NCBI GenBank assembly: GCA_965277405.1
Contig: OZ255726.1
Span: 576,001-640,000 of the forward strand
Direction of reading: 5' to 3'
Length of the DNA stretch: 64,000 nt
DNA from: Gammaproteobacteria bacterium
Lineage (GTDB): Bacteria; Pseudomonadota; Gammaproteobacteria; G965277405
In this document: in pieces, positions 1 through 64,000 of the stretch
Numbering within the stretch: position 1 is the stretch's first letter
Layout of the letters: every line of letters begins with the position of its first letter
Made by a program: the position numbers and the translations under genes
Notes under the pieces: generated by a model
What the model saw: the letters and a program-made list of their open reading frames with translations, nothing else
What the model was told of the DNA's origin: nothing
The model's database searches: none

Positions 1-849
1 TGTGGCGATGCTTATTCCAAAAACGCCAAGAGGTAGTTCAACGATGCGGTTGGCAAAATACAGCCATGTGACACTGCCTTCTTGGAGTAATGTGGCAATT
101 GCGGTGTCGATGGCAATTGAAATTTGCACCGCTGAAACACTAAAGATAATCGGTACCATGGTTTTAATAACCCTAACCGTTGGCGGATGCGAGAAAGAAA
201 GTCGTGGTGTTGGCACTAGGCGCAACCTGTGCAGTGTGGGTAGGAATACGGTAATTTGCAGTATTCCTGCACAGAGTACCCCCCAAGCTAATGCCTGAAT
301 CGGTACATCAAGATGTGGCGCAAGCCATACGGCAGCAGTAATAATGCAGATATTAAGCAGAATCGGGGTTATCGCTGGTAAAGCAAAGCGTTGATGCACT
401 TGTAATATTGCTGCAGCCAGTGCCGTGAGTGAAATACACAGCAAATACCAAAATGAAATGCGAATCATTGCCGCAGTGAGTGCCAGATATTCTGGCTGCG
501 CAACAAAACCCCAAGCAAAAGCACTGGCAACCAAAGGTGCCACTATCATCACCACTAGTGTTAGCAACCCCAACACGAATATCAACATCCCTGTGATATT
601 ATCAATGAGTTGTTGCTTGCTGTTGCTGTTGCTAAGCGCAGGGACAAACGCTTGGGTGAATGCTCCTTCGGCAAAAAAACGTCGAAACAGATTTGGAATA
701 CGAAACGCAATTAAAAAAGCATCAGTTTGTACACCAGCGCCAAAAAACATGGCAATGATAACGTCGCGTATCAACCCAGAGATACGGCAAATAAACGTTA
801 ATCCAGCAATAATGAGCGTGTTTTTGCCTGCTGAATGTCTGCTATTCAA
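1..849 (-). CDS. murJ: Lipid II flippase MurJ (MviN), 3' end runs off the window
   Basis: Minus-strand frame reads (TTG)NSRHSAGKNTLIIAGLTFICRISGLIRDVIIAMFFGAGVQTDAFLIAFRIPNLFRRFFAEGAFTQAFVP, the MurJ N-terminal signature. The start codon (TTG overlapping the lnt stop) is inferred. Not in the ORF track. Confidence 0.93.
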   Translation of the reverse strand, partial: MNSRHSAGKNTLIIAGLTFICRISGLIRDVIIAMFFGAGVQTDAFLIAFRIPNLFRRFFAEGAFTQAFVPALSNSNSKQQLIDNITGMLIFVLGLLTLVVMIVAPLVASAFAWGFVAQPEYLALTAAMIRISFWYLLCISLTALAAAILQVHQRFALPAITPILLNICIITAAVWLAPHLDVPIQALAWGVLCAGILQITVFLPTLHRLRLVPTPRLSFSHPPTVRVIKTMVPIIFSVSAVQISIAIDTAIATLLQEGSVTWLYFANRIVELPLGVFGISIAT

Positions 850-2479
850 TTGTTTTGCTGTTGAGTATTCGAAACAGCGCACCCGCGGCTAGCAACATTA
901 TACTGAGCACCAATATTGGCGTATCACCGAATCTGTTATACACCGTTGTACCAGTATATGGCATGACAGTTTGTGTTAGGACTCCTTGCTTAAATTGGGG
1001 CAGCTTAGCAACAATATTGCCTTGGTGATCAATCACACCAGTAATGCCAGTATTGCCAACTCGGAGTAACGGCTTGTTGTTTTCAATTGCCCGCGCTCTG
1101 GCAATTTGAAAATGTTGCTGTGGTCCTATCGATGCCCCAAACCAGCCATCATCGCTGATATTCAGTAGCAGCTGGCTATTACGAGCACCATCTGCAATCT
1201 GTCGGGCAAACACAGCTTCGTAACAAATGCTCGGGGCAATGCCCACTGATTTGTATTGAAACGGTTGTTGCGGTGTTATCGCAGCATGCAACTGTGACAT
1301 TGGTATTTGAAAGAGACGAAAGTATGGCGCTAGGGTATCTGCCAGCGGCACAAATTCCCCAAGTGGAACTAATCGTTGCTTGTCATAAAATTGTGTGGCT
1401 GTATTCACTTGCTCAAACGCAATGGAATTGAATACAGTTTTTTGGCTGCTGCCACGCCGCAAAGTGCCAAATATCAAGCCATTGCTACTATTAAGAAGCT
1501 GGTGTTTGAATACATTTACATAGCGTGAATAGCGTCGATACAGCCCAGCAATTGCCGATTCACCCCAAATAATCAATGCGTCGCGTGGGGCTGATACTGA
1601 CAATTTGGCATAGCGTAACAGGTGTTCGTGTTGCTGATTACTCAGCCATTTTTCTTGTATAGACACATTGCCTTGGACCAAGCTAACGCTGATCGGTGTA
1701 TTTGTAGCTGCTGTTTGCTGTTTTGGTAACAACAATGCGAGTGCAACGATAATAGCTAACGCAAATACTAGGCTGGAACTTTCTGCTAGCCAATGCTTAG
1801 CTGTGCGTATTTGCAGCAATTGTCCGACCAGTATCAAGCATGCAGCAACGGTAAAAGGCACAATAAAACTAAGCCCAATAGAGCCAATATATGGGATAAA
1901 CGCCTTGAGTGGCGTGTCAAGAAAGCCATAGCCAATTTGCGACCATGGAAACCCATACATCCCCAGCGTGCGCAACAGGTCAAAACAAAACCAAAGCCCT
2001 GCATGACAACCTGCCAATAATAATAGTGGTGTCTTGACGTAGCCAAATATTCCAGATGGACCTGCTGTGGCATACAATATACGGAGTTGTAGCATTAAAA
2101 ACATAGAGTATATGATAGCAGGAATGGTCATTACCAAGATGGATATGGGTAATGGCACGTTGCCAAAGTCTCTTAGGCTATACACAATCCAATGGGTGCT
2201 AGCAACCCAATACCCCATCCCATAAAAAAAGGCTGATGAATATGCAAAGCTCGGTTGTAACATCAACGCAATCAGCAAAAAACCAGCATGCGACAGTATC
2301 GCGGCATACCAATATCCGAACGGGGCGAAAGCCAGCGTTGTTACGGCACCAAATGCGGCGAATATAAGCCAACGCAGCAGCAAACTTCGTTCAAGAAAAT
2401 TACGTGGTAATACAGTATTAAAAAAGCCTGCGCGAATGCGTTCTTGTTTATATCTTGGTTCTTGTTTATATCTTGACAC
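842..2479 (-). CDS. lnt: Apolipoprotein N-acyltransferase
   Basis: N-terminal TM helices, GFPW, VQGN, WGES, K..LVPLGEFVP, ICYE, SDDGWFG and QHFQIARARAIE motifs. Lies downstream of corC/ybeY as usual. Confidence 0.95.
   Translation of the reverse strand: MSRYKQEPRYKQERIRAGFFNTVLPRNFLERSLLLRWLIFAAFGAVTTLAFAPFGYWYAAILSHAGFLLIALMLQPSFAYSSAFFYGMGYWVASTHWIVYSLRDFGNVPLPISILVMTIPAIIYSMFLMLQLRILYATAGPSGIFGYVKTPLLLLAGCHAGLWFCFDLLRTLGMYGFPWSQIGYGFLDTPLKAFIPYIGSIGLSFIVPFTVAACLILVGQLLQIRTAKHWLAESSSLVFALAIIVALALLLPKQQTAATNTPISVSLVQGNVSIQEKWLSNQQHEHLLRYAKLSVSAPRDALIIWGESAIAGLYRRYSRYVNVFKHQLLNSSNGLIFGTLRRGSSQKTVFNSIAFEQVNTATQFYDKQRLVPLGEFVPLADTLAPYFRLFQIPMSQLHAAITPQQPFQYKSVGIAPSICYEAVFARQIADGARNSQLLLNISDDGWFGASIGPQQHFQIARARAIENNKPLLRVGNTGITGVIDHQGNIVAKLPQFKQGVLTQTVMPYTGTTVYNRFGDTPILVLSIMLLAAGALFRILNSKTIE
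2440..2475. repeat. 18-bp tandem duplication at the lnt 5' end
   Basis: GTTCTTGTTTATATCTTG x2, encoding RYKQE twice. Confidence 0.9.
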
Positions 2480-2581
2480 GGAGTTTCCTCATCCTGTTGC
2501 TAGGTTAGTATATGCTCACTTAAGTCACTGGTGAAACGTGTAATAACTGGCTGGTTGGGCGAGCGGATCAGCGGCTGTTAA

Positions 2582-2866
2582 GGAACCTCTGATTAAGTCG
2601 CTGATGGAGCGAGTTTGCCTGCAATTGCTGATGATTGCAAGGCGCAAACCGCTAAGCGCATGCCGTAGCATATACGCCAAGGGATGCAACACAGCAAGTA
2701 CCTCTTGTAGGCAAACCATCATATATTCAATTGAAGGCCGGGAAAAAACGCTGCGCTAACGTCGTTGCAGCACTTGATAATACCACCAGTATTATCAAGT
2801 GCTGCGTCTAGTTATCATCAGCGTTTTTTCTCCGTCTCGCCCATCATGGCCTTAATCAGAGCTTCC
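2582..2866 (+). mobile_element. IS5-related MITE, full-length copy 1 (285 bp)
   Basis: TIRs GGAACCTCTGATTAAG...CTTAATCAGAGCTTCC; interior nearly identical to the copies at 6158, 10547, 56643 and 60971. Confidence 0.92.
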
Positions 2867-2875
2867 GCAATACAG

Positions 2876-3655
2876 TCACTGCCGTTTCGCTATTTGGACG
2901 GTTTGTATTTTTCGTGGATCTGCCTTGATGATGCGACAGCTAATTGAATCAATAGTAATGGTTTCGTCTACTTGCGGAATATGACCAAAATGGTGCAACA
3001 ATACCCCATTGAGCGTGCCAAATTGGTCGCCATTAAAATTTGTTGTAAAAAAATTGTTGAATTCGTCAATTTCGATCGTTCCTTCAACCAACCAAGTGTT
3101 GGTGTTAATTGTGGTGATTTGCGGATTTTTTTGTAGGTCATGTTCATCTTCTATATCGCCCACTATTTCTTCGAGCACATCTTCGATAGTCACCAGCCCT
3201 ATTGGTTTACCATATTCGTCAATGACCACAGCCATATGTTGTCGTTGCTCACGAAATTCTTTAAGCAGCACATGGAGACGCTTGCTCTCTGGAATACGAG
3301 CAGGAATACGAATATCTTTGAGGAGTAAATGTGGTGGTTCTCCTTCAGGTAAATTGCGCAGCACGTCTTTAGCGTGCAAAATGCCAATGATGTCTTCTTG
3401 GTCTTTGCTAAACACTGGAAAGCGCGAATGGCTGGAATGTCTGAGTGTGTGGAGGACTTCCTGTTGGCTATCGGTTAGCGAAACACTGACCATTTGACCA
3501 CGCGGAATCATTATGTCGCGCACCTGTTTATCTTCAACCATGATGGCTGCTTTGACGATGTCCAAGACATCGCGTGCCACAATACCAGCTTTACTGTATG
3601 AATCTAATTGCGCTAATAAGGTGGTTCGCGAGAGTTTTTTTCTGAATAAGACCAT
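2876..3655 (-). CDS. corC: CBS-pair/CorC_HlyC magnesium/cobalt efflux protein
   Basis: VRDIMIPR, HSRFPV, HMAVVIDEYG and VTIEDVLEEIVGDIEDEHD motifs; ybeY-corC-lnt synteny. Confidence 0.93.
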   Translation of the reverse strand: MVLFRKKLSRTTLLAQLDSYSKAGIVARDVLDIVKAAIMVEDKQVRDIMIPRGQMVSVSLTDSQQEVLHTLRHSSHSRFPVFSKDQEDIIGILHAKDVLRNLPEGEPPHLLLKDIRIPARIPESKRLHVLLKEFREQRQHMAVVIDEYGKPIGLVTIEDVLEEIVGDIEDEHDLQKNPQITTINTNTWLVEGTIEIDEFNNFFTTNFNGDQFGTLNGVLLHHFGHIPQVDETITIDSISCRIIKADPRKIQTVQIAKRQ

Positions 3656-3669
3656 CGTTATTCAGACCT

Positions 3670-4149
3670 TCAGTAAGGGTGGGCGACATCAAAATGTTTC
3701 AAGATTTGGATTTCACAGGATTCCATGATTTCAGTATGGCGTTCATCTTCATGGTCAAAGCCGCATAAATGGAGGATGCTGTGAACAAATAAGTGCATCC
3801 AGTGGCTTTTAATGTTTTTCTTTTGCTCACTGGCTTCTTGGGCGACTATCTCACCGCACAGCACGATGTCACCAATCAGGTTGACAGGTTCTTCATCTGG
3901 AAATTTGATTGGAAAACTCAACACATTTGTTGGTCGGTTGACATCACGGAATGTATTGTTGATTTTTGCACTTTCGTCAGCATCTACAATGCGCACGCAA
4001 ATTTCTACTGGAGTGCGTGGAGCATTATCTGGATAGAGCGCATGGAGTTGCTCAATAGTATATTCTGACCAGCGTTTGAATTCTGACTTATGCGGACGAT
4101 CGTATTTATCACTTGATACTTTTTGTAAATCAATGCGTACTTGGGTCAT
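3670..4149 (-). CDS. ybeY: rRNA maturation endoribonuclease YbeY
   Basis: RPTNVLSFP, GDIVLC and HSILHLCGFDH metal motif. Start placed at MTQVRIDLQ (ATG 4149), preceded by an AAGGA RBS. Confidence 0.93.
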   Translation of the reverse strand: MTQVRIDLQKVSSDKYDRPHKSEFKRWSEYTIEQLHALYPDNAPRTPVEICVRIVDADESAKINNTFRDVNRPTNVLSFPIKFPDEEPVNLIGDIVLCGEIVAQEASEQKKNIKSHWMHLFVHSILHLCGFDHEDERHTEIMESCEIQILKHFDVAHPY

Positions 4150-4273
4150 TAGTGTTTCCTTTGCAATTGCTGAACAATGGCTACATTCTATCAAAGTAGC
4201 AGCGCAATAGTGAGCAACCTCTGCATTACTCACTGCAATAGTGATTTGATTAGAATTTCTGCTACTTCCTTCG

Positions 4274-4295
4274 GGAAGCTCTGATTAAGTCCATG
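4274..4295. repeat. Solo terminal inverted repeat of the IS5/MITE family
   Basis: GGAAGCTCTGATTAAGTCCATG is the reverse complement of the MITE right end; lies downstream of the fba stop. Confidence 0.8.
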
Positions 4296-4330
4296 TGTTG
4301 CACTAGCGGTTGTAATCTGCTAACTCATTG

Positions 4331-5368
4331 CTACTTGCTGTAGAAACTCACCATTTCGCTGAGTTGCTGCTGCTTAATTTTGTCGGCATTCCCGGCGCTA
4401 CCAAATGCCTCAAAACGGTCTTGGCAAATATCTTGCATGGCTTGTGTGGTTTCTTTGAGGTAGCCACGCGGGTCAAATTTATCAGGGCGGTCATGAAAGT
4501 ATTTACGCAATGTGCCTGTCACCGCCAAGCGCAAGTCGGTGTCAACATTTACTTTACGGACGCCATGTTGAATACCTTTTTGGATTTCAGCTACAGGCAC
4601 GCCAAATGTCTGACCTAAATCCCCACCATACTTATTAATAGTTTGCAACCACTGCTGTGGTACTGATGATGATCCGTGCATTACCAAATGGGTGTTTGGT
4701 ATGCGTTGGTGAATTTCTTTAATTCTGTCGATACGCAAAATATCCCCTGCTGGCTCACGGGTAAATTTATACGCCCCATGTGAAGTGCCGATGGCAATTG
4801 CTAATGCGTCGACATTGGTGGTATTGACAAAGTTTTCTGCTTCGGCTGGGTCGGTGAGCAGGCTTGCCGTATCAAGTTTTTCATCTGCACCATGACCGTC
4901 TTCTTCGCCCATCATGCCAGTTTCTAATGAGCCTAGGCAGCCGAGCTCACCTTCAACAGATACACCGACTGCATGTGCCATTTTCACAACTTCTTGGGTA
5001 ATCCCTACATTATATTCATATGATGATGGCGTTTTCATATCTGCCATTAACGAACCATCCATCATTACTGAACTAAACCCAGATTGAATCGAACGCAAAC
5101 ATACAGCAGGATTTGAGCCGTGATCTTGGTGCATTACGACTGGAATATGCGGATACATTTCAATTGCTGCGGCAATAAGATGGCGCAAAAAAGGCTCGCC
5201 TGCATACGCGCGAGCACCAGCAGATGCCTGCATCACAACCGGGCTATTCACAGCATCAGCTGCGCGCATAATTGCTTGGACTTGCTCCATGTTATTCACA
5301 TTAAAAGCCGCCATTCCATAATTATTTTCAGCTGCATGGTCTAGCAATTGGCGCAGGCTAATAAGCAT
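4331..5368 (-). CDS. fba: Class II fructose-bisphosphate aldolase (CbbA/Fba type)
   Basis: [37 protein letters not shown] and KVNVDTD motifs. Confidence 0.96.
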
Positions 5369-5381
5369 AATACTACTCCTG

Positions 5382-6107
5382 TTAGTTATTTTCTATATCG
5401 TCAAGGTTTTCAGATATTTCATTTATCCAATCAATCAGCACCTGCCATTCCTCCATGTCTTTAAAGGAATCCACTACTGGCAGTTCATTCACGCCGCAGC
5501 CTCGTTCGGCAGAGACTAAGTAAAAAGGATGGTCAGAAAACGCAGCAAGAAATGGTATCTTTAAAGTCAGTAAAAAACGTTGTAATTTTTCATACGCTGG
5601 CGAATTATGGCGAACTCTGTTGGCGACAACACCTATCGTCCGTCGCAACCGCACGTAGGTTGGGTTTAAAAACAACTCCCCAACAAACGTAGACGTCGCG
5701 CGAATGTCCATAGCCGATGGTAACACTGGAATAATAATAACATCTGATCGTTCAATAAATGTCGATAATTCTAGATCACGAACACCTGCGGGAGTGTCGA
5801 TAACCACGTGCGTTAGTTCGCTTGAAAGCATCAAATGCCAAGAACGACGAAACCGTGATGCCATATTACAACCAGGCTGCAATAAATGAATTTTTCTTAG
5901 TTGCTTTGATCTCTTTTTTACCCAACGACTACTTGAACCTTGCACATCAAAATCAATCAGCGCAACATTGTTTTTGGAACTTTGCGCCGCAAGAATTGCA
6001 GCCAAGTTGACACTCACAGTACTTTTTCCGCTACCACCTTTACCATTGATAACAATAATGCGCAATGCTCGCGAGCGTCGTCGTGTTCGTATCATATCTG
6101 TCGGCAT
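5382..6107 (-). CDS. ParA/MinD-family ATPase
   Basis: Deviant Walker [32 protein letters not shown]; no adjacent parB. Confidence 0.88.
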
Positions 6108-6157
6108 CTAAGTAAGTGTTATCATTCAATTGAATTATATTTTGTGACCTTGGTTAG

Positions 6158-6444
6158 GAAACCTCTGATTAAGTCGCTGATGGAGCGAGTTTGCCTGCAA
6201 TTGCTGATGATTGCAAGGCGCAAACCGCTAAGCGCATGCCGTAGCATATACGCCAAGGGATGCTACACAGCAAGCACAGCAAACCGTTATATATTCAACA
6301 CAACGACGGGAAAAAACGCTGCGTTAACGTCGTTGCAGCACTTGGCAGCACCCACAAGACCACCAGTATTATCTGCGCACTACGCCTAGTTATCATCAGC
6401 GTTTTTTCTCCGTCTCGCCCATCATGGAATTAATCAGAGCTTCC
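6158..6444 (+). mobile_element. IS5-related MITE, copy 2, with TTAG target duplication
   Basis: TTAG|GAAACCTCTGATTAAG...ATTAATCAGAGCTTCC|TTAG. Confidence 0.92.
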
Positions 6445-6572
6445 TTAGACAGCTATCATTAATTACATTTTGTTATTCATAATAGTCGAAAAATCTAATT
6501 GTATAGGTATGGTGACATCAGATTTTATATTATTTCACACCACAATCATTCGGTAAGCAATTTTTTAACTGT

Positions 6573-7118
6573 ATGGCTCGACTCTGTATGGAATTACTGA
6601 TTCAAGTGCTGATGAAGCGAGTTAATCAGTGCTTCCTTAAATATCGGTATTATCTTATTGCGTTTGTTGCAGTGCTGGCTGGCGTCTTTACGTGGGTCTC
6701 TTGGCAACCACAGTTAACGCACAACAGCATTACCGTGCTCCAAGCTAAAGATTTTAATATTCGCGATTATACTGGCGAAGTATTATATCTTGATTTTTGG
6801 GCGAGTTGGTGCGCACCGTGTTTAGATTCATTTCCTTGGATGATTGCCCAACACAACAAAAACTACGAAAAAGGATTGAGAATTGTCGCTGTTACTGTCG
6901 ATGCTGACTTTAACGATGCCGCACAATTTTTACACCAATTCGCAGTACCATTCACAATTGTGTATGACCCAACCATGCAATTGTTTAATGCATATTCAAT
7001 CACGGGCTTACCGACCTCAATTCTCTTTGATCGAGACGGCAGACTCTCCCAACGCATCCTCAGTTTTTATCCAGAGCAAATTCCTATATACACCCAGCAT
7101 ATTGATACGGTTTTATAA
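6573..7118 (+). CDS. TlpA/ResA-family thiol-disulfide oxidoreductase
   Basis: N-terminal TM, LDFWASWCAPC and GLPTS motifs; exact start uncertain. Confidence 0.9.
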   Translation: MARLCMELLIQVLMKRVNQCFLKYRYYLIAFVAVLAGVFTWVSWQPQLTHNSITVLQAKDFNIRDYTGEVLYLDFWASWCAPCLDSFPWMIAQHNKNYEKGLRIVAVTVDADFNDAAQFLHQFAVPFTIVYDPTMQLFNAYSITGLPTSILFDRDGRLSQRILSFYPEQIPIYTQHIDTVL

Positions 7119-8020
7119 TGCAGCCATTCTCACTTACAATCCCGGCAACAGCCGCAAACTTGGGCCCTGGCTTCGACTCGCTCGGTCTTGCTTTGACAAT
7201 GCACAACACCTTCATTTTGCGTCCAGCTACAGCATTTCACATAGATGTTACAGGGTATGGCAAGGACATTCTCGCTGATATACATAGCAATTCTGTTATC
7301 AGCACATATAGCAACACGTGCAAGCAACATGATTGGGAGCCGCTACCGTTTGCTTTAGAAAACTGTAATGCCATCCCGCTCGAAAGCGGGCTCGGCTCTA
7401 GTGCTACGGCGATTGTTGCAGGAGTTGCTGCTGCCCATTTTATCCACCAAGGTCATTGTGATAAAGATGCCGTGTTGCGCAGTGCAGTATTTTTTGAGAA
7501 TCATCCAGACAATATTGTCCCCGCAATATTTGGCGGATTTAATGCAAGCTGCCTTGATGAGCATGATCCAACGACTGTATATAACTTAGCAACTGCGATA
7601 CCATCTTCACTTGGGTGTTTAGCAGTCTATCCACATGTACGCGTTGCAACTGCAGCGTCACGCCAACAGCTGCCCACCCATTTAGCGCTTGGTGATGCAG
7701 TATATTCGCTCGCCCGCGCCGCATTGCTCACCAACGCCTTTGTCCAGCATAAATGGGAAGCAATCGCGCCATTGATGCAAGATAAAATTCACGAACCGTA
7801 TCGCGATTTATTCGGTTTAAGGGCGCTGCGGAGTATTGTGCAACAAGCAGGCGGTTATGCGGCGTGCATCTCTGGCAGCGGTCCTACGGTTATTTGCTTC
7901 CACCCAACAAGCGTCAATCTAAGTATTCCAGTTACAGAGTTTTTTTTAGGACTTGGTTATGCATCATCCGCGTTTCCACTCATCGTCGATAACGCTGGGC
8001 TTATTGTGCAAACACTATAA
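7118..8020 (+). CDS. thrB: Homoserine kinase (GHMP family)
   Basis: PATAANLGPGFDSLG, IPLESGLGSSA, ENHPDN and ISGSGPT motifs. Confidence 0.94.
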   Translation: MQPFSLTIPATAANLGPGFDSLGLALTMHNTFILRPATAFHIDVTGYGKDILADIHSNSVISTYSNTCKQHDWEPLPFALENCNAIPLESGLGSSATAIVAGVAAAHFIHQGHCDKDAVLRSAVFFENHPDNIVPAIFGGFNASCLDEHDPTTVYNLATAIPSSLGCLAVYPHVRVATAASRQQLPTHLALGDAVYSLARAALLTNAFVQHKWEAIAPLMQDKIHEPYRDLFGLRALRSIVQQAGGYAACISGSGPTVICFHPTSVNLSIPVTEFFLGLGYASSAFPLIVDNAGLIVQTL

Positions 8021-8032
8021 TATTTTTTGCGA

Positions 8033-9427
8033 CTACTGTTGATACGCATCACATTCATATAATGCGAACCGCTGCTGCAACAGCGTTGACAGATCAGTCT
8101 GCAGTGGTATGCAACCCCCACTGAATTGCGCGGCAATAGCTGGCTGTAAAGCTGGATCATGTGGCGCATACACCACCAGCAAACCGCTGCTGTTACCAAC
8201 AGGGCTACCAAACCAAGCATCGTATTGGTCAATCACATCGTCAATAACCACAATATTTATGTTGCTATACCACGCTAATCGCGCTGCGTCTTGCCATCTT
8301 GCGGTAAAGATTATTTGCTGAGGATGCTCTGCTGCATATGATTGCAGCTGCGTTGCAATAGTCTTCCAGCCCACCACATCTGCAAACATATTTCTGCCCA
8401 ATGATACCGTTGGCTGCACGATAATCAGGTATTTACATAGCAGCGCAATACTAATTGACAATACCAAAGCCAGCCACCATAGCGTTTTTGAAAATCTATA
8501 GCGCAGTACATTTGCCAATGCTGCAGTACAAATGCTGGTAGTAGCCCAACCTAATAGTGGCAACAACATCAGTTGGTTGCCAAACGCAGCAACGACAATT
8601 GTCAAGCCAATGCCGACCACGCTGACATACAATATGCAGCGCAATCGTGCATGTCGGCGCAGCGCAAAAACTCCATACATCCCACCAAAAAACAATGCTG
8701 GACCAATCACTAATAACTGTACTGTCAGCGCAATTGCAGTGGCTGCTCCGATTCCAGCAACAACAGCTTGCTGATACCAATATTCAAAATATTGTGCGTC
8801 AACATACCAAGCCATACTCGGCACCAGCACGGCAACAGCAACCAGCACCCCCACCCCAAATGCAGCGCTGTTGTATTGTTTCCGATCAGCCACAACCATC
8901 GCCAGCAAAGGTGGCAGGAGCATAATCGCGGCAAAATGGCTGAGGAATGCAGCAGTCCAGACTATTGGCACGGCAACGCTGGCAACTATTGATCTGTGGC
9001 TTTGTTGGAGATGCAACAACACCAACAATAACATTGCCAGCGGTAGCATCAATCCTTCGCTGGATACAGTAATGCTTGCGAGTTGATTAAGCGGCACACT
9101 CCACCAAATCAACAATACCGTCCACGCAATTTTTACAGCTTTAAAAATATGCAGCGTTAGTATGAATAAAAGAAAACTTGTCAACGCAAAACCTGCAACA
9201 GGAAAAAAACGCAGCGCAATATCTGCCGTTGAGAGCTGCTGAACCCCCCACTGCAACCAGCCGCTGAGTGGGGCGTGATTAACATAGCCCCAAGCGACAA
9301 AGCGACCTGCTAAAGCAATTTGAGCTTCATGTATGCCAAGGTGAATACGGCTGGCAATCCATATATCGAGCAAGCCCCAAACACAACACACAATTCCTGC
9401 GAGTATCCATGGGCGCGTGCGCAACAT
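8033..9427 (-). CDS. ArnT/GT39-like membrane glycosyltransferase
   Basis: Multi-TM protein with HEA...WGYVNHAPL (DEA...GYFDHPP-like). Start at 9427 chosen from the TAATG overlap with the upstream stop. Confidence 0.75.
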   Translation of the reverse strand: MLRTRPWILAGIVCCVWGLLDIWIASRIHLGIHEAQIALAGRFVAWGYVNHAPLSGWLQWGVQQLSTADIALRFFPVAGFALTSFLLFILTLHIFKAVKIAWTVLLIWWSVPLNQLASITVSSEGLMLPLAMLLLVLLHLQQSHRSIVASVAVPIVWTAAFLSHFAAIMLLPPLLAMVVADRKQYNSAAFGVGVLVAVAVLVPSMAWYVDAQYFEYWYQQAVVAGIGAATAIALTVQLLVIGPALFFGGMYGVFALRRHARLRCILYVSVVGIGLTIVVAAFGNQLMLLPLLGWATTSICTAALANVLRYRFSKTLWWLALVLSISIALLCKYLIIVQPTVSLGRNMFADVVGWKTIATQLQSYAAEHPQQIIFTARWQDAARLAWYSNINIVVIDDVIDQYDAWFGSPVGNSSGLLVVYAPHDPALQPAIAAQFSGGCIPLQTDLSTLLQQRFALYECDAYQQ

Positions 9428-10533
9428 TACCAAACACGCTGAACATTTTGACCATCCTCTGCAAACACTTGACACGTCATCGGGTTAAAGCCAACTTGAA
9501 TGGAGTCACCTACTGTATATATCGTTCTTGGGCTATCGCGCACCCGTGCAGACAATGTCAGTTTTGCATCAATTTGTACTGTGATAAATTGATAATAGCC
9601 TATATCTTCAAACACCAACACCACTCCAGCAAACCAAACATTTGCATCGGTGTGTTTACTAGATTTAGCAGCAATACAAGTTTGTTCAAAAGGAATGGTC
9701 AAGACCACCCGCTCGTCAATGTTGTGACCGTTGTATACACTGGCTTTTAAGACGGTATCGTTATAACGGGTGTGGATTAACTTTTTTAACCGTCGTGTCA
9801 CCACCACAGGAATGCGGTTCAACTCACTATTCGCAACATAATTTGCAACAAAAAAATTGTTTGGCTGTTGTTGCAACTGTGAAATAGTACCAACCTGCTC
9901 AATGCCGCGTTGGTTGACAATAATTATCCGTTGTGCCAGCCCCAACACATCATCAATATGGCGTGCGGCGTAGACAACGGTCGTTTGTAGCAGCTTGTGC
10001 ACTGTGCTGATGACTTGGCGCAATGTAGCCTTATATACAGCTTCAAGCTGTTGCATCACATCGTCAATCAACAATACCTCAGGGCGCAGTATCAGCATCC
10101 TAGCAATGGCGACACGAATCACTTGCAGGTCAGTGAGCATTTCTGTACATGTATCACGTAAATTTTCAATGCCTATAGCTAATAGCACGGCATCAGCATC
10201 ATCAGATAATCGTTGGTTTTTGCCTATTTTGCCTAAACCCCATACAACATTTTCTACAACACTGCGTTCAGGCAATAATGGGTAATTTTGTTCTATCAAA
10301 CCTACGTTGCGATGCTGCGGCAACCAATGGGTAACGGCTTCGTCGCCAATAAATATATCACCGCTATCTGGCTGTTGTATTCCCGCTATTAGATGAAGTA
10401 GCGTAGTTTTGCCAGAATTTCTTGGGCCAACAATAGCAACACATTCGCCAGCTTTAATTTCGATATTGATGTTCCGTAACGCATGTATACGCGCCAGGTT
10501 TTTATTGAGATCAATGCAAACGAGTTGTTTCAT
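9427..10533 (-). CDS. MalK/PotA-like ABC ATP-binding protein with degenerate motifs
   Basis: Walker A GPRNSGKTT is present; signature is LTDLQ, Walker B is LLIDD and the H-loop is altered; C-terminal TOBE-like extension. Confidence 0.8.
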   Translation of the reverse strand: MKQLVCIDLNKNLARIHALRNINIEIKAGECVAIVGPRNSGKTTLLHLIAGIQQPDSGDIFIGDEAVTHWLPQHRNVGLIEQNYPLLPERSVVENVVWGLGKIGKNQRLSDDADAVLLAIGIENLRDTCTEMLTDLQVIRVAIARMLILRPEVLLIDDVMQQLEAVYKATLRQVISTVHKLLQTTVVYAARHIDDVLGLAQRIIIVNQRGIEQVGTISQLQQQPNNFFVANYVANSELNRIPVVVTRRLKKLIHTRYNDTVLKASVYNGHNIDERVVLTIPFEQTCIAAKSSKHTDANVWFAGVVLVFEDIGYYQFITVQIDAKLTLSARVRDSPRTIYTVGDSIQVGFNPMTCQVFAEDGQNVQRVW

Positions 10534-10535
10534 AA

Positions 10536-10900
10536 GGAATCTCTAAGGAACCTCTGATTAAGTCGCTGATGGAGCGAGTTTGCCTGTAATTGCTGATGAT
10601 TGCAAGGCGCAAACCGCATGCCGTAGCATATACGCCAAGGGATGCAACACAGCAAGTACCGCTTGTAGGCAAACCATCATATATTCAATAGAAGGCCGGG
10701 AAAAAACGCTGCGCTAACGTCGTTGCAGCACTTGATAATACCACCAGTATTATCTGCGCACTGCGTCTAGTTATCATCAGCGTTTTTTCTCCGTCTCGCC
10801 CATCATGGACTTAATCAGAGCTTCCATAATCAAGTCCGTAAAGAGCGATACGTAACAATACTACAAGTAGCGCGCTTGCGACAAGTTATTCAGAGCGTCC
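10536..10900. mobile_element. Older ~80-bp TIR element interrupted by MITE copy 3
   Basis: Removing copy 3 rebuilds GGAATCTCTAATCAAGTCC (IS left end is GGAATCTCTGATTAAGTCC); degenerate right end GTTATTCAGAGCGTCC ends at 10900. Confidence 0.6.
10547..10825 (+). mobile_element. IS5-related MITE, copy 3, nested in an older small element
   Basis: CTAA|GGAACCTCTGATTAAG...CTTAATCAGAGCTTCC|ATAA. Confidence 0.92.
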
Positions 10901-10914
10901 GTGCTAACATCAAC

Positions 10915-10991
10915 TGGTCGGGGCAGCAGGATTCGAACCTACGACCCCCTGCTCCCAAAGCAGGTGCGCTACCAAGCTGCGCTATACCCCG
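10915..10991 (-). tRNA. tRNA-Pro (anticodon UGG)
   Basis: Reverse complement CGGGGTATAGCGCAGCTTGGTAGCGCACCTGCTTTGGGAGCAGGGGGTCGTAGGTTCGAATCCTGCTGCCCCGACCA: cloverleaf, GTTCGAAT T-loop, 3' CCA. Confidence 0.97.
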
Positions 10992-11027
10992 AAATGCCGT
11001 TTGATAGTAAATTGATGATGGTATCTG

Positions 11028-12287
11028 TCAAGCCATATTATTAATGATAGCTTTACCAAACGCAGCAGTAGAAACTTCAGTTGCATTATCCATTAACCGC
11101 GCAAAGTCATACGTCACTATTTTTGCAGAGATAGTCGTTTCGACTGCATTGATAACCAACTGCGCCGCTGCGTGCCAACCAATATGGCGCAACATCATTT
11201 CAGCTGACAAAATTAACGAGCAAGGATTTACTTTATCAAGACCTGCATATTTTGGCGCAGTCCCGTGCGTTGCTTCAAACAAACCAACTTCATTGCCGAT
11301 GTTTGCTCCAGGGGCAATCCCAATGCCACCAACTTGGGCTGCGAGCGCATCTGAAATATAATCACCATTGAGGTTCATACAAGCAATAACTGAATATTCT
11401 TTTGGGCGTAATAAAATTTGTTGTAAAAAAGCGTCGGCAATAACATCGTTGACAATGATTTCTTTCCCGGTTTTTGGATTGTTAAACGACAACCATGGGC
11501 CACCATCTATTTGTTGCGCTGCGTATTCATCACGAATGAGTTGATAGCCCCACGCGGCAAACGCACCTTCAGTAAACTTCATAATATTGCCTTTGTGGAC
11601 AAGCGTTAAAGTCGGTAAGTCTTGGTCTATAGTGTATTCAACCGCTGCACGCACCAACCGATATGTGCCTTGTTTGGACGTCGTCTTGATGCCAATCCCA
11701 ACATCGCTGGTAAAGCGAATATTCTGCACACCCATTGTTCCTGTCAAAAAATCGACAACTTGCTGGGCTTCTTTACTGCCTGCTTCCCATTCTACACCAG
11801 CATAAATGTCCTCAGAATTTTCGCGGAAAATGCACATGTCCACATTGTTTGGCTCGCGCACTGGACTTGGGACCCCTTGAAACCAACGCACGGGTCGCTG
11901 ACAAACATACAAATCAAGCTGCTGGCGCAAGGCAACATTTAATGAACGAATTCCGCCACCGATTGGCGTGGTCAACGGACCTTTAATACCAACCTTATAT
12001 TGCTGCAATGCTGTGAGTGTTTCTGCTGGCAGCCATTCGTCGCTACCATACAACCGTGTTGATTTTTCGCCTGCATAAATTTCTAACCAATGAATTTTCT
12101 TACACCCATTATAGGATTTTTCAACCGCAGCATTGACAACATCCAGCATGACTGGGGTAATGTCTACACCAATACCGTCGCCCTCAATATACGTGATAAT
12201 CGGCTCATCTGGCGTCTGCACCAATCCATTTTGACCAATGGTAATTGGAGTACCGCTTGTTGGCGTTTTGATGTGTTGATATGGCAT
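11028..12287 (-). CDS. icd: NADP-dependent isocitrate dehydrogenase
   Basis: [39 protein letters not shown] and [10 protein letters not shown] motifs. Confidence 0.97.
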
Positions 12288-12383
12288 TTAGGATCCTGGG
12301 TGGATAATCAAATTATAGCTGCTGCGCATACTATAAAACTGATTGAGAGGATGCAAACAATGCGTGGGAGTTTTATGCACATT

Positions 12384-12420
12384 CTAGCCAAAACAATTTA
12401 GCTAGCCAAAACAATTTAGC
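12384..12420. repeat. 18-bp tandem duplication upstream of icd
   Basis: CTAGCCAAAACAATTTAG x2. Confidence 0.9.
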
Positions 12421-12515
12421 CACTAATGTTTTCCGCATGCATTGCAATTACGTTGGAGAACGACGTCAATACACATTCGCGGCAAAACACACATTCCCTA
12501 TTTGCAGCTAGTCAA

Positions 12516-13526
12516 TCAATTGGATGCTTGAGATGTATTGTTGTAGATTACAGTGACAACTTGGCTTGCTGATATCGCTTGTAAATCATCACCATGACTA
12601 TTGATTACGATACTTGCCCGACCAAGCGGTCGCCAGCGCCCTGGATGAATTGGTCGGCGCGCTGCAAATAAACCAAACGTTTTGGTATTACAGGCGCCGG
12701 CAATATGCAAAGGTCCAGTACTGGCGGCAAGCACACCATCGACTTGCTGAATAGCCAAGTGCAATTGTGCGAGGCTCATGCTGCCCATGGCGTTGTATAT
12801 TCGTTGTGGAAATTGTTGGCATAAATTATCGACAACACCTTTAACTTGATGGTATTCGTTGCTTTTGCCTGTAAACATAAACGCTATCTTGGTTGCCTGC
12901 TCGCAGACGCTAGCAAAACGTTTGATTGGCCATTCGCTACCACTGCCAGCGGACTTTGGGTGAATAATGTACACAGGCAAGCGCGTCGCTTGCAAGAACA
13001 ACACCAGCGACTTTGGCAACTGCACAGTTGCTGGCAGCCATTGAATATTATCAGCCGCTATAGTTAAGTCTGGAGGCACAAAGATATTGTTGGCAATGTT
13101 TAGCTTTTGGAGTAATCCATAACCGAGTTGGCAATTGAGTTGCGCTTCATGCAGGTCTGACTTCACCCGTGACATCGCTACTTGCACATTACAATGCCAC
13201 CAGTGAAATATGCGCCGATTGACACCAACTCGGTATTTGATGCCTGCCTGACGCGCCCACTGAGCTATTTGTTTGTTTGGGAACACATGAATAATCGCAT
13301 CAAATTTGCTCAACCATGCGCTACGCTGTGGTGGAGGATATGCGCTCAACGTTTCTAATGTAATCAACCCTGCCACATTCGCTACACGCGCAACGATTGG
13401 TTTGGTGTATGCGCGGATTAAAAAATAAATCGCTGCGTCTGGTAGCGCGTTATGCAGATACGCAACCATTGGCAGGGTCAACACGACATCGCCAATGGCA
13501 TCTGTTCTGCTGAGGAGAATCTTCAT
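12516..13526 (-). CDS. Glycosyltransferase family 9 (LPS heptosyltransferase-like)
   Basis: KILLSRTDAIGDVVLTLP, IHP...WP and STGPLHIAGA motifs. Confidence 0.9.
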   Translation of the reverse strand: MKILLSRTDAIGDVVLTLPMVAYLHNALPDAAIYFLIRAYTKPIVARVANVAGLITLETLSAYPPPQRSAWLSKFDAIIHVFPNKQIAQWARQAGIKYRVGVNRRIFHWWHCNVQVAMSRVKSDLHEAQLNCQLGYGLLQKLNIANNIFVPPDLTIAADNIQWLPATVQLPKSLVLFLQATRLPVYIIHPKSAGSGSEWPIKRFASVCEQATKIAFMFTGKSNEYHQVKGVVDNLCQQFPQRIYNAMGSMSLAQLHLAIQQVDGVLAASTGPLHIAGACNTKTFGLFAARRPIHPGRWRPLGRASIVINSHGDDLQAISASQVVTVIYNNTSQASN

Positions 13527-13558
13527 ACAGATGTCATCCGCTTACTACAGCACTGGAG

Positions 13559-14704
13559 TCAACTGCTGCGCCACAGACAATCAATATCAATTTGATCGAC
13601 TGCTGTCTTGCCGCAAAACCCCATCGTGACATCGAGTTCGTTACGAATTAGTGCAAGCGCGATGTCTACACCAGCCTCACCCATCGCACCAAGACCATAC
13701 AACATAGCTCTGCCGATATAGGTTGCATGCGCACCAAGCGCCAACGCCTTGCAAACGTTTTGCCCAGAGATAATTCCGCTATCTATATGGACTTCTACTT
13801 TACTGCCAACTGCCGCAACTATTGCTGCTAATACGTCAATCGTCGCTGGCGCACCATCGAGTTGTCTACCACCATGGTTGGAGACGACTATCGCATCAGC
13901 ACCTACATCAACGGCTAGTTGAGCATCGCGGGGGTCGAGGATGCCTTTGAGAATAAGCTTACCGCCCCATTTTTTTTTAATCCACGCAATATGGTCCCAA
14001 CTTAGCGATGGGTCAAATTGCTGCGCAGTCCATTTGCTGAGAGACGATACATTGTCAACACCAGTAACGTGACCAACAATGTTGCCAAAACTACGGTTGT
14101 TTGTTTGCAGCATATTCCAGCACCAACGCGGTTTACTTGCTAGGTTGACCATGTTAGTAATCGTCAGTTTTGGTGGGGTTGATAAACCATTTTTGATATC
14201 TTTATGGCGTTGCCCTAGCACCTGCAAATCTAGCGTAACCATCAGCACAGAACAATGTTGCTGGGCACGAGCGATCAAGCGTTCGTTAAAATCACGGTCG
14301 CGCATCATGTACAACTGAAACCAAAACGGATGGTTGTCTGTTGCTGCTGCCACAGCTTCTAGCGAACAAATACTCATCGTTGATAATGTAAAGGGCACTC
14401 CAAAGCGTTTGGCGGCACGTGCTGCATGAATCTCGCCATCTGCGTGTTGCATCCCTGTCAACCCGGTCGGGGCGATTGCCACTGGCATTGTCACAGGTTC
14501 ACCGAGCATCGTTGCTGCAGTCGAGCGCTGTGCAATATCAACACCAACCCGTTGGCAGAATTTGATGTTGCGATATGCCTGATAATTATCGGCATAGGTT
14601 ATTTCATCCCAACTACCAGCATCGGCATAGTCATAAAACATTCGTGGGACGCGGCGTTTTGCCATCAGGCGCAGATCTTCTATGTTGGTAATGATTGGCT
14701 TCAT
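13559..14704 (-). CDS. lldD: FMN-dependent alpha-hydroxy acid dehydrogenase (L-lactate dehydrogenase type)
   Basis: FYDYAD, APTG, WFQLY, LKGI, SNHGGRQLD and IDSGI motifs. Confidence 0.88.
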   Translation of the reverse strand: MKPIITNIEDLRLMAKRRVPRMFYDYADAGSWDEITYADNYQAYRNIKFCQRVGVDIAQRSTAATMLGEPVTMPVAIAPTGLTGMQHADGEIHAARAAKRFGVPFTLSTMSICSLEAVAAATDNHPFWFQLYMMRDRDFNERLIARAQQHCSVLMVTLDLQVLGQRHKDIKNGLSTPPKLTITNMVNLASKPRWCWNMLQTNNRSFGNIVGHVTGVDNVSSLSKWTAQQFDPSLSWDHIAWIKKKWGGKLILKGILDPRDAQLAVDVGADAIVVSNHGGRQLDGAPATIDVLAAIVAAVGSKVEVHIDSGIISGQNVCKALALGAHATYIGRAMLYGLGAMGEAGVDIALALIRNELDVTMGFCGKTAVDQIDIDCLWRSS

Positions 14705-14785
14705 AACAGGGAAAGTTTAATGACAACACCGCAATACTACTGCATGAGTAATTGATGTGCTGGTGTTTAGGCAACCTCTGCTTAA

Positions 14786-14837
14786 GGAAGTTCTAATTAA
14801 TTCCATGATGGGCGAGACGGACTTAATCAGAGTGTCC
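14786..14837. mobile_element. 52-bp mini-MITE (two TIRs plus a short core)
   Basis: GGAAGTTCTAATTAATTCCATGATGGGCGAGACGGACTTAATCAGAGTGTCC flanked by TTAA/CTAA; a degenerate TIR lies just left (~14770-14786). Confidence 0.85.
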
Positions 14838-15954
14838 CTAAACTGTGAATATTTCCAGCCTTAGCAATGCATTCAGTAAATTCTGCATTGGCTTGCGAGT
14901 CAATAATAATCCCTGAGCCAATATGGTAGCGTAGTTGTTGTTGTCGAGCAATCAGTGTGCGGATGGCAACGTTAAACTGCATTTGCCGGTTTGGTGCAAT
15001 ATAGCCAATACTGCCAGTATACACCCCACGGGGTTGTTGCTCGTGTTCGTGGATAATCTCCATCGCCTTGTTTTTTGGTGCGCCGGTAATTGATGCGGCA
15101 GGGAATAACGCGGTAAAAATATCGACGACGCCAGCATCAGTCAATGTAGAAACAGTAGAAGTGAGTTGCCAGAGGCTTGGGTATTTTTCAAGCGTAAAGA
15201 GCGCGTCAACAACAACTCGATCTTGGCTGATCTTGCTGAGGTCGTTGCGTACCATGTCGACAATCATCACATTTTCCGCACGGTTTTTTATTGAGTGTTG
15301 CAGTTTATCTGCCAGATCCATGTCTTCTGCGTGGCAGCGGCCTCGTTTGCTGGTGCCTTTCATCGGTTGAGAATAAATATGTCTACCGTTGAGGCTGAAA
15401 AATAGTTCTGGCGAATTGCAACAAATTTGCATTGCTCCTGTGTCAATATAGGCGCTAAAATTTGCGGGGTGCTGGACTGCCAATTCCAAAAATATTTGCC
15501 ATATATCATGTTGCCGTTGGTGTTGCTGGGCCAGTAGGAAGGTGTAATTGATTTGATAACAGTCGCCTTGGAGGATTCGCTGCTGAATAGATGCAATCTG
15601 CTTGCAGTATTGTTGCTCAGTTACCGACGCACAGAATTCTGCTAATGCTGGGCGCTGTTGTATCGGCGGCAGTGCGTCCAGAATGATTGGTGGCGGATAC
15701 AGTGAAAACCAAAGTTTGGGGAAATCACTATCATGAACAACCAGGCGCGAGTCGAATGCTGGCGCCGCTTCATAACTGACCCAACCAACTGCATAGGCAT
15801 TGTGGCAGTTTACATAGTCCTCCACTGCAGTTAATGCTTTGGGTATATCTTTGCAATCGTCGCTGCTGACAATGTGCAATGCTGCGGTAAAAGCCCACCA
15901 TTTCTGTGTCGAATGATGATACAACACTGCACTATATGGCGCACTACTCTTCAT
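14827..15954 (-). CDS. pabB: Aminodeoxychorismate synthase component I
   Basis: GDCYQINY, SPELF, PMKGT, AENVMIVDMVRND, FPAASITGAPK, RGVYTGSIG and FNVAIRT motifs; the stop codon lies inside the mini-MITE TIR; start uncertain (15954 or 15969). Confidence 0.9.
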   Translation of the reverse strand: MKSSAPYSAVLYHHSTQKWWAFTAALHIVSSDDCKDIPKALTAVEDYVNCHNAYAVGWVSYEAAPAFDSRLVVHDSDFPKLWFSLYPPPIILDALPPIQQRPALAEFCASVTEQQYCKQIASIQQRILQGDCYQINYTFLLAQQHQRQHDIWQIFLELAVQHPANFSAYIDTGAMQICCNSPELFFSLNGRHIYSQPMKGTSKRGRCHAEDMDLADKLQHSIKNRAENVMIVDMVRNDLSKISQDRVVVDALFTLEKYPSLWQLTSTVSTLTDAGVVDIFTALFPAASITGAPKNKAMEIIHEHEQQPRGVYTGSIGYIAPNRQMQFNVAIRTLIARQQQLRYHIGSGIIIDSQANAEFTECIAKAGNIHSLGTL

Positions 15955-15959
15955 ATTGC

Positions 15960-16430
15960 ATGAACACAATTACAGCACTCTCTCAACACCTGACCGCCAC
16001 ACAAGCCATGTTGTGCACGGCAGAATCTTGCACTGGGGGGATGGTTGCCGCAGCTTGTACTGATGTTCCTGGCAGTTCTGCATGGTTTTGGGGTGGGTTT
16101 GTTGTGTATAACAACGCAGCAAAAATTCATTTAGGAATTGATCCAAATATTCTTTTAGAACATGGCGCTGTGAGTGATGCTTGCGTGCAGGCCCTTGCTG
16201 ATGCTGCACAAATTAGCAGCAATGCGCATGTCTGTGTTGCAATTAGCGGCATTGCTGGTCCTGATGGAGGCTCTGTGATCAAGCCGGTGGGCACTGTCTA
16301 TTTCGGTTGGACGATTGGCACGCAAATACATAGTGAGCATCAGCGTTTTTCAGGCAACAGGTATCAGGTGCGTCAACAAGCAACACATTTTGCAATCGCA
16401 AAGACCCTAGCATTATTGCTAGAGCATTGA
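15960..16430 (+). CDS. pncC: CinA C-terminal domain protein / nicotinamide-nucleotide amidohydrolase
   Basis: TAESCTGG, PGSS, HGAVS, SGIAGPDGG and KPVGTV motifs; start placed at MNTITAL. Confidence 0.88.
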   Translation: MNTITALSQHLTATQAMLCTAESCTGGMVAAACTDVPGSSAWFWGGFVVYNNAAKIHLGIDPNILLEHGAVSDACVQALADAAQISSNAHVCVAISGIAGPDGGSVIKPVGTVYFGWTIGTQIHSEHQRFSGNRYQVRQQATHFAIAKTLALLLEH

Positions 16431-16476
16431 CCCAGCACTGCTAATTTGCTGAAGCTGCGACTGAATCAGAATTTTT

Positions 16477-17574
16477 CTAATGTTCTTCGAGCTCACCGCC
16501 GTAACCGATTGGCTCATACATCAAAAAGCTCACTTCAATATTGTTTAGCTGATCAATTGTTAATAACTCTAATGTTACAGAAAGCGGCAATGTGCTATTG
16601 CCAGCGACGACTTTTTCTGGCAATGACTCCGCATATTGCTGTGGAACAATCAGTTTTGGGGTTTCGTCTGCTGCTATTTTTAAGAACAATAACGGTAGCG
16701 TTTGTGCAAACGCAGCATCGTTGCGCAACTGCCACTGTATCGTTAATAAATTCCCGTCTTGGCTGGTTATGAATTCATCGATATGCAGGGTTTCCTTATC
16801 TATAAATAATGGCAATTCACATTGAATAATCGTGCAGAGAATTTCATAACTATGCCGATACGCAGCGACGCTTGCATATGTCACCCGCGTTGCCAGCATT
16901 CCTTGAATAAGGAGTAACACGACTAATGCAACTCCACTAATAATAAATGGAATTTTTGAAAATTTTTTATGTGTGTTGATAGGGGAAGATGGCGTTGAGT
17001 TTTTCTTGCTTGATCTAAAGTCAAACCTGCTGCGCCCTTTGAGATTTTTTGCAGTAGTTTGCGCAAGATCAGCAACTACTTGTTCGTCATCTGTATATTC
17101 CTGTGCGGGGTTGTTTGCTACTATAGGTGACTCACCCATATGGAGCGATTGATGTTGTTGGCGGTCCTGTGGATCGATAGTAAATGTGCTGGTTGGCTTT
17201 GGATGGCGTGAGGAGCTGGTTGGTGTTGGCGAATTCTCAAACTCTGTAGCGTTATCAATGCTACCTTTTGGTTGCGCTGCAGCTGGTTGTAAGTTTAGCA
17301 GCGGTTCTTCAGGTTTTTGTTCATTAGCCGCTGCATAACTAAATTGCAACTTATCATCAAAACGTTGCCCAGCGTATTCGGCGCTTTCCACAGGTGCATC
17401 TTGCTGCTTTTTACTCTTCCAGAATCCTTTGAGTAAATGTGACGGCGCGTAGAATACTTCTTGGCAATTGCCGCATTGAATATAACCATCAGCCGCTTCT
17501 AAGTGCTGTTGTTGTAATGGCAGTTTTGCCGAGCACTTTGGGCATAATGCGACAAAAGATTTAGGCTGTTCCAT
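16477..17574 (-). CDS. Zinc-ribbon and DUF3426-type membrane protein
   Basis: CPKC...QCGNCQEVF zinc ribbon, disordered linker, TM, C.IIQC.LP and LRNDAAFAQTLP.L; typical position downstream of accBC. Confidence 0.8.
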   Translation of the reverse strand: MEQPKSFVALCPKCSAKLPLQQQHLEAADGYIQCGNCQEVFYAPSHLLKGFWKSKKQQDAPVESAEYAGQRFDDKLQFSYAAANEQKPEEPLLNLQPAAAQPKGSIDNATEFENSPTPTSSSRHPKPTSTFTIDPQDRQQHQSLHMGESPIVANNPAQEYTDDEQVVADLAQTTAKNLKGRSRFDFRSSKKNSTPSSPINTHKKFSKIPFIISGVALVVLLLIQGMLATRVTYASVAAYRHSYEILCTIIQCELPLFIDKETLHIDEFITSQDGNLLTIQWQLRNDAAFAQTLPLLFLKIAADETPKLIVPQQYAESLPEKVVAGNSTLPLSVTLELLTIDQLNNIEVSFLMYEPIGYGGELEEH

Positions 17575-17743
17575 ACAGTAGTTGCTATAGTAGTTAATAG
17601 ATGGGTTGAGTTGTATTCAGCCAATCATACCCTTGTTGCAATATTTGTGGTTGTGTTTTTGTGATTCCTATTATCGCAACACGACTGCTACTATAACTCA
17701 ATACTTAACTCAATACTTTGATGGTTGGCGCGAGTTGTGCTAA

Positions 17744-18972
17744 GGAATCTCTGATTAAGTCCCAAACAACAGCAATATCAGCTACAAAGATATACAATGG
17801 TGAATCTATTTGAATATTTGAATAAGCGGATAATCTTATGAAACAAACAACTTTTGCCAGTGCTGCATACGACCACAAGAAAGTAACAACGAAACCAAAA
17901 AAAATTCTTGCAGTCGATGGACAAATTAGCTCCATGGCAACGGTTGTTAGCGTTAATAGAACCGCATTATCCCAAGAAAGGGAATGGCCCGCCCACCAAT
18001 TAATATGCAGACCATGTTACGCGTTTATTGTTTACAGCAATGGTACAACTTATCAGACCCAGGGGTAGAAGAAGCACTATATGACATGGAAAGCATGCGG
18101 CGTTTTGCCCATATAGAGCTGATAGACGATGCCATCCCTGATGAAACTACCATCTTGAACTTCCGCAGGATCATAGAAAAGCATCAACTCAGCGTCAAGA
18201 TACTTGCTGTGGTGAATGAGTATTGTATGGAAAATAATATAACAATCTCACAAGGGTCGATGGTTGATGCCACGATCATCCATGCACCATCATCTACGAA
18301 GAATAAAGAGAAAGCCCGTGATCCTGAAATGCATCAAACAAGGAAAGGCAATCAGTGGTATTTTGGCATGAAGATTCATATAGGAACTGACGCTAATAGC
18401 AATATGATTCATAGCGCGACAGTGACAGCCGCGAATGAAGCGGACATCAATGAACTCCCCAAATTGCTGCGTGAAACAGATAAGGTTATCTTTGCCGATG
18501 CAGGATATACGAGCGACAGTTATAAACGCGGCTCGCGTCACCTTGGGATAGATTGGCGCGTGAATGATAAACGTAAACCAAAGCAGCAAATGAGCACCTC
18601 GCAGCGCCAACGCAATACACAGAACTCTAAGGTGCGCGCCCGGATTGAGCACTGTTTTCGGGTAATCAAATGTCAGTTTGGTTATAAGAAAGCTCGCTAC
18701 AAAGGACTAGAAAAGAATCGAGTACAAGTATTTTCTTTGCTGGCATTGACGAACTTATACATGCTGCGCGGACGACTAACAGGATAGAACCGCCCAAAAT
18801 TCAAGAAAAACAGTAAAAAACAATAAAAACAATAAAAACAGTAAAAAACAGTAAAACAGCAACACGAAGATCAGCGAAATGATCAAATATTGACCATTGA
18901 AAATTATTGCTATTATTTTTTTGGAGTATATGCGAGTTATTGGAGTATATGAGCGTCTTAATCAGAGCTTCC
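17744..18972 (+). mobile_element. IS5-family (IS5 subgroup) insertion sequence, 1229 bp, with CTAA target duplication
   Basis: CTAA|GGAATCTCTGATTAAG...CTTAATCAGAGCTTCC|CTAA enclosing a DDE transposase. Confidence 0.95.
17838..18787 (+). pseudogene. IS5 transposase with two frameshifts
   Basis: MKQTTFASAAYDHKK / KFLQSMDKLAPWQRLLALIEPHYPK / RPPINMQTMLR...LQQWYNLSDP..EEALYD...VDATII...KGNQWYFGMKIHIG...ADAGY...RARIEHCF. Frame changes occur in the A run near 17897-17904 and the C run near 17988-17990. Confidence 0.85.
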
Positions 18973-18980
18973 CTAAGGAA

Positions 18981-20327
18981 CTATTGCTGCAACTCCAATA
19001 GCTTTTCAAGGTAGTGAATATCGACACCTCCTTTAACAAACTCCGTATCACGAAATAACCGCTGATGCAATTCTATGTTGGTATGAATGCCTTCGATTAA
19101 AATCTCATCGAGGGCGTTGCGCATTCTAATAACAGCTTCGGCGCGGTTTTCTCCATGTACAATCAACTTGGCAATTAACGAATCATACTGCGGCGGTACC
19201 GCGTAGCCATCGTACAAATGGGTGTCAACACGAACACCAGGTCCACCTGGCATATGCACATGGTTGACAACACCTGGGGATGGGATAAATGTCTGTGGAT
19301 GCTCGGCGTTAATGCGGCATTCTATAGCATGGCCGACAAAATTGATTTGCTGTTGTTTGAATTGCAGCGGTTCACCTGTGGCGACTAAAATTTGGTGCTT
19401 GACTATATCAATCCCTGCAACCATCTCACTTACTGGGTGTTCAACCTGAATGCGTGTATTCATTTCAATGAAAAAAAAGCAATCATCTTCGTATAAAAAC
19501 TCAAACGTCCCTACACCGCTGTAGCCAAGCTTGATACAGGCTGCAACACATAGACTGGTAATGTTGTCTATAATAGCTTGATCAATATCTGGTGCTTGCG
19601 CTTCTTCGATGACTTTTTGATGGCGGCGTTGTATTGAGCAATCACGCACCCCGATATGTATTGCTTCACCTTGGCCATCTGCGAGCACTTGTACTTCTAT
19701 GTGTCGTGGCTTTTGTAAAAACTTCTCCATATACACGCGACCGTCACCAAAGGCACTCAATGCTTCGCTCTTGGTAATTTGCAATGATTCTGCTAATTGT
19801 TCTGAGCGTTCAACAACTCGCATCCCGCGTCCCCCCCCACCTGCTGCTGCTTTTAATATAACTGGATAACCAATTTCGTTGGCGATGTTGTTGTTTTCCG
19901 CTGTGTCATTTGTTAATGGTTTTCCTGAACCTGGAACTGTGGGAACGCCAACTTTTTTCATCTCAGCAATGGCACTGACTTTGTCACCCATTACTGTAAT
20001 GTGTGCAGCAGACGGTCCGACAAAATGAAAGCCACAACGTTGTACTTGTTCGGCAAAGGTAGCATTCTCAGCTAGAAATCCGTAGCCTGGGTGAATCGCA
20101 TCTGATCGGGTTAATTCTGCCGCTGCAATAATCGCAGGAATGCTAAGATAACTATCGGCTGCGCTTGGCGGACCAATACATACAGATTGATCAGCAAGGC
20201 GAACGTGCTTAAGGTCTGTATCTGCACTAGAATGCACCGCAACAGTTTCGATGCCCAACACTTTGCATGCACGTAAAATTCGCAGCGCTATCTCGCCACG
20301 GTTTGCAATGAGAAGACGTTTAAACAT
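18981..20327 (-). CDS. accC: Acetyl-CoA carboxylase, biotin carboxylase subunit
   Basis: [36 protein letters not shown] and [10 protein letters not shown] motifs. Confidence 0.97.
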
Positions 20328-20788
20328 TATGCAATAATCGCTAATACTTGACCAAACTCTACTGGGTCACCGTCCTTGAGGGGAAGTTGTTTAATTGTGC
20401 CGCTTACGTCTGCTTTGATGTGATTCATCATTTTCATCGCTTCAATAATACACAGTGTGTCGCCAGCATTGACTTGACTACCAACTATTACAAACGCAGC
20501 TGCACCTGGTGCAGGGCTTGAATAATATGTACCAACCATTGGAGAACTGACTGTTGCACCTGTCTCTTCATCTGCTGCTGTAGTTGGGGGTGCAACAATT
20601 GTTTCTGGGTCAGTTGTGCTAACAGGAGTTGCTGCAATTGGTGCGACAACTGCTTTGCCAACTTTTTCTTTTGATAGTGAAACAGTCGTTGTTCCGTCGC
20701 TAATGTGTAATTTGCCGACGCTTGATTCTTCTAGGACATTCACCAACTGGCGAATGTATCGAATGTCAGTAAGGGATTTTTCAGTCAT
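20327..20788 (-). CDS. accB: Biotin carboxyl carrier protein
   Basis: SPMVGT and EAMKMM biotinylation motif; coupled to accC. Confidence 0.96.
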
Positions 20789-20864
20789 ATATGGTATCCT
20801 AAATATTGCATAGCTTATATTAGCAAGTGTATGTAGTTTATGAAAGGTCTGATTAAGTCCTTAG

Positions 20865-20916
20865 GGAAGCTCTGATTAATTCCATGATGGGCGAGACGTA
20901 GTTAATCAGAGCTTCC
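20865..20916. mobile_element. 52-bp mini-MITE just downstream of the giant gene stop
   Basis: GGAAGCTCTGATTAATTCCATGATGGGCGAGACGTAGTTAATCAGAGCTTCC; preceded by a degenerate TIR at 20842-20860. Confidence 0.88.
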
Positions 20917-20924
20917 TAAACAAG

Positions 20925-23900
20925 CTAATCTTGATGATATTTAATTACTAATTGCCATTGACTAAAGGTGTCATCGTGACTGTCTGCATAGTCAGTATTG
21001 TCATCTGCTACAAAATCACCTGCTGCAAACAAATCCTTCACTGTTATTCTCCAATGACCTTGTATGCTTTCACCAAGAAATGCATGCACAGCTATGGGTT
21101 GCTGATAACCTAGGTTAGCTTGAGTGTGTCCATTTCCTGCAGGATACGCCGGATACGATGTTCCTGCAGGCGATGTTAAAGATATTTCTATGTCTTGCAG
21201 CGCTGTTGTCGTTAGTTTAACAAATAGGTTGAGGTGGTCGATTTTGCCAGTTGCTGCAACGTATAGTTCCTTGCTAACACCATCGCTATTTTTATTCGGT
21301 ACAAGCATGGGTACAAAAGTATGATTTTTGGTAATTGCCTCAATTCTGTCATGGGTAATCAACTGCGAATAGCTCTTCGCCATCGCTAATGCTGCATCTA
21401 CATTGACCAAACCAAAGCCATACCAATCGCTGTAATTAAGACCTGCCGCATTAGTAATCCAACCCCGACTAAATTGATAAGCGCCGCTACCTGGAATATC
21501 TGTAGTCACTGTGTAGTCGGCATCAATTATCGTTGCTGTTTTCGCCAATATATACCGCACATCCCAAATAGTTAATGCTGGATGTTGCGAAAGTAACAAC
21601 GCAACCGCGCCACTGACAATTGCAGCCGCTGCGCGCGTACCGTGGAAAGTATTGGTGTAATTGCATGTTGGATCGTCATGGTGGAATTGGTTTGCTAAAA
21701 CGTTACTTGCTGCATTATCTGCTAACTCATGGTTACTATAACCCCTGCTACAGGAAGTTACATCTGTGGTGAACATTCCAGGTTCTCCAGCTAACATTCC
21801 AGGTTCTCCAGCTGATGGACTACCTTGCTCGCCACCAAAACCACTCACCCAAATAGCCCCGGCTGCAGCATAGCTCGCGCGTTTCCCGAAGGCGTTGACT
21901 GCGCCAACAGTGATGATCGGTAAGATGTCTTCCTTATCAAAACCAGCCAAGCCACAGCTCGTACCTATTACATTCGCTTGGCTGCATGCGTCACCATCAC
22001 CAATATATGAATCGCCTGCAGGTTTAATAAAAATGACTCCTTTGCCGTTTCTGCCATCTTGAATCCTGCGCATGATTATTGCGTTGCTGCCAATTGCTGC
22101 GGTAGCTGGCGTGCCGATGTGATCAAGGCGACTAGCTAGCTGGTCGCCTAAATACACAATATCGGCTTCAACTGCTGGGGAATCAGTGGCACTGGGGTCG
22201 CCATCACCAACACTATATTGTAAATACGTGGCATTGCTATTGACACCAGCAGCCATATTGTTAAAGCCAAGCAATTTGGCTTTGGGTGCGACACCCAAGC
22301 CACCCATACCATTATCTGCCATGGCAATCAAGCCAGCTATTGCTGTACCATGGTCGCCGTCACTACCCCTTGGGCTGGGATCGGTTGTTCCTGTCGCGGC
22401 ATTAGGTTGCATAAATGACCCCGTTGCAAAAGCATATCCTTGCCGAGGATCAATATTGTCAGCTAAATCAGGGTGGGTTATTTGCAAGCCAGTATCAACC
22501 ACGCTCACCAACGTTCCTTGACCGAGGCAGCCATCAGTGCGCCATGCACGTTGTAAGTTTAAATGGATGCTACTATCCATTTTGCTAGCATCCATGCCGG
22601 TGGCAATTTGACCTTGTTGCCTACCATCTAAGTACCATTGATATTTTTCTAATGGATTGCTATCTGGTAACGATACAAGCGTGTCTGTATCACAATTTGA
22701 ATTAACCGCTGTCATAAAAATAGTTGCTGTACTAACGGGGAAGTCCACCACATTAGATACATAACCCGAAACCACATATTCTGCTTTGCTTGCTACTATT
22801 GTTGGTGACCCTTGGATTGCACAGCTGTCGTTTGCCACAACTAGTGTCAAGCCAGCAGGTAGCGGCGGTGCTATGCTGCAACGAACAATTTCAACAGTGT
22901 TGACAAATTGCCATTGCTGCTGATTTTGGTATGTCAACATCGTCTGGGCAATTTTATCATCCATTTGCGGTAGCGCATAGATGGCGGTGATGAGGACGTC
23001 TGCACTGCTATCACCAGCGGAATTTGACCCAGTAATAACGTAGTTGCTAGTTTGTGTTGCACTAACATTGTTGGGACTGCCATCAATTTGGCAGGTGCTG
23101 CGTCCATTGCCACCTACAGCTATATTCAGGGCTAAACCTGGCGGCAGCGGTGGTGTGGGGGTACAACTGGTCACATCACCACCATTGTTCTCAATTATTA
23201 TATGCTGAGGAATTCGATCACTGACTACAAACACCATTGCGGTATTGTTATATAATAATGCTGGTGCTTGATCATTGGCTGTTTGATCGTTGGGTGTTTG
23301 ATCATTGACAGTGATGCTATCGCGTAATGCTATAGACCTTCGCGACCTTGACCTTCGTTGCGGCTCTATTCGTGCACTTCTAGCACTTCGAGCACTCCGT
23401 TGAGGATTTGAAGCATAAGAACGTCCAGAAAACGGATTCTCATATATTTCGATGAGTACCGTTGCGCGACTTTCGCCGCCGCTATTGGACCCTTTTATTG
23501 TATACATTATCTCGTATTCTTGAGGTACCGTTGGAGTTCCTGTTATCTGACACGTTGCTTTACCTAAGAAGGTTGCAACTGCAAGCTGCAAACCACCAGC
23601 TAGCTGTGGTGCAATATCACAACTTATTACATCCCCACCAAAGTTTAAAAAGTTCACAGCTTGTATGGGTATACCTATTATGTAATACTGATCTGCTAAT
23701 CTGCCCAAAATTGGAGGGATATCATAGTTCACCGTGATGCTGATATCTGCGCTGCTAGTGCCGCCGCTATTCGACGCTGTGATTGTATACGTTATCGGGT
23801 CTTCTTGCAGGGTGGTTGGGGTTCCTGTTATCTGGCAACTAGCTCCATCTGGCGTTTTCTTAAGTGTTAAACCATCAGGCCATGCTGCGCTATTATCCCC

Positions 23901-26900
23901 GCCTACTTCGCAACTTGTCACCGCACCGCCTGTGTTGCCAAAATCAACAGCTGCTATCGCTGTGTCTATTGTGTAATGCTGCGGGCTTGGGCTGGCTAGC
24001 TCTGGGATATTATCGTTCACCGTGATGCTGATAGCTGCGCTGCTAGTGCCGCCGCTATTCGTCGCGGTGATGGTATACGTTATCGGTTCTTCTTGCAGGG
24101 TGGTTGGTATTCCTGTTAGCTGACAAGTTGCTGGATCTGCGATGGTGGCAAGCTGCAAACCACCAATTAGCTGTGGCGCAACATCACAGCTGGTTACCGC
24201 ACCGCCTGTGTTGCCAAAATCAACAGCTGCTATCGGCGTGTTGATGGTGTATATCCGCGGGCTTGGATTTACTAGCTCTGGGATATTATCGTTCACCGTG
24301 ATGCTGATATCGGCGCTGCTATCGCCACCGCTGTTCGTCGCTGTGATGGTATACGTTATAGCGTCTTCTTGCAGGGTGGTTGGTATTCCTGTTAGCTGAC
24401 AAGTTGCTGGATCTGCTATGGTGGCAAGCTGCAAACCACCAACTAGCGGCGGTACAACACCACAACTTGTTACCGCACCGCCTGTGTTGCCAAAATCAAC
24501 AGCTGCTATCGCTGTGTCTATTGTGTAATGCTGCGGACTGGGACTTACTAACGCTGGGATATTATCGTTCACCGTGATGCTGATAGCTGCGCTGCTAGTG
24601 CCGCCGCTATTCGTCGCGGTGATGGTATACGTTATCGGTTCTTCTTGCAGTACGGTTGGAGTGCCTGTTAGCTGACAAGTTGCTGGATCTGCTATGGTGG
24701 CAAGCTGCAAACCACCAACTAGCGGCGGTACAACGCCACAGCTGGTTACCGCTCCGCCTGTGTTGCCAAAATCAACAGCTGCTATCGCTGTGTCTATTGT
24801 GTAATGCTGCGGACTGGGACTTACTAACGCTGGGATATTATCATTCACCGTGATGCTGATAGCTGCGCTGCTAGTGCCGCCGCTATTCGACGCTGTGATT
24901 GTATACGTTGCCTCTTCTTCATGCAGTGCGGTTGGGGTTCCTGTTATTTGGCAACTAGCTCCGTCTGGCGTTTTCTTAAGTGTTAAACCATCAGGCCATG
25001 CTGCGCTATTATCCCCGCCTACTTCGCAACTTGTCACCGCACCACCTGTGTTGCCAAAATCAACAGCTGCTATCGCTGTGTTGATGGTGTATATCCGCGG
25101 GCTGGGGGTTGCTAGCGCTGGGATATTATCGTTCACCGTGATGCTGATATCTGCGCTGCTAGTGCCGCCGCTATTCGACGCTGTTATTGTATACGTTGCC
25201 TCTTCTTCATGCAGTGCGGTTGGGGTTCCTGTTATCTGGCAACTAGCTCCGTCTGGCGTTTTCTTAAGTGTTAAACCATCAGGCCATGCTGCGCTATTAT
25301 CCCCGCCTACTTCGCAACTTGTCACCGCACCGCCTGTGTTGCTAAAGTTCACAGTTGGTATCGCTGTGTCTATTGTGTAATGCTGCGGGCTGGGGGTTGC
25401 TAGCGCTGGGATATTATCGTTCACCGTGATGCTGATATCTGCGCTGCTAGTGCCGCCGCTATTCGTCGCGGTGATGGTATACGTTATAGCGTCTTCTTGC
25501 AGTGTGGTTGGTATTCCTGTTAGCTGACAAGTTGCTGGATCTGCTATGGTGGCAAGCTGCAAACCACTAGGTAGCGGTGTTGAAACATCACAGCTTGTTA
25601 CCGCACCGCCTGTGTTGCCAAAATCAACAGCTGCTATCGGCGTGTTGATGGTGTATATCCGCGGGCTTGGATTTACTAGCGCTGGGATATTATCATTCAC
25701 CGTGATGCTGATATCTGCGCTGCTAGTGCCGCCGCTATTCGTCGCTGTTATTGTATACGTTGCCTCTTCTTCATGCAGTGCGGTTGGGGTTCCTGTTATC
25801 TGGCAACTAGCTCCGTCTGTCGTTTTCTTAAGTGTTAAACCATCAGGCCATGCTGCGCTATTATCCCCGCCTACTTCGCAGCTTGTCACCGCACCGCCTG
25901 TGTTGCCAAAATCAACAGCTGCTATCGCTGTGTCTATTGTGTAATGCTGCGGACTGGGACTTACTAACGCTGGGATATTATCATTCACCGTGATGCTGAT
26001 ATCGGCGCTGCTAGTGCCGCCGCTATTCGTCGCTGTTATTGTATACGTTGCCTCTTCTTCATGCAGTGCGGTTGGGGTTCCTGTTATCTGGCAACTAGCT
26101 CCGTCTGGCGTTTTCTTAAGTGTTAAACCATCAGGCCATGCTGCGCTATTATCCCCGCCTACTTCGCAACTTGTCACCGCACCGCCTGTGTTGCTAAAGT
26201 TCACAGTTGGTATCGCTGTGTCTATTGTGTAATGCTGCGGACTGGGACTTACTAACGCTGGGATATTATCGTTCACCGTGATGCTGATATCTGCGCTGCT
26301 AGTGCCGCCGCTATTCGTCGCGGTGATGGTATACGTTATAGCGTCTTCTTGCAGTGTGGTTGGTATTCCTGTTAGCTGACAAGTTGCTGGATCTGCTATG
26401 GTGGCAAGCTGCAAACCACTAGGTAGCGGTGCTGAAACATTACAGCTTGTCACCGCACCGCCTGTGTTGCTAAAATCAACAGCTGCTATCGCTGTGTTGA
26501 TGGTGTATATCCGCGGGCTTGGATTTACTAGCGCTGGGATATTATCATTCACCGTGATGCTGATATCGGCGCTGCTAGTGCCGCCGCTATTCGTCGCGGT
26601 GATGGTATACGTTATCGGATCTTCTTGCAGTACGATTGGAGTGCCTGTTAGCTGACAAGTTGCTGGATCTGCTATGGTGGCAAGCTGCAAACCACCAACT
26701 AGCGGCGGTACAACGCCACAGCTTGTCACCGCACCGCCTGTGTTGCCAAAATCAACAGCTGCTATCGGCGTGTTGATGGTGTATATCCGCGGGCTTGGGG
26801 TTGCTAGCTCTGGGATATTATCGTTCACCGTGATGCTGATATCGGCGCTGCTATCGCCGCCGCTATTCGTCGCTGTTATTGTATACGTTATCGAGTCTTC

Positions 26901-29900
26901 TTGCAGGGTGGTTGGCATACCTGTTAGCTGACAAGTTGCTGGATCTGCTATGGTGGCAAGCTGCAAACCACCAATTAGCTGTGGCGCAACATCACAGCTT
27001 GTCACCGCACCGCCTGTGTTGCCAAAATCAACAGCTGCTATCGGTGTGTTGATGGTGTATATCCGCGGGCTTGGATTTACTAGCTCTGGGATATTATCGT
27101 TCACCGTGATGCTGATATCTGCGCTGCTATCGCCACCGCTATTCGTCGCTGTGATGGTATACGTTATAGCGTCTTCTTGCAGGGTGGTTGGTATTCCTGT
27201 TAGCTGACAAGTTGCTGGATCTGCTATGGTGGCAAGCTGCAAGTCACCAACTAGCTGCGGTGAAACGTCACAACTTGTTACATCCCCACCAAAGTTGACA
27301 AAGTTCACAGTTGGTATCGCTGTGTTGATGGTGAATAGCTGCGGGGGTGGGCTTATTAAATTTGGCTGAGCATCGTTCACCGTGATGCTTATCGCTGCGA
27401 TGTCAGTACCGCCGCTATTCGTCGCTGTTATTGTATACGTTATCGGGTCTTCTTGCAGGGTGATTGGTATTCCTGTTATCTGGCAACTAGCTCCGTCTGG
27501 CGTTTTCTTAAGTGTTAAACCATCAGGCCATGCTGCGCTATTATCCCCGCCTACTTCGCAGCTTGTCACCGCACCACCTGTGTTGCTAAAGTTCACAGTT
27601 GGTATCGCTGTGTCTATTGTGTAATGCTGCGGACTGGGACTTACTAACTCTGGGATATTATCGTTCACCGTGATGCTGATATCTGCGCTGCTAGTGCCGC
27701 CGCTATTCGTCGCTGTTATTGTATACGTTGTCGCGTCTTCATGCAGTGCGGTTGGGGTTCCTGTTATCTGGCAACTAGCTCCGTCTGGCGTTTTCTTAAG
27801 TGTTAAACCATCAGGCCATGCTGCGCTATTATCCCCGCCTACTTCGCAGCTTGTCACCGCACCACCTGTGTTGCTAAAGTTCACAGCTGGTATCGCTGTG
27901 TCTATTGTGTAATGCTGCGGACTGGGACTTACTAACTCTGGGATATTATCGTTCACCGTTATGCTGATATCGGCGCTGCTAGTGCCGCCGCTATTCGACG
28001 CTGTGATTGTATACGTTGCCTCTTCTTCATGCAGTGCGGTTGGGGTTCCTGTTAGCTGGCAACTAGCTCCGTCTGTCGTTTTCTTAAGTGTTAAACCATC
28101 AGGCCATGCTGCGCTATTATCCCCGCCTACTTCGCAGCTTGTCACCGCACCACCTGTGTTGCCAAAATCAACAGCTGCTATCGCTGTGTCTATTGTGTAA
28201 TGCTGCGGACTGGGACTTACTAACGCTGGGATATTATCATTCACCGTGATGGTTATCGCTGCGCTGCTAGTGCCGCCGCTATTCGTCGCTGTGATTGTAT
28301 ACGTTGCCTCTTCTTCATGCAGTGCGGTTGGGGTTCCTGTTATCTGGCAACTAGCTCCGTCTGTCGTTTTCTTAAGTGTTAAACCATCAGGCCATGCTGC
28401 GCTATTATCCCCGCCTACTTCGCAGCTTGTCACCGCACCACCTGTGTTGCCAAAATCAACAGCTGCTATCGCTGTGTCTATTGTGTAATGCTGCGGGCTG
28501 GGGGTTGCTAGCTCTGGGATATTATCGTTCACCGTGATGCTGATATCTGCGCTGCTAGTGCCGCCGCTATTCGTCGCGGTGATGGTATACGTTATAGCGT
28601 CTTCTTGCAGTGTGGTTGGTATTCCTGTTAGCTGACAAGTTGCTGGATCTGCTATGGTGGCAAGCTGCAAACCACCAATTAGCTGTGGCGCAACATCACA
28701 GCTGGTTACCGCACCGCCTGCGTTGTCAAAATCAACAGCTGCTATCGGCGTGTTGATGGTGTATATCCGCGGGTTTGGGTTTACTAGCTCTGGGATATTA
28801 TCGTTCACCGTGATGCTGATAGCTGCGCGGCTAGTGCCGCCGCTATTCGTCGCGGTGATGGTATACGTTATCGGTTCTTCTTGCAGTGCGGTTGGTATTC
28901 CTGTTAGCTGACAAGTTGCTGGATCTGCTATGGTGGCAAGCTGCAAACCACCAACTAGCGGTGGTGCAACACCACAGCTTGTTACCGCACCGCCTGTGTT
29001 GCCAAAATCAACAGCTGCTATCGGCGTGTTGATGGTGTATATCCGCGGGTTTGGGTTTACTAGCTCTGGGATATTATCGTTCACCGTGATGCTGATAGCT
29101 GCGCGGCTAGTGCCGCCGCTATTCGTCGCGGTGATGGTATACGTTATCGGTTCTTCTTGCAGTGCGGTTGGTATTCCTGTTAGCTGACAAGTTGCTGGAT
29201 CTGCTATGGTGGCAAGCTGCAAACCACCAACTAGCGGTGGTGCAACACCACAGCTTGTTACCGCACCGCCTGTGTTGCCAAAATCAACAGCTGCTATCGC
29301 TGTGTTGATGGTGTATATCCGCGGGCTTGGATTTACTAGCGCAGGGATATTATCGTTCACCGTGATGCTGATATCTGCGCTGCTATCGCCACCGCTGTTC
29401 GTCGCTGTGATGGTATACGTTATCGGGTCTTCTTGCAGCGTGGTTGGTATTCCTGTTAGCTGACAAGTTGCTGGATCTGCTATGGTGGCAAGCTGCAAAC
29501 CACCAATTAGCTGTGGAGCAACATCACAGCTTGTCACCGCACCGCCTGCGTTGCCAAAATCAACAGCTGCTATCGGCGTGTTGATGGTGTATATCCGCGG
29601 GCTTGGATTTACTAGCGCTGGGATATTATCGTTCACCGTGATGCTGATAGCTGCGCGGCTAGTGCCGCCGCTATTCGTCGCGGTGATGGTATACGTTATC
29701 GGTTCTTCTTGCAGTGCGGTTGGGGTTCCTGTTAGCTGGCAACTAGCTCCGTCTGGCGTTTTCTTAAGTGTTAAACCATCAGGCCATGCTGCGCTATTAT
29801 CCCCGCCTACTTCGCAACTTGTCACCGCACCACCTGTGTTGCCAAAATCAACAGCTGCTATCGCTGTGTCTATTGTGTAATGCTGCGGACTGGGACTTAC

Positions 29901-32900
29901 TAACGCTGGGATATTATCATTCACCGTGATGCTGATATCTGCGCTGCTAGTGCCGCCGCTATTCGTCGCTGTTATTGTATACGTTGCCTCTTCTTCATGC
30001 AGTGCGGTTGGGGTTCCTGTTATCTGGCAACTAGCTCCGTCTGTCGTTTTCTTAAGTGTTAAACCATCAGGCCATGCTGCGCTATTATCCCCGCCTACTT
30101 CGCAGCTTGTCACCGCACCGCCTGTGTTGCCAAAATCAACAGCTGCTATCGCTGTGTCTATTGTGTAATGCTGCGGACTGGGACTTACTAACGCTGGGAT
30201 ATTATCATTCACAGTGATGCTGATATCTGCGCTGCTATCGCCACCGCTATTAGACGCTGTGATGGTATACGTTGCCTCTTCTTCATGCAGTGCGGTTGGG
30301 GTTCCTGTTATCTGGCAACTAGCTCCGTCTGGCGTTTTCTTAAGTGTTAAACCATCAGGCCATGCTGCGCTATTATCCCCGCCTACTTCGCAACTTGTCA
30401 CCGCACCACCTGTGTTGCCAAAATCAACAGCTGCTATCGCTGTGTCTATTGTGTAATGCTGCGGACTGGGACTTACTAACGCTGGGATATTATCGTTCAC
30501 CGTGATGCTGATATCTGCGTTGCTAGTGCCGCCGCTATTCGACGCTGTTATTGTATACGTTGCCTCTTCTTCATGCAGTGCGGTTGGCGTTCCTGTTATT
30601 TGGCAACTAGCTCCGTCTGGCGTTTTCTTAAGTGTTAAACCATCAGGCCATGCTGCGCTATTATCCCCGCCTACTTCGCAACTTGTCACCGCACCGCCTG
30701 TGTTGCCAAAATCAACAGCTGCTATCGCTGTGTTGATGGTGTATATCCGCGGGCTGGGGGTTGCTAGCTCTGGGATATTATCATTCACCGTGATGCTGAT
30801 ATCTGCGCTGCTAGTGCCGCCGCTATTCGACGCTGTTATTGTATACGTTGCCTCTTCTTCATGCAGTGCGGTTGGGGTTCCTGTTATCTGGCAACTAGCT
30901 CCGTCTGGCGTTTTCTTAAGTGTTAAACCATCAGGCCATGCTGCGCTATTATCCCCGCCTACTTCGCAACTTGTCACCGCACCGCCTGTGTTGCCAAAAT
31001 CAACAGCTGCTATCGGCGTGTTGATGGTGTATATCCGCGGGCTGGGGGTTGCTAGCGCTGGGATATTATCGTTCACCGTGATGCTGATATCTGCGCTGCT
31101 AGTGCCGCCGCTATTCGTCGCGGTGATGGTATACGTTATCGGATCTTCTTGCAGTACGGTTGGGGTTCCTGTTATCTGGCAACTAGCTCCGTCTGGCGTT
31201 TTCTTAAGTGTTAAACCATCAGGCCATGCTGCGCTATTATCCCCGCCTACTTCGCAACTTGTCACCGCACCGCCTGTGTTGCCAAAATCAACAGCTGCTA
31301 TCGCTGTGTCTATTGTGTAATGCTGCGGACTGGGACTTACTAACGCTGGGATATTATCGTTCACCGTGATGCTGATATCTGCGCTGCTAGTGCCGCCGCT
31401 ATTCGTCGCGGTGATGGTATACGTTATCGGTTCTTCTTGCAGGGTGGTTGGTATTCCTGTTAGCTGACAAGTTGCTGGATCTGCTATGGTGGCAAGCTGC
31501 AAACCACTAGGTAGCGGTGCTGAAACATCACAGCTTGTTACCGCACCGCCTGTGTTGCCAAAATCAACAGCTGCTATCGGCGTGTTGATGGTGTATATCA
31601 GCGGGCTGGGGGTTGTTGCTAGCTCTGGGATATTATCGTTCACCGTGATGCTGATATCTGCGCTGCTAGTGCCGCCGCTATTCGTCGCGGTGATGGTATA
31701 CGTTATAGCGTCTTCTTGCAGCGTGGTTGGTATTCCTGTTAGCTGACAAGTTGCTGGATCTGCTATGGTGGCAAGCTGCAAACCACCAACTAGCGGCGGT
31801 ACAACGCCACAGCTTGTTACCGCACCGCCTGTGTTGCCAAAATCAACAGCTGCTATCGGCGTGTTGATGGTGTATATCCGCGGGCTGGGGGTTGCTAGCG
31901 CTGGGATATTATCGTTCACCGTGATGCTGATATCTGCGCTGCTAGTGCCGCCGCTATTCGTCGCTGTTATTGTATACGTTATCGCGTCTTCTTGCAGTGC
32001 CGTTGGCATACCTGTTAGCTGACAAGTTGCTGTATCATCTACTATGGTGGCAACTGCCAGCTGCAAACCACCAATTAGCTGTGGAGCAACATCACAGCTT
32101 GTCACCGCACCGCCTGCGTTGCCAAAATCAACAGCTGCTATCGCTGTGTTGATGGTGTATATCCGCGGGCTTGGGGTTGCTAGCGCTGGGATATTATCGT
32201 TCACCGTGATGCTGATAGCTGCGCTGCTAGTGCCGCCGCTATTCGTCGCTGTTATTGTATACGTTATCGCGTCTTCTTGCAGTGCCGTTGGCATACCTGT
32301 TAGCTGACAAGTTGCTGTATCATCTACTATGGTGGCAACTGCCAGCTGCAAACCACCAATTAGCTGTGGAGCAACATCACAGCTTGTCACCGCACCGCCT
32401 GCGTTGCCAAAATCAACAGCTGCTATCGCTGTGTTGATGGTGTATATCCGCGGGCTTGGGGTTGCTAGCGCTGGGATATTATCGTTCACCGTGATGCTGA
32501 TAGCTGCGCTGCTAGCACCGCCGCTATTCGTCGCTGTTATTGTATACGTTATCGGTTCTTCTTGCAGTACGGTTGGAGTGCCTGTTAGCTGACAAGTTGC
32601 TGGATCTGCTATGGTGGCAAGCTGCAAGTCACTAGGTAGCGGTGTTGAAACATCACAGCTTGTTACCGCACCGCCTGTGTTGCCAAAATCAACAGCTGCT
32701 ATCGGCGTGTTGATGGTGTATATCCGCGGGCTTGGGGTTGCTAGCTCTGGGATATTATCGTTCACCGTGATGCTGATAGCTGCGCTGCTAGTGCCGCCGC
32801 TATTCGTCGCGGTGATGGTATACGTTATCGGTTCTTCTTGCAGGGTGGTTGGCGTACCTGTTAGCTGGCAACTAGCTCCGTCTGGCGTTTTCTTAAGTGT

Positions 32901-35900
32901 TAAACCATCAGGCCATGCTGCGCTATTATCCCCGCCTACTTCGCAACTTGTCACCGCACCGCCTGTGTTGCCAAAATCAACAGCTGCTATCGCTGTGTCT
33001 ATTGTGTAATGCTGCGGACTGGGACTTACTAACGCTGGGATATTATCATTCACCGTGATGGTTATCGCTGCGTTGCTAGTGCCGCCGCTATTCGTCGCGG
33101 TGATGGTATACGTTATCGGTTCTTCTTGCAGTACGGTTGGAGTGCCTGTTAGCTGACAAGTTGCTGGATCTGCTATGGTGGCAAGCTGCAAACCACCAAC
33201 TAGCGGCGGTACAACGCCACAGCTTGTCACCGCACCGCCTGTGTTGCCAAAATCAACAGCTGCTATCGCTGTGTTGATGGTGTATATCCGCGGGCTTGGA
33301 TTTACTAGCTCTGGGATATTATCGTTCACCGTGATGCTGATATCTGCGCTGCTAGTGCCGCCGCTATTCGTCGCGGTGATGGTATACGTTATCGGTTCTT
33401 CTTGCAGTGTGGTTGGTATTCCTGTTAGCTGACAAGTTGCTGGATCTGCTATGGTGGCAAGCTGCAAACCACCAACTAGCGGCGGTACAACGCCACAGCT
33501 TGTTACCGCACCGCCTGTGTTGCCAAAATCAACAGCTGCTATCGGCGTGTTGATGGTGTATATCCGCGGGCTTGGATTTACTAGCTCTGGAATATTATCG
33601 TTCACCGTGATGGTTATCGCTGCGTTGCTAGTGCCGCCGCTATTCGTCGCTGTTATTGTATGTGTTATCGGATCTTCTTGCAGTACGGTTGGAGTGCCTG
33701 TTAGCTGACAAGTTGCTGGATCTGCTATGGTGGCAAGCTGCAAACCACTAGGTAGCGGTGTTGAAACATCACAGCTTGTCACGCCACCGCCTGTGTTGCC
33801 AAAATCAACAGTTGGTATCACTGTGTTGATGGTGAATGACTGCGGGCTGGGGCTGACTAGCTCTGGGATATTATCGTTCACCGTGATGCTGATAGCTGCG
33901 CTGCTAGTGCCGCCGCTATTCGTCGCGGTGATGGTATACGTTATAGCGTCTTCTTGCAGCGTGGTTGGTATTCCTGTTAGCTGACAAGTTGCTGGATCTG
34001 CTATGTTGACAAGCTGCAAACCACCAATTAGCTGTGGAGCAACATCACAGCTTGTCACCGCACCGCCTGCGTTGCCAAAATCAACAGCTGCTATCGGCGT
34101 GTTGATGGTGTATATCCGCGGGCTTGGATTTACTAGCTCTGGAATATTATCGTTCACCGTGATGGTTATCACTGCGTTGCTAGTGCCGCCGCTATTCGTC
34201 GCTGTTATTGTATACGTTATCGGTTCTTCTTGCAGTGCGGTTGGCGTACCTGTTAGCTGACAAGTTGCTGGATCTGCTATGGTGGCAAGCTGCAAACCAC
34301 TAGGTAGCGGTGCTGAAACATCACAGCTTGTTACCGCACCGCCTGCGTTGCCAAAATCAACAGCTGCTATCGGTGTGTTGATGGTGTATATCCGCGGGCT
34401 GGGGCTGACTAGCTCTGGGATATTATCGTTCACCGTGATGCTGATATCTGCGCGGCTAGTGCCGCCGCTATTCGTCGCGGTGATGGTATACGTTATAGCG
34501 TCTTCTTGCAGTGTGGTTGGAGTTCCTGTTAGTTGACAAGTTGCTGGATCTGCTATGGTGGCAAGCTGCAAACCACTAGGTAGCGGTGTTGAAACATCAC
34601 AGCTTGTTACCGCACCGCCTGTGTTGCCAAAATCAACAGCTGCTATCGGCGTGTTGATGGTGTATATCCGCGGGCTTGGGGTTGCTAGCGCTGGGATATT
34701 ATCGTTCACCGTGATGCTGATATCGGCGCTGCTAGTGCCGCCGCTATTCGACGCTGTTATTGTATACGTTGCCTCTTCTTCATGCAGTGCGGTTGGGGTT
34801 CCTGTTATCTGGCAACTAGCTCCGTCTGTCGTTTTCTTAAGTGTTAAACCATCAGGCCATGCTGCGCTATTATCCCCGCCTACTTCGCAACTTGTCACCG
34901 CACCACCTGTGTTGCCAAAATCAACAGCTGCTATCGCTGTGTTGATGGTGTATATCCGCGGGCTTGGATTTACTAGCTCTGGGATATTATCGTTCACCGT
35001 GATGCTGATATCTGCGCTGCTAGTGCCGCCGCTATTCGTCGCGGTGATGGTATACGTTATCGGTTCTTCTTGCAGTGCGGTTGGTATTCCTGTTAGCTGA
35101 CAAGTTGCTGGATCTGCTACGGTGGCAAGCTGCAAACCACCAACTAGCTGTGGCGCAACATCACAGCTTGTTACCGCTCCGCCTGTGTTGCCAAAATCAA
35201 CAGCTGCTATCGGCGTGTTGATGGTGTATATCCGCGGGCTGGGGGTTGCTAGCGCTGGGATATTATCGTTCACCGTGATGCTGATATCGGCGCTGCTAGT
35301 GCCGCCGCTATTCGTCGCTGTTATTGTATACGTTGCCTCTTCTTCATGCAGTGCGGTTGGGGTTCCTGTTAGCTGGCAACTAGCTCCGTCTGGCGTTTTC
35401 TTAAGTGTTAAACCATCAGGCCATGCTGCGCTATTATCCCCGCCTACTTCGCAACTTGTCACCGCACCGCCTGTGTTGCCAAAATCAACAGCTGCTATCG
35501 CTGTGTCTATTGTGTAATGCTGCGGACTGGGACTTACTAACGCTGGGATATTATCATTCACCGTGATGCTGATAGCTGCGCTGCTAGTGCCGCCGCTATT
35601 CGACGCTGTGATTGTATACGTTGCCTCTTCTTCATGCAGTGCGGTTGGGGTTCCTGTTATTTGGCAACTAGCTCCGTCTGGCGTTTTCTTAAGTGTTAAA
35701 CCATCAGGCCATGCTGCGCTATTATCCCCGCCTACTTCGCAGCTTGTCACCGCACCACCTGTGTTGCCAAAATCAACAGCTGCTATCGCTGTGTTGATGG
35801 TGTATATCCGCGGGCTTGGATTTACTAGCTCTGGGATATTATCGTTCACCGTGATGCTGATATCTGCGCTGCTAGTGCCGCCGCTATTCGTCGCGGTGAT

Positions 35901-38900
35901 GGTATACGTTATCGGTTCTTCTTGCAGTGCGGTTGGTATTCCTGTTAGCTGACAAGTTGCTGGATCTGCTACGGTGGCAAGCTGCAAACCACCAACTAGC
36001 TGTGGCGCAACATCACAGCTTGTTACCGCTCCGCCTGTGTTGCCAAAATCAACAGCTGCTATCGGCGTGTTGATGGTGTATATCCGCGGGCTTGGATTTA
36101 CTAGCTCTGGAATATTATCGTTCACCGTGATGGTTATCGCTGCGTTGCTAGTGCCGCCGCTATTCGTCGCTGTTATTGTATACGTTATCGGTTCTTCTTG
36201 CAGTGTGGTTGGTATTCCTGTTAGCTGACAAGTTGCTGGATCTGCTATGTTGACAAGCTGCAAACCACCAACTAGCGGCGGTACAACACCACAACTTGTT
36301 ACCGCACCGCCTGTGTTGCCAAAATCAACAGCTGCTATCGGCGTGTTGATGGTGTATATCCGCGGGCTTGGATTTACTAGCGCTGGGATATTATCGTTCA
36401 CCGTGATGCTGATAGCTGCGCGGCTAGTGCCGCCGCTATTCGTCGCGGTGATGGTATACGTTATAGCGTCTTCTTGCAGGGTGGTTGGTATTCCTGTTAG
36501 CTGACAAGTTGCTGGATCTGCTATGGTGGCAAGCTGCAAACCACCAATTAGCTGTGGCGCAACATCACAGCTTGTCACCGCACCGCCTGTGTTGCCAAAA
36601 TCAACAGCTGCTATCGGCGTGTTGATGGTGTATATCCGCGGGCTTGGATTTACTAGCGCTGGGATATTATCGTTCACCGTGATGCTGATAGCTGCGCGGC
36701 TAGTGCCGCCGCTATTCGTCGCGGTGATGGTATACGTTATAGCGTCTTCTTGCAGGGTGGTTGGTATTCCTGTTAGCTGACAAGTTGCTGGATCTGCTAT
36801 GGTGGCAAGCTGCAAACCACCAATTAGCTGTGGCGCAACATCACAGCTTGTCACCGCACCGCCTGTGTTGCCAAAATCAACAGCTGCTATCGGCGTGTTG
36901 ATGGTGTATATCCGCGGGCTGGGGGTTGCTAGCTCTGGGATATTATCGTTCACCGTGATGCTGATATCGGCGCTGCTAGTGCCGCCGCTATTCGTCGCTG
37001 TGATGGTATACGTTGCCTCTTCTTCATGCAGTGCGGTTGGGGTTCCTGTTAGCTGGCAACTAGCTCCGTCTGGCGTTTTCTTAAGTGTTAAACCATCAGG
37101 CCATGCTGCGCTATTATCCCCGCCTACTTCGCAACTTGTCACCGCACCGCCTGCGTTGCCAAAATCAACAGCTGCTATCGGCGTGTTGATGGTGTATATC
37201 CGCGGGCTGGGGCTGACTAGCTCTGGGATATTATCGTTCACCGTGATGCTGATAGCTGCGCGGCTAGTGCCGCCGCTATTCGTCGCGGTGATGGTATACG
37301 TTATAGCGTCTTCTTGCAGGGTGGTTGGTATTCCTGTTAGCTGACAAGTTGCTGGATCTGCTATGTTGACAAGCTGCAAACCACCAACTAGCGGCGGTAC
37401 AACACCACAACTTGTTACCGCACCGCCTGCGTTGCCAAAATCAACAGCTGCTATCGGCGTGTTGATGGTGTATATCCGCGGGCTTGGGGTTGCTAGCGCT
37501 GGGATATTATCGTTCACCGTGATGCTGATATCTGCGCTGCTATCGCCGCCGCTATTCGTCGCGGTGATGGTATACGTTATCGGTTCTTCTTGCAGTACGG
37601 TTGGAGTACCTGTTAGCTGACAAGTTGCTGGATCTGCTATGGTGGCAAGCTGCAAGTCACTAGGTAGCGGTGCTGAAACGCCACAGCTTGTTACCGCACC
37701 GCCTGCGTTGCCAAAATCAACAGCTGCTATCGGCGTGTTGATGGTGTATATCCGCGGGCTTGGGGTTGCTAGCGCTGGGATATTATCGTTCACCGTGATG
37801 CTGATATCTGCGCTGCTAGTGCCGCCGCTATTCGTCGCGGTGATGGTATACGTTATAGCGTCTTCTTGCAGCGTGGTTGGTATTCCTGTTAGCTGACAAG
37901 TTGCTGGATCTGCTATGGTGGCAAGCTGCAAACCACCAACTAGCGGCGGTACAACGCCACAGCTTGTTACCGCACCGCCTGTGTTGCCAAAATCAACAGC
38001 TGCTATCGGCGTGTTGATGGTGTATATCCGCGGGCTTGGATTTACTAGCGCTGGGATATTATCGTTCACCGTGATGCTGATATCTGCGCTGCTAGTGCCG
38101 CCGCTATTCGACGCTGTGATTGTATACGTTGCCTCTTCTTCATGCAGTGCGGTTGGGGTTCCTGTTATCTGGCAACTAGCTCCGTCTGTCGTTTTCTTAA
38201 GTGTTAAACCATCAGGCCATGCTGCGCTATTATCCCCGCCTACTTCGCAACTTGTCACCGCACCACCTGTGTTGCCAAAATCAACAGCTGCTATCGCTGT
38301 GTCTATTGTGTAATGCTGCGGACTGGGACTTACTAACGCTGGGATATTATCATTCACCGTGATGCTGATAGCTGCGCTGCTAGTGCCGCCGCTATTCGAC
38401 GCTGTGATTGTATACGTTGCCTCTTCTTCATGCAGTGCGGTTGGGGTTCCTGTTATTTGGCAACTAGCTCCGTCTGGCGTTTTCTTAAGTGTTAAACCAT
38501 CAGGCCATGCTGCGCTATTATCCCCGCCTACTTCGCAACTTGTCACCGCACCACCTGTGTTGCTAAAGTTCACAGTTGGTATCGCTGTGTCTATTGTGTA
38601 ATGCTGCGGACTGGGACTTACTAACGCTGGGATATTATCGTTCACCGTGATGCTGATATCTGCGCTGCTAGTGCCGCCGCTATTCGTCGCGGTGATGGTA
38701 TACGTTGCCTCTTCTTCATGCAGTGCGGTTGGCGTTCCTGTTATTTGGCAACTAGCTCCGTCTGGCGTTTTCTTAAGTGTTAAACCATCAGGCCATGCTG
38801 CGCTATTATCCCCGCCTACTTCGCAGCTTGTCACCGCACCGCCTGTGTTGCTAAAGTTCACAGTTGGTATCGCTGTGTCTATTGTGTAATGCTGCGGGCT

Positions 38901-41900
38901 GGGGGTTGCTAGCTCTGGGATATTATCGTTCACCGTGATGCTGATATCGGCGCTGCTAGTGCCGCCGCTATTCGACGCTGTTATTGTATACGTTGCCTCT
39001 TCTTCATGCAGTGCGGTTGGGGTTCCTGTTATCTGGCAACTAGCTCCGTCTGGCGTTTTCTTAAGTGTTAAACCATCAGGCCATGCTGCGCTATTATCCC
39101 CGCCTACTTCGCAACTTGTCACCGCACCGCCTGTGTTGCTAAAGTTCACAGTTGGTATCGCTGTGTCTATTGTGTAATGCTGCGGACTGGGACTTACTAA
39201 CGCTGGGATATTATCGTTCACCGTGATGCTGATAGCTGCGCGGCTAGTGCCGCCGCTATTCGACGCTGTGATTGTATACGTTGCCTCTTCTTCATGCAGT
39301 GCGGTTGGGGTTCCTGTTATCTGGCAGCTAGCTCCGGCTGTCGTTTTCTTAAGTGTTAAACCATCAGGCCATGCTGCGCTATTATCCCCGCCTACTTCGC
39401 AGCTTGTCACCGCACCACCTGTGTTGCCAAAATCAACAGCTGCTATCGGCGTGTTGATGGTGTATATCCGCGGGCTTGGATTTACTAGCGCTGGGATATT
39501 ATCGTTCACCGTGATGCTGATATCTGCGCTGCTAGTGCCGCCGCTATTCGACGCTGTGATTGTATACGTTGCCTCTTCTTCATGCAGTGCGGTTGGGGTT
39601 CCTGTTATTTGGCAACTAGCTCCGTCTGGCGTTTTCTTAAGTGTTAAACCATCAGGCCATGCTGCGCTATTATCCCCGACTACTTCGCAACTTGTCACCG
39701 CACCGCCTGTGTTGCCAAAATCAACAGCTGCTATCGGCGTGTTGATGGTGTATATCCGCGGGCTTGGATTTACTAGCGCTGGGATATTATCGTTCACCGT
39801 GATGCTGATATCTGCGCTGCTAGTGCCGCCGCTATTCGTCGCGGTGATGGTATACGTTATCGGTTCTTCTTGCAGTACGGTTGGAGTGCCTGTTAGCTGA
39901 CAAGTTGCTGGATCTGCTATGGTGGCAAGCTGCAAGTCACTAGGTAGCGGTGTTGAAACATCACAGCTGGTTACCGCTCCGCCTGTGTTGCCAAAATCAA
40001 CAGCTGCTATCGGCGTGTTGATGGTGTATATCCGCGGGCTTGGGGTTGCTAGCGCTGGGATATTATCGTTCACCGTGATGCTGATAGCTGCGCGGCTAGT
40101 GCCGCCGCTATTCGTCGCGGTGATGGTATACGTTATCGGATCTTCTTGCAGTACGGTTGGCGTACCAGTTAGCTGACAAGTTGCTGGATCTGCTATGGTG
40201 GCAAGCTGCAAACCACTAGGTAGCGGTGCTGAAACATCACAGCTTGTTACCGCACCGCCTGTGTTGCCAAAATCAACAGCTGCTATCGGTGTGTTGATGG
40301 TGTATATCCGCGGGCTTGGGGTTGCTAGCTCTGGGATATTATCGTTCACCGTGATGCTGATATCTGCGCTGCTAGTGCCGCCGCTATTCGTCGCGGTGAT
40401 GGTATACGTTATAGCGTCTTCTTGCAGTACGGTTGGAGTGCCTGTTAGCTGACAAGTTGCTGGATCTGCTATGGTGGCAAGCTGCAAACCACCAACTAGC
40501 GGCGGTACAACGCCACAGCTGGTTACCGCACCGCCTGCGTTGCCAAAATCAACAGCTGCTATCGCTGTGTCTATTGTGTAATGCTGCGGGCTTGGGCTGA
40601 CTAGCTCTGGGATATTATCGTTCACCGTGATGCTGATATCTGCGCTGCTAGTGCCGCCGCTATTGAATCCAGTCACCGTATAGGTGGTTGCAACTTGCAG
40701 TGCCGTTGGCATACCTGTTAGCTGACAAGTTGCTGTATCATCTACTATGGTGGCAACTGCCAGCTGCAAACCACCAATTAGCTGTGGAGCAACATCACAG
40801 CTTGTCACCGCACCGCCTGCGTTGCCAAAATCAACAGCTGCTATCGGCGTGTTGATGGTGTATATCCGCGGGCTTGGATTTACTAGCTCTGGAATATTAT
40901 CGTTCACCGTGATGGTTATCGCTGCGTTGCTAGTGCCGCCGCTATTCGTCGCTGTTATTGTATACGTTATCGGTTCTTCTTGCAGTGCGGTTGGCGTACC
41001 TGTTAGCTGACAAGTTGCTGGATCTGCTATGGTGGCAAGCTGCAAACCACTAGGTAGCGGTGCTGAAACATCACAGCTTGTTACCGCACCGCCTGCGTTG
41101 CCAAAATCAACAGCTGCTATCGGTGTGTTGATGGTGTATATCCGCGGGCTGGGGCTGACTAGCTCTGGGATATTATCGTTCACCGTGATGCTGATAGCTG
41201 CGCTGCTAGTGCCGCCGCTATTCGACGCTGTGATTGTATACGTTGCCTCTTCTTCATGCAGTGCGGTTGGGGTTCCTGTTATTTGGCAACTAGCTCCGTC
41301 TGGCGTTTTCTTAAGTGTTAAACCATCAGGCCATGCTGCGCTATTATCCCCGCCTACTTCGCAACTTGTCACCGCACCACCTGTGTTGCTAAAGTTCACA
41401 GTTGGTATCGCTGTGTCTATTGTGTAATGCTGCGGACTGGGACTTACTAACGCTGGGATATTATCGTTCACCGTGATGCTGATATCTGCGCTGCTAGTGC
41501 CGCCGCTATTCGTCGCGGTGATGGTATACGTTGCCTCTTCTTCATGCAGTACGGTTGGCGTTCCTGTTATTTGGCAACTAGCTCCGTCTGGCGTTTTCTT
41601 AAGTGTTAAACCATCAGGCCATGCTGCGCTATTATCCCCGCCTACTTCGCAGCTTGTCACCGCACCGCCTGTGTTGCTAAAGTTCACAGTTGGTATCGCT
41701 GTGTCTATTGTGTAATGCTGCGGGCTGGGGGTTGCTAGCTCTGGGATATTATCGTTCACCGTGATGCTGATATCGGCGCTGCTAGTGCCGCCGCTATTCG
41801 ACGCTGTTATTGTATACGTTGCCTCTTCTTCATGCAGTGCGGTTGGGGTTCCTGTTATCTGGCAACTAGCTCCGTCTGGCGTTTTCTTAAGTGTTAAACC

Positions 41901-44900
41901 ATCAGGCCATGCTGCGCTATTATCCCCGCCTACTTCGCAACTTGTCACCGCACCGCCTGTGTTGCTAAAGTTCACAGTTGGTATCGCTGTGTCTATTGTG
42001 TAATGCTGCGGACTGGGACTTACTAACGCTGGGATATTATCGTTCACCGTGATGCTGATAGCTGCGCGGCTAGTGCCGCCGCTATTCGACGCTGTGATTG
42101 TATACGTTGCCTCTTCTTCATGCAGTGCGGTTGGGGTTCCTGTTATCTGGCAGCTAGCTCCGGCTGTCGTTTTCTTAAGTGTTAAACCATCAGGCCATGC
42201 TGCGCTATTATCCCCGCCTACTTCGCAGCTTGTCACCGCACCACCTGTGTTGCCAAAATCAACAGCTGCTATCGGCGTGTTGATGGTGTATATCCGCGGG
42301 CTTGGATTTACTAGCGCTGGGATATTATCGTTCACCGTGATGCTGATATCTGCGCTGCTAGTGCCGCCGCTATTCGACGCTGTGATTGTATACGTTGCCT
42401 CTTCTTCATGCAGTGCGGTTGGGGTTCCTGTTATTTGGCAACTAGCTCCGTCTGGCGTTTTCTTAAGTGTTAAACCATCAGGCCATGCTGCGCTATTATC
42501 CCCGACTACTTCGCAACTTGTCACCGCACCGCCTGCGTTGCCAAAATCAACAGCTGCTATCGGCGTGTTGATGGTGTATATCCGCGGGCTTGGATTTACT
42601 AGCTCTGGGATATTATCGTTCACCGTGATGCTGATATCTGCGCTGCTAGTGCCGCCGCTATTCGTCGCGGTGATGGTATACGTTATCGGATCTTCTTGCA
42701 GTACGATTGGAGTGCCTGTTAGCTGACAAGTTGCTGGATCTGCTATGGTGGCAAGCTGCAAACCACCAACTAGCGGCGGTACAACACCACAGCTTGTTAC
42801 CGCACCGCCTGCGTTGCCAAAATCAACAGCTGCTATCGGCGTGTTGATGGTGTATATACGCGGGCTTGGATTTGCTAGCGCTGGGATATTATCGTTCACC
42901 GTGATGCTGATATCTGCGCTGCTATCGCCGCCGCTATTCGTCGCGGTGATGGTATACGTTATCGGTTCATCTTGCAGGGCGGTTGGGGTTCCTGTTATCT
43001 GGCAACTAGCTCCGTCTGGCGTTTTTTTAAGTGTTAAACCATCAGGCCATGCTGCGCTATTATCCCCGCCTACTTCGCAACTTGTCACCGCACCGCCTGT
43101 GTTGCCAAAATCAACAGCTGCTATCGCTGTGTCTATTGTGTAATGCTGCGGACTGGGACTTACTAACGCTGGGATATTATCGTTCACCGTGATGCTGATA
43201 TCTGCGCTGCTAGTGCCGCCGCTATTCGTCGCTGTTATTGTATACGTTGTCGCGTCTTCATGCAGTGCGGTTGGGGTTCCTGTTATCTGGCAACTAGCTC
43301 CGTCTGGCGTTTTCTTAAGTGTTAAACCATCAGGCCATGCTGCGCTATTATCCCCGCCTACTTCGCAACTTGTCACCGCACCGCCTGTGTTGCTAAAGTT
43401 CACAGTTGCTATCGCTGTGTCTATTGTGTAATGCTGCGGACTGGGACTTACTAACGCTGGGATATTATCATTCACCGTGATGCTGATATCGGCGCTGCTA
43501 GTGCCGCCGCTATTCGACGCGGTGATTGTATACGTTGCCTCTTCTTCATGCAGTGCGGTTGGGGTTCCTGTTATTTGGCAACTAGCTCCGTCTGGCGTTT
43601 TTTTAAGTGTTAAACCATCAGGCCATGCTGCGCTATTATCCCCGCCTACTTCGCAACTTGTCACCGCACCGCCTGTGTTGCCAAAATCAACAGCTGCTAT
43701 CGCTGTGTCTATTGTGTAATGCTGCGGACTGGGACTTACTAACGCTGGGATATTATCGTTCACCGTGATGCTGATATCTGCGCTGCTAGTGCCGCCGCTA
43801 TTCGTCGCTGTTATTGTATACGTTGTCGCGTCTTCATGCAGTGCGGTTGGGGTTCCTGTTATCTGGCAACTAGCTCCGTCTGGCGTTTTCTTAAGTGTTA
43901 AACCATCAGGCCATGCTGCGCTATTATCCCCGCCTACTTCGCAACTTGTCACCGCACCGCCTGTGTTGCTAAAGTTCACAGTTGCTATCGCTGTGTCTAT
44001 TGTGTAATGCTGCGGGCTGGGGGTTGCTAGCGCTGGGATATTATCGTTCACCGTGATGCTGATATCTGCGCTGCTAGTGCCGCCGCTATTCGACGCTGTG
44101 ATTGTATACGTTGCCTCTTCTTCATGCAGTGCGGTTGGGGTTCCTGTTATTTGGCAACTAGCTCCGTCTGGCGTTTTCTTAAGTGTTAAACCATCAGGCC
44201 ATGCTGCGCTATTATCCCCGACTACTTCGCAACTTGTCACCGCACCGCCTGTGTTGCCAAAATCAACAGCTGCTATCGGCGTGTTGATGGTGTATATCCG
44301 CGGGCTGGGGGTTGCTAGCGCTGGGATATTATCGTTCACCGTGATGCTGATAGCTGCGCTGCTAGTGCCGCCGCTATTCGTCGCTGTTATTGTATACGTT
44401 ATCGGGTCTTCTTGCAGGGTGGTTGGCGTACCTGTTAGCTGACAAGTTGCTGGATCTGCTATGGTGGCAAGCTGCAAACCACCAACTAGCGGCGGTACAA
44501 CGCCACAGCTTGTTACCGCACCGCCTGCGTTGCCAAAATCAACAGCTGCTATCGGCGTGTTGATGGTGTATATCCGCGGGCTTGGATTTACTAGCGCTGG
44601 GATATTATCGTTCACCGTGATGCTGATAGCTGCGCGGCTAGTGCCGCCGCTATTCGTCGCGGTGATGGTATACGTTATCGGATCTTCTTGCAGTACGGTT
44701 GGCGTACCTGTTAGCTGACAAGTTGCTGGATCTGCTATGGTGGCAAGCTGCAAACCACTAGGTAGCGGTGCTGAAACATCACAGCTTGTTACCGCACCGC
44801 CTGTGTTGCCAAAATCAACAGCTGCTATCGCTGTGTTGATGGTGTATATCCGCGGGCTTGGGGTTGCTAGCTCTGGGATATTATCGTTCACCGTGATGCT

Positions 44901-47900
44901 GATAGCTGCGCGGCTAGTGCCGCCGCTATTCGTCGCGGTGATGGTATACGTTATAGCGTCTTCTTGCAGTGTGGTTGGTATTCCTGTTAGCTGACAAGTT
45001 GCTGGATCTGCTATGGTGGCAAGCTGCAAACCACCAACTAGCGGCGGTACAACGCCACAGCTTGTTACATCCCCACCAAGATTGCCAAAATCAACAGCTG
45101 CTATCGGCGTGTTGATGGTGTATATCCGCGGGCTGGGGGTTGCTAGCGCTGGGATATTATCGTTCACCGTGATGCTGATAGCTGCGCTGCTAGTGCCGCC
45201 GCTATTCGTCGCGGTGATGGTATACGTTATAGCGTCTTCTTGCAGTGTGGTTGGTATTCCTGTTAGCTGACAAGTTGCTGGATCTGCTATGGTGGCAAGC
45301 TGCAAACCACCAACTAGCGGTGGTGCAACACCACAGCTTGTTACCGCACCGCCTGTGTTGCCAAAATCAACAGCTGCTATCGGCGTGTTGATGGTGTATA
45401 TCCGCGGGTTTGGGGTTGCTAGCTCTGGGATATTATCGTTCACCGTGATGCTGATAGCTGCGCTGCTAGTGCCGCCGCTATTCGACGCTGTTATTGTATA
45501 CGTTGCCTCTTCTTCATGCAGTGCGGTTGGGGTTCCTGTTATCTGGCAACTAGCTCCGTCTGGCGTTTTCTTAAGTGTTAAACCATCAGGCCATGCTGCG
45601 CTATTATCCCCGCCTACTTCGCAGCTTGTCACCGCACCGCCTGTGTTGCCAAAATCAACAGCTGCTATCGGCGTGTTGATGGTGTATATCCGCGGGCTGG
45701 AGGTTGCTAGCTCTGGGATATTATCGTTCACCGTGATGCTGATATCTGCGCTGCTAGTGCCGCCGCTATTCGACGCTGTGATTGTATACGTTATCGGTTC
45801 TTCTTGCAGGGCGGTTGGCGTACCTGTTAGCTGACAAGTTGCTGGATCTGCTATGGTGGCAAGCTGCAAACCACTAGGTAGCGGTGCTGAAACATCACAG
45901 CTTGTTACCGCACCGCCTGCGTTGCCAAAATCAACAGCTGCTATCGGCGTGTTGATGGTGTATATCCGCGGGCTTGGATTTACTAACTCTGGGATATTAT
46001 CGTTCACCGTGATGCTGATATCTGCGCTGCTAGTGCCGCCGCTATTAGACGCTGTTATTGTATACGTTATAGCGTCTTCTTGCAGGGTGGTTGGTATTCC
46101 TGTTAGCTGACAAGTTGCTGGATCTGCTATGGTGGCAAGCTGCAAACCACCAACTAGCGGCGGTACAACGCCACAGCTTGTTACCGCACCACCTGTGTTG
46201 CCAAAATTCACAGCTGCTATCGCTGTGTTGATGGTGAATGGCTCCAAGATTGGGCTTGCTAACTCAGGGATATTAGCGGTCAATTCTGGACTACCACCGC
46301 TCAACTCTGGAATATCAGTATTCAATTCTGGAGTATCATAATTCAACTCTGGGATATCAGTATTCAATTCTGGGGTATCACTGTTTAATTCTGGGATATC
46401 AGCGATCAGTTCTGGGCTACCACCGCTCAACTCAGGGACATCACCGTTTAATTCTGGGATATCACCGTTCAACTCTGTGATATCACCGTTTAATTCAAGG
46501 ATATCACCGGTCAATTCTGGAATATCACCATTCAACTCTGGGGTATCATCATTCACAGTGATACTTATCGCTGCGCTACTAGCACCGCCGCTGTTGGATG
46601 CTGTCACCGTATGCGTAGTTGTAGCTTGCAACTGCGCTGCTGTTCCTATCATCAAACACGTTGCTGTATCAGCTATGATTGCAACAACAATCTGTAAACC
46701 TTCAGGTAGCTGTGGAGAAACTTCGCAGGTAACCACATCTCCGCCAATATTGCTAAAGTTCACAGCTGGTATCGCTGTGTTTATGGTGAATAGCTGATGG
46801 CTGGGACTTACTAATTCTGGGGTATCATCATTCAATTCTGGAATATGGCCGTTCAACTCTGGGGTATCATCATTCACAGTGATACTTATCTCTGCGTTAC
46901 TAGTGCCGCCGCTGTTGGATGCTGTCACCGTATGCGTAGTTGTAGCTTGCAACTGCGCTGCTGTTCCTATCATCAAACACGTTGCTGTATCAGCTATGAT
47001 TGCAACAACAATCTGTAAACCTTCAGGTAGCTGTGGAGAAACTTCGCAGGTAACCACATCCCCGCCAATATTGCTAAACTTCACAGCTGGTATCGCTGTG
47101 TTTATGGTGAATATCTGACGGCTGGGACTTACTGATTCTGTGGCATCACCATTCAACTCTGGAATATCACTGTTCAAATCTTGGGTATCATCATTCACCG
47201 TGATACTTATCTCTGCGCTGCTAGTGCCGCCGCTATTCGTCGCGGTGATGGTATACGTTATCCCATCTTCTTGCAGGGTGGTTGGCGTACCTGTTATCTG
47301 ACAAGTTGCTGTATCATCTACTATGGTGGCAACTGCCAGCTGCAAACCACCAATTAGCTGTGGAGCAACATCACAGCTTGTCACCGCACCGCCTGCGTTG
47401 CCAAAATCAACAGCTGCTATCGCTGTGTTGATGGTGTATATCCGCGGGCTTGGATTTACTAACTCTGGGATATTATCGTTCACCGTGATGCTGATATCTG
47501 CGCTGCTAGTGCCGCCGCTATTAGACGCTGTTATTGTATACGTTATAGCGTCTTCTTGCAGGGTGGTTGGTATTCCTGTTAGCTGACAAGTTGCTGGATC
47601 TGCTATGGTGGCAAGCTGCAAACCACCAACTAGCGGCGGTACAACGCCACAGCTTGTTACCGCACCGCCTGTGTTGCCAAAATTCACAGCTGCTATCGCT
47701 GTGTTGATGGTGAATGGCTCCAAGATTGGGCTTGCTAACTCAGGGATATTAGCGGTCAATTCTGGACTACCACCGCTCAACTCTGGAATATCAGTATTCA
47801 ATTCTGGGGTATCATAATTCAACTCTGGGATATCAGTATTCAATTCTGGGGTATCACTGTTTAATTCCGGGATATCAGCGATCAGTTCTGGGCTACCACC

Positions 47901-49625
47901 GCTCAACTCAGGGACATCACCGTTTAATTCTGGGATATCACCGTTCAACTCTGTGATATCACCGTTTAATTCAAGGATATCACCGGTCAATTCTGGAATA
48001 TCACCATTCAACTCTGGGGTATCATCATTCACAGTGATACTTATCGCTGCGCTACTAGCACCGCCGCTGTTGGATGCTGTCACCGTATGCGTAGTTGTAG
48101 CTTGCAACTGCGCTGCTGTTCCTATCATCAAACACGTTGCTGTATCAGCTATGATTGCAACAACAATCTGTAAACCTTCAGGTAGCTGTGGAGAAACTTC
48201 GCAGGTAACCACATCCCCGCCAATATTGCTAAACTTCACAGCTGGTATCGCTGTGTTTATGGTGAATAGCTGATGGCTGGGACTTACTAATTCTGGGGTA
48301 TCATCATTCAATTCTGGAATATGGCCGTTCAACTCTGGGGTATCATCATTCACAGTGATACTTATCTCTGCGTTACTAGTGCCGCCGCTATTGGATGCTG
48401 TCACCGTATGCGTAGTTGTAGCTTGCAACTGCGCTGCTGTTCCTATCATCAAACACGTTGCTGTATCAGCTATGATTGCAACAACAATCTGTAAACCTTC
48501 AGGTAGCTGTGGAGAAACTTCGCAGGTATCCACATCCCCGCCAATATTGCTAAAGTTCACAGCTGGTATCGCTGTGTTTATGGTGAATATCTGACGGCTG
48601 GGACTTACTAATTCTGTGGCATCACCATTCAACTCTGGAATATCACTGTTCAAATCTTGGGTATCATCATTCACAGTGATACTTATCGCTGCGCTACTAG
48701 CACCGCCGCTATTGGACGCTGTCACCGTATGCGTAGTTGTAGCTTGCAACTGCGCTGCTGTTCCTATCATCAAACACGTTGCTGTATCAGCTATGATTGC
48801 AACAACAATCTGTAAACCTTCAGGTAGCTGTGGAGAAACTTCGCAGCTAACCACATCCCCGCCAGTATTGCTAAACTTCACAACTGGTATTATTACACCT
48901 TTTATGAAAACTTGCGCTGCAGGACTACTAAGATTTGCTGGCTCTGTTGGAGTAATAACGTCGCTTGATGAGTTATCTTGCTGCCACTCATCTGAATGTA
49001 TTGTTTGTAAAACAGTCGCAGTATTAGAGCCTGTAGCATTTGTCGCAGTTATTGTATAGTTCTTGGCAATTAGTTGTTCTACAGTTGGTGTCCCAATTAT
49101 TTGGCATGAATTGCCGTCATCTGTAACTGCTATCTCAAGCCCGCTCGGCATATCTGGGCTGACGTCACAGCCTGTTAAAAATACTCCACCATCGTTATCA
49201 AATACGGTGTTCTGTACAGGTGAATTTACCTTAAACACTTGCTTTGGTAAATTTTTGAGGTTGGGCTTTAACTGAACATTGATTCTGATCGTTACATCGG
49301 CAACAGAAATACCTAGAGCATTAAACGCAACGATTGTAACTATTTGACCACTGCTATCTGTTGTGGCATCAGGAGTTCCTGATATTTGGCATGTATCATT
49401 TGCTGCTCTTACTTGTAAATTAGCAGGCATATTTGTAGCAGTGCAGAATACAGCTGCGCCACCAATATTAGCAATTTCTAAGGAGGTATCAATGGTAATA
49501 CCCTTTGTATATACGACTTCGCCCGCGTTTGTTAATGCAGGTTTTTCTGTAACAGGATTTATTGAATCATCATTACTACAAGATGTAAGTAGTAACAAAA
49601 AACAAACTGCTATGTGTTTCCACAT
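20925..49625 (-). CDS. Giant 9566-aa predicted lipoprotein: about 92 putative-Ig (He_PIG-like) repeats, polybasic linker, S8 subtilase-like domain (catalytic Ser->Arg) and proprotein convertase P-like domain
   Basis: Uninterrupted ORF. Lipobox LTSC at residue 16. Repeats carry LP.GL...C.ITG.PT....YTITA.NSGG. C-terminal VVDTG, DHGT.IAG, GTRAAA, YGFGLV and G.W...V.D motifs. Confidence 0.9.
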   Translation of the reverse strand: MWKHIAVCFLLLLTSCSNDDSINPVTEKPALTNAGEVVYTKGITIDTSLEIANIGGAAVFCTATNMPANLQVRAANDTCQISGTPDATTDSSGQIVTIVAFNALGISVADVTIRINVQLKPNLKNLPKQVFKVNSPVQNTVFDNDGGVFLTGCDVSPDMPSGLEIAVTDDGNSCQIIGTPTVEQLIAKNYTITATNATGSNTATVLQTIHSDEWQQDNSSSDVITPTEPANLSSPAAQVFIKGVIIPVVKFSNTGGDVVSCEVSPQLPEGLQIVVAIIADTATCLMIGTAAQLQATTTHTVTASNSGGASSAAISITVNDDTQDLNSDIPELNGDATELVSPSRQIFTINTAIPAVNFSNIGGDVDTCEVSPQLPEGLQIVVAIIADTATCLMIGTAAQLQATTTHTVTASNSGGTSNAEISITVNDDTPELNGHIPELNDDTPELVSPSHQLFTINTAIPAVKFSNIGGDVVTCEVSPQLPEGLQIVVAIIADTATCLMIGTAAQLQATTTHTVTASNSGGASSAAISITVNDDTPELNGDIPELTGDILELNGDITELNGDIPELNGDVPELSGGSPELIADIPELNSDTPELNTDIPELNYDTPELNTDIPELSGGSPELTANIPELASPILEPFTINTAIAAVNFGNTGGAVTSCGVVPPLVGGLQLATIADPATCQLTGIPTTLQEDAITYTITASNSGGTSSADISITVNDNIPELVNPSPRIYTINTAIAAVDFGNAGGAVTSCDVAPQLIGGLQLAVATIVDDTATCQITGTPTTLQEDGITYTITATNSGGTSSAEISITVNDDTQDLNSDIPELNGDATESVSPSRQIFTINTAIPAVKFSNIGGDVVTCEVSPQLPEGLQIVVAIIADTATCLMIGTAAQLQATTTHTVTASNSGGTSNAEISITVNDDTPELNGHIPELNDDTPELVSPSHQLFTINTAIPAVNFSNIGGDVVTCEVSPQLPEGLQIVVAIIADTATCLMIGTAAQLQATTTHTVTASNSGGASSAAISITVNDDTPELNGDIPELTGDILELNGDITELNGDIPELNGDVPELSGGSPELIADIPELNSDTPELNTDIPELNYDTPELNTDIPELSGGSPELTANIPELASPILEPFTINTAIAAVNFGNTGGAVTSCGVVPPLVGGLQLATIADPATCQLTGIPTTLQEDAITYTITASNSGGTSSADISITVNDNIPELVNPSPRIYTINTPIAAVDFGNAGGAVTSCDVSAPLPSGLQLATIADPATCQLTGTPTALQEEPITYTITASNSGGTSSADISITVNDNIPELATSSPRIYTINTPIAAVDFGNTGGAVTSCEVGGDNSAAWPDGLTLKKTPDGASCQITGTPTALHEEEATYTITASNSGGTSSAAISITVNDNIPELATPNPRIYTINTPIAAVDFGNTGGAVTSCGVAPPLVGGLQLATIADPATCQLTGIPTTLQEDAITYTITATNSGGTSSAAISITVNDNIPALATPSPRIYTINTPIAAVDFGNLGGDVTSCGVVPPLVGGLQLATIADPATCQLTGIPTTLQEDAITYTITATNSGGTSRAAISITVNDNIPELATPSPRIYTINTAIAAVDFGNTGGAVTSCDVSAPLPSGLQLATIADPATCQLTGTPTVLQEDPITYTITATNSGGTSRAAISITVNDNIPALVNPSPRIYTINTPIAAVDFGNAGGAVTSCGVVPPLVGGLQLATIADPATCQLTGTPTTLQEDPITYTITATNSGGTSSAAISITVNDNIPALATPSPRIYTINTPIAAVDFGNTGGAVTSCEVVGDNSAAWPDGLTLKKTPDGASCQITGTPTALHEEEATYTITASNSGGTSSADISITVNDNIPALATPSPQHYTIDTAIATVNFSNTGGAVTSCEVGGDNSAAWPDGLTLKKTPDGASCQITGTPTALHEDATTYTITATNSGGTSSADISITVNDNIPALVSPSPQHYTIDTAIAAVDFGNTGGAVTSCEVGGDNSAAWPDGLTLKKTPDGASCQITGTPTALHEEEATYTITASNSGGTSSADISITVNDNIPALVSPSPQHYTIDTAIATVNFSNTGGAVTSCEVGGDNSAAWPDGLTLKKTPDGASCQITGTPTALHEDATTYTITATNSGGTSSADISITVNDNIPALVSPSPQHYTIDTAIAAVDFGNTGGAVTSCEVGGDNSAAWPDGLTLKKTPDGASCQITGTPTALQDEPITYTITATNSGGDSSADISITVNDNIPALANPSPRIYTINTPIAAVDFGNAGGAVTSCGVVPPLVGGLQLATIADPATCQLTGTPIVLQEDPITYTITATNSGGTSSADISITVNDNIPELVNPSPRIYTINTPIAAVDFGNAGGAVTSCEVVGDNSAAWPDGLTLKKTPDGASCQITGTPTALHEEEATYTITASNSGGTSSADISITVNDNIPALVNPSPRIYTINTPIAAVDFGNTGGAVTSCEVGGDNSAAWPDGLTLKKTTAGASCQITGTPTALHEEEATYTITASNSGGTSRAAISITVNDNIPALVSPSPQHYTIDTAIPTVNFSNTGGAVTSCEVGGDNSAAWPDGLTLKKTPDGASCQITGTPTALHEEEATYTITASNSGGTSSADISITVNDNIPELATPSPQHYTIDTAIPTVNFSNTGGAVTSCEVGGDNSAAWPDGLTLKKTPDGASCQITGTPTVLHEEEATYTITATNSGGTSSADISITVNDNIPALVSPSPQHYTIDTAIPTVNFSNTGGAVTSCEVGGDNSAAWPDGLTLKKTPDGASCQITGTPTALHEEEATYTITASNSGGTSSAAISITVNDNIPELVSPSPRIYTINTPIAAVDFGNAGGAVTSCDVSAPLPSGLQLATIADPATCQLTGTPTALQEEPITYTITATNSGGTSNAAITITVNDNIPELVNPSPRIYTINTPIAAVDFGNAGGAVTSCDVAPQLIGGLQLAVATIVDDTATCQLTGMPTALQVATTYTVTGFNSGGTSSADISITVNDNIPELVSPSPQHYTIDTAIAAVDFGNAGGAVTSCGVVPPLVGGLQLATIADPATCQLTGTPTVLQEDAITYTITATNSGGTSSADISITVNDNIPELATPSPRIYTINTPIAAVDFGNTGGAVTSCDVSAPLPSGLQLATIADPATCQLTGTPTVLQEDPITYTITATNSGGTSRAAISITVNDNIPALATPSPRIYTINTPIAAVDFGNTGGAVTSCDVSTPLPSDLQLATIADPATCQLTGTPTVLQEEPITYTITATNSGGTSSADISITVNDNIPALVNPSPRIYTINTPIAAVDFGNTGGAVTSCEVVGDNSAAWPDGLTLKKTPDGASCQITGTPTALHEEEATYTITASNSGGTSSADISITVNDNIPALVNPSPRIYTINTPIAAVDFGNTGGAVTSCEVGGDNSAAWPDGLTLKKTTAGASCQITGTPTALHEEEATYTITASNSGGTSRAAISITVNDNIPALVSPSPQHYTIDTAIPTVNFSNTGGAVTSCEVGGDNSAAWPDGLTLKKTPDGASCQITGTPTALHEEEATYTITASNSGGTSSADISITVNDNIPELATPSPQHYTIDTAIPTVNFSNTGGAVTSCEVGGDNSAAWPDGLTLKKTPDGASCQITGTPTALHEEEATYTITATNSGGTSSADISITVNDNIPALVSPSPQHYTIDTAIPTVNFSNTGGAVTSCEVGGDNSAAWPDGLTLKKTPDGASCQITGTPTALHEEEATYTITASNSGGTSSAAISITVNDNIPALVSPSPQHYTIDTAIAAVDFGNTGGAVTSCEVGGDNSAAWPDGLTLKKTTDGASCQITGTPTALHEEEATYTITASNSGGTSSADISITVNDNIPALVNPSPRIYTINTPIAAVDFGNTGGAVTSCGVVPPLVGGLQLATIADPATCQLTGIPTTLQEDAITYTITATNSGGTSSADISITVNDNIPALATPSPRIYTINTPIAAVDFGNAGGAVTSCGVSAPLPSDLQLATIADPATCQLTGTPTVLQEEPITYTITATNSGGDSSADISITVNDNIPALATPSPRIYTINTPIAAVDFGNAGGAVTSCGVVPPLVGGLQLVNIADPATCQLTGIPTTLQEDAITYTITATNSGGTSRAAISITVNDNIPELVSPSPRIYTINTPIAAVDFGNAGGAVTSCEVGGDNSAAWPDGLTLKKTPDGASCQLTGTPTALHEEEATYTITATNSGGTSSADISITVNDNIPELATPSPRIYTINTPIAAVDFGNTGGAVTSCDVAPQLIGGLQLATIADPATCQLTGIPTTLQEDAITYTITATNSGGTSRAAISITVNDNIPALVNPSPRIYTINTPIAAVDFGNTGGAVTSCDVAPQLIGGLQLATIADPATCQLTGIPTTLQEDAITYTITATNSGGTSRAAISITVNDNIPALVNPSPRIYTINTPIAAVDFGNTGGAVTSCGVVPPLVGGLQLVNIADPATCQLTGIPTTLQEEPITYTITATNSGGTSNAAITITVNDNIPELVNPSPRIYTINTPIAAVDFGNTGGAVTSCDVAPQLVGGLQLATVADPATCQLTGIPTALQEEPITYTITATNSGGTSSADISITVNDNIPELVNPSPRIYTINTAIAAVDFGNTGGAVTSCEVGGDNSAAWPDGLTLKKTPDGASCQITGTPTALHEEEATYTITASNSGGTSSAAISITVNDNIPALVSPSPQHYTIDTAIAAVDFGNTGGAVTSCEVGGDNSAAWPDGLTLKKTPDGASCQLTGTPTALHEEEATYTITATNSGGTSSADISITVNDNIPALATPSPRIYTINTPIAAVDFGNTGGAVTSCDVAPQLVGGLQLATVADPATCQLTGIPTALQEEPITYTITATNSGGTSSADISITVNDNIPELVNPSPRIYTINTAIAAVDFGNTGGAVTSCEVGGDNSAAWPDGLTLKKTTDGASCQITGTPTALHEEEATYTITASNSGGTSSADISITVNDNIPALATPSPRIYTINTPIAAVDFGNTGGAVTSCDVSTPLPSGLQLATIADPATCQLTGTPTTLQEDAITYTITATNSGGTSRADISITVNDNIPELVSPSPRIYTINTPIAAVDFGNAGGAVTSCDVSAPLPSGLQLATIADPATCQLTGTPTALQEEPITYTITATNSGGTSNAVITITVNDNIPELVNPSPRIYTINTPIAAVDFGNAGGAVTSCDVAPQLIGGLQLVNIADPATCQLTGIPTTLQEDAITYTITATNSGGTSSAAISITVNDNIPELVSPSPQSFTINTVIPTVDFGNTGGGVTSCDVSTPLPSGLQLATIADPATCQLTGTPTVLQEDPITHTITATNSGGTSNAAITITVNDNIPELVNPSPRIYTINTPIAAVDFGNTGGAVTSCGVVPPLVGGLQLATIADPATCQLTGIPTTLQEEPITYTITATNSGGTSSADISITVNDNIPELVNPSPRIYTINTAIAAVDFGNTGGAVTSCGVVPPLVGGLQLATIADPATCQLTGTPTVLQEEPITYTITATNSGGTSNAAITITVNDNIPALVSPSPQHYTIDTAIAAVDFGNTGGAVTSCEVGGDNSAAWPDGLTLKKTPDGASCQLTGTPTTLQEEPITYTITATNSGGTSSAAISITVNDNIPELATPSPRIYTINTPIAAVDFGNTGGAVTSCDVSTPLPSDLQLATIADPATCQLTGTPTVLQEEPITYTITATNSGGASSAAISITVNDNIPALATPSPRIYTINTAIAAVDFGNAGGAVTSCDVAPQLIGGLQLAVATIVDDTATCQLTGMPTALQEDAITYTITATNSGGTSSAAISITVNDNIPALATPSPRIYTINTAIAAVDFGNAGGAVTSCDVAPQLIGGLQLAVATIVDDTATCQLTGMPTALQEDAITYTITATNSGGTSSADISITVNDNIPALATPSPRIYTINTPIAAVDFGNTGGAVTSCGVVPPLVGGLQLATIADPATCQLTGIPTTLQEDAITYTITATNSGGTSSADISITVNDNIPELATTPSPLIYTINTPIAAVDFGNTGGAVTSCDVSAPLPSGLQLATIADPATCQLTGIPTTLQEEPITYTITATNSGGTSSADISITVNDNIPALVSPSPQHYTIDTAIAAVDFGNTGGAVTSCEVGGDNSAAWPDGLTLKKTPDGASCQITGTPTVLQEDPITYTITATNSGGTSSADISITVNDNIPALATPSPRIYTINTPIAAVDFGNTGGAVTSCEVGGDNSAAWPDGLTLKKTPDGASCQITGTPTALHEEEATYTITASNSGGTSSADISITVNDNIPELATPSPRIYTINTAIAAVDFGNTGGAVTSCEVGGDNSAAWPDGLTLKKTPDGASCQITGTPTALHEEEATYTITASNSGGTSNADISITVNDNIPALVSPSPQHYTIDTAIAAVDFGNTGGAVTSCEVGGDNSAAWPDGLTLKKTPDGASCQITGTPTALHEEEATYTITASNSGGDSSADISITVNDNIPALVSPSPQHYTIDTAIAAVDFGNTGGAVTSCEVGGDNSAAWPDGLTLKKTTDGASCQITGTPTALHEEEATYTITATNSGGTSSADISITVNDNIPALVSPSPQHYTIDTAIAAVDFGNTGGAVTSCEVGGDNSAAWPDGLTLKKTPDGASCQLTGTPTALQEEPITYTITATNSGGTSRAAISITVNDNIPALVNPSPRIYTINTPIAAVDFGNAGGAVTSCDVAPQLIGGLQLATIADPATCQLTGIPTTLQEDPITYTITATNSGGDSSADISITVNDNIPALVNPSPRIYTINTAIAAVDFGNTGGAVTSCGVAPPLVGGLQLATIADPATCQLTGIPTALQEEPITYTITATNSGGTSRAAISITVNDNIPELVNPNPRIYTINTPIAAVDFGNTGGAVTSCGVAPPLVGGLQLATIADPATCQLTGIPTALQEEPITYTITATNSGGTSRAAISITVNDNIPELVNPNPRIYTINTPIAAVDFDNAGGAVTSCDVAPQLIGGLQLATIADPATCQLTGIPTTLQEDAITYTITATNSGGTSSADISITVNDNIPELATPSPQHYTIDTAIAAVDFGNTGGAVTSCEVGGDNSAAWPDGLTLKKTTDGASCQITGTPTALHEEEATYTITATNSGGTSSAAITITVNDNIPALVSPSPQHYTIDTAIAAVDFGNTGGAVTSCEVGGDNSAAWPDGLTLKKTTDGASCQLTGTPTALHEEEATYTITASNSGGTSSADISITVNDNIPELVSPSPQHYTIDTAIPAVNFSNTGGAVTSCEVGGDNSAAWPDGLTLKKTPDGASCQITGTPTALHEDATTYTITATNSGGTSSADISITVNDNIPELVSPSPQHYTIDTAIPTVNFSNTGGAVTSCEVGGDNSAAWPDGLTLKKTPDGASCQITGIPITLQEDPITYTITATNSGGTDIAAISITVNDAQPNLISPPPQLFTINTAIPTVNFVNFGGDVTSCDVSPQLVGDLQLATIADPATCQLTGIPTTLQEDAITYTITATNSGGDSSADISITVNDNIPELVNPSPRIYTINTPIAAVDFGNTGGAVTSCDVAPQLIGGLQLATIADPATCQLTGMPTTLQEDSITYTITATNSGGDSSADISITVNDNIPELATPSPRIYTINTPIAAVDFGNTGGAVTSCGVVPPLVGGLQLATIADPATCQLTGTPIVLQEDPITYTITATNSGGTSSADISITVNDNIPALVNPSPRIYTINTAIAAVDFSNTGGAVTSCNVSAPLPSGLQLATIADPATCQLTGIPTTLQEDAITYTITATNSGGTSSADISITVNDNIPALVSPSPQHYTIDTAIPTVNFSNTGGAVTSCEVGGDNSAAWPDGLTLKKTPDGASCQITGTPTALHEEEATYTITATNSGGTSSADISITVNDNIPALVSPSPQHYTIDTAIAAVDFGNTGGAVTSCEVGGDNSAAWPDGLTLKKTTDGASCQITGTPTALHEEEATYTITATNSGGTSSADISITVNDNIPALVNPSPRIYTINTPIAAVDFGNTGGAVTSCDVSTPLPSGLQLATIADPATCQLTGIPTTLQEDAITYTITATNSGGTSSADISITVNDNIPALATPSPQHYTIDTAIPTVNFSNTGGAVTSCEVGGDNSAAWPDGLTLKKTPDGASCQITGTPTALHEEEATYTITASNSGGTSSADISITVNDNIPALATPSPRIYTINTAIAAVDFGNTGGAVTSCEVGGDNSAAWPDGLTLKKTPDGASCQITGTPTALHEEEATYTITASNSGGTSSAAISITVNDNIPALVSPSPQHYTIDTAIAAVDFGNTGGAVTSCGVVPPLVGGLQLATIADPATCQLTGTPTVLQEEPITYTITATNSGGTSSAAISITVNDNIPALVSPSPQHYTIDTAIAAVDFGNTGGAVTSCGVVPPLVGGLQLATIADPATCQLTGIPTTLQEDAITYTITATNSGGDSSADISITVNDNIPELVNPSPRIYTINTPIAAVDFGNTGGAVTSCDVAPQLIGGLQLATIADPATCQLTGIPTTLQEEPITYTITATNSGGTSSAAISITVNDNIPELASPSPQHYTIDTAIAAVDFGNTGGAVTSCEVGGDNSAAWPDGLTLKKTPDGASCQITGTPTTLQEDPITYTITASNSGGTSSADISITVNYDIPPILGRLADQYYIIGIPIQAVNFLNFGGDVISCDIAPQLAGGLQLAVATFLGKATCQITGTPTVPQEYEIMYTIKGSNSGGESRATVLIEIYENPFSGRSYASNPQRSARSARSARIEPQRRSRSRRSIALRDSITVNDQTPNDQTANDQAPALLYNNTAMVFVVSDRIPQHIIIENNGGDVTSCTPTPPLPPGLALNIAVGGNGRSTCQIDGSPNNVSATQTSNYVITGSNSAGDSSADVLITAIYALPQMDDKIAQTMLTYQNQQQWQFVNTVEIVRCSIAPPLPAGLTLVVANDSCAIQGSPTIVASKAEYVVSGYVSNVVDFPVSTATIFMTAVNSNCDTDTLVSLPDSNPLEKYQWYLDGRQQGQIATGMDASKMDSSIHLNLQRAWRTDGCLGQGTLVSVVDTGLQITHPDLADNIDPRQGYAFATGSFMQPNAATGTTDPSPRGSDGDHGTAIAGLIAMADNGMGGLGVAPKAKLLGFNNMAAGVNSNATYLQYSVGDGDPSATDSPAVEADIVYLGDQLASRLDHIGTPATAAIGSNAIIMRRIQDGRNGKGVIFIKPAGDSYIGDGDACSQANVIGTSCGLAGFDKEDILPIITVGAVNAFGKRASYAAAGAIWVSGFGGEQGSPSAGEPGMLAGEPGMFTTDVTSCSRGYSNHELADNAASNVLANQFHHDDPTCNYTNTFHGTRAAAAIVSGAVALLLSQHPALTIWDVRYILAKTATIIDADYTVTTDIPGSGAYQFSRGWITNAAGLNYSDWYGFGLVNVDAALAMAKSYSQLITHDRIEAITKNHTFVPMLVPNKNSDGVSKELYVAATGKIDHLNLFVKLTTTALQDIEISLTSPAGTSYPAYPAGNGHTQANLGYQQPIAVHAFLGESIQGHWRITVKDLFAAGDFVADDNTDYADSHDDTFSQWQLVIKYHQD
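23734..46260. repeat. Tandem array of about 80 near-identical 276/288-bp units (Ig-like domain coding)
   Basis: Unit boundary GGGATATTATCGTTCACCGTGATG recurs every 276 or 288 bp (occasionally 279, 282 or 285); counted by hand. Confidence 0.95.
46262..46552. repeat. 21-bp (7-aa, IPELNGD-like) minisatellite block, copy A
   Basis: About 14 heptads: TPELNGD IPELTGD ILELNGD ITELNGD... Confidence 0.9.
47738..48028. repeat. 21-bp heptad minisatellite block, copy B
   Basis: Near-identical to copy A at a 1476-bp offset. Confidence 0.9.
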
Positions 49626-50056
49626 TTGTATTTCACGTAAGTTGCTGTTAACGAATCAATCAACTGGCATAAGCACACCGCTGCATTGGCGTTGGCATAA
49701 TTCAAAATTATTAATTTTGACTCTGTTGCAACAGATTAAAATTTTATATATCTATATGTTTTATACAGATATTTTCTATAGATTAAAAGTTTAAATATTA
49801 GTTTAAAGTTGTTTGTTCAGTCAAACAGCTATTCTGACGCGACTATCCTACGAAATGCCCGCCATACCCTACTAACACCACCTACCTTTTTGATTGCACG
49901 CTATTGCTGCCATACATATCACCAACTAATTATTTGCTACTCCTACTCGATGTTGCGTTGTGGAAAACACCATTGCATACGACATTCATTGCCATTCTCT
50001 GCGCATGATATAAAAAATTCATTTGGTGTAATTACAAGTTTCTTCACCAAGTTATT

Positions 50057-50197
50057 CGCAATCGCTGCTGATTGCCAGGCGCATTGGACTGACGCATGCC
50101 GAAGCATATACGCCAAGGAATGCAATACAGCAAGTACCACAACTGCAGTAAACCAAACGTATATTGAACAGAGTGTGGAGAAAACCGCTGCGTTAAC
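50057..50197 (+). mobile_element. Divergent partial MITE (left interior, no TIR)
   Basis: GATTGCCAGGCGCA...GCATGCCGAAGCATATACGCCAAGGAATGCAATACAGCAAGTACC...GCTGCGTTAAC aligns by eye to the MITE interior. Confidence 0.75.
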
Positions 50198-50471
50198 TGC
50201 GTGTTTTTGCGATGCGGGTTATGTAGCTGTGCAGCAACGGGCAATGGATGGTGAGTCAACGTTATTGGCAAGCAGCGTCAATTGAAAACAAGGAGTGGAG
50301 AGCAGCAACTTGAGAAATTGCAAGTTAGTGTTCGCTGAGCAAGCGGAAAAGCAATTGATAGACTATTACAAGAAAATAAAATAGAGATTTGAAATATATA
50401 ATGAATTATGAGAACCCATTTAAGTATCACTTTGAAAAAGATTTGATTTTAGTTGTTGAAACTAAACTGGC

Positions 50472-50610
50472 ATGGCGAATAATTGGCATTACGATAAGTT
50501 TAATATGCAGCTTGGCGATACACTCATCAATCCACATTTTGGTGATGACAAACCATTTGATGCTATTGTTGCCAACCCGCCTTATTCGGTGAAGTGGCTT
50601 GGCTATATCC
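50472..50610 (+). pseudogene. hsdM: Type I R-M methyltransferase (HsdM) fragment
   Basis: [36 protein letters not shown] (motif IV NPPY in HsdM context); only about 45 aa remain. Confidence 0.8.
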
Positions 50611-51422
50611 CGCTGCAAGGCAAAAAATTCTCAATAACAATCGGCATGGTATGAAAAAAATCATCGCCAAAAGTGTGTTGATATCACGGTTATTGGGGCT
50701 TGTGGATGCACTGTATACATAATAGGCTATATTGATTATACAAGCACTGATTTGCTTGATGGTATAAACAATTTTTGCTTTTGTGTGGGGTTATTGTTTA
50801 TGCGCCATGTCCTCCCGCCTTATTTTAACTAGGTGTATAGCCGCTTTGCAAACCCTGCAGCTGCGGGAATGGTTTGTTCGGTGTTGGACGCGGTTCTGTC
50901 GTCAATTAGCATCTAAGCGGGATATTGTGGGAGTTTGGCGGCAGTTTTCTCAATGCTGCTGCAACGTTTAAGATACGAGAAAATTCTCCTTTTGAAAACG
51001 ATTAAATTCTAGGAGATAACGTTGGCTACGGCAATAGATAAACAAGCCATTGGTCATGTCATTCATAGCAACAAAAGATCAAGCCAGTGCAGCGGACTAA
51101 ACAACGGCGACATTTGGCAGCTATAAAAAAATAGTACGCAAGATACGGACACAGACCCATTGATTAGCAAGCTGCGCTGTACGTATGCAAGCGTGTTTGC
51201 AAAACCAGTATCGGGTTAGATATGCGGGGAATAGCAACATCAATTGGCTGATATGGTGGCGTAGTGGCGGATACTGCGCCAAACAATAGGTTGTTTGACT
51301 GAAAAGACCAGCACAAATTGATTTGTAACCGTTGGATTGATAGAAAATTCTGTGTTTGTAGCAAATTTAACTCTGATGGTTACGGAGCCATGGTAGCATA
51401 TTTCCTGTTTAATATTAGGTTT

Positions 51423-52523
51423 ATGGTAGCGCCAGTGCTGATAACTAAAACAAAAAAATATAACATCGCAGTCGACATTGACAATGTAACCAAGCTCTTT
51501 GGTAACTTTGTAGCGCTGGACAATGTTTCACTTTGCGTCCGCGACAACGAATTTTTCACCCTTCTTGGTCCATCTGGGTGCGGAAAGACCACGCTTTTGC
51601 GCGTGATTGCTGGATTTGAGGACGTTACAAGAGGAGCAATCCGTCTCTATAACGAAGATATCGCGGACCTCCCACCAAACAAACGTCCAGTTAATACAGT
51701 ATTTCAACAATATGCTTTGTTTCCGCACATGGATGTAACAAACAATGTGATGTTCGGGTTACTGTGTCTCGGGATGGCTAAAAATGCAGCCAGAAAACGA
51801 GTGGATGAAGTTCTTGAATTAGTGCAATTAACTCCGTTCGCTGCTCGCATGCCTGCACAAATGTCAGGTGGTCAGCAACAACGAGTGGCTCTGGCCAGAG
51901 CTCTGGCTCCAGCCCCAAAAGTGTTACTTTTGGATGAACCGTTTTCCGCTCTAGATCTTAAACTACGACAGACCGTTCGCTTAGAACTGCAACAAATCCA
52001 GCAGAAAACTGGCATCACTTTTATTTTTGTCACGCATGACCAAGAAGAAGCTCTAACCATGTCGGATAGAATCGCGGTTATGAGCCATGGCAAAATCCAG
52101 CAAGTTGGTTCGCCTCAAGAGATTTATGAATCACCAGAAAATAAATTTGTTGCTTATTTTATCGGTGAGATCAACCTCATTAACGTCAGTGTTACAAAAG
52201 TTAGCAGCAACACGGCAATTTGCAAACTTCCTGGATCAAAACCCTTTTCCTGCCCAGCACCAGATGGCGCGGCGGTAGGCGCAGGGCAACTTTCTGTACG
52301 CCCAGAACGTGTTGCAATCGTCAGCCCGTCAACGGGTTTGTTGCAGGGTGTCGTTACTCGGCAGGTTTATTTGGGCACCGACATGCATGTCGAGGTTAGG
52401 CTCGATGACGGAGCAGTCGTCACCGCGCGAATACAGAATTTAGCAAAGACAACCATACCGCCGATTGGTAAATCTGTTGGTTTGAATTTCGACGTTGCTG
52501 TCGCGCGCCTATTGGTGAATTAA
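51423..52523 (+). CDS. potA: Polyamine ABC transporter ATP-binding protein
   Basis: GPSGCGKTT, RPVNTVFQ.YALFPHM, MSGGQQQR, LLLDEP and VTHDQEEA motifs; start uncertain (ORF open from 51318). Confidence 0.9.
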   Translation: MVAPVLITKTKKYNIAVDIDNVTKLFGNFVALDNVSLCVRDNEFFTLLGPSGCGKTTLLRVIAGFEDVTRGAIRLYNEDIADLPPNKRPVNTVFQQYALFPHMDVTNNVMFGLLCLGMAKNAARKRVDEVLELVQLTPFAARMPAQMSGGQQQRVALARALAPAPKVLLLDEPFSALDLKLRQTVRLELQQIQQKTGITFIFVTHDQEEALTMSDRIAVMSHGKIQQVGSPQEIYESPENKFVAYFIGEINLINVSVTKVSSNTAICKLPGSKPFSCPAPDGAAVGAGQLSVRPERVAIVSPSTGLLQGVVTRQVYLGTDMHVEVRLDDGAVVTARIQNLAKTTIPPIGKSVGLNFDVAVARLLVN

Positions 52524-53446
52524 TGGCTGCGCTAATTTCCAAAAAAACTAATTCTAACGGGAGTGTTTATACGGGTCTCGGCAATTTGTTGATGTTGCCT
52601 TCTTGGTTGATAATCGGCTTTTTTCTTGTTCTACCGCTTGGACTAATGCTTATCTATTCATTTCTGACGAAAGAATTTCGTGGGGGTGTTATCTGGGAGT
52701 TTTCACTCGGTGCTTACGATCAGTTCTTCGTCTACAGAGGACTATTTGGTGATGAGCCAGCACAGATTGAGTGGACCTATATAACAATTTTCTGGCGTTC
52801 CATCTGGCAGGCCACTGTCTCCACTTTCTTCTGCCTCATCATTGGCTTCCCGACGGCGTGGTTCATAGCAACACGGACAGGGAGTAACAAGTCTATCTGG
52901 TTATTTATGATCACAATTCCCTACTGGGTGAACCTGCTGATTAGAACGATTTCGATGAAGTTTCTAATACGAGATGCAGGTCCATTCAATGAATGGCTGA
53001 TGTCATTGGGAGTTATAAGCGAACCAATCCACATCATCAACACTAATTTTGCTGTGCAACTTGGACTTTTCTATTCGTATCTGCCATTCATGGTGTTGCC
53101 AATTTACGCCAGCGTGGAACGGTATAATTTTGTTCTTTCAGAAGCAGCCGCGGATCTGTATGCATCGCGTTGGATTACATTAAGGCACATCATTTTGCCA
53201 GCGATCAAGCCTGGAATCATTGCTGGTGCTATCCTCGTTTTTGTCCCAAGCCTCGGCACATTTTTGGCTCCTGATCTTCTTGGAGGAGCTAAGACATTTA
53301 TGATCGGCTCTCTCATTGAAGAACAGTTCAAAGGCAATGCTGGCAATTGGCCATTTGGTGCCGCCGCCGCAATGCTGTTGCTCACAATGATTCTAATTGT
53401 GCTGGGGTTGTATGCTCGAGAACAGGGCAAAGGTATGGCGCAATGA
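52523..53446 (+). CDS. potB: Polyamine ABC transporter permease
   Basis: [26 protein letters not shown] and NWPFGAA motifs. Confidence 0.88.
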
Positions 53447-54255
53447 AGAGCGCGCAAATCAATTTAAGGTTCTTCCCTGGATTTATGCCGCTGACGTATC
53501 TTTGCCTGTTCCTACTGTATGCCCCCTTGATTATCATCATGGTCTATTCATTCAATGATAGCAATTCCATTACGATCTGGGGCGGGTTTTCACTGCGTTG
53601 GTATGAAGAAGTTTTCTTTGGTGTGGAAGCTGCAAAATTACGCTCAGCAGCTTTCAACTCACTGACTATCGCGGTTATTGCTGCTACTGTATCTACAGTC
53701 ATCGCCACGTTAGCGGCGACTGCAATGGCCAGGAGCGGTCAATTCCGCGGCAAATCGTTTGGCTTCTTGCTGATTAATCTTCCTATCATGGTGCCAGAAA
53801 TTGTAACGGCTGTGGCTACCTTAATTTTCTTTTCGACAATTGGGTTCACGACCAGTTACCTAACAATAGTGCTTGTCCATATCGTATTCTGCATACCTTT
53901 CGCGTATCTGCCGATAGCGGCACGGATGCTGAGCATCGATAACAATTATGAGCAAGCAGCACTTGATCTTTATGCAACGCGTTTTCAGGCATTCAGATTG
54001 ATACTGCTGCCGCTGATGTCCCCTGGCATCATCTCGGGATACCTGCTGGCATTCATCATTTCACTTGATGACTTCATCATAACAAATTTTGTAAAAGGTG
54101 CTGGTATCGAGACATTGCCTACGGCAATTTACGGATCCGTAAAACTAGGGATAAAACCCAATATAATGTCTATATCTACACTGCTTCTGCTAGTATCGGC
54201 AATTTTCGTCACCCTATCTTATCTGGTCGGTAGGTCGGGTGGGCAGAAGCAATAA
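53443..54255 (+). CDS. potC: Polyamine ABC transporter permease
   Basis: LYAPL..YSFN, FSLRWY, VPEIV, EQAALDL, SLDDFII and TLP motifs; ATGA overlap with the potB stop. Confidence 0.88.
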
Positions 54256-54281
54256 CGACCAATAACCATAGGGGAAATATC

Positions 54282-55316
54282 ATGCATAAATCATTTTTAA
54301 GCAGCATTACTGCCGTAGTCTTGGTCCTGTCAGCGTCTACTGCGCATGCCAAAGGCGAACTGTTAATCTACCACTGGTTTGACTACATCCCTCAAAAACT
54401 GGTCGACGAATTTTCACAGGAAAACGATATCAAGGTAATAATTGATACCTTCGACTCTAACGAGTCGATGCTTGCGGCGCTGAAAGCTGGAAAGCTAGGC
54501 AGTTATGATGTCGCCGTACCTGGTGACTACATGGTTAAAATCCTTGGTAATGAAGGCATGCTCGATACTTTTGATTCTGCGCGATTGAGCAATTTTGGCA
54601 ACATCCCGGCAAAATGGATCGACGTTGAATTCGACCAGGGTCGTAAGAGTTCGGTTCCCTATCAGTGGGGTTCTACCAGCTTCTCAGTAAACCGCGACAT
54701 GTACAAGGGCGATATAAACACGCTTGCCATTCTATTCGACCCACCAGCGGAACTTAAAGGGAAGATCAACGTATTGGACAGCCAAGGTGATGTGTTAACG
54801 ATGGCATCGATGTATCTTGGGATTCCCCAATGTACCGCTGACCGTGGTCAACTGAAAAAACTGAATGATCTCGTTCAGTCTGCTAAAGTTAATTGGGCGT
54901 CTTTTGGATCCGACACGGCAAAAGACGTTCTGGTCTCAGGGGACGCAGCGGTGGGAATGATTTACAACGGGTTTTCGGTGAAAGCGCGAGAAGAGAATCC
55001 GAACATCGAATACGCATATCCGCAAGAAGGCTATATCATCACAATGGAAAATATTGTTCTTTTGAAAGACGCTCCTAACCGCGAAAACGCGCTGATATTC
55101 ATGAACTTCATGCTTGAACCAGAACATGCGGCTGCCGTATCCAACTACGCAAAATATGCCTCTGCCGTGAGCGGCGCGGAAAACTTTTATGATGCTTCTC
55201 TTAAAAATCTCCCTGAAGCAACCCCGCCAGCTGATCAAATTGGACAGTTTGTACAGGTGTGCACCCAAGAAGTACAGGCCGTGTACGACACTATCTGGAC
55301 CAACTTGAAAAAATAG
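54282..55316 (+). CDS. potD: Polyamine ABC transporter periplasmic binding protein
   Basis: Signal peptide, W.DYI, FDSNE, YDVAVP.DY, PYQWG and YP.EG motifs. Confidence 0.87.
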   Translation: MHKSFLSSITAVVLVLSASTAHAKGELLIYHWFDYIPQKLVDEFSQENDIKVIIDTFDSNESMLAALKAGKLGSYDVAVPGDYMVKILGNEGMLDTFDSARLSNFGNIPAKWIDVEFDQGRKSSVPYQWGSTSFSVNRDMYKGDINTLAILFDPPAELKGKINVLDSQGDVLTMASMYLGIPQCTADRGQLKKLNDLVQSAKVNWASFGSDTAKDVLVSGDAAVGMIYNGFSVKAREENPNIEYAYPQEGYIITMENIVLLKDAPNRENALIFMNFMLEPEHAAAVSNYAKYASAVSGAENFYDASLKNLPEATPPADQIGQFVQVCTQEVQAVYDTIWTNLKK

Positions 55317-55411
55317 CAGGCGAAGAGTACAGGATAAATGACTGCTGCATACTCTGCGTCAATCTAGAAGATGAAAAAACGTTGTTCAACTCTATGCAAG
55401 AGCTTAACAAA

Positions 55412-55537
55412 GCTGCGCTAACGTCGTTGCAGCACTTGGATACCCACAAGACTGCACCAGTGTTAGCTGCGCACTGCGCTTAAGTTTTATCAGCGTTTTT
55501 TCTCCGTCTCGCCGATCATGGACTTAATCAGTGGCCC
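55412..55537 (+). mobile_element. Partial MITE (right half, degenerate right TIR)
   Basis: GCTGCGCTAACGTCGTTGCAGCACTTG...CAGCGTTTTTTCTCCGTCTCGCCGATCATGGACTTAATCAGTGGCCC. Confidence 0.85.
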
Positions 55538-55667
55538 GTAAAGCGATAATTGGGCAAATTGCGCGGCAGCATTGTATCGCGCAATGTAGCGTAATATCTG
55601 CCATTTACCGTGTAAATATGTGAAATAGCTAAGCCAACGTAGCTGACAATTCTTCTTTTATGGAGAG

Positions 55668-56003
55668 ATGTTTATGAATACGTTAAAAAACATAGTCCCG
55701 CTGTTAGTGTTGCTGGCTTGTGTGCTCGGCAGCTCCGCAGCTTTTGCCGAAGAACAACAACACAGGATAGGGGTCAATCTCAATAGCGCCGATGCCCAAA
55801 CGATTGCGGCGTCAATTAAAGGTGTTGGACAGCAGAAAGCGCAGGCCATCGTTGCATATCGCCAGCAATATGGCGAATTTACTGATTTCTCACAACTTGA
55901 AAATGTCAAAGGCATCGGCGCGAAGCTCGCACAGAAAATCAGTATGCAAGCCCACCTGATGCCAGTCTCTGCCAAACAACACGATACTAATGCGACTAAT
56001 TGA
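55668..56003 (+). CDS. comEA: ComEA-family helix-hairpin-helix DNA-binding protein
   Basis: Signal peptide, VNLNSADA..IA..IKGVG..KAQAIVAYR..YGEF..L.NVKGIG. Confidence 0.9.
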   Translation: MFMNTLKNIVPLLVLLACVLGSSAAFAEEQQHRIGVNLNSADAQTIAASIKGVGQQKAQAIVAYRQQYGEFTDFSQLENVKGIGAKLAQKISMQAHLMPVSAKQHDTNATN

Positions 56004-56442
56004 TGTGCAACTCAAAGCGTCACTCAAAGCTAGCATCAGCATAACAACACTGCTCATACTTGCGCAGACATTAGTAGTATTCCAACCTTGGCCAACCAGC
56101 GTAGTAATTGTGGCAAGTGGCTGCGTTTGGCTGTATTGCATCGAACTACTGCGCCTCCATGCTTGGCTATTAGATGCAGAATCAGTGGTGCGAGTAGAGC
56201 ATGACCCGACCGGACATAGCGTACAATGCAGCCTACGCAATGGTGGAGTGCAAACATACAGCAAGGTACGGTTTCAATCGCTTGGTTGGTGTGTGCTGAT
56301 ACATTGCAGCGATGGTCAAAACAACAATGCCCCGCAGCGAAAATACGCCGCAACACCAAAGAAGCGCACACTGACGGTGTTTACTGACCAATGTATTGAT
56401 CATTACCAATTGCGGATAATGGCACAATGGGGGAGCAGCTGA
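55990..56442 (+). CDS. Hypothetical membrane protein (possibly YgfX-like)
   Basis: 150-aa ORF overlapping the comEA end, two N-terminal hydrophobic segments; family assignment is only a resemblance. Confidence 0.45.
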   Translation: MRLIDVQLKASLKASISITTLLILAQTLVVFQPWPTSVVIVASGCVWLYCIELLRLHAWLLDAESVVRVEHDPTGHSVQCSLRNGGVQTYSKVRFQSLGWCVLIHCSDGQNNNAPQRKYAATPKKRTLTVFTDQCIDHYQLRIMAQWGSS

Positions 56443-56642
56443 TTCTGGGTCTGTTATGAATATGTGCAACATATTCTTATTGATTGGGTCTATTATCAGA
56501 GGATCTCAATCGCTAGGGCGACACCTGATGATTATGCAGCAAAGTGATTAGTGTTGTATAGTAACCAACCTAGCCATGATGTTGGTGAATACTTGCTCTA
56601 TCAAGAGGCTTCGATGCAAGCGATAACAGTACATCCGGTTAG

Positions 56643-56936
56643 GGAAGCTCTGATTAAGTCGCTGGATGGAGCGAGTTTGCCTGCAATTGAGATGATTGCA
56701 AGGCGCAAACCGCTAAGCGCATGCCGTAGCATATACGCCAAGGGATGCAACACAGCAAGTACCGCTGCAGCAAACCCAAAGTATATTCAACAGATGGACG
56801 GGAAAAAACGCTGCGCTAACGTCGTTGCAGCACTTGGCAGCACCCACAAGACCACCAGTATTATCTGCGCACTGCGCTTAAGTTTCATCAGCGTTTTTTC
56901 TCCGCCTCGCCCATGATGGAATTAATCAGAGCTTCC
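56643..56936 (+). mobile_element. IS5-related MITE, copy 4 (294 bp)
   Basis: TTAG|GGAAGCTCTGATTAAG...ATTAATCAGAGCTTCC|TTAT. Confidence 0.92.
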
Positions 56937-57090
56937 TTATATCTGTTTTGACGACATGGTATTCCCTCCTTGTCTTGCAGTGTGGGAGTCTTTTGTATAA
57001 ATTTATTGACTGTGGATATATTCAAGGCATCATTACCAATCATTAAAGGAACTTGGTTTTTTACTCTGGTTTTATTCTAAGGAGAAAACA

Positions 57091-58116
57091 ATGCAAAAAT
57101 CTATCCCACTGAGCGTATTAGGCGTTCTTGCCTTGAATATTTGTGCCATCGCTCCAGCAACAGCTGCAAACATATCCGCGTGTTTGATAACGAAAACAGA
57201 TACCAACCCTTATTTTGTGAAAATGAAAGAAGGCGCACAAAAAGGAGCGCAACAACATGGTATCGATTTGCAAACATTTGCTGGTAAAATTGATGGAGAT
57301 GTAGAAACGCAAATTGCCGCTGTTGAAAGTTGTATTGCATCTGATGTACAGGGGATTTTGATTACGCCAACGAATTCAGCGGCGCTTATTCCAATCGTTA
57401 CCCAAGCCCGCGCCGCTGGGATTCTGGTGATTGCACTCGACACTAAGTTTGACCCTCCCAGCACTGTAGATTCGACATTCACAACCGATAACTTTCAAGC
57501 TGGCATGTTAATTGGACAATGGGCAAAAGCCAAAATGGGGGCTGCTGCCGCCAATGCTAAAATTGCGCTGCTTAACCTCAGCGTTAGCCAAGTACCTGTG
57601 GACTACAACCGCAATAATGGTTTTTTGCAAGGGTTTGGTATCGATATAAAAAATCCTAAAAAAATAGGAGATGAAGTCGACCCACGCATTGTTGGCAATG
57701 ATGTTACTAGAGGGAACGAAGAAGGGGGCCGTAAAGCAATGGAAAATCTGTTGCAAAAAGATCCTGAAATCAATCTTGTCTACACAATCAATGAACCTGC
57801 TGCTGCTGGAGCATATGAAGCGTTAAAAGCTATAGGTCGCGCGGACGATGTACTGTTGGTCTCAATAGACGGTGGCTGCCCTGGGGTGGACAATGTTCAA
57901 GATGGCATTATTGGTGCAACGTCAATGCAGTTTCCGTTGCTTATGGCAACAATGGGCATTGCAGCGATAAAAAATTGGGCAGAGGATGGTACCAAGCCAA
58001 AAAACACTGCTGGTCTCGACTTCTTTGATACAGGGGTTGAGTTGATTACCAACGAACCTGTGCCAGGCATTCCAAGTATCAATGCCAAACAAGGCTTGGC
58101 CAAATGCTGGGGATAA
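57091..58116 (+). CDS. frcB: Fructose-type sugar ABC transporter binding protein
   Basis: AAGGAG RBS, signal peptide, [41 protein letters not shown] and C-terminal CWG. Confidence 0.88.
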
Positions 58117-58177
58117 ATGCTACTAGCCCATTGCACGGGTTTTGTGAAATATAGATCAGCCAATTCATAGTATGACG

Positions 58178-58206
58178 GCAATACCATACAATGCGGATGG
58201 TATTGC
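58178..58206. other. Perfect 10-bp stem-loop between frcB and frcC
   Basis: GCAATACCAT-N9-ATGGTATTGC, no U-tract. Confidence 0.6.
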
Positions 58207-58395
58207 TCATTATGGGTGCCAGTTACGCTCCGCTGTAAGTCAACGACTGCTGCAGCACTACGCAAACTTACCACTGCTGTTCTTTCCTCACTTCGCTATA
58301 TGATTGAATGGTCGTTCACCGATATTCTGGATTAGATCGCGCGCCTTAGCCATACTCAGCAATTCAATACACGTTTACTTTTTTCCGAGGCTGCC

Positions 58396-59451
58396 ATGGC
58401 TAAACAAAAATTACAGAGGGTGCTCGACCAAAGCAATACCTCAGCCGCAAGTTTTGTGGCTAATATAAAAAGTTTGCTTTATAAGTTGCAGCTCAAGCTT
58501 CATGCCAATCCAACTATTGTGCCTTTGGTGGTTTTGATTGTTTCAATTATTGTGTTTACAATCATCTCAAATGGCAAATTTCTGTCGCTGTACAATGCCA
58601 ATGTGATTTTACAACGCGTTTCGATTATCGGCATGTTGGCGATGGCGCAAACCCTGATCATATTGACCGCAGGCATCGATCTTTCGATTGGCGCAATTAT
58701 GATTTTTTCAACTATGTTGATGGGTCACTTTGCTGTCCATATGGGTGTCCCAGCCCCAATTGCAATAATTTTGGCGATCGTGGTTGCTGGCGCCATAGGC
58801 TTGCTCAACGGAGTATTAATCGCAAAAATTAAACTGCCTCCATTTATTGCGACACTTGGCACGTGGCGCATTTTTTATGCAGTTACTTTTATAATTTTTG
58901 GTTCACAGTCTATTCGCGGCTCAGATATTGACGTTGCGGCACCCCTGCTTAAATATTGGGGCAACACCTTGTTGCTAGGACCGATGACAATCAGTTTTGG
59001 ATCTATTGTATTCATCATATTCGCGGTTAGTGGTTGGTATGTGTTACGCCATACAGCTTGGGGTCGTCATGTATATGCAGTTGGCGACGATGAAGAGTCT
59101 GCAAAGCTTTCAGGAATTCGCACAGGAAGAACTCTTATTTCTGTATACGTCGTCGCTGGGGCACTAGCTGGATTTACTGGATGGATGGTCATCGGCCGTT
59201 TAGGCTCTGCATCACCAATTACCTATGTTGAGGCTAATTTACAATCAATCACCGCAGTTGTGATAGGTGGCATTTCTCTTTTTGGCGGGCGCGGGTCAAT
59301 TCTTGGGGTTATTTTTGGCGCGTTTATCGTGCAAGTTTTTGATTCTGGCTTAAATTTCACTGCACTTGACACCCAAGTAAAATATCTTGCCTTAGGGCTG
59401 TTAATCATTATCGCCGTAGCAATTGATCAATGGATCAGAAAGGTATCATAA
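58396..59451 (+). CDS. frcC: Sugar ABC transporter permease
   Basis: QTLIILTAGIDLSIG, LPPFIATLG, T.WGRHVYAVGD and AVVIGGISLFGGRG motifs. Confidence 0.88.
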   Translation: MAKQKLQRVLDQSNTSAASFVANIKSLLYKLQLKLHANPTIVPLVVLIVSIIVFTIISNGKFLSLYNANVILQRVSIIGMLAMAQTLIILTAGIDLSIGAIMIFSTMLMGHFAVHMGVPAPIAIILAIVVAGAIGLLNGVLIAKIKLPPFIATLGTWRIFYAVTFIIFGSQSIRGSDIDVAAPLLKYWGNTLLLGPMTISFGSIVFIIFAVSGWYVLRHTAWGRHVYAVGDDEESAKLSGIRTGRTLISVYVVAGALAGFTGWMVIGRLGSASPITYVEANLQSITAVVIGGISLFGGRGSILGVIFGAFIVQVFDSGLNFTALDTQVKYLALGLLIIIAVAIDQWIRKVS

Positions 59452-60233
59452 TGGTAGAACCAATTTTAAAAGCACGCGGACTTGTTAAGCGCTATGGCAA
59501 AGTAACCGCACTTGACCATGCCGATTTCGACCTCTACCCAGGTGAAATCCTTGCGGTAATTGGTGATAATGGTGCAGGTAAGTCATCCTTAATCAAAGCA
59601 CTCTCGGGCGCCGTGCAAGTAGATACTGGCAAGATGTGGCTTGAAGGAAAAACTTTCAGTTTTCGCTCGCCGATGTATGCACGCAAAGCAGGTATTGAAA
59701 CCGTGTATCAAAACCTCGCACTAAGCCCAGCGCTTTCTATAGCTGATAATATGTTTATGGGTCGCGAAATCCAAAAGGCTGGGTTGTTAGGAAAGGTATT
59801 GCGGATGCTTGACCATGCCCAGATGCAGCAAATTGCTCGAGATAAACTCAATGAGCTTGGACTGATGACTATTCAGAATATTAACCAAGCAGTTGAAACT
59901 CTTTCTGGAGGCCAGCGTCAAGGAATTGCAGTGGCGCGCGCCGCTGCTTTTGGTTCAAAAGTTATCATCATGGACGAACCGACCGCAGCACTTGGCGTTA
60001 AAGAAAGCCAGCGGGTGTTGGATTTAATTTTAGATGTGCGCTCACGCGGGCTAACAATTGTATTGATTTCACACAACATGCCGCATGTGTTTGAAGTTGC
60101 TGACCGTATTCATGTACACCGCCTTGGAAAACGCCTGTGTGTAATTGATGCAAAACAATGTTCAATGTCAGATGCGGTTGCATTAATGACTGGAGCGATG
60201 CCGCCTGCGCAAACATCACGCGATGAATCCTGA
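59451..60233 (+). CDS. frcA: Sugar ABC transporter ATP-binding protein
   Basis: GDNGAGKS, LSGGQRQ, IMDEPTAALG and ISHNM motifs; TAATG coupling to frcC. Confidence 0.9.
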   Translation: MVEPILKARGLVKRYGKVTALDHADFDLYPGEILAVIGDNGAGKSSLIKALSGAVQVDTGKMWLEGKTFSFRSPMYARKAGIETVYQNLALSPALSIADNMFMGREIQKAGLLGKVLRMLDHAQMQQIARDKLNELGLMTIQNINQAVETLSGGQRQGIAVARAAAFGSKVIIMDEPTAALGVKESQRVLDLILDVRSRGLTIVLISHNMPHVFEVADRIHVHRLGKRLCVIDAKQCSMSDAVALMTGAMPPAQTSRDES

Positions 60234-60846
60234 TAACCTTGCGCCCGTTATCGCAGCAATCGATGCTGCATGCAAAACCAATCATCGGCTACTCGTTGCA
60301 GTGGTTGGGCCGCCTGCTTCAGGAAAATCGACATGCAGCGCAGCACTGCAAGCACGTTATGGAAAACGCGCCGCTATTGTGCCAATGGATGGATTTCATT
60401 TTGATAATACCACGCTCATTGAACGCAATATATTCGAAAAAAAAGGCGCTCCAGAGACCTTTGATGTTGTGAGTTTTTTGCAACTTGTTAGTCAAATTGC
60501 TGATGGGTTGCAACCCAAGTATCCAATATTTGACCGAGAAAATGATTGTGTAATAACAGATGCGGCAACAATTGCGGCTGACGCAGCAATACTTATTTTT
60601 GAAGGTAACTACTTATTGCTCAACGCAGCAATTTGGCATGAATTATCTGCATTTTGGGGTCTGTCAATTTGGATTGATGCGCCAGTTGACTTGCTCGAAC
60701 GGCGACTTATTCAGCGCTGGATAAATTATGGGTTATCGCTGGAAGATGCCACAGCGCGCGCACACACCAATGACTTGGTCAATGTAACAACAACGCTGGA
60801 TAAATCAATTTTGCAACCTGCAACCATTATCCTCAAGGTTGAATAG
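60223..60846 (+). CDS. frcK: FrcK-like P-loop kinase (nucleoside/pantothenate kinase family)
   Basis: GPPASGKST, PMDGFH, KGAPETFD and EGNYLLL motifs; frcBCAK gene order. Confidence 0.8.
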   Translation: MNPDNLAPVIAAIDAACKTNHRLLVAVVGPPASGKSTCSAALQARYGKRAAIVPMDGFHFDNTTLIERNIFEKKGAPETFDVVSFLQLVSQIADGLQPKYPIFDRENDCVITDAATIAADAAILIFEGNYLLLNAAIWHELSAFWGLSIWIDAPVDLLERRLIQRWINYGLSLEDATARAHTNDLVNVTTTLDKSILQPATIILKVE

Positions 60847-60901
60847 TTGAATAGTTGAATAGTTGAATAGTTGAATAGTTGAATAGTTGAATAGTTGAAT
60901 A
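60838..60901. repeat. Perfect microsatellite (GTTGAATA)x8 spanning the frcK stop
   Basis: Eight exact copies. Confidence 0.97.
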
Positions 60902-60970
60902 TATTCCCGTGCTTGAGGCATATTAGCAATCTGCAAATTATCGCTACTCTATCAATGTTATTCTCCCCAA

Positions 60971-61256
60971 GGAACCTCTGATTAAGTCGCTGATGTAGCG
61001 AGTTTGATGGCAATTGCTGATGATTGCAAGGCGCATTCCGCAGGTGCATGCCCAGCTATACGCCAAGGGATGCAACACAGCAAGCGTAAGCAATTGCCGC
61101 AAACCCAAAGTATATTCAACAGATGGACGGGAAAAAACGCTGCGCTAACGTCGTTGCAGCACTTGATAATACCACCAGTATTATCTGCCCACTGCGTCTA
61201 GTTATCATCAGCGTTTTTTCTCCGTCTCGCCCATCATGGACTTAATCAGAGCTTCC
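60971..61256 (+). mobile_element. IS5-related MITE, copy 5, with CCAA target duplication, inserted in the msrA 3' end
   Basis: CCAA|GGAACCTCTGATTAAG...CTTAATCAGAGCTTCC|CCAA. Confidence 0.94.
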
Positions 61257-61865
61257 CCAAGTGTCATGGATAAATTGCTTGCGACCTGAGTGGTAGCTAT
61301 AAAACTTATAGCGTAATGGATTTTTTAGATAATAATCTTGATGGTATTTTTCGGCTGTATAAAATGGTCTAATGCCAAGAATCTTGGTCACTATAGCGTC
61401 GTCAAACTTGCCGCTCCTTGCAAGTTGTTGCTTTGATGCTGCGGCAATGCTCCGTTGTTGCGTTGTTGGAAAAATAGCTGTGGCGTATTGGCTCCCCCTA
61501 TCAACAAATTGTCCCCCTACTTGCGTTGGGTCAATATTTCGCCAAAAAATGTCGAGTATTTGTGCATAACTAATGATAGCTGGATTGTATATTACTGCTA
61601 CTGCTTCCACGTGGCCTGTATTACCACTCGAGGTTGATTGGTATGTTGGGTCTAATGTGGTCCCGCCTGTATAGCCAACAATCGTATCTACTACGCCATC
61701 AATACTATCAAATGGCGGTTGCATACACCAAAAACAGCCACCAGCTAACACCGCAACTTGCAGATTATTTTTTAAATAGTTTGAAAAATCAAGTGGTGCT
61801 GCAACTGCAAACGCTGCATACAACATCAATCCAGATGCAGCAGTTTGGACAATATATTTTCTCAT
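61242..61865 (-). CDS. msrA: Peptide-methionine (S)-S-oxide reductase, with predicted signal peptide
   Basis: AGGCFWC, GYTGG, TGHVEAV, DPT...QFVDRG.QY and AEKYHQDYY motifs. Confidence 0.95.
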   Translation of the reverse strand: MRKYIVQTAASGLMLYAAFAVAAPLDFSNYLKNNLQVAVLAGGCFWCMQPPFDSIDGVVDTIVGYTGGTTLDPTYQSTSSGNTGHVEAVAVIYNPAIISYAQILDIFWRNIDPTQVGGQFVDRGSQYATAIFPTTQQRSIAAASKQQLARSGKFDDAIVTKILGIRPFYTAEKYHQDYYLKNPLRYKFYSYHSGRKQFIHDTWGSSD

Positions 61866-62014
61866 TGATGCTCACAATATAGCCTATAATGACGGTGCGA
61901 CAATATGCAGATCTGCAAATTACCCTAGTTCATCCACCACGGATGTATATAGGCTGTTGCCCCTCAATCAATACTGGAATTCCTGTATTGCCCTGCGACG
62001 AACATTGACGATGT

Positions 62015-64000
62015 ATGACAGATGCTGCACTGATTAGCAAAGTTTGCGCTTTGAGCAACTACGTGCACACGCAGTACAAAGCTCACCCAATTGATACTGC
62101 AGCCTCGATCAACAGCGCCGCACACACAGCCATTACAGCAAAATATTTAGCGCAACAGTTTCCGCAATATAGCCAACAGTACCATTCTTTGGCGACAGCT
62201 GTAGCAAACATCAAGCCTGCCCTGCGCAGATTTCGCCATACAATTATGGTGCAAATCATCACCCGCCTATATTTACAGACCACACCGTTTACCCAACATC
62301 TTGCTGAGATCACGGCATTAGCGGATTGCTGCCTACAACAGACGCTTACGTTATTACAACAAGCGTATAATCGGCAAGTAGGCATCTCATGCGCTACTGC
62401 AGGTGATCAGCAGCAGCTATTGGTGATTGGTATGGGAAAACTTGGTGCGCAACAACTCAACATTTCGTCTGATATTGATTTGATTTTCTGCCATCCAGCA
62501 AGTGGCGCAACACGCCCAGGACTCGATAGCCACACGTATTGTATCCGTCTCGGTCAAGCATTGATTCAATGCCTTGATGACCATACAGCTGAAGGCATTG
62601 TATTTCGGGTTGATATGCGGTTGCGTCCATATGGGCAAAGCGGCGCTTTAGTGGTGAGTTTTGCCCAGCTTCAACGCTATTATCAAGAGCAAGCGCGACC
62701 GTGGGAGCGGCTGGCAATGACCCGTGCCCGTGTTATAACAGGTAGTCGTACCCATACTGTTGCGCTTGAATCAATCATTCAAAAATTTGTATATCGAAAA
62801 TATATTGATTACAGCGTTATCGCCAGCTTGCGTGCTATCAAGCAGTCCATCCGCCAGCAAAATAATGAACAAGATAACAATATTAAGCTTGGCACTGGCG
62901 GTATTCGTGAAGTTGAATTTTTGGTGCAGACTTATCAATTGATGTACGGTGGTCAACACATCAAATTACAAAAAACCAGCACAACACAGTTGCTGGATGA
63001 CTTGCAGTCGTTAGGGTTGATTGACAGCAAACTTACCACTGCGCTCAAGCATGACTATTTATATCTGCGGCAAATTGAACACGTGCTGCAAGCACAAAAC
63101 GACGCACAAACGCATCAAATTCCCTTGGTTACGGACACCGAGCAATGGCGACTTATTGCAGCTACTATCGGCTGTGCTGCAGCGGATGTGCAGCAACACA
63201 TTGCGCATGTGCGCAAGCAAATATCACAGGCGTTTGATAATTTGGTGCTTGGTGAAGATGCGCATTCACAACGCAAATTACCTGCACTACCACCTGTGTT
63301 ACACAGTACTTGGCGGCACGGTCTAACTGCTGAATTGTTGCAGTTACATACAGGTTGGAAAAACAACCGTTTGCTCCACCAATGCACGTTATATGGGCTC
63401 AATTTTATTAACAAAATCGTTCCTGCAGCACATATAGCCGTCGCCCAGACGCGGTTATTTAATTTGTTGCATGCAATTAGGAATCGCAGCGTATATGCCT
63501 CGATGTTGATTGAAAATCAGCATATGTATGAGCTGTATTGCAAGTTGATTGCATCCAGTAATTGGTTGAGTCAAATTACCATTCGCGCCCCAAGTATTCT
63601 GGATGTTCTCATTCGTCAAACTGCATTGTATACAACGCTATCCAGCAGCGAGCTAACAGCGCGGCTACGGGAAATGACAACTTCATTTCCTGACGGTGAT
63701 GACGAGCAAGCGATGGAGTTAATGCGTTTATTCGTGTTGCGCTATCAATTGCAGTTTGGTGTTGCACAAATTCTCGGTACACTACCATTGATAAAAATTA
63801 GTGATGCCTTAACAGCATTGGCTGAATCAACAATTGACTTAGCCTTGCAACTTGCGTGGCAGTACACCATACGAAAATATGGCAACCTGCCAAATTGTAG
63901 CGATCAAGTTGCGGCTAATTTTGCCGTGATTGCCTATGGTAAATTAGCAGGGAAAGAATTGAGTTTCACCTCCGACCTTGACATAGTATTCGTCTACGAT
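62015..64000 (+). CDS. glnE: Glutamine synthetase adenylyltransferase/adenylyl-removing enzyme, 3' end runs off the window
   Basis: Frame from ATG 62015: LRRFRH, VIGMGKLGAQQLNISSDIDLIF, FRVDMRLRPYG, WERLAM, IKLGTGGIREVEF, and a second AYGKLAGKELSFTSDLDIVF. Confidence 0.93.
   Translation, partial: MTDAALISKVCALSNYVHTQYKAHPIDTAASINSAAHTAITAKYLAQQFPQYSQQYHSLATAVANIKPALRRFRHTIMVQIITRLYLQTTPFTQHLAEITALADCCLQQTLTLLQQAYNRQVGISCATAGDQQQLLVIGMGKLGAQQLNISSDIDLIFCHPASGATRPGLDSHTYCIRLGQALIQCLDDHTAEGIVFRVDMRLRPYGQSGALVVSFAQLQRYYQEQARPWERLAMTRARVITGSRTHTVALESIIQKFVYRKYIDYSVIASLRAIKQSIRQQNNEQDNNIKLGTGGIREVEFLVQTYQLMYGGQHIKLQKTSTTQLLDDLQSLGLIDSKLTTALKHDYLYLRQIEHVLQAQNDAQTHQIPLVTDTEQWRLIAATIGCAAADVQQHIAHVRKQISQAFDNLVLGEDAHSQRKLPALPPVLHSTWRHGLTAELLQLHTGWKNNRLLHQCTLYGLNFINKIVPAAHIAVAQTRLFNLLHAIRNRSVYASMLIENQHMYELYCKLIASSNWLSQITIRAPSILDVLIRQTALYTTLSSSELTARLREMTTSFPDGDDEQAMELMRLFVLRYQLQFGVAQILGTLPLIKISDALTALAESTIDLALQLAWQYTIRKYGNLPNCSDQVAANFAVIAYGKLAGKELSFTSDLDIVFVYD

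Follow-up and report, generated by a model that had tools for sequence, protein, structure and literature searches.

The window (the whole stretch of 64,000 nucleotides analyzed here) lies in the small, 2.17-Mb genome of an uncultured bacterium and holds, on its minus strand, a single open reading frame (ORF) of 9566 codons plus a stop (Table 1). The ORF starts with ATG, its sole stop is the terminal one, and the remaining five frames of the same interval carry 123 to 898 stops. The predicted product has a mass of 966 kDa and is strongly acidic over the whole ORF (900 D+E versus 204 K+R). These values uphold the description of an intact ~1-MDa gene product in an earlier, sequence-only reading of this DNA, whose observation is thereby confirmed as real and whose interpretation is partly supported.

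Ten open codons, with no start codon among them, precede the ATG, and the ~230-nt region that contains the promoter-like site aligns with the upstream regions of three giant paralogues (B, C, and D) of the gene under study (copy A). A search of the 1.9-kb upstream region against Rfam gave no match at E values up to 0.1. The surroundings include accB at ~20.8 kb, ABC genes upstream at ~51.3 kb, and a transposase within the window. Of 30 flanking window ORFs scanned with Pfam, 28 have a family and 2 do not, and they are housekeeping or unassigned. None of the 30 matched a T1SS, TPS, or autotransporter part, in agreement with the earlier statement that no exporter lies nearby.

Table 1. Features of the giant ORF and its upstream region, with positions counted in the window
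Feature	Position	Strand	Remark
Whole ORF	20925..49625	(-)	28.7-kb gene, intact
Promoter-like site TTGACT-18-TAATAT	49795..49824	(-)	Consensus match only
Signal peptide with lipobox, MWKHIAVCFLLLLTSC	49578..49625	(-)	Cys16 is the would-be lipidated first residue; then SNDD
Diverged N-terminal Ig-like domains	45996..49577	(-)	Residues 17 to ~1210; contain duplicated block
Acidic heptad linker copy 1 (IPELNGD-like)	47895..47999	(-)	
Acidic heptad linker copy 2	46419..46523	(-)	Peptide identical to copy 1
Core array	23526..45995	(-)	92-residue (Cys-21-Cys) and 96-residue (Cys-25-Cys) units
Basic patch QRSARSARSARIEPQRRSRSRRS	23334..23402	(-)	Between stalk and head module; only strongly basic patch
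Two diverged head-proximal Ig-like domains	22701..23258	(-)	
Peptidase_S8-like (kexin/ASP-like) domain	21453..22523	(-)	Pfam E 2e-25
Catalytic Asp, kept (VVDTG)	22494..22496	(-)	
Catalytic His, kept (DHGT)	22350..22352	(-)	
Oxyanion-hole position: Asp (GAT), family Asn	22011..22013	(-)	
Nucleophile position: Arg (CGC), ASP Ser336	21633..21635	(-)	
Proprotein-convertase P-domain	21015..21239	(-)	Pfam P_proprotein E 3e-9

Read directly, the N-terminal peptide MWKHIAVCFLLLLTSC consists of Lys3, a hydrophobic run, and then L-T-S-C16, with Ser at +2 and Asp at +4 and +5. Its lipobox fits [LVI][ASTVI][GAS]C and passes the strict pattern applied genome-wide, and paralogues B, C, and D share the same N-terminus; NCBIfam returned nothing above cut-off for this part of the giant. 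The lipoprotein-type signal claimed in the sequence-only reading is supported by the lipobox and by genes for LspA, Lnt (window 842-2479), and LolB, and periplasmic oxidation is supported at gene level, as a DsbA-like protein and DsbB are encoded. From these features, we infer that the giant is lipidated and carries disulfides.

The 192 Cys of the protein are C8, C16, and 95 sequential pairs. Ninety-two of the pairs, one per Ig-like unit, have a spacing of 18-25 residues, which turns the earlier figure of about 92 two-Cys Ig domains into an exact count, and 3 further pairs lie in the head. Pfam matched He_PIG in residues 1-1000 (E 2e-26), in a 401-residue core piece (E 4e-26), and in the last 967 residues (E 7e-11), with scores of 92.7 and 91.6 bits against a Pfam cut-off of 24; these scans directly covered 2368 of the 9566 residues, the rest being made of the same 92/96-residue units. 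With Peptidase_S8 and P_proprotein in the head, all three families anticipated from the sequence were found. Genome-wide, He_PIG has 125 matches, all within paralogues A to D. An AlphaFold model of two repeats is confident and all-beta (pLDDT 94.5, pTM 0.81), its best folds being titin, SraP, and protocadherin tandems, and it supports the Ig-like rod proposed earlier. The alignment behind it holds 54 rows, all of them this genome's own repeats, and its four Cys columns are invariant. Cadherin Ca-binding linker motifs include DxNDNxP and others. In the giant, NDNxP stands at 79 domain ends and the fold matches include protocadherin and SraP; Pfam matched neither Cadherin nor Big_2 in the parts scanned. 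The basic patch (RSARSAR...RRSRSRRS) sits just before the head module of an otherwise extremely acidic protein.

The closest solved relative of the head is Aeromonas sobria serine protease (ASP; PDB 3hjr), with a phmmer E value of 4e-54 over query residues 34-583 of 617. The structural model of the head (pLDDT 82.6, pTM 0.90) leads to the same protein, as Foldseek returned 3hjr (TM 0.77/0.80) and then furin and Kex2 (TMt 0.79-0.87). The catalytic triad of ASP is given as D78/H115/S336 in PMC5638518, and the phmmer alignment places Arg at S336 and Asp at the oxyanion Asn. Among 146 homologues with all four active-site columns aligned, 140 read D-H-N-S and 3 read D-H-D-R, the latter being the source organism's own clade, and in a 41-row alignment at least 90% of the rows have Ser in the nucleophile column. 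The fold and P-domain order of the kexin/furin subfamily are therefore present in the head with its Asp-His-Ser triad incomplete; NCBIfam gave nothing above cut-off. Because the catalytic Ser is replaced by Arg and the oxyanion Asn by Asp, the head is probably a pseudo-protease and not an enzyme. The "subtilase head" of the sequence-only reading thus stands as to its S8 domain, to which a P-domain is added, but not as to catalytic residues.

Proteins with a lipobox, repeats, and a C-terminal S8/P-domain form a widespread, uncharacterized metagenomic architecture, of which the giant is the extreme member. The strict lipobox pattern is passed by 89 of the 190 homologues fetched. The metagenomic "S8 family serine peptidase" lipoproteins (P0005-P0030) share with the giant the lipobox, tandem He_PIG/cadherin-like repeats, and an ASP-like C-terminal head that is 30-36% identical to its own. 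They differ in size (1100-2900 residues, the longest among the best 150 representatives having 4495, versus 9566), in their active site (D-H-N-S in the 140 of 146 noted above, versus D-H-D-R), and in the tether after the Cys, which is mostly Gly-rich in these proteins and acidic in the giant. The sequence-only reading presupposed that this architecture does not already have many well-characterized homologues, and this holds because the homologues, although many, are all uncharacterized.

None of 3186 candidate proteins of 5261-16741 residues carries the giant's head; for lengths of 3086-5260 residues, coverage was confined to the 150 best rows among the representatives. Neither genome contigs nor metagenome contigs yielded a relative of the head in pattern scans, and the open-access literature gave us no publication that describes an Ig-repeat giant with both a lipobox and a subtilase-like head. 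Twelve other giants with He_PIG stalks (5514-7107 residues) were considered and are not of the same design: just 10 Cys are present in five of them, several are anchored in a membrane by the C-terminus, and P0202 is the only one with a lipobox-like start.

When the genome is considered as a whole, candidates for export come into view. Genes were found for GspD, E, F, G, H, and I, for J, K, L, and a weak N, and for the prepilin peptidase; candidate GspC and GspM ORFs have no Pfam match. Judged by this gene content, the genome encodes a complete T2SS. It has no match to TIGR01843 (HlyD-type T1SS protein), the three ABC exporters it encodes have 575-590 residues, and its one TolC gene adjoins argS. 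The C-terminus of the giant holds S8 and P-domain only, so that the earlier claim of no RTX or T1SS features is borne out. Three full-length Slam genes are also present (PF04575, E 1e-44 to 2e-43), 226-730 kb from the giant, each in a cassette with a TonB-dependent receptor, an HphA_N/HphA_C hemophore, and a TPR protein; this content was confirmed by Pfam for one cassette, and near-identity in N-termini and gene order extends it to the other two. To our knowledge, no T2SS has been shown to move anything of the giant's length, and the Ser at +2 differs from the Asp+2 retention signal of PulA, which also speaks against this route. In its favor, secretion of ASP requires a T2SS, as reported in PMC13492141, and the lipoprotein PulA is described as a T2SS export substrate in PMC7857515. 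The route to the surface, left unnamed in the sequence-only reading, is narrowed to a candidate, in that a T2SS is encoded and the closest characterized relative of the head depends on one.

Taken together, these observations lead us to a reading to which we would give about an even chance: the giant is a lipid-anchored, disulfide-stapled surface fiber with a ligand-binding, dead-protease tip. The protein would be exported by Sec and then lipid modified, and its 92 Ig/cadherin-like domains would each fold in the periplasm with one disulfide staple apiece. An Ig domain is ~4 nm long, and at this length the product would be a thin fiber of ~0.35-0.4 micrometre, with the two odd Ig domains, the kexin/furin-like domain, and the P-domain at its distal end. 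With neither the catalytic Ser nor the oxyanion Asn left, the tip would most likely bind a ligand or peptide and not act as a protease. The likeliest location would be the cell surface, with tethering through the N-terminal lipid, and the outer membrane would most likely be crossed head-first via the T2SS, the route of ASP. A surface location would in turn suggest an adhesin or capture fiber of a probably host-associated bacterium.

We infer surface exposure, along with T2SS use and the binding function, and the first of these stays conditional because a thin, flexible fiber could run parallel to the membranes inside the periplasm. For this reason, the earlier argument that the periplasm has no room for such a rod does not hold. 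It is conceivable, if rather unlikely, that the giant remains inside the envelope, either retained on the inner membrane or brought by Lol to the inner side of the outer one, where it could serve as a periplasmic scaffold or spacer. By our reasoning, a fiber with a thickness of 2-3 nm could lie flat, so that periplasm thickness is no bar, and a lipobox with Ser at +2, the presence of LolB, and disulfides suited to a periplasmic protein would all fit. No dedicated exporter was found adjoining any of the five paralogues, which points the same way. However, no periplasmic protein as large as this is known to us, and the acidity of the giant, its 79 NDNxP ends, and its Ig/cadherin-like rod resemble extracellular adhesins. 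ASP, moreover, is an extracellular T2SS substrate.

The family comprises the four giant paralogues and one small paralogue, E, and makes up 3.05% of the genome. Paralogue E keeps D-H-N-S and is predicted from this to be an active kexin-like lipoprotein; NCBIfam gave nothing above cut-off. A 228-residue ORF that follows E was considered as an ASP ORF2-type chaperone and set aside, having no Pfam, NCBIfam, or PDB sequence match. Copy A is the only demonstrably intact giant. Paralogue B has a decayed junction that resembles poor consensus, D has a 7-nt insertion, and C is split by contig ends with ~141 nt of its P-domain missing. Because B and D are disrupted and C is cut by contig ends, the giant family may be partly decaying.

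It could be speculated that the giants are altogether functionless, relics under relaxed selection among which copy A is not yet hit, and that the dead active site and near-neutral head evolution are signs of lost function, but we consider this unlikely. The 28.7-kb frame is open beside five frames with many stops, and 205 distinct nucleotide variants in 76 core units have produced no stop where ~4.1 would be expected if unselected (P ~0.02, a lower bound), suggesting that the frame is kept open by selection. The Arg at the nucleophile site is retained across a synonymous change (CGC in A, B, and C; CGA in D), and the promoter and 5' region are conserved in 4/4 giant copies. The share of the genome given to the family also argues against decay, as do near versions in other assemblies: P0003 matches A at 94.8% over its 1358-residue alignment, and P0004 matches D at 98.3%. 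What speaks for decay, besides the disrupted copies and the transposase in the window, is the excess of nonsynonymous over synonymous codon differences among core units (9738 versus 5418; 5753 versus 4624) and the comparison of the A and D heads, in which dN/dS is 0.89 overall, 0.73 in the S8 part, and 1.2 in the P-domain at a dS of 0.18. Head evolution between these two paralogues is almost neutral. Among the sequencing runs listed, none that contains the locus is an RNA run.

An array that is real but substantially shorter than 92 units, or differently arranged, is quite unlikely. The core units are 91-93% identical in DNA, a single assembly gives the array length, and Logan contigs terminate within the repeats; the junction of B and the contig ends inside C would be in keeping with misassembly, and every run in which the locus occurs belongs to a single study, so that these runs may themselves be the source data. 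Against inflation, 39 of 40 a-type units and 32 of 36 b-type ones are distinct, misassembly would be expected to interrupt a frame of this length rather than preserve it, and the X1 and X2 contigs are identical to the assembly over the 5' end and flank, at the depth of the flank. Exact DNA repeats within the gene measure 800-999 bp at their longest and never reach 1000 bp, so accurate long reads could resolve the array. One X3 contig has a joint skipping 1244. Ratios of summed contig depth to assembled copy number disagree 2- to 16-fold, do so likewise at an unrelated upstream repeat, and are thus uninformative.

That one of the three Slams flips the giant to the surface, by what PMC7857515 and PMC5449769 present as an established surface-lipoprotein route, is very improbable: each Slam has its own cassette with hemophore and receptor, the giant lies far from all of them and ends in S8 and P-domain, and the eight-stranded barrel that predicted substrates share according to PMC5449769, where they usually neighbor their Slam, was not found by Pfam in the scanned parts of the giant.

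The lipid-anchored surface fiber can be taken one step further, as a fishing line, though this extension is a long shot. The fiber would be cleavable, its dead head, with the substrate cleft kept, would trap dibasic peptides or proteins of host or prey, and paralogue E would shed it. The head would leave the T2SS secretin first, with the 92 disulfide-locked domains after it. The basic patch QRSARSARSARIEPQRRSRSRRS is possibly, and speculatively, a dibasic cleavage site; here it would be the release site at which paralogue E cuts and frees the loaded head. If so, a lipoprotein in the megadalton range would be within the reach of T2SS and Lol, and a receptor with its own sheddase would have arisen from a protease family.

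If the giant is made and displayed on the surface, then Sec, Dsb, Lol, and an outer-membrane step, for which the T2SS is a candidate, cope with a 966-kDa cargo, which would extend the range of loads expected of these pathways. It would also offer a clear example from nature of a kexin/furin-type protease that has become a noncatalytic tip, with an active paralogue in the same genome. Four giants occupy 3% of a 2.17-Mb genome, a share that argues for their being important to how the organism lives. Should it not be expressed, the giant would be no more than an extreme case within a class of metagenomic repeat proteins that is common and unstudied.

Gram-negative giant Ig-repeat adhesins are textbook type I secretion substrates, and a giant with a lipoprotein signal departs from that pattern. 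LapA, SiiE, and MpIBP have a long Ig-like rod, a distal C-terminal ligand-binding part, and high acidity; they lack a Sec or lipoprotein signal and have RTX repeats, a C-terminal T1SS signal, and adjacent ABC/MFP genes. The giant shares with them the very long rod, the C-terminal distal head, and the acidity, whereas its lipobox and its Cys pair per domain set it apart, together with the absence of an RTX match in the scanned parts and of an HlyD-type gene in the genome. Leptospira LigA and LigB are surface adhesins with a lipobox and tandem bacterial Ig-like domains, 12-13 of the Big_2 type, in a spirochete and without a protease-like head. The giant has the lipobox and tandem Ig-like domains in common with them and differs in its head and in its repeat family.

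PulA, a globular enzyme with Asp at +2, also carries a lipobox. The giant instead has Ser at +2 with Asp at +4/+5 and would present a fiber of 966 kDa as cargo. Like PulA as described in PMC7857515, it would retain its lipid while passing through the outer membrane via the T2SS, having first folded in the periplasm. ASP (PDB 3HJR and 3WQB) is a kexin-type subtilase with a P-domain that is exported through the periplasm, and it aligns with the head over ~550 residues of S8 and P-domain. According to PMC13492141 it requires the T2SS, a system that the giant's genome also encodes. ASP is a free-standing, active enzyme of ~600 residues with its triad complete (PMC5638518), whereas the ASP-like domain of the giant, with Arg and Asp in the active site, is the C-terminal 6% of a 92-Ig-domain lipoprotein. 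Also unlike ASP, active paralogue E has no ORF2-like chaperone detectable by sequence beside it. A precedent for the predicted tip is CspC of Clostridioides difficile, which PMC9815241 describes as a subtilase-fold pseudo-protease serving as a ligand sensor. CspC is a Gram-positive spore germinant sensor, is not kexin-like, and has neither stalk nor lipid anchor, and the giant differs on each of these points; what the two would share is a subtilase fold that has given up catalysis and binds a ligand.

The giant gene is genuine and extreme, with an unusual anatomy. From its ATG it runs as one frame of 9566 codons, with no start codon farther upstream in the open frame and 123 to 898 stops in the remaining five frames of the same stretch, and its 966-kDa product is extremely acidic (900 Asp plus Glu vs 204 Lys plus Arg). 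Read directly, the N-terminus is MWKHIAVCFLLLLTSC-SNDD, with a lipobox (L-T-S-C16) behind a short charged and hydrophobic leader. The cysteines past C16 fall into 95 consecutive pairs, three in the C-terminal head and 92 in the stalk, one per repeat unit and spaced 18 to 25 residues. Pfam assigns the repeats to He_PIG and the last 967 residues to He_PIG, Peptidase_S8 and P_proprotein. The sequence-only reading had claimed an intact frame, a lipoprotein-type signal and about 92 Cys-pair Ig domains, and had proposed this Pfam scan; all of this is borne out, the domain count being exactly 92.

No exact DNA repeat of at least 1000 bp occurs within the gene. Logan contigs from the three sequencing runs that hold the locus (all from one study, none RNA) match the N-terminal region and upstream flank without difference and at the depth of the flank; they break within the repeats, and the array length rests on the assembly. 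A depth-based copy estimate gave inconsistent values and was discarded.

Most stalk units take one of two forms that differ in the cassette between the two cysteines: a 92-residue Cys-21-Cys form (40 units matching it exactly, 39 distinct) and a 96-residue Cys-25-Cys form (36 units, 32 distinct), with mean DNA identities among same-type units of 91% and 93%. The 205 distinct nucleotide variants in 76 core units would be expected to yield about 4.1 stops, and none is observed (P ~0.02, a lower bound), which counts against pure decay of the gene. The proposed AlphaFold check on the repeats agrees with the Ig-like reading: two consecutive units, modeled from 54 rows that all come from this genome's own paralogues, are all-beta (pLDDT 94.5, pTM 0.81), with titin Ig tandems, the SraP cadherin-like module (TMq 0.61) and protocadherins as top structural matches. 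Because that alignment shows no variation in its four Cys columns, the signal is Sec-type and DsbA-like and DsbB genes are present, we infer a disulfide in each stalk unit. NDNxP stands at 79 domain ends and resembles the cadherin calcium-binding linker, so far as a motif can show, any calcium binding being putative; Pfam finds no cadherin match in the scanned parts of the giant.

The head noted as a subtilase does contain an S8 domain, followed by a P-domain, and on closer alignment lacks the catalytic Ser and the oxyanion Asn. The last 617 residues of the protein match Aeromonas sobria serine protease (ASP; PDB 3hjr) at E 4e-54 over ~550 aligned residues, and the head model (40 homologues, pLDDT 82.6, pTM 0.90) superposes on ASP with TM 0.77/0.80, furin and Kex2 coming next. 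The catalytic triad of ASP is given as D78/H115/S336 (PMC5638518). Aligned to ASP, the giant keeps the Asp and His, carries Arg at the S336 position (HGTRAAAA vs NGTSSATP) and has Asp at the oxyanion Asn position (PAGDS vs AAGNG). Among 190 homologues fetched, 146 had all four columns aligned, the 44 with missing columns being dropped; 140 of the 146 show D-H-N-S, three D-H-D-R, two D-H-D-S and one D-H-H-S. The D-H-D-R trio comprises versions of this organism's paralogues or of close strains (P0002, 99.9% identical to paralogue B; P0003, 94.8% identical to the giant over its 1358-residue alignment; P0004, 98.3% identical to paralogue D) and consequently does not count as several separate lineages. 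Paralogue D encodes this Arg with CGA, and A, B and C use CGC. The giant head is best read, from these columns, as a pseudo-protease. A comparable case is Clostridioides difficile CspC, described as a pseudo-protease with a subtilase fold that acts as a ligand sensor (PMC9815241).

Five family members, A (the giant) to E, are present in a genome of one contig (2,174,577 bp, 98% complete), covering 66,324 nt or 3.05% of it; A to D account for every one of the genome's 125 He_PIG matches. The C-terminal module of ~815 residues is almost identical in A, B and C (A vs C, 99.2%; A vs B, 97.6% over 2714 nt, similarity stopping 12 nt beyond the stop codon), whereas their stalks are alike at only ~81-88%, and this pattern points to gene conversion. 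About 230 nt upstream align across all four giants, including a promoter-like TTGACT-18-TAATAT. Comparison of the A and D heads gives dS 0.18 and dN/dS 0.89 (S8 part 0.73, P-domain 1.2), which could reflect relaxed constraint once catalysis was lost, diversifying selection on a surface used for binding or neutral drift in D, a broken copy. The contig ends fall within C, which points either to a deletion in C or to imperfect closure of the circle; the B junction and D insertion could be real pseudogene lesions or consensus errors in repeats. The giant's sole strongly basic patch, common to A, B and C and absent from D, could be a dibasic cleavage site for the kexin-like, apparently active paralogue E. 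An exported-looking ORF of 228 residues overlaps the stop of E by 14 nt, matches nothing in Pfam, NCBIfam or PDB by sequence, and sits where ORF2 adjoins asp in Aeromonas.

Positions of the family members and other features
Feature	Position	Strand	Remarks
A	window 20925-49625	-	giant, intact
B	genome 10716-24470		same lipobox N-terminus as A; broken by ~170-nt decayed stretch
B junction	genome 15345-15515		run of decayed repeat sequence, frame-breaking
C			starts MWQHIAVSFLLLLTSC; cut by contig ends; ~141 nt of P-domain missing
Contig ends	genome 1-10, 2174326-2174577		within P-domain of C
D	genome 137497-148891		starts MWKHISFSFLLLLTFCITSC; 7-nt insertion shifts frame
D insertion	genome ~140793		7 nt, duplicates nearby letters
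E			678 residues; lipobox ITAC; D-H-N-S set intact
ORF beside E	genome 1800733-1801419	-	228 residues
Basic patch	window 23334-23402	-	QRSARSARSARIEPQRRSRSRRS
T2SS locus 1	genome 287950-295869		C?-D-E-F-G-H-I; GspD with N0 domain
T2SS locus 2	genome 237896-243019		J-K-L-M?-N; N weak; J, K, L and N at 238538-243019
TonB receptor, HphA-type haemophore, Slam and TPR cassettes	genome 349602-355379, 1364974-1372050, 1373944-1380681		near-identical
lnt	window 842-2479	-	
TlpA/redoxin-type gene	window 6573-7118	+	periplasmic thiol-disulfide
Giant stop to accB	window 20789-20924		136 nt
Near-palindrome	window 49709-49748		40 nt; 22-nt arms, 82% complementary
Intergenic stretch	window 49973-50274		upstream of giant

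The wider family places these proteins in context. With an E-value limit of 0.001 the head matches 11,697 cluster representatives, and with a limit of 1e-30 it matches 516; many relatives of 1100-2900 residues share the giant's part order: lipobox, He_PIG/cadherin repeats, C-terminal S8 and P-domain. A strict lipobox pattern is passed by 89 of the 190 fetched homologues, several others being clear near-misses or truncated starts. Protein length peaks at 4495 residues within the top 150 representatives, and no protein of 5261-16741 residues was found to carry the giant's head. Among 60 class-level relatives, none in the same family or genus, just two genomes gave weak matches. Since the wider family combines the same part order with shorter lengths and mostly D-H-N-S, the giant is, as judged from sequence, an extreme and apparently catalytically dead branch of a common, uncharacterized lipoprotein family of "stalked subtilases."

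How such a protein is exported can be narrowed down. The sequence-only reading saw no exporter nearby, and none of the 30 flanking window ORFs scanned with Pfam (28 with a family, two without; murJ, lnt, accB/accC, an IS5-type transposase and polyamine- and sugar-type ABC importers among them) belongs to a T1SS, TPS or autotransporter system. In the genome as a whole, no HlyD-type T1SS protein was found, and the single TolC gene adjoins argS. The suggested genome search was productive for the other systems. Each of three Slam genes lies in its own haemophore-type cassette, one resolved by Pfam as TonB-dependent receptor, HphA_N/HphA_C haemophore, Slam and TPR protein, the other two sharing that gene order, with N-termini that are nearly identical. 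Three such cassettes in a 2.17-Mb genome suggest haem scavenging and hence, on gene content, a host-associated life. Predicted Slam substrates have a common eight-stranded barrel and usually lie beside their Slam (PMC5449769), whereas the giant has neither barrel nor adjoining Slam. A complete T2SS is encoded at two loci ~45 kb apart, plus a prepilin peptidase, the presumed GspC and GspM ORFs having no Pfam match. ASP, which among characterized proteins is the head's nearest relative, is reportedly lost from culture supernatants when exeL or the prepilin peptidase is mutated (PMC13492141), and the lipoprotein PulA is described as exported by a T2SS (PMC7857515); because of these two precedents the T2SS would be the leading candidate, if a tentative one that is more probably wrong than right.

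LspA, Lnt and LolB genes are present in the genome. At least two acidic residues within +2 to +6 of the lipidated Cys occur in 6 of its 54 pattern-predicted lipoproteins, four of them family members (C also qualifies but was missed by the pattern); because the family carriers are paralogues, the acidic tether characterizes the family and gives no independent evidence for a sorting signal. The argument that the periplasm is too small for the rod is unconvincing, as a fibre 2-3 nm thick could lie flat within that compartment. By analogy, exposure at the surface would be favored, given the head's extracellular relative and the adhesin-like acidic rod.

Around the giant, accB follows on the same strand without an intervening terminator-like site, and transcription of the giant gene may run on into accBC. 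A near-palindrome lies 85-120 nt before the start codon; its conservation ahead of the paralogues is only partial, and it could be an operator. The intergenic stretch farther upstream has a contig depth 33-110x that of the flank in run X2 (one of the three runs) and seven matches in the genome at 90% identity or higher, and it probably belongs to this genome's small mobile repeats. The presence of lnt and a TlpA/redoxin-type gene in the same window is probably coincidence.

In conclusion, the novelty lies chiefly in a predicted lipoprotein/Sec/Dsb design that reaches megadalton scale in a diderm, an apparently dead kexin-like tip alongside a paralogue (E) predicted to be active from its intact D-H-N-S set, and the share of a small genome devoted to the family (3.05%). 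In kind, the protein is akin both to giant repeat adhesins and to stalked lipoprotein subtilases.

Follow-up and report, generated by a model that had tools for sequence, protein, structure and literature searches.

Domain layout of the giant gene and its paralogues

The window, meaning the whole 64,000-nt stretch of DNA analysed, carries a giant minus-strand gene (20925..49625) that encodes a 9566-aa protein and accounts for 1.3% of the 2.17-Mb genome. From N to C terminus the reading frame runs through a lipoprotein-type signal, an array of He_PIG repeats, a basic linker, two Ig-like domains, a pseudo-S8 domain and a P-domain. The signal, MWKHIAVCFLLLLTSC (49578..49625, minus strand), was read from the translation and contains a lipobox-like LLTSC; it fits the L-x-x-C pattern of the lipobox consensus, and Cys 16 is a candidate lipidated first residue. 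An identical N-terminus is encoded by a paralogue (L011 2..10342).

The Ig-like He_PIG (PF05345) repeat array spans 23436..49538 (minus strand, boundaries approximate), with 87 ISITVN-type motifs and periods of mostly 92 and 96 residues. The basic linker NPQRSARSARSARIEPQRRSRSRRSIAL (23325..23408, minus strand) has 9 Arg among 28 residues, including RR and RSRR motifs; the giant protein as a whole has a pI of 4.05. Two diverged Ig-like (He_PIG) domains (22680..23324, minus strand) occupy the interval between the linker and the head, the last 584 aa (20928-22679, minus strand; its numbering starts at residue 8983 of the protein), whose net charge is -26. The Pfam envelope of the Peptidase_S8 domain covers 21453..22523, with the ASP-like fold starting at about 22679, and a P-domain of the proprotein-convertase type (PF01483) follows at 21015..21239, both on the minus strand.

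Four He_PIG-repeat proteins with such heads are encoded in this genome, and so is an active paralogue (L009 8407..10443), a 678-aa lipoprotein with D/H/N/S intact and no propeptide. Two of the four giant genes open in the middle of a repeat and lack a signal peptide, and on these grounds are read as interrupted or misassembled. A MITE insertion was considered as the cause of the break upstream of the 1503-aa ORF in L011 and rejected: the 285-nt gap there is repeat-coding DNA, with 165 matches, and those listed sit within giant genes.

By its composition the Arg-rich linker could be a dibasic site for processing or binding. The active paralogue might cut it, freeing the head together with the two Ig-like domains, or the acidic head might bind the basic linker of adjacent fibres and so cross-link them as a mesh. 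The Arg content and paired basic residues of NPQRSARSARSARIEPQRRSRSRRSIAL, the acidity of the protein and of its head, and the presence of an intact paralogue in the genome all fit such a scheme, and a subtilisin-type protease is reportedly involved in the release of a Bordetella adhesin. The linker is found in the three 99%-type genes but is missing in the 79%-type gene, and we regard release or cross-linking as improbable. A further point in its favour comes from Aeromonas sobria ASP, whose assay substrate is given in PMC5638518 as Boc-Glu-Lys-Lys-MCA, which holds a Lys-Lys dibasic pair.

Fold and active site of the head

The initial annotation had described the head as an S8 domain with an otherwise intact fold, and the profile and model evidence agrees. 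Pfam finds Peptidase_S8 (PF00082) at 91.1 bits (cut-off 21.8, E 9.9e-26) and P_proprotein (PF01483) at 37.7 bits (cut-off 21); the P-domain lies directly C-terminal to the catalytic domain and appears in the model as a beta-rich C-terminal domain. The closest solved relative is ASP (3hjr/3wqb; E 6e-54, residues 174-723 of P0001). An AlphaFold model of the head is confident (pLDDT 85.7, pTM 0.92), apart from residues 183-194 with pLDDT <50, and its best Foldseek match is again ASP (3hjr/3wqb, TMq 0.79-0.80; 3hjr E 4e-48). Next come furin and Kex2 (TMq 0.67-0.70, identity ~20%), while no Csp entry is among the 44 Foldseek matches listed for the head model (ranks to 50). The head has both marks of an S8 homologue, a significant Peptidase_S8 profile match and the subtilase fold.

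Like ASP, the head joins an S8 domain to a P-domain on its C-terminal side and has no N-terminal propeptide. The kexin/furin enzymes (S8B) share the fold of catalytic domain plus P-domain, but are eukaryotic, carry a prodomain and are active. Across the last 757 aa Pfam matched S8 and the P-domain alone and no propeptide family, and the region upstream consists of He_PIG domains. The lack of a propeptide noted in the initial annotation is borne out to that extent; it is not part of the degeneration of the head, however, for ASP-type enzymes and the genome's active paralogue also lack one. A disulfide-type Cys pattern, seen in the ASP comparison, is common to the head and this paralogue.

A residue-by-residue alignment with ASP pairs VVDTG with VVDDG, DHGT with AHGT, AGD with AGN, and GTR with GTS, and columns drawn from 144 relatives place each residue in the family (all positions that follow are on the minus strand). 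The catalytic Asp (D9044, head D62; 22494-22496) and His (H9092, head H110; 22350-22352) are kept, in columns that are 100% Asp and 100% His. The nucleophile Ser, 100% conserved in its column, is Arg (R9331, head R349; 21633-21635), encoded by the codon CGC at 21635..21633 within FHGTRAAAAIVSG. The surrounding motif reads GTRAAAA instead of GTSxAxP, its Pro, 97% conserved in relatives, being replaced by Ala (A9335, head A353; 21621-21623). The oxyanion Asn, in a column of 98% Asn, is Asp within AGD (D9205, head D223; 22011-22013). The substrate-pairing strand is also remodelled, reading VYLGD (22143..22157) where relatives have FNQSY(G); in the wider stretch the head has DIVYLGDQ against the consensus DIFNQSYG, with YLGDQ at the NxSxG position, where N176, S178 and G180 are near-invariant in the family alignment. 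Given columns of 100% Ser and 98% Asn, we take the changes at these two sites as real departures and not alignment noise. The residues, numbers and coordinates given in the initial annotation all proved correct. Measured against active S8 enzymes, the head has the required Asp and His and lacks the Ser and the oxyanion Asn.

With Arg in place of the nucleophile Ser, the head probably no longer cuts proteins. It might still be an enzyme that uses another nucleophile or chemistry, such as Thr9330 or a water activated by His and Asp, and retention of Asp and His in both head types would suit this. Thr9330 is, however, the ordinary Thr of the GTS motif, conserved at 97% among Ser-bearing relatives, and three other features have gone together: oxyanion Asn, motif Pro and substrate strand. 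As the initial annotation noted, loss of the catalytic Ser is not known to be tolerated in subtilases, and we consider continued catalysis extremely improbable. Asp at the oxyanion position also occurs in PC2, and one relative of the head, P0050, has Asp there with Ser retained.

The initial annotation had offered a substrate trap among the possible roles. That version is weakened by the comparison, since the strand that would pair with a substrate is itself remodelled; with residues 183-194 modelled at such low confidence, the canonical peptide-binding cleft may not survive.

Sequencing error at 21635 can be ruled out from three sides. Contigs assembled from three runs, all of one study and possibly of the source sample itself, span 21633-21635 and 22011-22013, and no differences are listed at either site; the comparison is of contigs and not raw reads, and one of the three is diverged, with 17 differences elsewhere. 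The paralogue head that is 79% identical keeps the Arg by another codon, CGA, where the active paralogue has TCG (Ser). Three aligned copies of the four in the genome all read AGD and HGTRAAAA. Because the state is kept in diverged paralogues, a base-call error is excluded and the reading as a pseudo-protease stands.

Origin and selection

A 148-row tree groups the D/H/D/R heads as a single clade (support 1.0), whose sister is the D/H/N/S paralogue from the same genome (0.984); the clade lies within a wider set of D/H/N/S proteins. This placement shows that the D/H/D/R state is derived from within active enzymes. Five family positions are changed in both pseudo head types and not in the active paralogue: V114I, N223D, A301G, S349R and P353A.

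The best 150 matches among 1.84 billion representatives include 140 with D/H/N/S, and D/H/D/R appears solely in two clusters of this species. The 'longer' protein search returned, above 37% identity, heads of this species alone. Forty genomes of the same class gave weak partial matches in two only, and a scan of genome contigs with P0005 gave no relative; neither an intermediate nor a more distant D/H/D/R head was found in the protein and genome searches. Among the sequences searched, D/H/D/R heads were found only in this species, so that conservation of the Arg is sampled over two head types (dS 0.16) of one species.

The nearest comparable architectures are two metagenomic proteins, P0059 (2809 aa) and P0072 (2792 aa), which have He_PIG repeats, Peptidase_S8 and a C-terminal P-domain as the giant protein does. 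Their heads are D/H/N/S and 35-36% identical to ours, and their length is a third or less.

Comparison of the two head types gives 235 nucleotide differences and no in-frame stop, whereas random substitution simulations gave a mean of 7.7 stops and reached zero in 4 of 5000 runs. Their amino-acid differences avoid conserved sites: among 94 conserved positions 4 differ, compared with 120 of the other 490 (Fisher p 1.5e-6). Conserved here means at least 85% in the 144 relatives; the head keeps 82 of the 94 (12 changed), much as the active paralogue keeps 83 (11 changed). These counts show that selection has kept the frame of the head open and the core of its fold intact.

The rate ratio tells a less one-sided story. 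The initial annotation had proposed examining orthologues for a conserved Arg and for dN/dS; the Arg is indeed kept in the 79% paralogue, but the two head types give an overall dN/dS (NG86) of 0.91, and a value of ~0.9 is also what relaxed constraint would produce. Taken along the 644-column alignment in seven successive windows, each of 100 columns except the 44-column last one, the ratio is 0.31, 0.92, 0.97, 1.06, 0.62, 1.15 and 1.23. The head could then be a decaying relic, inactive and drifting, which is retained only through its place at the tail of a long gene, or because a folded C-terminus of some kind is needed, and has no function of its own. Besides the overall ratio and the values of at least 0.92 in five of the seven windows, the restriction of D/H/D/R to one species and the interrupted look of two of the four genes speak for decay. 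Set against it are the missing stops, the sparing of conserved positions and their near-equal retention in the head and the active paralogue, together with the confident model and an Arg that has been kept through a synonymous change; we rate decay as unlikely.

Known systems and candidate roles

On sequence grounds the head has what describes an S8 pseudoprotease: the fold is kept, catalytic residues are replaced and an active paralogue is present. Such proteins are already documented. PMC6636752 describes, in Clostridioides difficile, an active CspB alongside the pseudoproteases CspA and CspC, with G485, T170 and D105 in CspC instead of Ser, His and Asp. CspA and CspC resemble the head in their subtilase fold, their degenerate triad and an active paralogue in the same organism, and the Csp role is non-catalytic. 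They belong to another S8 branch, however, and are soluble spore proteins with a prodomain and a jelly-roll insert, none of which applies to the head. Compared with CspC, the head keeps the His, has Arg and not Gly at the Ser, lacks a prodomain and is fused to a giant repeat fibre. The giant-fibre Arg head is a variant of this known kind.

ASP remains the best match in sequence and fold, but is a free, secreted and active enzyme, while the head ends a 9566-aa lipoprotein and has no chaperone gene downstream. The head also differs from ASP in the Arg at Ser, the Asp at Asn and the changed substrate strand, and alignment gaps indicate shorter loops at the ASP occluding region. According to PMC5638518, enzymes of the ASP type have no propeptide and fold with an external chaperone encoded downstream; the orf2 gene lies just downstream of that for ASP, and the C-terminus of the chaperone sits in the active site, where the Ser is Ser336.

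This dependence of ASP on a chaperone that occupies its active site raises the prospect that the head is a handle for biogenesis, its fold kept because it is recognised by an export or folding route (an external chaperone, type II secretion or a surface-lipoprotein translocator), and that it guides folding or exposure of the fibre with no external ligand. Two secretins and three SlipAM/Slam-type proteins are encoded in the genome. An ORF overlaps the active paralogue on its downstream side and encodes an exported 228-aa protein, whose language-model neighbours include an ORF_2_N cluster (score 0.90), a lead and not a result. The genes downstream of the giant gene, however, are accB and accC, with nothing chaperone-like, and the ORF_2_N model (PF18492) has no match in the genome. 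Pfam has nothing for the 228-aa ORF at either E 0.1 or E 10, a comparison with PDB structures gives no match to the ORF2 chain, and a word-index search for homologues finds only the ORF itself. Its single-sequence model has pLDDT 37, and a complex prediction of head plus 228-aa protein scored 0.00, which gives no verdict either way. We think a biogenesis role unlikely.

The reading we prefer, with moderate confidence, is that the head is a dead, fold-preserved subtilase of the ASP/kexin type at the tip of lipid-anchored He_PIG fibres, where it would act as a non-catalytic module for binding or recognition. A resident lipoprotein protease would have been duplicated within the lineage, with the intact 678-aa paralogue remaining, and the dead copy would have ended up at the C-terminus of giant lipid-anchored He_PIG-repeat fibres, the end that lies away from the membrane. 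Without its nucleophile the head would not hydrolyse peptide bonds, and we infer that it has been kept as a tip module whose surface positions change fast. The Arg, placed where the active-site helix starts and near the His and the new Asp, might form a salt bridge that closes the site, or might belong to a site that binds anions or carboxylates; the active paralogue may, more speculatively, process the fibres at the dibasic linker. One could go further and see in the Arg/Asp site not a scar but a newly made binding site that latches carboxylates or anions: peptide C-termini, in a product-like complex of the kind that the ORF2 C-terminus makes with ASP, or an acidic or anionic surface polymer. 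The active paralogue would make or trim the ligands, or the Arg-rich linker of the fibres, and the dead heads would hold them ('cut-and-hold'), with fast-evolving surfaces setting specificity. This extension is a long shot.

Bacterial systems with documented subtilase-derived pseudoenzymes are very few, the Csp germination proteins being the studied case. For annotation, genes such as these should not be called active S8 peptidases. The head domain offers a handle for finding the targets of these very large surface proteins in an uncultured lineage, and a single 2.17-Mb genome that holds an intact lipoprotein protease and four dead derivatives on fibres is a compact natural experiment on a protease fold turned to non-catalytic use.

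A giant putative lipoprotein with an S8 head

A single minus-strand ORF (20925..49625) encodes a 9566-aa He_PIG protein whose N-terminus, MWKHIAVCFLLLLTSC, fits the lipobox consensus and is a putative lipoprotein-type signal. Next comes a long array of Ig-like repeats of the He_PIG family (PF05345), in which 87 ISITVN-type motifs recur mostly every 92 or 96 residues. Nearer the C-terminus lie an Arg-rich linker, RSARSARSARIEPQRRSRSRRS (23325..23408, minus strand; 9 Arg among 28 residues), two further Ig-like domains, and the head, a 584-residue unit encoded at the 3' end of the ORF (window 20928-22679). The linker (RSARSARSAR...RRSRSRRS) is the sole strongly basic patch of the giant protein, whose pI is 4.05. 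Two Pfam families match the head, Peptidase_S8 with 91.1 bits (cut-off 21.8) and, with 37.7 bits (cut-off 21), the proprotein-convertase P-domain. By homology the head is an ASP/kexin-type S8 domain with P-domain; among solved structures its closest relative is ASP, the serine protease of Aeromonas sobria (3hjr, 3wqb; E 6e-54, 550 residues aligned).

The gene sits among housekeeping genes: accB and accC (identified by sequence) downstream, an ABC-transporter operon on the opposite strand upstream (putative potABCD, from translations alone), and, at greater distance, isocitrate/isopropylmalate dehydrogenase, a chorismate-binding enzyme, GlnE and others. Of these neighbours, none adjoining it was recognised as a partner, a secretion gene or a chaperone gene. 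Between accBC and a DUF3426 gene is a 267-aa IS5-type transposase-like ORF (17984..18787, plus strand), recognized from its translation alone.

The initial annotation had called the head a pseudo-protease; on re-reading, all its codon and residue positions proved correct, and comparison with 144 relatives bears out the call. The catalytic Asp (22494-22496) and His (22350-22352) are present, the oxyanion site holds Asp (22011-22013), and the nucleophile codon (21635..21633) is CGC, giving Arg in FHGTRAAAAIVSG (all minus strand). Alignment with ASP pairs VVDTG with VVDDG, DHGT with AHGT, AGD with AGN and GTR with GTS. Among the relatives, Ser occupies its column in 100%, Asn in 98% and the motif Pro in 97%, and the substrate-pairing strand, with consensus DIFNQSYG, reads DIVYLGDQ in the head. 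The nucleophile, the oxyanion Asn and the substrate strand in its canonical form are all missing from the head; both the Ser and the Asn that define an active S8 peptidase are replaced. In an AlphaFold model (pLDDT 85.7, pTM 0.92; 58 aligned sequences) a helix begins at head residue 348, where the Ser helix is expected, and residues 183-194 form a low-confidence insertion. By fold the model is closest to ASP (TMq 0.79-0.80), with furin and Kex2 next (0.67-0.70).

Copies and origin of the head

Five head copies occur in the genome, a single contig of 2.17 Mb: the window's own, two that are 99% identical to it, and one each at 79% and 47%. AGD and HGTRAAAA occur in both copies aligned, i.e. the 99% copy of locus L002 and the 79% copy; the second 99% copy (L003 with L006) was left out of this alignment. 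The Arg codon is CGA in the 79% copy vs CGC in the window, the two codons being synonymous. In the 47% copy the codon is TCG (Ser), two or more base changes away from any Arg codon, so the one-base path from AGC to CGC is only one possible history. The read check proposed in the initial annotation was run on contigs, not raw reads, from three public runs of one study that may be the genome's source; they cover the Arg codon with no difference listed there, one of them being a variant with 17 other differences. Other assemblies also contain heads of ≥99.5% identity that show these motifs. A base-call error at this codon is ruled out by the paralogue with the CGA codon, the run contigs and the other assemblies.

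Three further giant genes of the He_PIG type carry this dead head (L011 2..10342, minus strand; L011 10716..15227 with 15513..17999, minus strand; L010 2..2845 with 2871..10892, plus strand). One spans the contig start, with ~44 head residues unaccounted for at the junction, and two begin mid-repeat after a frame break; these breaks may be genuine, or the assembly may have erred in the long repeats. The Arg-rich linker is kept in all three 99%-type genes and missing from the 79%-type gene. In another assembly there is a version of 4894 aa (P0154).

The 47% copy is an intact ASP-like lipoprotein protease (L009 8407..10443, minus strand; 678 aa, lipobox-like ITAC) with S8 and P-domain and a complete set of Asp, His, oxyanion Asn and Ser, abbreviated D/H/N/S (VVDNG, SHGT, AGN, NGTSAATP). 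It has no propeptide. Neither has the head, as had been annotated; this is a family trait. PMC5638518 describes ASP maturing with the help of ORF2, an external chaperone that is encoded just downstream and has its C-terminus located at residue 336 of the ASP active site. Downstream of the paralogue, with a 14-nt overlap, is a 228-aa exported orphan ORF (L009 7734..8420, minus strand; the pair lies at about 1800736-1803442 of G000:C1, the genome contig). Pfam, PDB, homologue and family searches with it were all blank; a language-model neighbour search gave ORF_2_N (score 0.90), and on the strength of that neighbour the ORF is possibly an ORF2-type external chaperone.

A search of 1.84 billion protein representatives (E ≤0.001) gave 11,974 matches. 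The closest, among the matches listed, were the species' two head types and its active paralogue (47%), then proteins of at most 45% identity. Within the best 150 of the 11,974, 140 are D/H/N/S, two are D/H/D/R (both from this species), one is D/H/D/G (P0130, FHGTGAAAAM) and one has a clear AGD with Ser retained (P0050); P0013 and P0079 are badly aligned at the Asn column, P0043 and P0137 lack the N-terminal Asp region, and P0036 and P0119 are multi-domain proteins, the latter with one Lys and two Ser in the Ser column. In a FastTree tree (148 rows, midpoint root; P0036, P0119 and one match of <400 columns left out) the D/H/D/R heads form a single clade (support 1.0), sister to the active paralogue (0.984) and nested in D/H/N/S proteins. 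The pseudo state is therefore derived and has a single origin, in this lineage, after the resident protease duplicated.

P0130 (692 aa, metagenomic) is a stand-alone ASP-like protein with AGD, Ser replaced by Gly, and a motif strikingly like the head's; it falls in a different clade, so its Ser loss is independent. P0036 (3332 aa, metagenomic) contains five or more degenerate ASP-like S8 stretches in tandem, with Glu/Asp at the Ser column in five (GTE/GSE/GTD) and Gly at the Asp column, and is a separate, unrelated pseudoprotease architecture. A search of 40 related genomes (kin of the same class only) gave two weak partial matches.

Decay and maintenance

Possibly the head is merely decaying. 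Between the two head types dN/dS is 0.91 (NG86; dS 0.164, dN 0.149), and along the 644-column alignment, cut into six successive windows of 100 columns and a seventh of 44, the values are 0.31, 0.92, 0.97, 1.06, 0.62, 1.15 and 1.23, which speaks against maintenance. Other signals favour maintenance. The Arg itself is kept in the diverged 79% copy. Placing the 235 nucleotide differences at random introduced a mean of 7.7 stop codons, with none in only 4 of 5000 simulations. Amino-acid differences affect 4/94 family-conserved positions vs 120/490 others (Fisher p 1.5e-6), and the head retains 82 of the 94, the active paralogue 83. Changes found in both pseudo types and nowhere else are V114I, N223D, A301G, S349R and P353A (head residue 1 is protein residue 8983), plus the NxSxG strand; these losses are aimed at the catalytic apparatus, not scattered over the fold. 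Both signals are present, and we read them to mean that the core is conserved while surface positions change fast, the latter fitting diversifying or relaxed selection alike.

Possible roles of the head

We infer that the head does not hydrolyse peptides and would be kept for recognition or binding, a plausible role, as the module farthest from the membrane on a lipid-anchored fibre. The Arg lies where the active-site helix starts, near the His and the new Asp, and could seal the site through a salt bridge or, alternatively, create an anion/carboxylate site. The 'substrate trap' version of the binding idea is weakened because the substrate strand is remodelled and residues 183-194 are a low-confidence insertion. 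The head could instead serve folding or export as a handle. Encoded in the genome are two secretins and three SlipAM/Slam-type (PF04575) outer-membrane proteins (G000:C1:349605-350480, 1369869-1370744 and 1378842-1379717); the SlipAM/Slam-type proteins, of which 14 control genomes have none, are a possible surface-display route for lipoproteins. Another possibility concerns the Arg-rich linker, which the active paralogue may cut or the acidic head, with its net charge of -26, may grip.

The nearest functional precedent is the C. difficile set in which, according to PMC6636752, the active subtilase CspB stands beside pseudoprotease paralogues CspA and CspC, the triad positions of CspC being Gly, Thr and Asp. 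Unlike these, the head belongs to another S8 branch, lacks a prodomain, retains the His and is joined to a giant fibre. A keyword search of open-access literature returned no ASP-type pseudoprotease or pseudoprotease-tipped giant lipoprotein, which is weak evidence of absence. Metagenomic P0059 and P0072 have He_PIG stalks with intact S8 and P-domain heads, so the architecture is not itself new; the dead head is, and it has so far been found in one species only.

Follow-up and report, generated by a model that had tools for sequence, protein, structure and literature searches.

An arginine-rich, predicted-disordered linker before the dead protease head of a giant adhesin-like protein: a candidate release hinge

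The giant gene and its linker

The window (the whole 64-kb stretch of DNA that we analysed) holds a giant gene, here called W, among genes of ordinary metabolic and transport functions (Table 1). The W ORF is lipoprotein-like, and its product is acidic and poor in Arg (97 Arg, or 1.01%, with 107 Lys, 594 Asp and 306 Glu; net charge -696), much as an earlier reading made without database searches (the sequence-only reading) had described it. A pattern count recovered 87 'I[ST][IL]TV[NVQ]' repeat-end motifs at intervals of 92-96 aa upstream of an Arg-rich motif; downstream of that motif lie 803 aa made up of two He_PIG-like Ig domains, Peptidase_S8 and P_proprotein. These figures agree with the same reading's estimate of about 90 Ig domains before the motif, and two Ig domains plus an S8/P head of about 800 aa after it. 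The stalk includes arrays of the acidic pentapeptide PELxxD (aa 537-627 and 1029-1119). W combines the features by which fibrillar adhesins are recognised, namely an anchor (the lipobox, read by eye), a repeat stalk (the 87 motifs) and a distal non-repeat tip (S8+P), and from its sequence the protein looks like a lipid-anchored fibrillar adhesin.

Table 1. Features of the giant gene W, in positions of the window
Feature	Position	Strand	Remarks
Giant gene W	20925..49625	minus	9566-aa ORF; in this assembly the sole start-to-stop-intact copy of its family
N-terminal signal with lipobox (MWKHIAVCFLLLLTS-C16)	49578..49625	minus	putative lipoprotein anchor, read by eye
Stalk, ~87-90 He_PIG (PF05345) Ig repeats	23442..49577	minus	Pfam and repeat-end count
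Linker insertion, aa 8729-8788, ENPFSGRSYASNPQ-(RSA)3R-IEPQ-RRSRSRR-SIALRDSITVND-(QTxND)n	23262..23441	minus	absent in paralogue A; disorder predicted
(RSA)3-R repeat, aa 8743-8752, 9-bp unit	23370..23399	minus	2, 3, 4 units in copies B, W, C
RRSRSRR, aa 8757-8763	23337..23357	minus	two Arg-Arg pairs, Ser after each; W's only R-X-[K/R]-R
NDQT(P/A) segment of the linker, coded by 2.7 copies of a 15-bp tandem repeat	23268..23307	minus	repeat finder
Two Ig-like (He_PIG-type) head domains, aa 8789-~9020	22566..23261	minus	Pfam and model
Peptidase_S8 domain, kexin-like fold, catalytically dead	21453..22523	minus	PF00082, E 3.5e-25
Proprotein-convertase P domain	21015..21239	minus	PF01483, E 4.4e-09

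The Arg-rich motif, RSARSARSARIEPQRRSRSRR, spans W residues 8743-8763 (window 23337-23399, minus strand), exactly where the sequence-only reading had located a cluster of furin/kexin-type cleavage motifs. That reading had noted overlapping R-X-X-R sites together with R-S-R-R, and we found that five of the six R..R sites of W fall inside the motif, as does its sole R.[KR]R (residue 8760). The 9-bp triplication noted there was likewise recovered by Tandem Repeats Finder (period 9, 3.1 copies, 84% matches, 23369-23396), the units being encoded as CGG AGT GCT / CGA AGT GCT / AGA AGT GCA / CGA. Nine of the 97 Arg residues of W lie within the 21-aa motif, and the 60-aa linker (8729-8788) holds 11. 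The binomial chance of at least nine Arg in any 21-aa window of W is about 3e-9, a figure that is indicative only because the repeat units are not independent. When 6077 ORFs of at least 80 aa were scanned in six frames, at least eight Arg per 21 aa occurred, among ORFs longer than 1000 aa, in W, in its paralogues B and C and in two others (G000 2053216 and 1404249). The contrast in charge is pronounced: +9 for the linker core (8735-8769) against -666 for the stalk, -11 for the head Ig domains and -24 for S8+P. Contigs from public runs of one study break at 23341-23370 and branch within the RSA repeat, one of them representing a form shorter by 9 bp, which is compatible with paralogue copies.

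In an AlphaFold2 model of the 871-aa head plus linker, residues 1-111 (the motif being 48-68) have a pLDDT of 28-33 and lack secondary structure. The linker of W is thus predicted by the model to be an exposed, accessible disordered stretch between folded domains. The run R8760-S-R-R8763 followed by S8764 matches the furin/proprotein-convertase (PC) pattern R-X-[K/R]-R at one place only in 9566 aa, and at these pLDDT values its position is predicted to be exposed or flexible; the putative scissile bond is R8763/S8764.

Dead heads, paralogues and an intact relative

The sequence-only reading had called the active site dead. The W head retains Asp9044 and His9092 but has Asp9205 in place of the oxyanion Asn and Arg9331 in place of the catalytic Ser, the Arg codon (CGC, 21633-21635) being one base from AGC. 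The active-site residues are D-H-D-R in W and in its paralogues A, B and C, and D-H-N-S in 113 of 159 aligned top-match rows, the remaining rows being mostly partial. Judged by these residues, the W head is a homologue of kexin-like subtilases and not an enzyme of that family. The S8+P part of the head model has a pLDDT of mostly 85-98, and a Foldseek search with the model returned 3HJR at the top (E 2.5e-42), then furin and Kex2 (E ~1e-30 to 1e-27). A loop Asp after the oxyanion residue, which we take to correspond to furin S1 Asp306, is shared by 40 of the 49 family members aligned and is kept in D (the intact relative described below), W and A. Between the dead heads of W and A dN/dS is 0.92; constraint on the head module may accordingly be weak.

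The linker is carried by the copies W, B and C (3/3 of their head type) with three, two and four RSA units, respectively, and in alignment with paralogue A it forms an insertion of 57-66 aa placed precisely where stalk and head meet. A, whose dead head is the same, lacks the linker, which is therefore dispensable for the head as such. In this assembly A and B are interrupted by frame breaks, and C has a junction at the contig origin. The earlier expectation that homologues keep the linker consequently holds for W, B and C but fails for A, and it found no application outside this organism: protein and genome-contig searches found neither head nor linker in the proteins of other organisms, the 871-aa head gave 100 pattern matches and no confirmed one against genome contigs, and among the 40 nearest class-level genomes weak S8 or Ig matches occurred in three and the head in none. 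When the regions preceding S8 were scanned for basic stretches in 77 matched proteins, only P0126 looked similar; being Arg-rich throughout, it was dismissed as a comparable linker.

Downstream of IEPQ, W and B are identical at 2437 of 2445 nt, and W and C differ at four positions in the first 2013 nt; the block of near-identity in W, B and C begins exactly where the RSA repeat ends. Upstream, the W and C stalks diverged long ago (dS 1.5, dN/dS 0.41), and the RSA units of C belong to this older sequence. They differ from those of W by about five synonymous changes and no replacements (Arg codons CGG/CGC/CGG/CGA and Ala codons GCT/GCC in C; CGG/CGA/AGA and GCT/GCA in W), with one R-to-Q change after the last unit. 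As all differences between the units are synonymous in old sequence, this comparison argues that the RSA amino-acid pattern is under selection. The conservation of RRSRSRR is uninformative in this respect because it lies inside the recently homogenised block.

The sequence-only reading had proposed searching the genome for an active S8+P paralogue, and one was found. This protein, D (663 aa), combines S8 with a P domain, retains D-H-N-S at the active site, carries a lipobox and shares 47% identity with the W head; by its sequence it is an active-looking kexin-like protease and a predicted lipoprotein. Among the six P-domain and six S8 matches examined in the genome, D is the only intact S8+P protease, the others being the four dead giant copies, E (no P domain) and F (no S8). 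Its closest solved relative, and the nearest characterised one, is the Aeromonas sobria serine protease (ASP; 3HJR, E 3.7e-54). Most relatives of D come from free-living or predatory bacteria, e.g. Bdellovibrionota and Xanthomonas.

Directly downstream of D, and overlapping its end by 14 nt, lies the translationally coupled gene of P0152, which matches an HMM for ORF_2_N-type chaperones (E 1.4e-13, 44.9 bits; best of 200 shuffles, 4.8 bits). This HMM was built from 18 ORFs that lie downstream of D-like proteases and match Pfam ORF_2_N or Fervidolysin_NPro-like, and it confirmed an Atlas lead for P0152 (ORF_2_N, score 0.89). D thus has both the intact triad and the ORF2-type chaperone of the ASP/ORF2 arrangement. 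P0152 has no Pfam match, including to Pfam's own ORF_2_N model, no PDB sequence match and no homologue in a search of 5.8 billion proteins, and its single-sequence AlphaFold model is too low in confidence for use (pLDDT 37).

The hints as to the specificity of D are mixed and indirect. Among 31 distinct chaperone tails of the family, Lys or Arg is found at C1 in 11, at C3 in 12 and at C4 in 10. The Lys-ended chaperone tail of ASP occupies the active site, and ASP prefers Lys at P1 and P2, cutting after Lys-Lys (PMC5638518). Since the ASP tail sits in the active site, the Lys and Arg residues of the family's tails fit, by analogy, a cleft accepting basic residues. The tail of P0152 (…EQNALN) is not basic and is some 11 residues longer than usual. 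After the catalytic Asp, D has Asn (DNG), where ASP, like furin and Kex2, has DDG, and an acidic residue stands there in 20 of 49 family members. On these hints D may prefer basic residues at P1 and P2.

Possible roles of the linker

We tentatively favour the reading, which we consider possible and no stronger, that the linker is a protease-accessible hinge at which the tip is cut away by D or some other protease of the bacterium itself. The motif would then be the cationic core of a disordered hinge of about 60 residues, inserted where the polyanionic Ig stalk meets the distal head (two Ig-like domains and the dead S8+P). Such a hinge would have arisen by slippage of 9-bp (RSA), 6-bp (RS/RR) and 15-bp (NDQTx) units and would have been kept at the protein level despite this origin. 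An endogenous protease preferring basic residues, the best candidate being D with its ORF2-type chaperone, would cut at or near RRSRSRR/S and so detach the tip of about 800 aa, with one of two results: the cell would come free of the tip's target, or the tip would become a soluble factor. Besides the linker-free head of A, the high dN/dS of the heads and the DNG and non-basic tail noted for D and P0152, further observations count against release: the stalk contains 37 Lys-Lys pairs, which a Lys-Lys-specific enzyme would need to spare, and the RSA copy number varies between two and four, as that of a neutral microsatellite would. If the hinge is cut, it would provide a distal-end release mechanism for a giant adhesin, a rare case of a bacterial subtilase processing its own dead paralogues at a convertase-type polybasic site, and a tractable model for the co-evolution of pseudo-proteases and cleavage sites; if it is uncut, it would be an unusual cationic spacer in a lineage-specific protein.

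An uncut hinge could act through its charge, the +9 core serving as a latch on the polyanionic stalk or head, or binding anionic material close to the tip, such as LPS, eDNA, mineral surfaces or sulfated or acidic polysaccharides. The extreme difference in charge between core and stalk and the predicted disorder are both consistent with this reading, and the synonymous-only change in the RSA units indicates that the residues matter, not that a cut occurs; the non-basic tail of P0152 and the putative nature of D's specificity also favour it. It remains doubtful, as the linker is undocked in the model, with no contact or ligand predicted, paralogue A manages without a linker, and a range of two to four units alters the charge by a third with no apparent consequence. 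We also think it unlikely that the linker is a functionless by-product, that is, a low-complexity spacer born of slippage and marking the recombination junction of a head cassette copied between stalk genes. Such an origin would account for its composition from three different tandem micro-repeats, for the differing copy numbers among paralogues, for the start of the W/B/C near-identity block precisely at the end of the RSA repeat and for the absence of the linker from A and from the other organisms searched, and W does have other repeat-made linkers in its PELxxD arrays. However, those other slippage products are the compositional opposite of an Arg-rich stretch, and the units of C lie in old sequence (flanking dS 1.5) in which all of the approximately five differences are synonymous.

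The sequence-only reading had offered two further explanations, neither of which found support here. Shedding triggered by a host, in which a eukaryotic furin/kexin-type convertase cuts after R-S-R-R, would suit the local sequence: R8760-S-R-R8763 is followed by Ser-Ile and preceded by more Arg at P6 and P7, a Ser at P1' and an aliphatic residue at P2' are favourable for furin, and the stretch is predicted to be accessible. The genome, however, gives no sign of a eukaryotic host: markers for FHIPEP (the T3SS/flagellar gate), VipB (T6SS), VirB4-type T4SS and omptin were all absent from the 98%-complete 2.17-Mb genome, in which two ORFs have ankyrin repeats. The neighbours of W in the window are ordinary, the gene was found in none of the 40 nearest genomes, and an endogenous enzyme is the simpler candidate, because bacteria with free-living or predatory lifestyles commonly have D-like proteases and ORF2 chaperones. 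We therefore regard cleavage by a host convertase as very unlikely. Least probable of all, and in our view hardly to be expected, is that the inactive S8 site binds the polybasic peptide as a pseudo-substrate, either within one molecule, as the sequence-only reading suggested, or between neighbouring molecules, with auto-inhibition or cross-linking of fibres as the outcome. The ASP work cited above offers a precedent in the Lys-ended chaperone tail that occupies the active site (PMC5638518), and the W head keeps the Asp, the His and the conserved loop Asp; but the AlphaFold model leaves the linker free, albeit at very low confidence (pLDDT ~30), the Arg in place of Ser puts a positive charge where a basic P1 residue would sit, and the same site exists in paralogue A, which lacks the linker.

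Cleavage of the hinge by an endogenous protease could be extended to a bacterial 'convertase circuit', in which D, matured by its chaperone, would cut the polybasic hinge of its own dead paralogues and shed pseudo-convertase tips from megadalton Ig stalks. Enzyme, site and pseudo-enzyme would then all derive from one protease gene, and the number of RSA units (2-4) would tune release. We offer this extended version as speculation and consider it improbable as a whole.

Comparison with known systems

A literature search, limited in extent and so leaving room for reports already in print, returned nothing comparable on a pseudoprotease tip of a fibrillar adhesin or on furin sites in bacterial adhesins; the furin papers among the matches listed dealt with coronaviruses or ENaC. 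The nearest system is ASP with its external chaperone ORF2 (3HJR, 3WQB): a kexin-like S8+P fold is common to D, the dead heads and ASP, and in ASP as in D a coupled ORF2-type gene follows the protease gene. The systems differ in that ASP, a virulence protease of about 600 aa, is secreted and soluble, whereas D is a predicted lipoprotein and has four dead paralogues that stand on Ig stalks of thousands of residues; the available portions of the ASP literature describe no polybasic substrate linker. Furin and Kex2 resemble the W head in fold, and R-S-R-R followed by Ser is a PC-type site. Unlike these enzymes, W has no I9-type prodomain ending in a basic site (by Pfam), its site precedes S8 by about 255 aa, with two Ig domains in between, the adjoining S8 is inactive, and both the enzyme and its putative substrate are bacterial paralogues.

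In comparison with fibrillar adhesins, W shows an N-terminal lipobox anchor and has, as its tip, a protease that is complete but inactive; the available portions of that literature mention no polybasic hinge preceding the tip. A pairing of an active subtilase with Ser-less paralogues in one genome, as seen here, is known from Clostridioides difficile, in which active CspB stands beside Ser-less CspC and CspA with non-catalytic roles (PMC12880746). The Csp proteins act in spore germination, are soluble and lack a P domain, an Ig stalk and a polybasic linker, and they are not close in sequence to the proteins described here.

The LapA/LapG system shares with our favoured reading the concept of a dedicated bacterial protease that clips a giant adhesin at a short motif so that the cell lets go of a surface. 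The 98%-complete genome gave no match to Peptidase_C93 (PF06035), the family of cysteine proteases to which LapG belongs. LapG cleaves at a di-alanine motif in the N-terminal retention module of the adhesin, whereas the putative cut in W would be distal, after Arg, and made by a subtilase.

The Arg-rich linker of the giant protein

Our data support a reading of the linker in the giant stalk-plus-head protein W as a disordered hinge, cationic and lineage-specific, inserted ahead of the tip of a fibrillar-adhesin-like lipoprotein. W is encoded by a single open frame, and its N-terminus (MWKHIAVCFLLLLTSC), judged by eye, is a probable lipoprotein signal. About 87 repeat-end motifs at 92-96 aa spacing, alongside Pfam He_PIG matches, put the stalk at roughly 90 Ig-like repeats; in the C-terminal 803 aa, two more Ig-like domains precede Peptidase_S8 (E = 3.5e-25), which is followed by the P domain of proprotein convertases (E = 4.4e-09). 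Acidic residues far outnumber basic ones in W (D 594, E 306, K 107, R 97), for a net charge of -696. Two duplicated acidic pentapeptide arrays near its N-terminus form low-complexity spacers opposite in composition to the basic hinge, and an IS5-like transposase lies about 2 kb past the 3' end of the gene.

The sequence-only reading had noted furin/kexin-type cleavage motifs between stalk and head, and we found this Arg-rich motif, RSARSARSARIEPQRRSRSRR, exactly where it had been placed. It holds nine of the 97 Arg residues of W (the 60-aa linker has 11), five of the six R..R sites and the sole R.[KR]R site in the entire protein. The binomial chance of at least nine Arg in some 21-aa window of W is about 3e-9, a value that is indicative only, because the repeat units of the motif are non-independent. 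Directly after the basic core, SIALRDSITVND is similar to the SADISITVND repeat-end strand of the stalk Ig domains; by this likeness, the insertion described below may include the remnant of a collapsed stalk repeat.

Coordinates of features in the window and elsewhere in the genome (contig C1 of G000; locus L025)
Feature	Nucleotides	Residues of W	Description
W, giant gene	window 49625 to 20925 (-)		9566 aa
PELNGD/PELTGD-type and similar arrays	window about 46265-48017	537-627 and 1029-1119	acidic, duplicated
Linker		8729-8788	60 aa
Arg-rich motif	window 23337-23399	8743-8763	Arg-rich core
9-bp tandem repeat	window 23369-23396		x 3.1, Tandem Repeats Finder
15-bp tandem repeat	window 23268-23307		x 2.7, Tandem Repeats Finder; encodes NDQT(P/A)
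Strand-like segment	window 23334-23372		directly after basic core
W S8+P head	window 20925-22700		compared with A
Codon at catalytic Ser position	window 21633-21635		CGC (Arg), one base from AGC
IS5-like DDE transposase	window 17984-18787 (+)		DDE_Tnp_1, DUF772
Copy A	C1:137497-148888		2700-aa ORF overlapping 1115-aa lipobox ORF in different frame
A S8+P head	G000:C1:146516-148888		compared with W
Copy B	C1:10719-24470		1542-aa ORF, 172-nt gap, 2985-aa ORF with lipobox
Copy C	C1:2-10372 and contig end; P domain C1:2174326-2174577		lipobox, at least 3457 aa, frame lost at contig origin
D, kexin-like protease	G000:C1:1801406-1803475		663 aa
P0152, partner of D	L025:6734-7420		228 aa

Paralogues and the dead head

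The genome (2.17 Mb, one contig, 98% complete, 44.8% GC) has four stalk-plus-head genes, among which W is the only intact copy; A, B and C are broken, either as genuine pseudogenes or through mistakes in a repeat-rich assembly. The heads of W, B and C are of a single type (97-98% protein identity), and the A head is about 70% identical to this type and equally dead. When aligned to A, the other three have 57-66 additional aa precisely where the final stalk repeat meets the first Ig domain of the head. This insertion reads YENPFSGRSYASNPQ-(RSA)n-R-IEPQRRSRSRR-SIALRDSITVND-QTPNDQTANDQ, with two RSA units in B, three in W and four in C. Since a near-identical block of the three copies begins at IEPQ (downstream of it, 2437 of 2445 nt are identical between W and B), conservation of RRSRSRR is uninformative. 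The stalks of W and C are anciently diverged (dS 1.5, dN/dS 0.41 over the 200 codons upstream of the block), and the RSA units of C, which sit on this diverged side, differ from those of W by about five synonymous changes and no replacements; beyond the final unit there is a single R-to-Q substitution. Modestly, this favours retention of the Arg-Ser-Ala pattern itself by selection over a product of fresh slippage alone. In contigs from public runs the assembly graph branches within the RSA repeat, with one contig carrying a 9-bp-shorter form, which fits the paralogue picture and nothing more.

The S8+P part of the head was aligned to the best 150 of 10,580 hits from an exhaustive profile search (E <= 1e-3). 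Among these best 150 hits, 113 of the 159 aligned domain rows have the D-H-N-S residues and the remainder are mostly partial, whereas all four giant copies have D-H-D-R in the context HGTRAAAA, with the catalytic Ser replaced by Arg and the oxyanion Asn by Asp. Judged by these residues, the W head is a dead kexin-like protease; the best fold match of its AlphaFold model is 3HJR, the Aeromonas sobria serine protease (ASP; E = 2.5e-42), with furin and Kex2 next. The S8+P heads of W and A differ with dN/dS 0.92 (dN 0.146, dS 0.159) in a mosaic, the first roughly 100 residues being identical and the changes bunched in loops, which suggests relaxed or diversifying selection with patchy gene conversion. 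P0150, a 692-aa lipoprotein of another organism, shares AAGD and HGTGAAAA, so a Ser-less kexin-like lineage may extend beyond this genome.

As to whether homologues keep the linker, it is kept in three of the four paralogues; the searches below found no head or linker outside this organism. A genome-collection scan for the head gave 100 pattern matches with none confirmed; in the 40 nearest genomes, which share merely the class, the head is absent and three have weak partial matches. In a 5.8-billion-protein search, identity to the head above 35% was confined to the organism's own P0002, P0154 and P0003, and among the best 150 profile hits the RSA/RRSRSRR string occurs in its own entries only. 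P0126, with the only basic stretch upstream of S8 among 77 hits, was discounted as Arg-rich throughout.

An active-looking sister protease

The genome has six S8 and six P-domain matches, accounted for by the four dead heads, an ordinary subtilase that lacks a P domain (E), an ORF with Big_2 and a weak P domain without S8 (F), and D. An active paralogous kexin-like protease had been envisaged, and D is an apparent one: the one kexin-like S8+P protease that is intact in this genome, with D-H-N-S, a lipobox (…VIITAC) predicting a lipoprotein, 47% identity to the head and ASP as closest solved relative (E = 3.7e-54). PMC5638518 describes ASP as favouring Lys at P1 and P2 and as being matured by an external chaperone, ORF2, that is encoded just downstream and places its C-terminal Lys at the catalytic centre.

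The start of the secreted orphan protein P0152 overlaps the stop of D, and the two genes are translationally coupled. P0152 has no match in Pfam (ORF_2_N model included), PDB or the 5.8-billion-protein search. Of 80 D-like loci taken from named genomes, 53 have a closely following downstream ORF; by Pfam, 18 of these are ORF_2_N or Fervidolysin_NPro-like, seven belong to unrelated families and 28 are without match. An HMM built from the 18 matches P0152 (E = 1.4e-13, 44.9 bits; best of 200 P0152 shuffles, 4.8 bits) and 20 further downstream ORFs (E below 1e-5), giving 38 ORF2-like ORFs, or 39 sequences with P0152. At the level of sequence, this identifies D and P0152 as an ASP/ORF2-type pair, and indicates that the arrangement extends well beyond the five genera listed in PMC5638518. 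Among 31 distinct chaperone tails, K/R occurs at C1 in 11, C3 in 12 and C4 in 10, and Pro at C2 in 16; such basic tails fit a cleft accepting basic residues. Because the P0152 tail is longer and non-basic, and D has DNG where ASP has DDG (acidic there in 20 of 49 family members), we assign D no firm specificity, a basic preference being a candidate.

Rival readings and known systems

The reading we weight highest, still tentatively, is that an endogenous protease with a preference for basic residues, for which D is the leading candidate, would cut the linker as a release site. Such cleavage is putative, and counting against it are the absence of the linker in A, the varying RSA copy number, the 37 Lys-Lys pairs of the stalk that must escape cutting, and the dN/dS of the W and A heads. 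We regard it as somewhat doubtful that the linker instead stays uncut and acts electrostatically, as a hinge or a binding element, and as unlikely that it is a neutral spacer left by slippage at the edge of a gene-conversion tract, a reading to be set beside the modest evidence for selection on Arg-Ser-Ala.

AlphaFold2 modelling of the linker plus head (871 aa; 49-row alignment) gave a mean pLDDT of 70. Residues 1-111 of the model, which include the motif (48-68), score 28-33 and lack secondary structure, and most of the S8+P core scores 85-98; the prediction for the linker is thus a hinge that is disordered and free, undocked from the head. Docking of the polybasic peptide in the protein's own dead site, which had also been proposed, is opposed by this model and by Arg9331, which occupies the catalytic position, and we consider it most improbable. 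Cutting by a host furin appears very unlikely: the host-convertase idea gains no pointer to a furin-bearing host from the other window genes, which are of ordinary metabolism and transport (accBC, ABC transporters, aldolase, isocitrate dehydrogenase), from the marker scan of the 98% complete genome (two secretins and two ankyrin ORFs; no FHIPEP, VipB, VirB4-type or omptin match), or from the D-like proteases, whose carriers are largely Bdellovibrionota, Xanthomonas and a range of environmental genomes.

Among the organisms searched, a single one has the feature, and its function is putative. Our literature search found no report of dead kexin-like tips on giant stalks with a convertase-type site before each and one live sister enzyme in the genome, which does not imply absence from print. 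The elements are known separately, as polybasic convertase sites, ASP/ORF2 proteases, pseudo-subtilases, fibrillar adhesins and proteolytic adhesin release.
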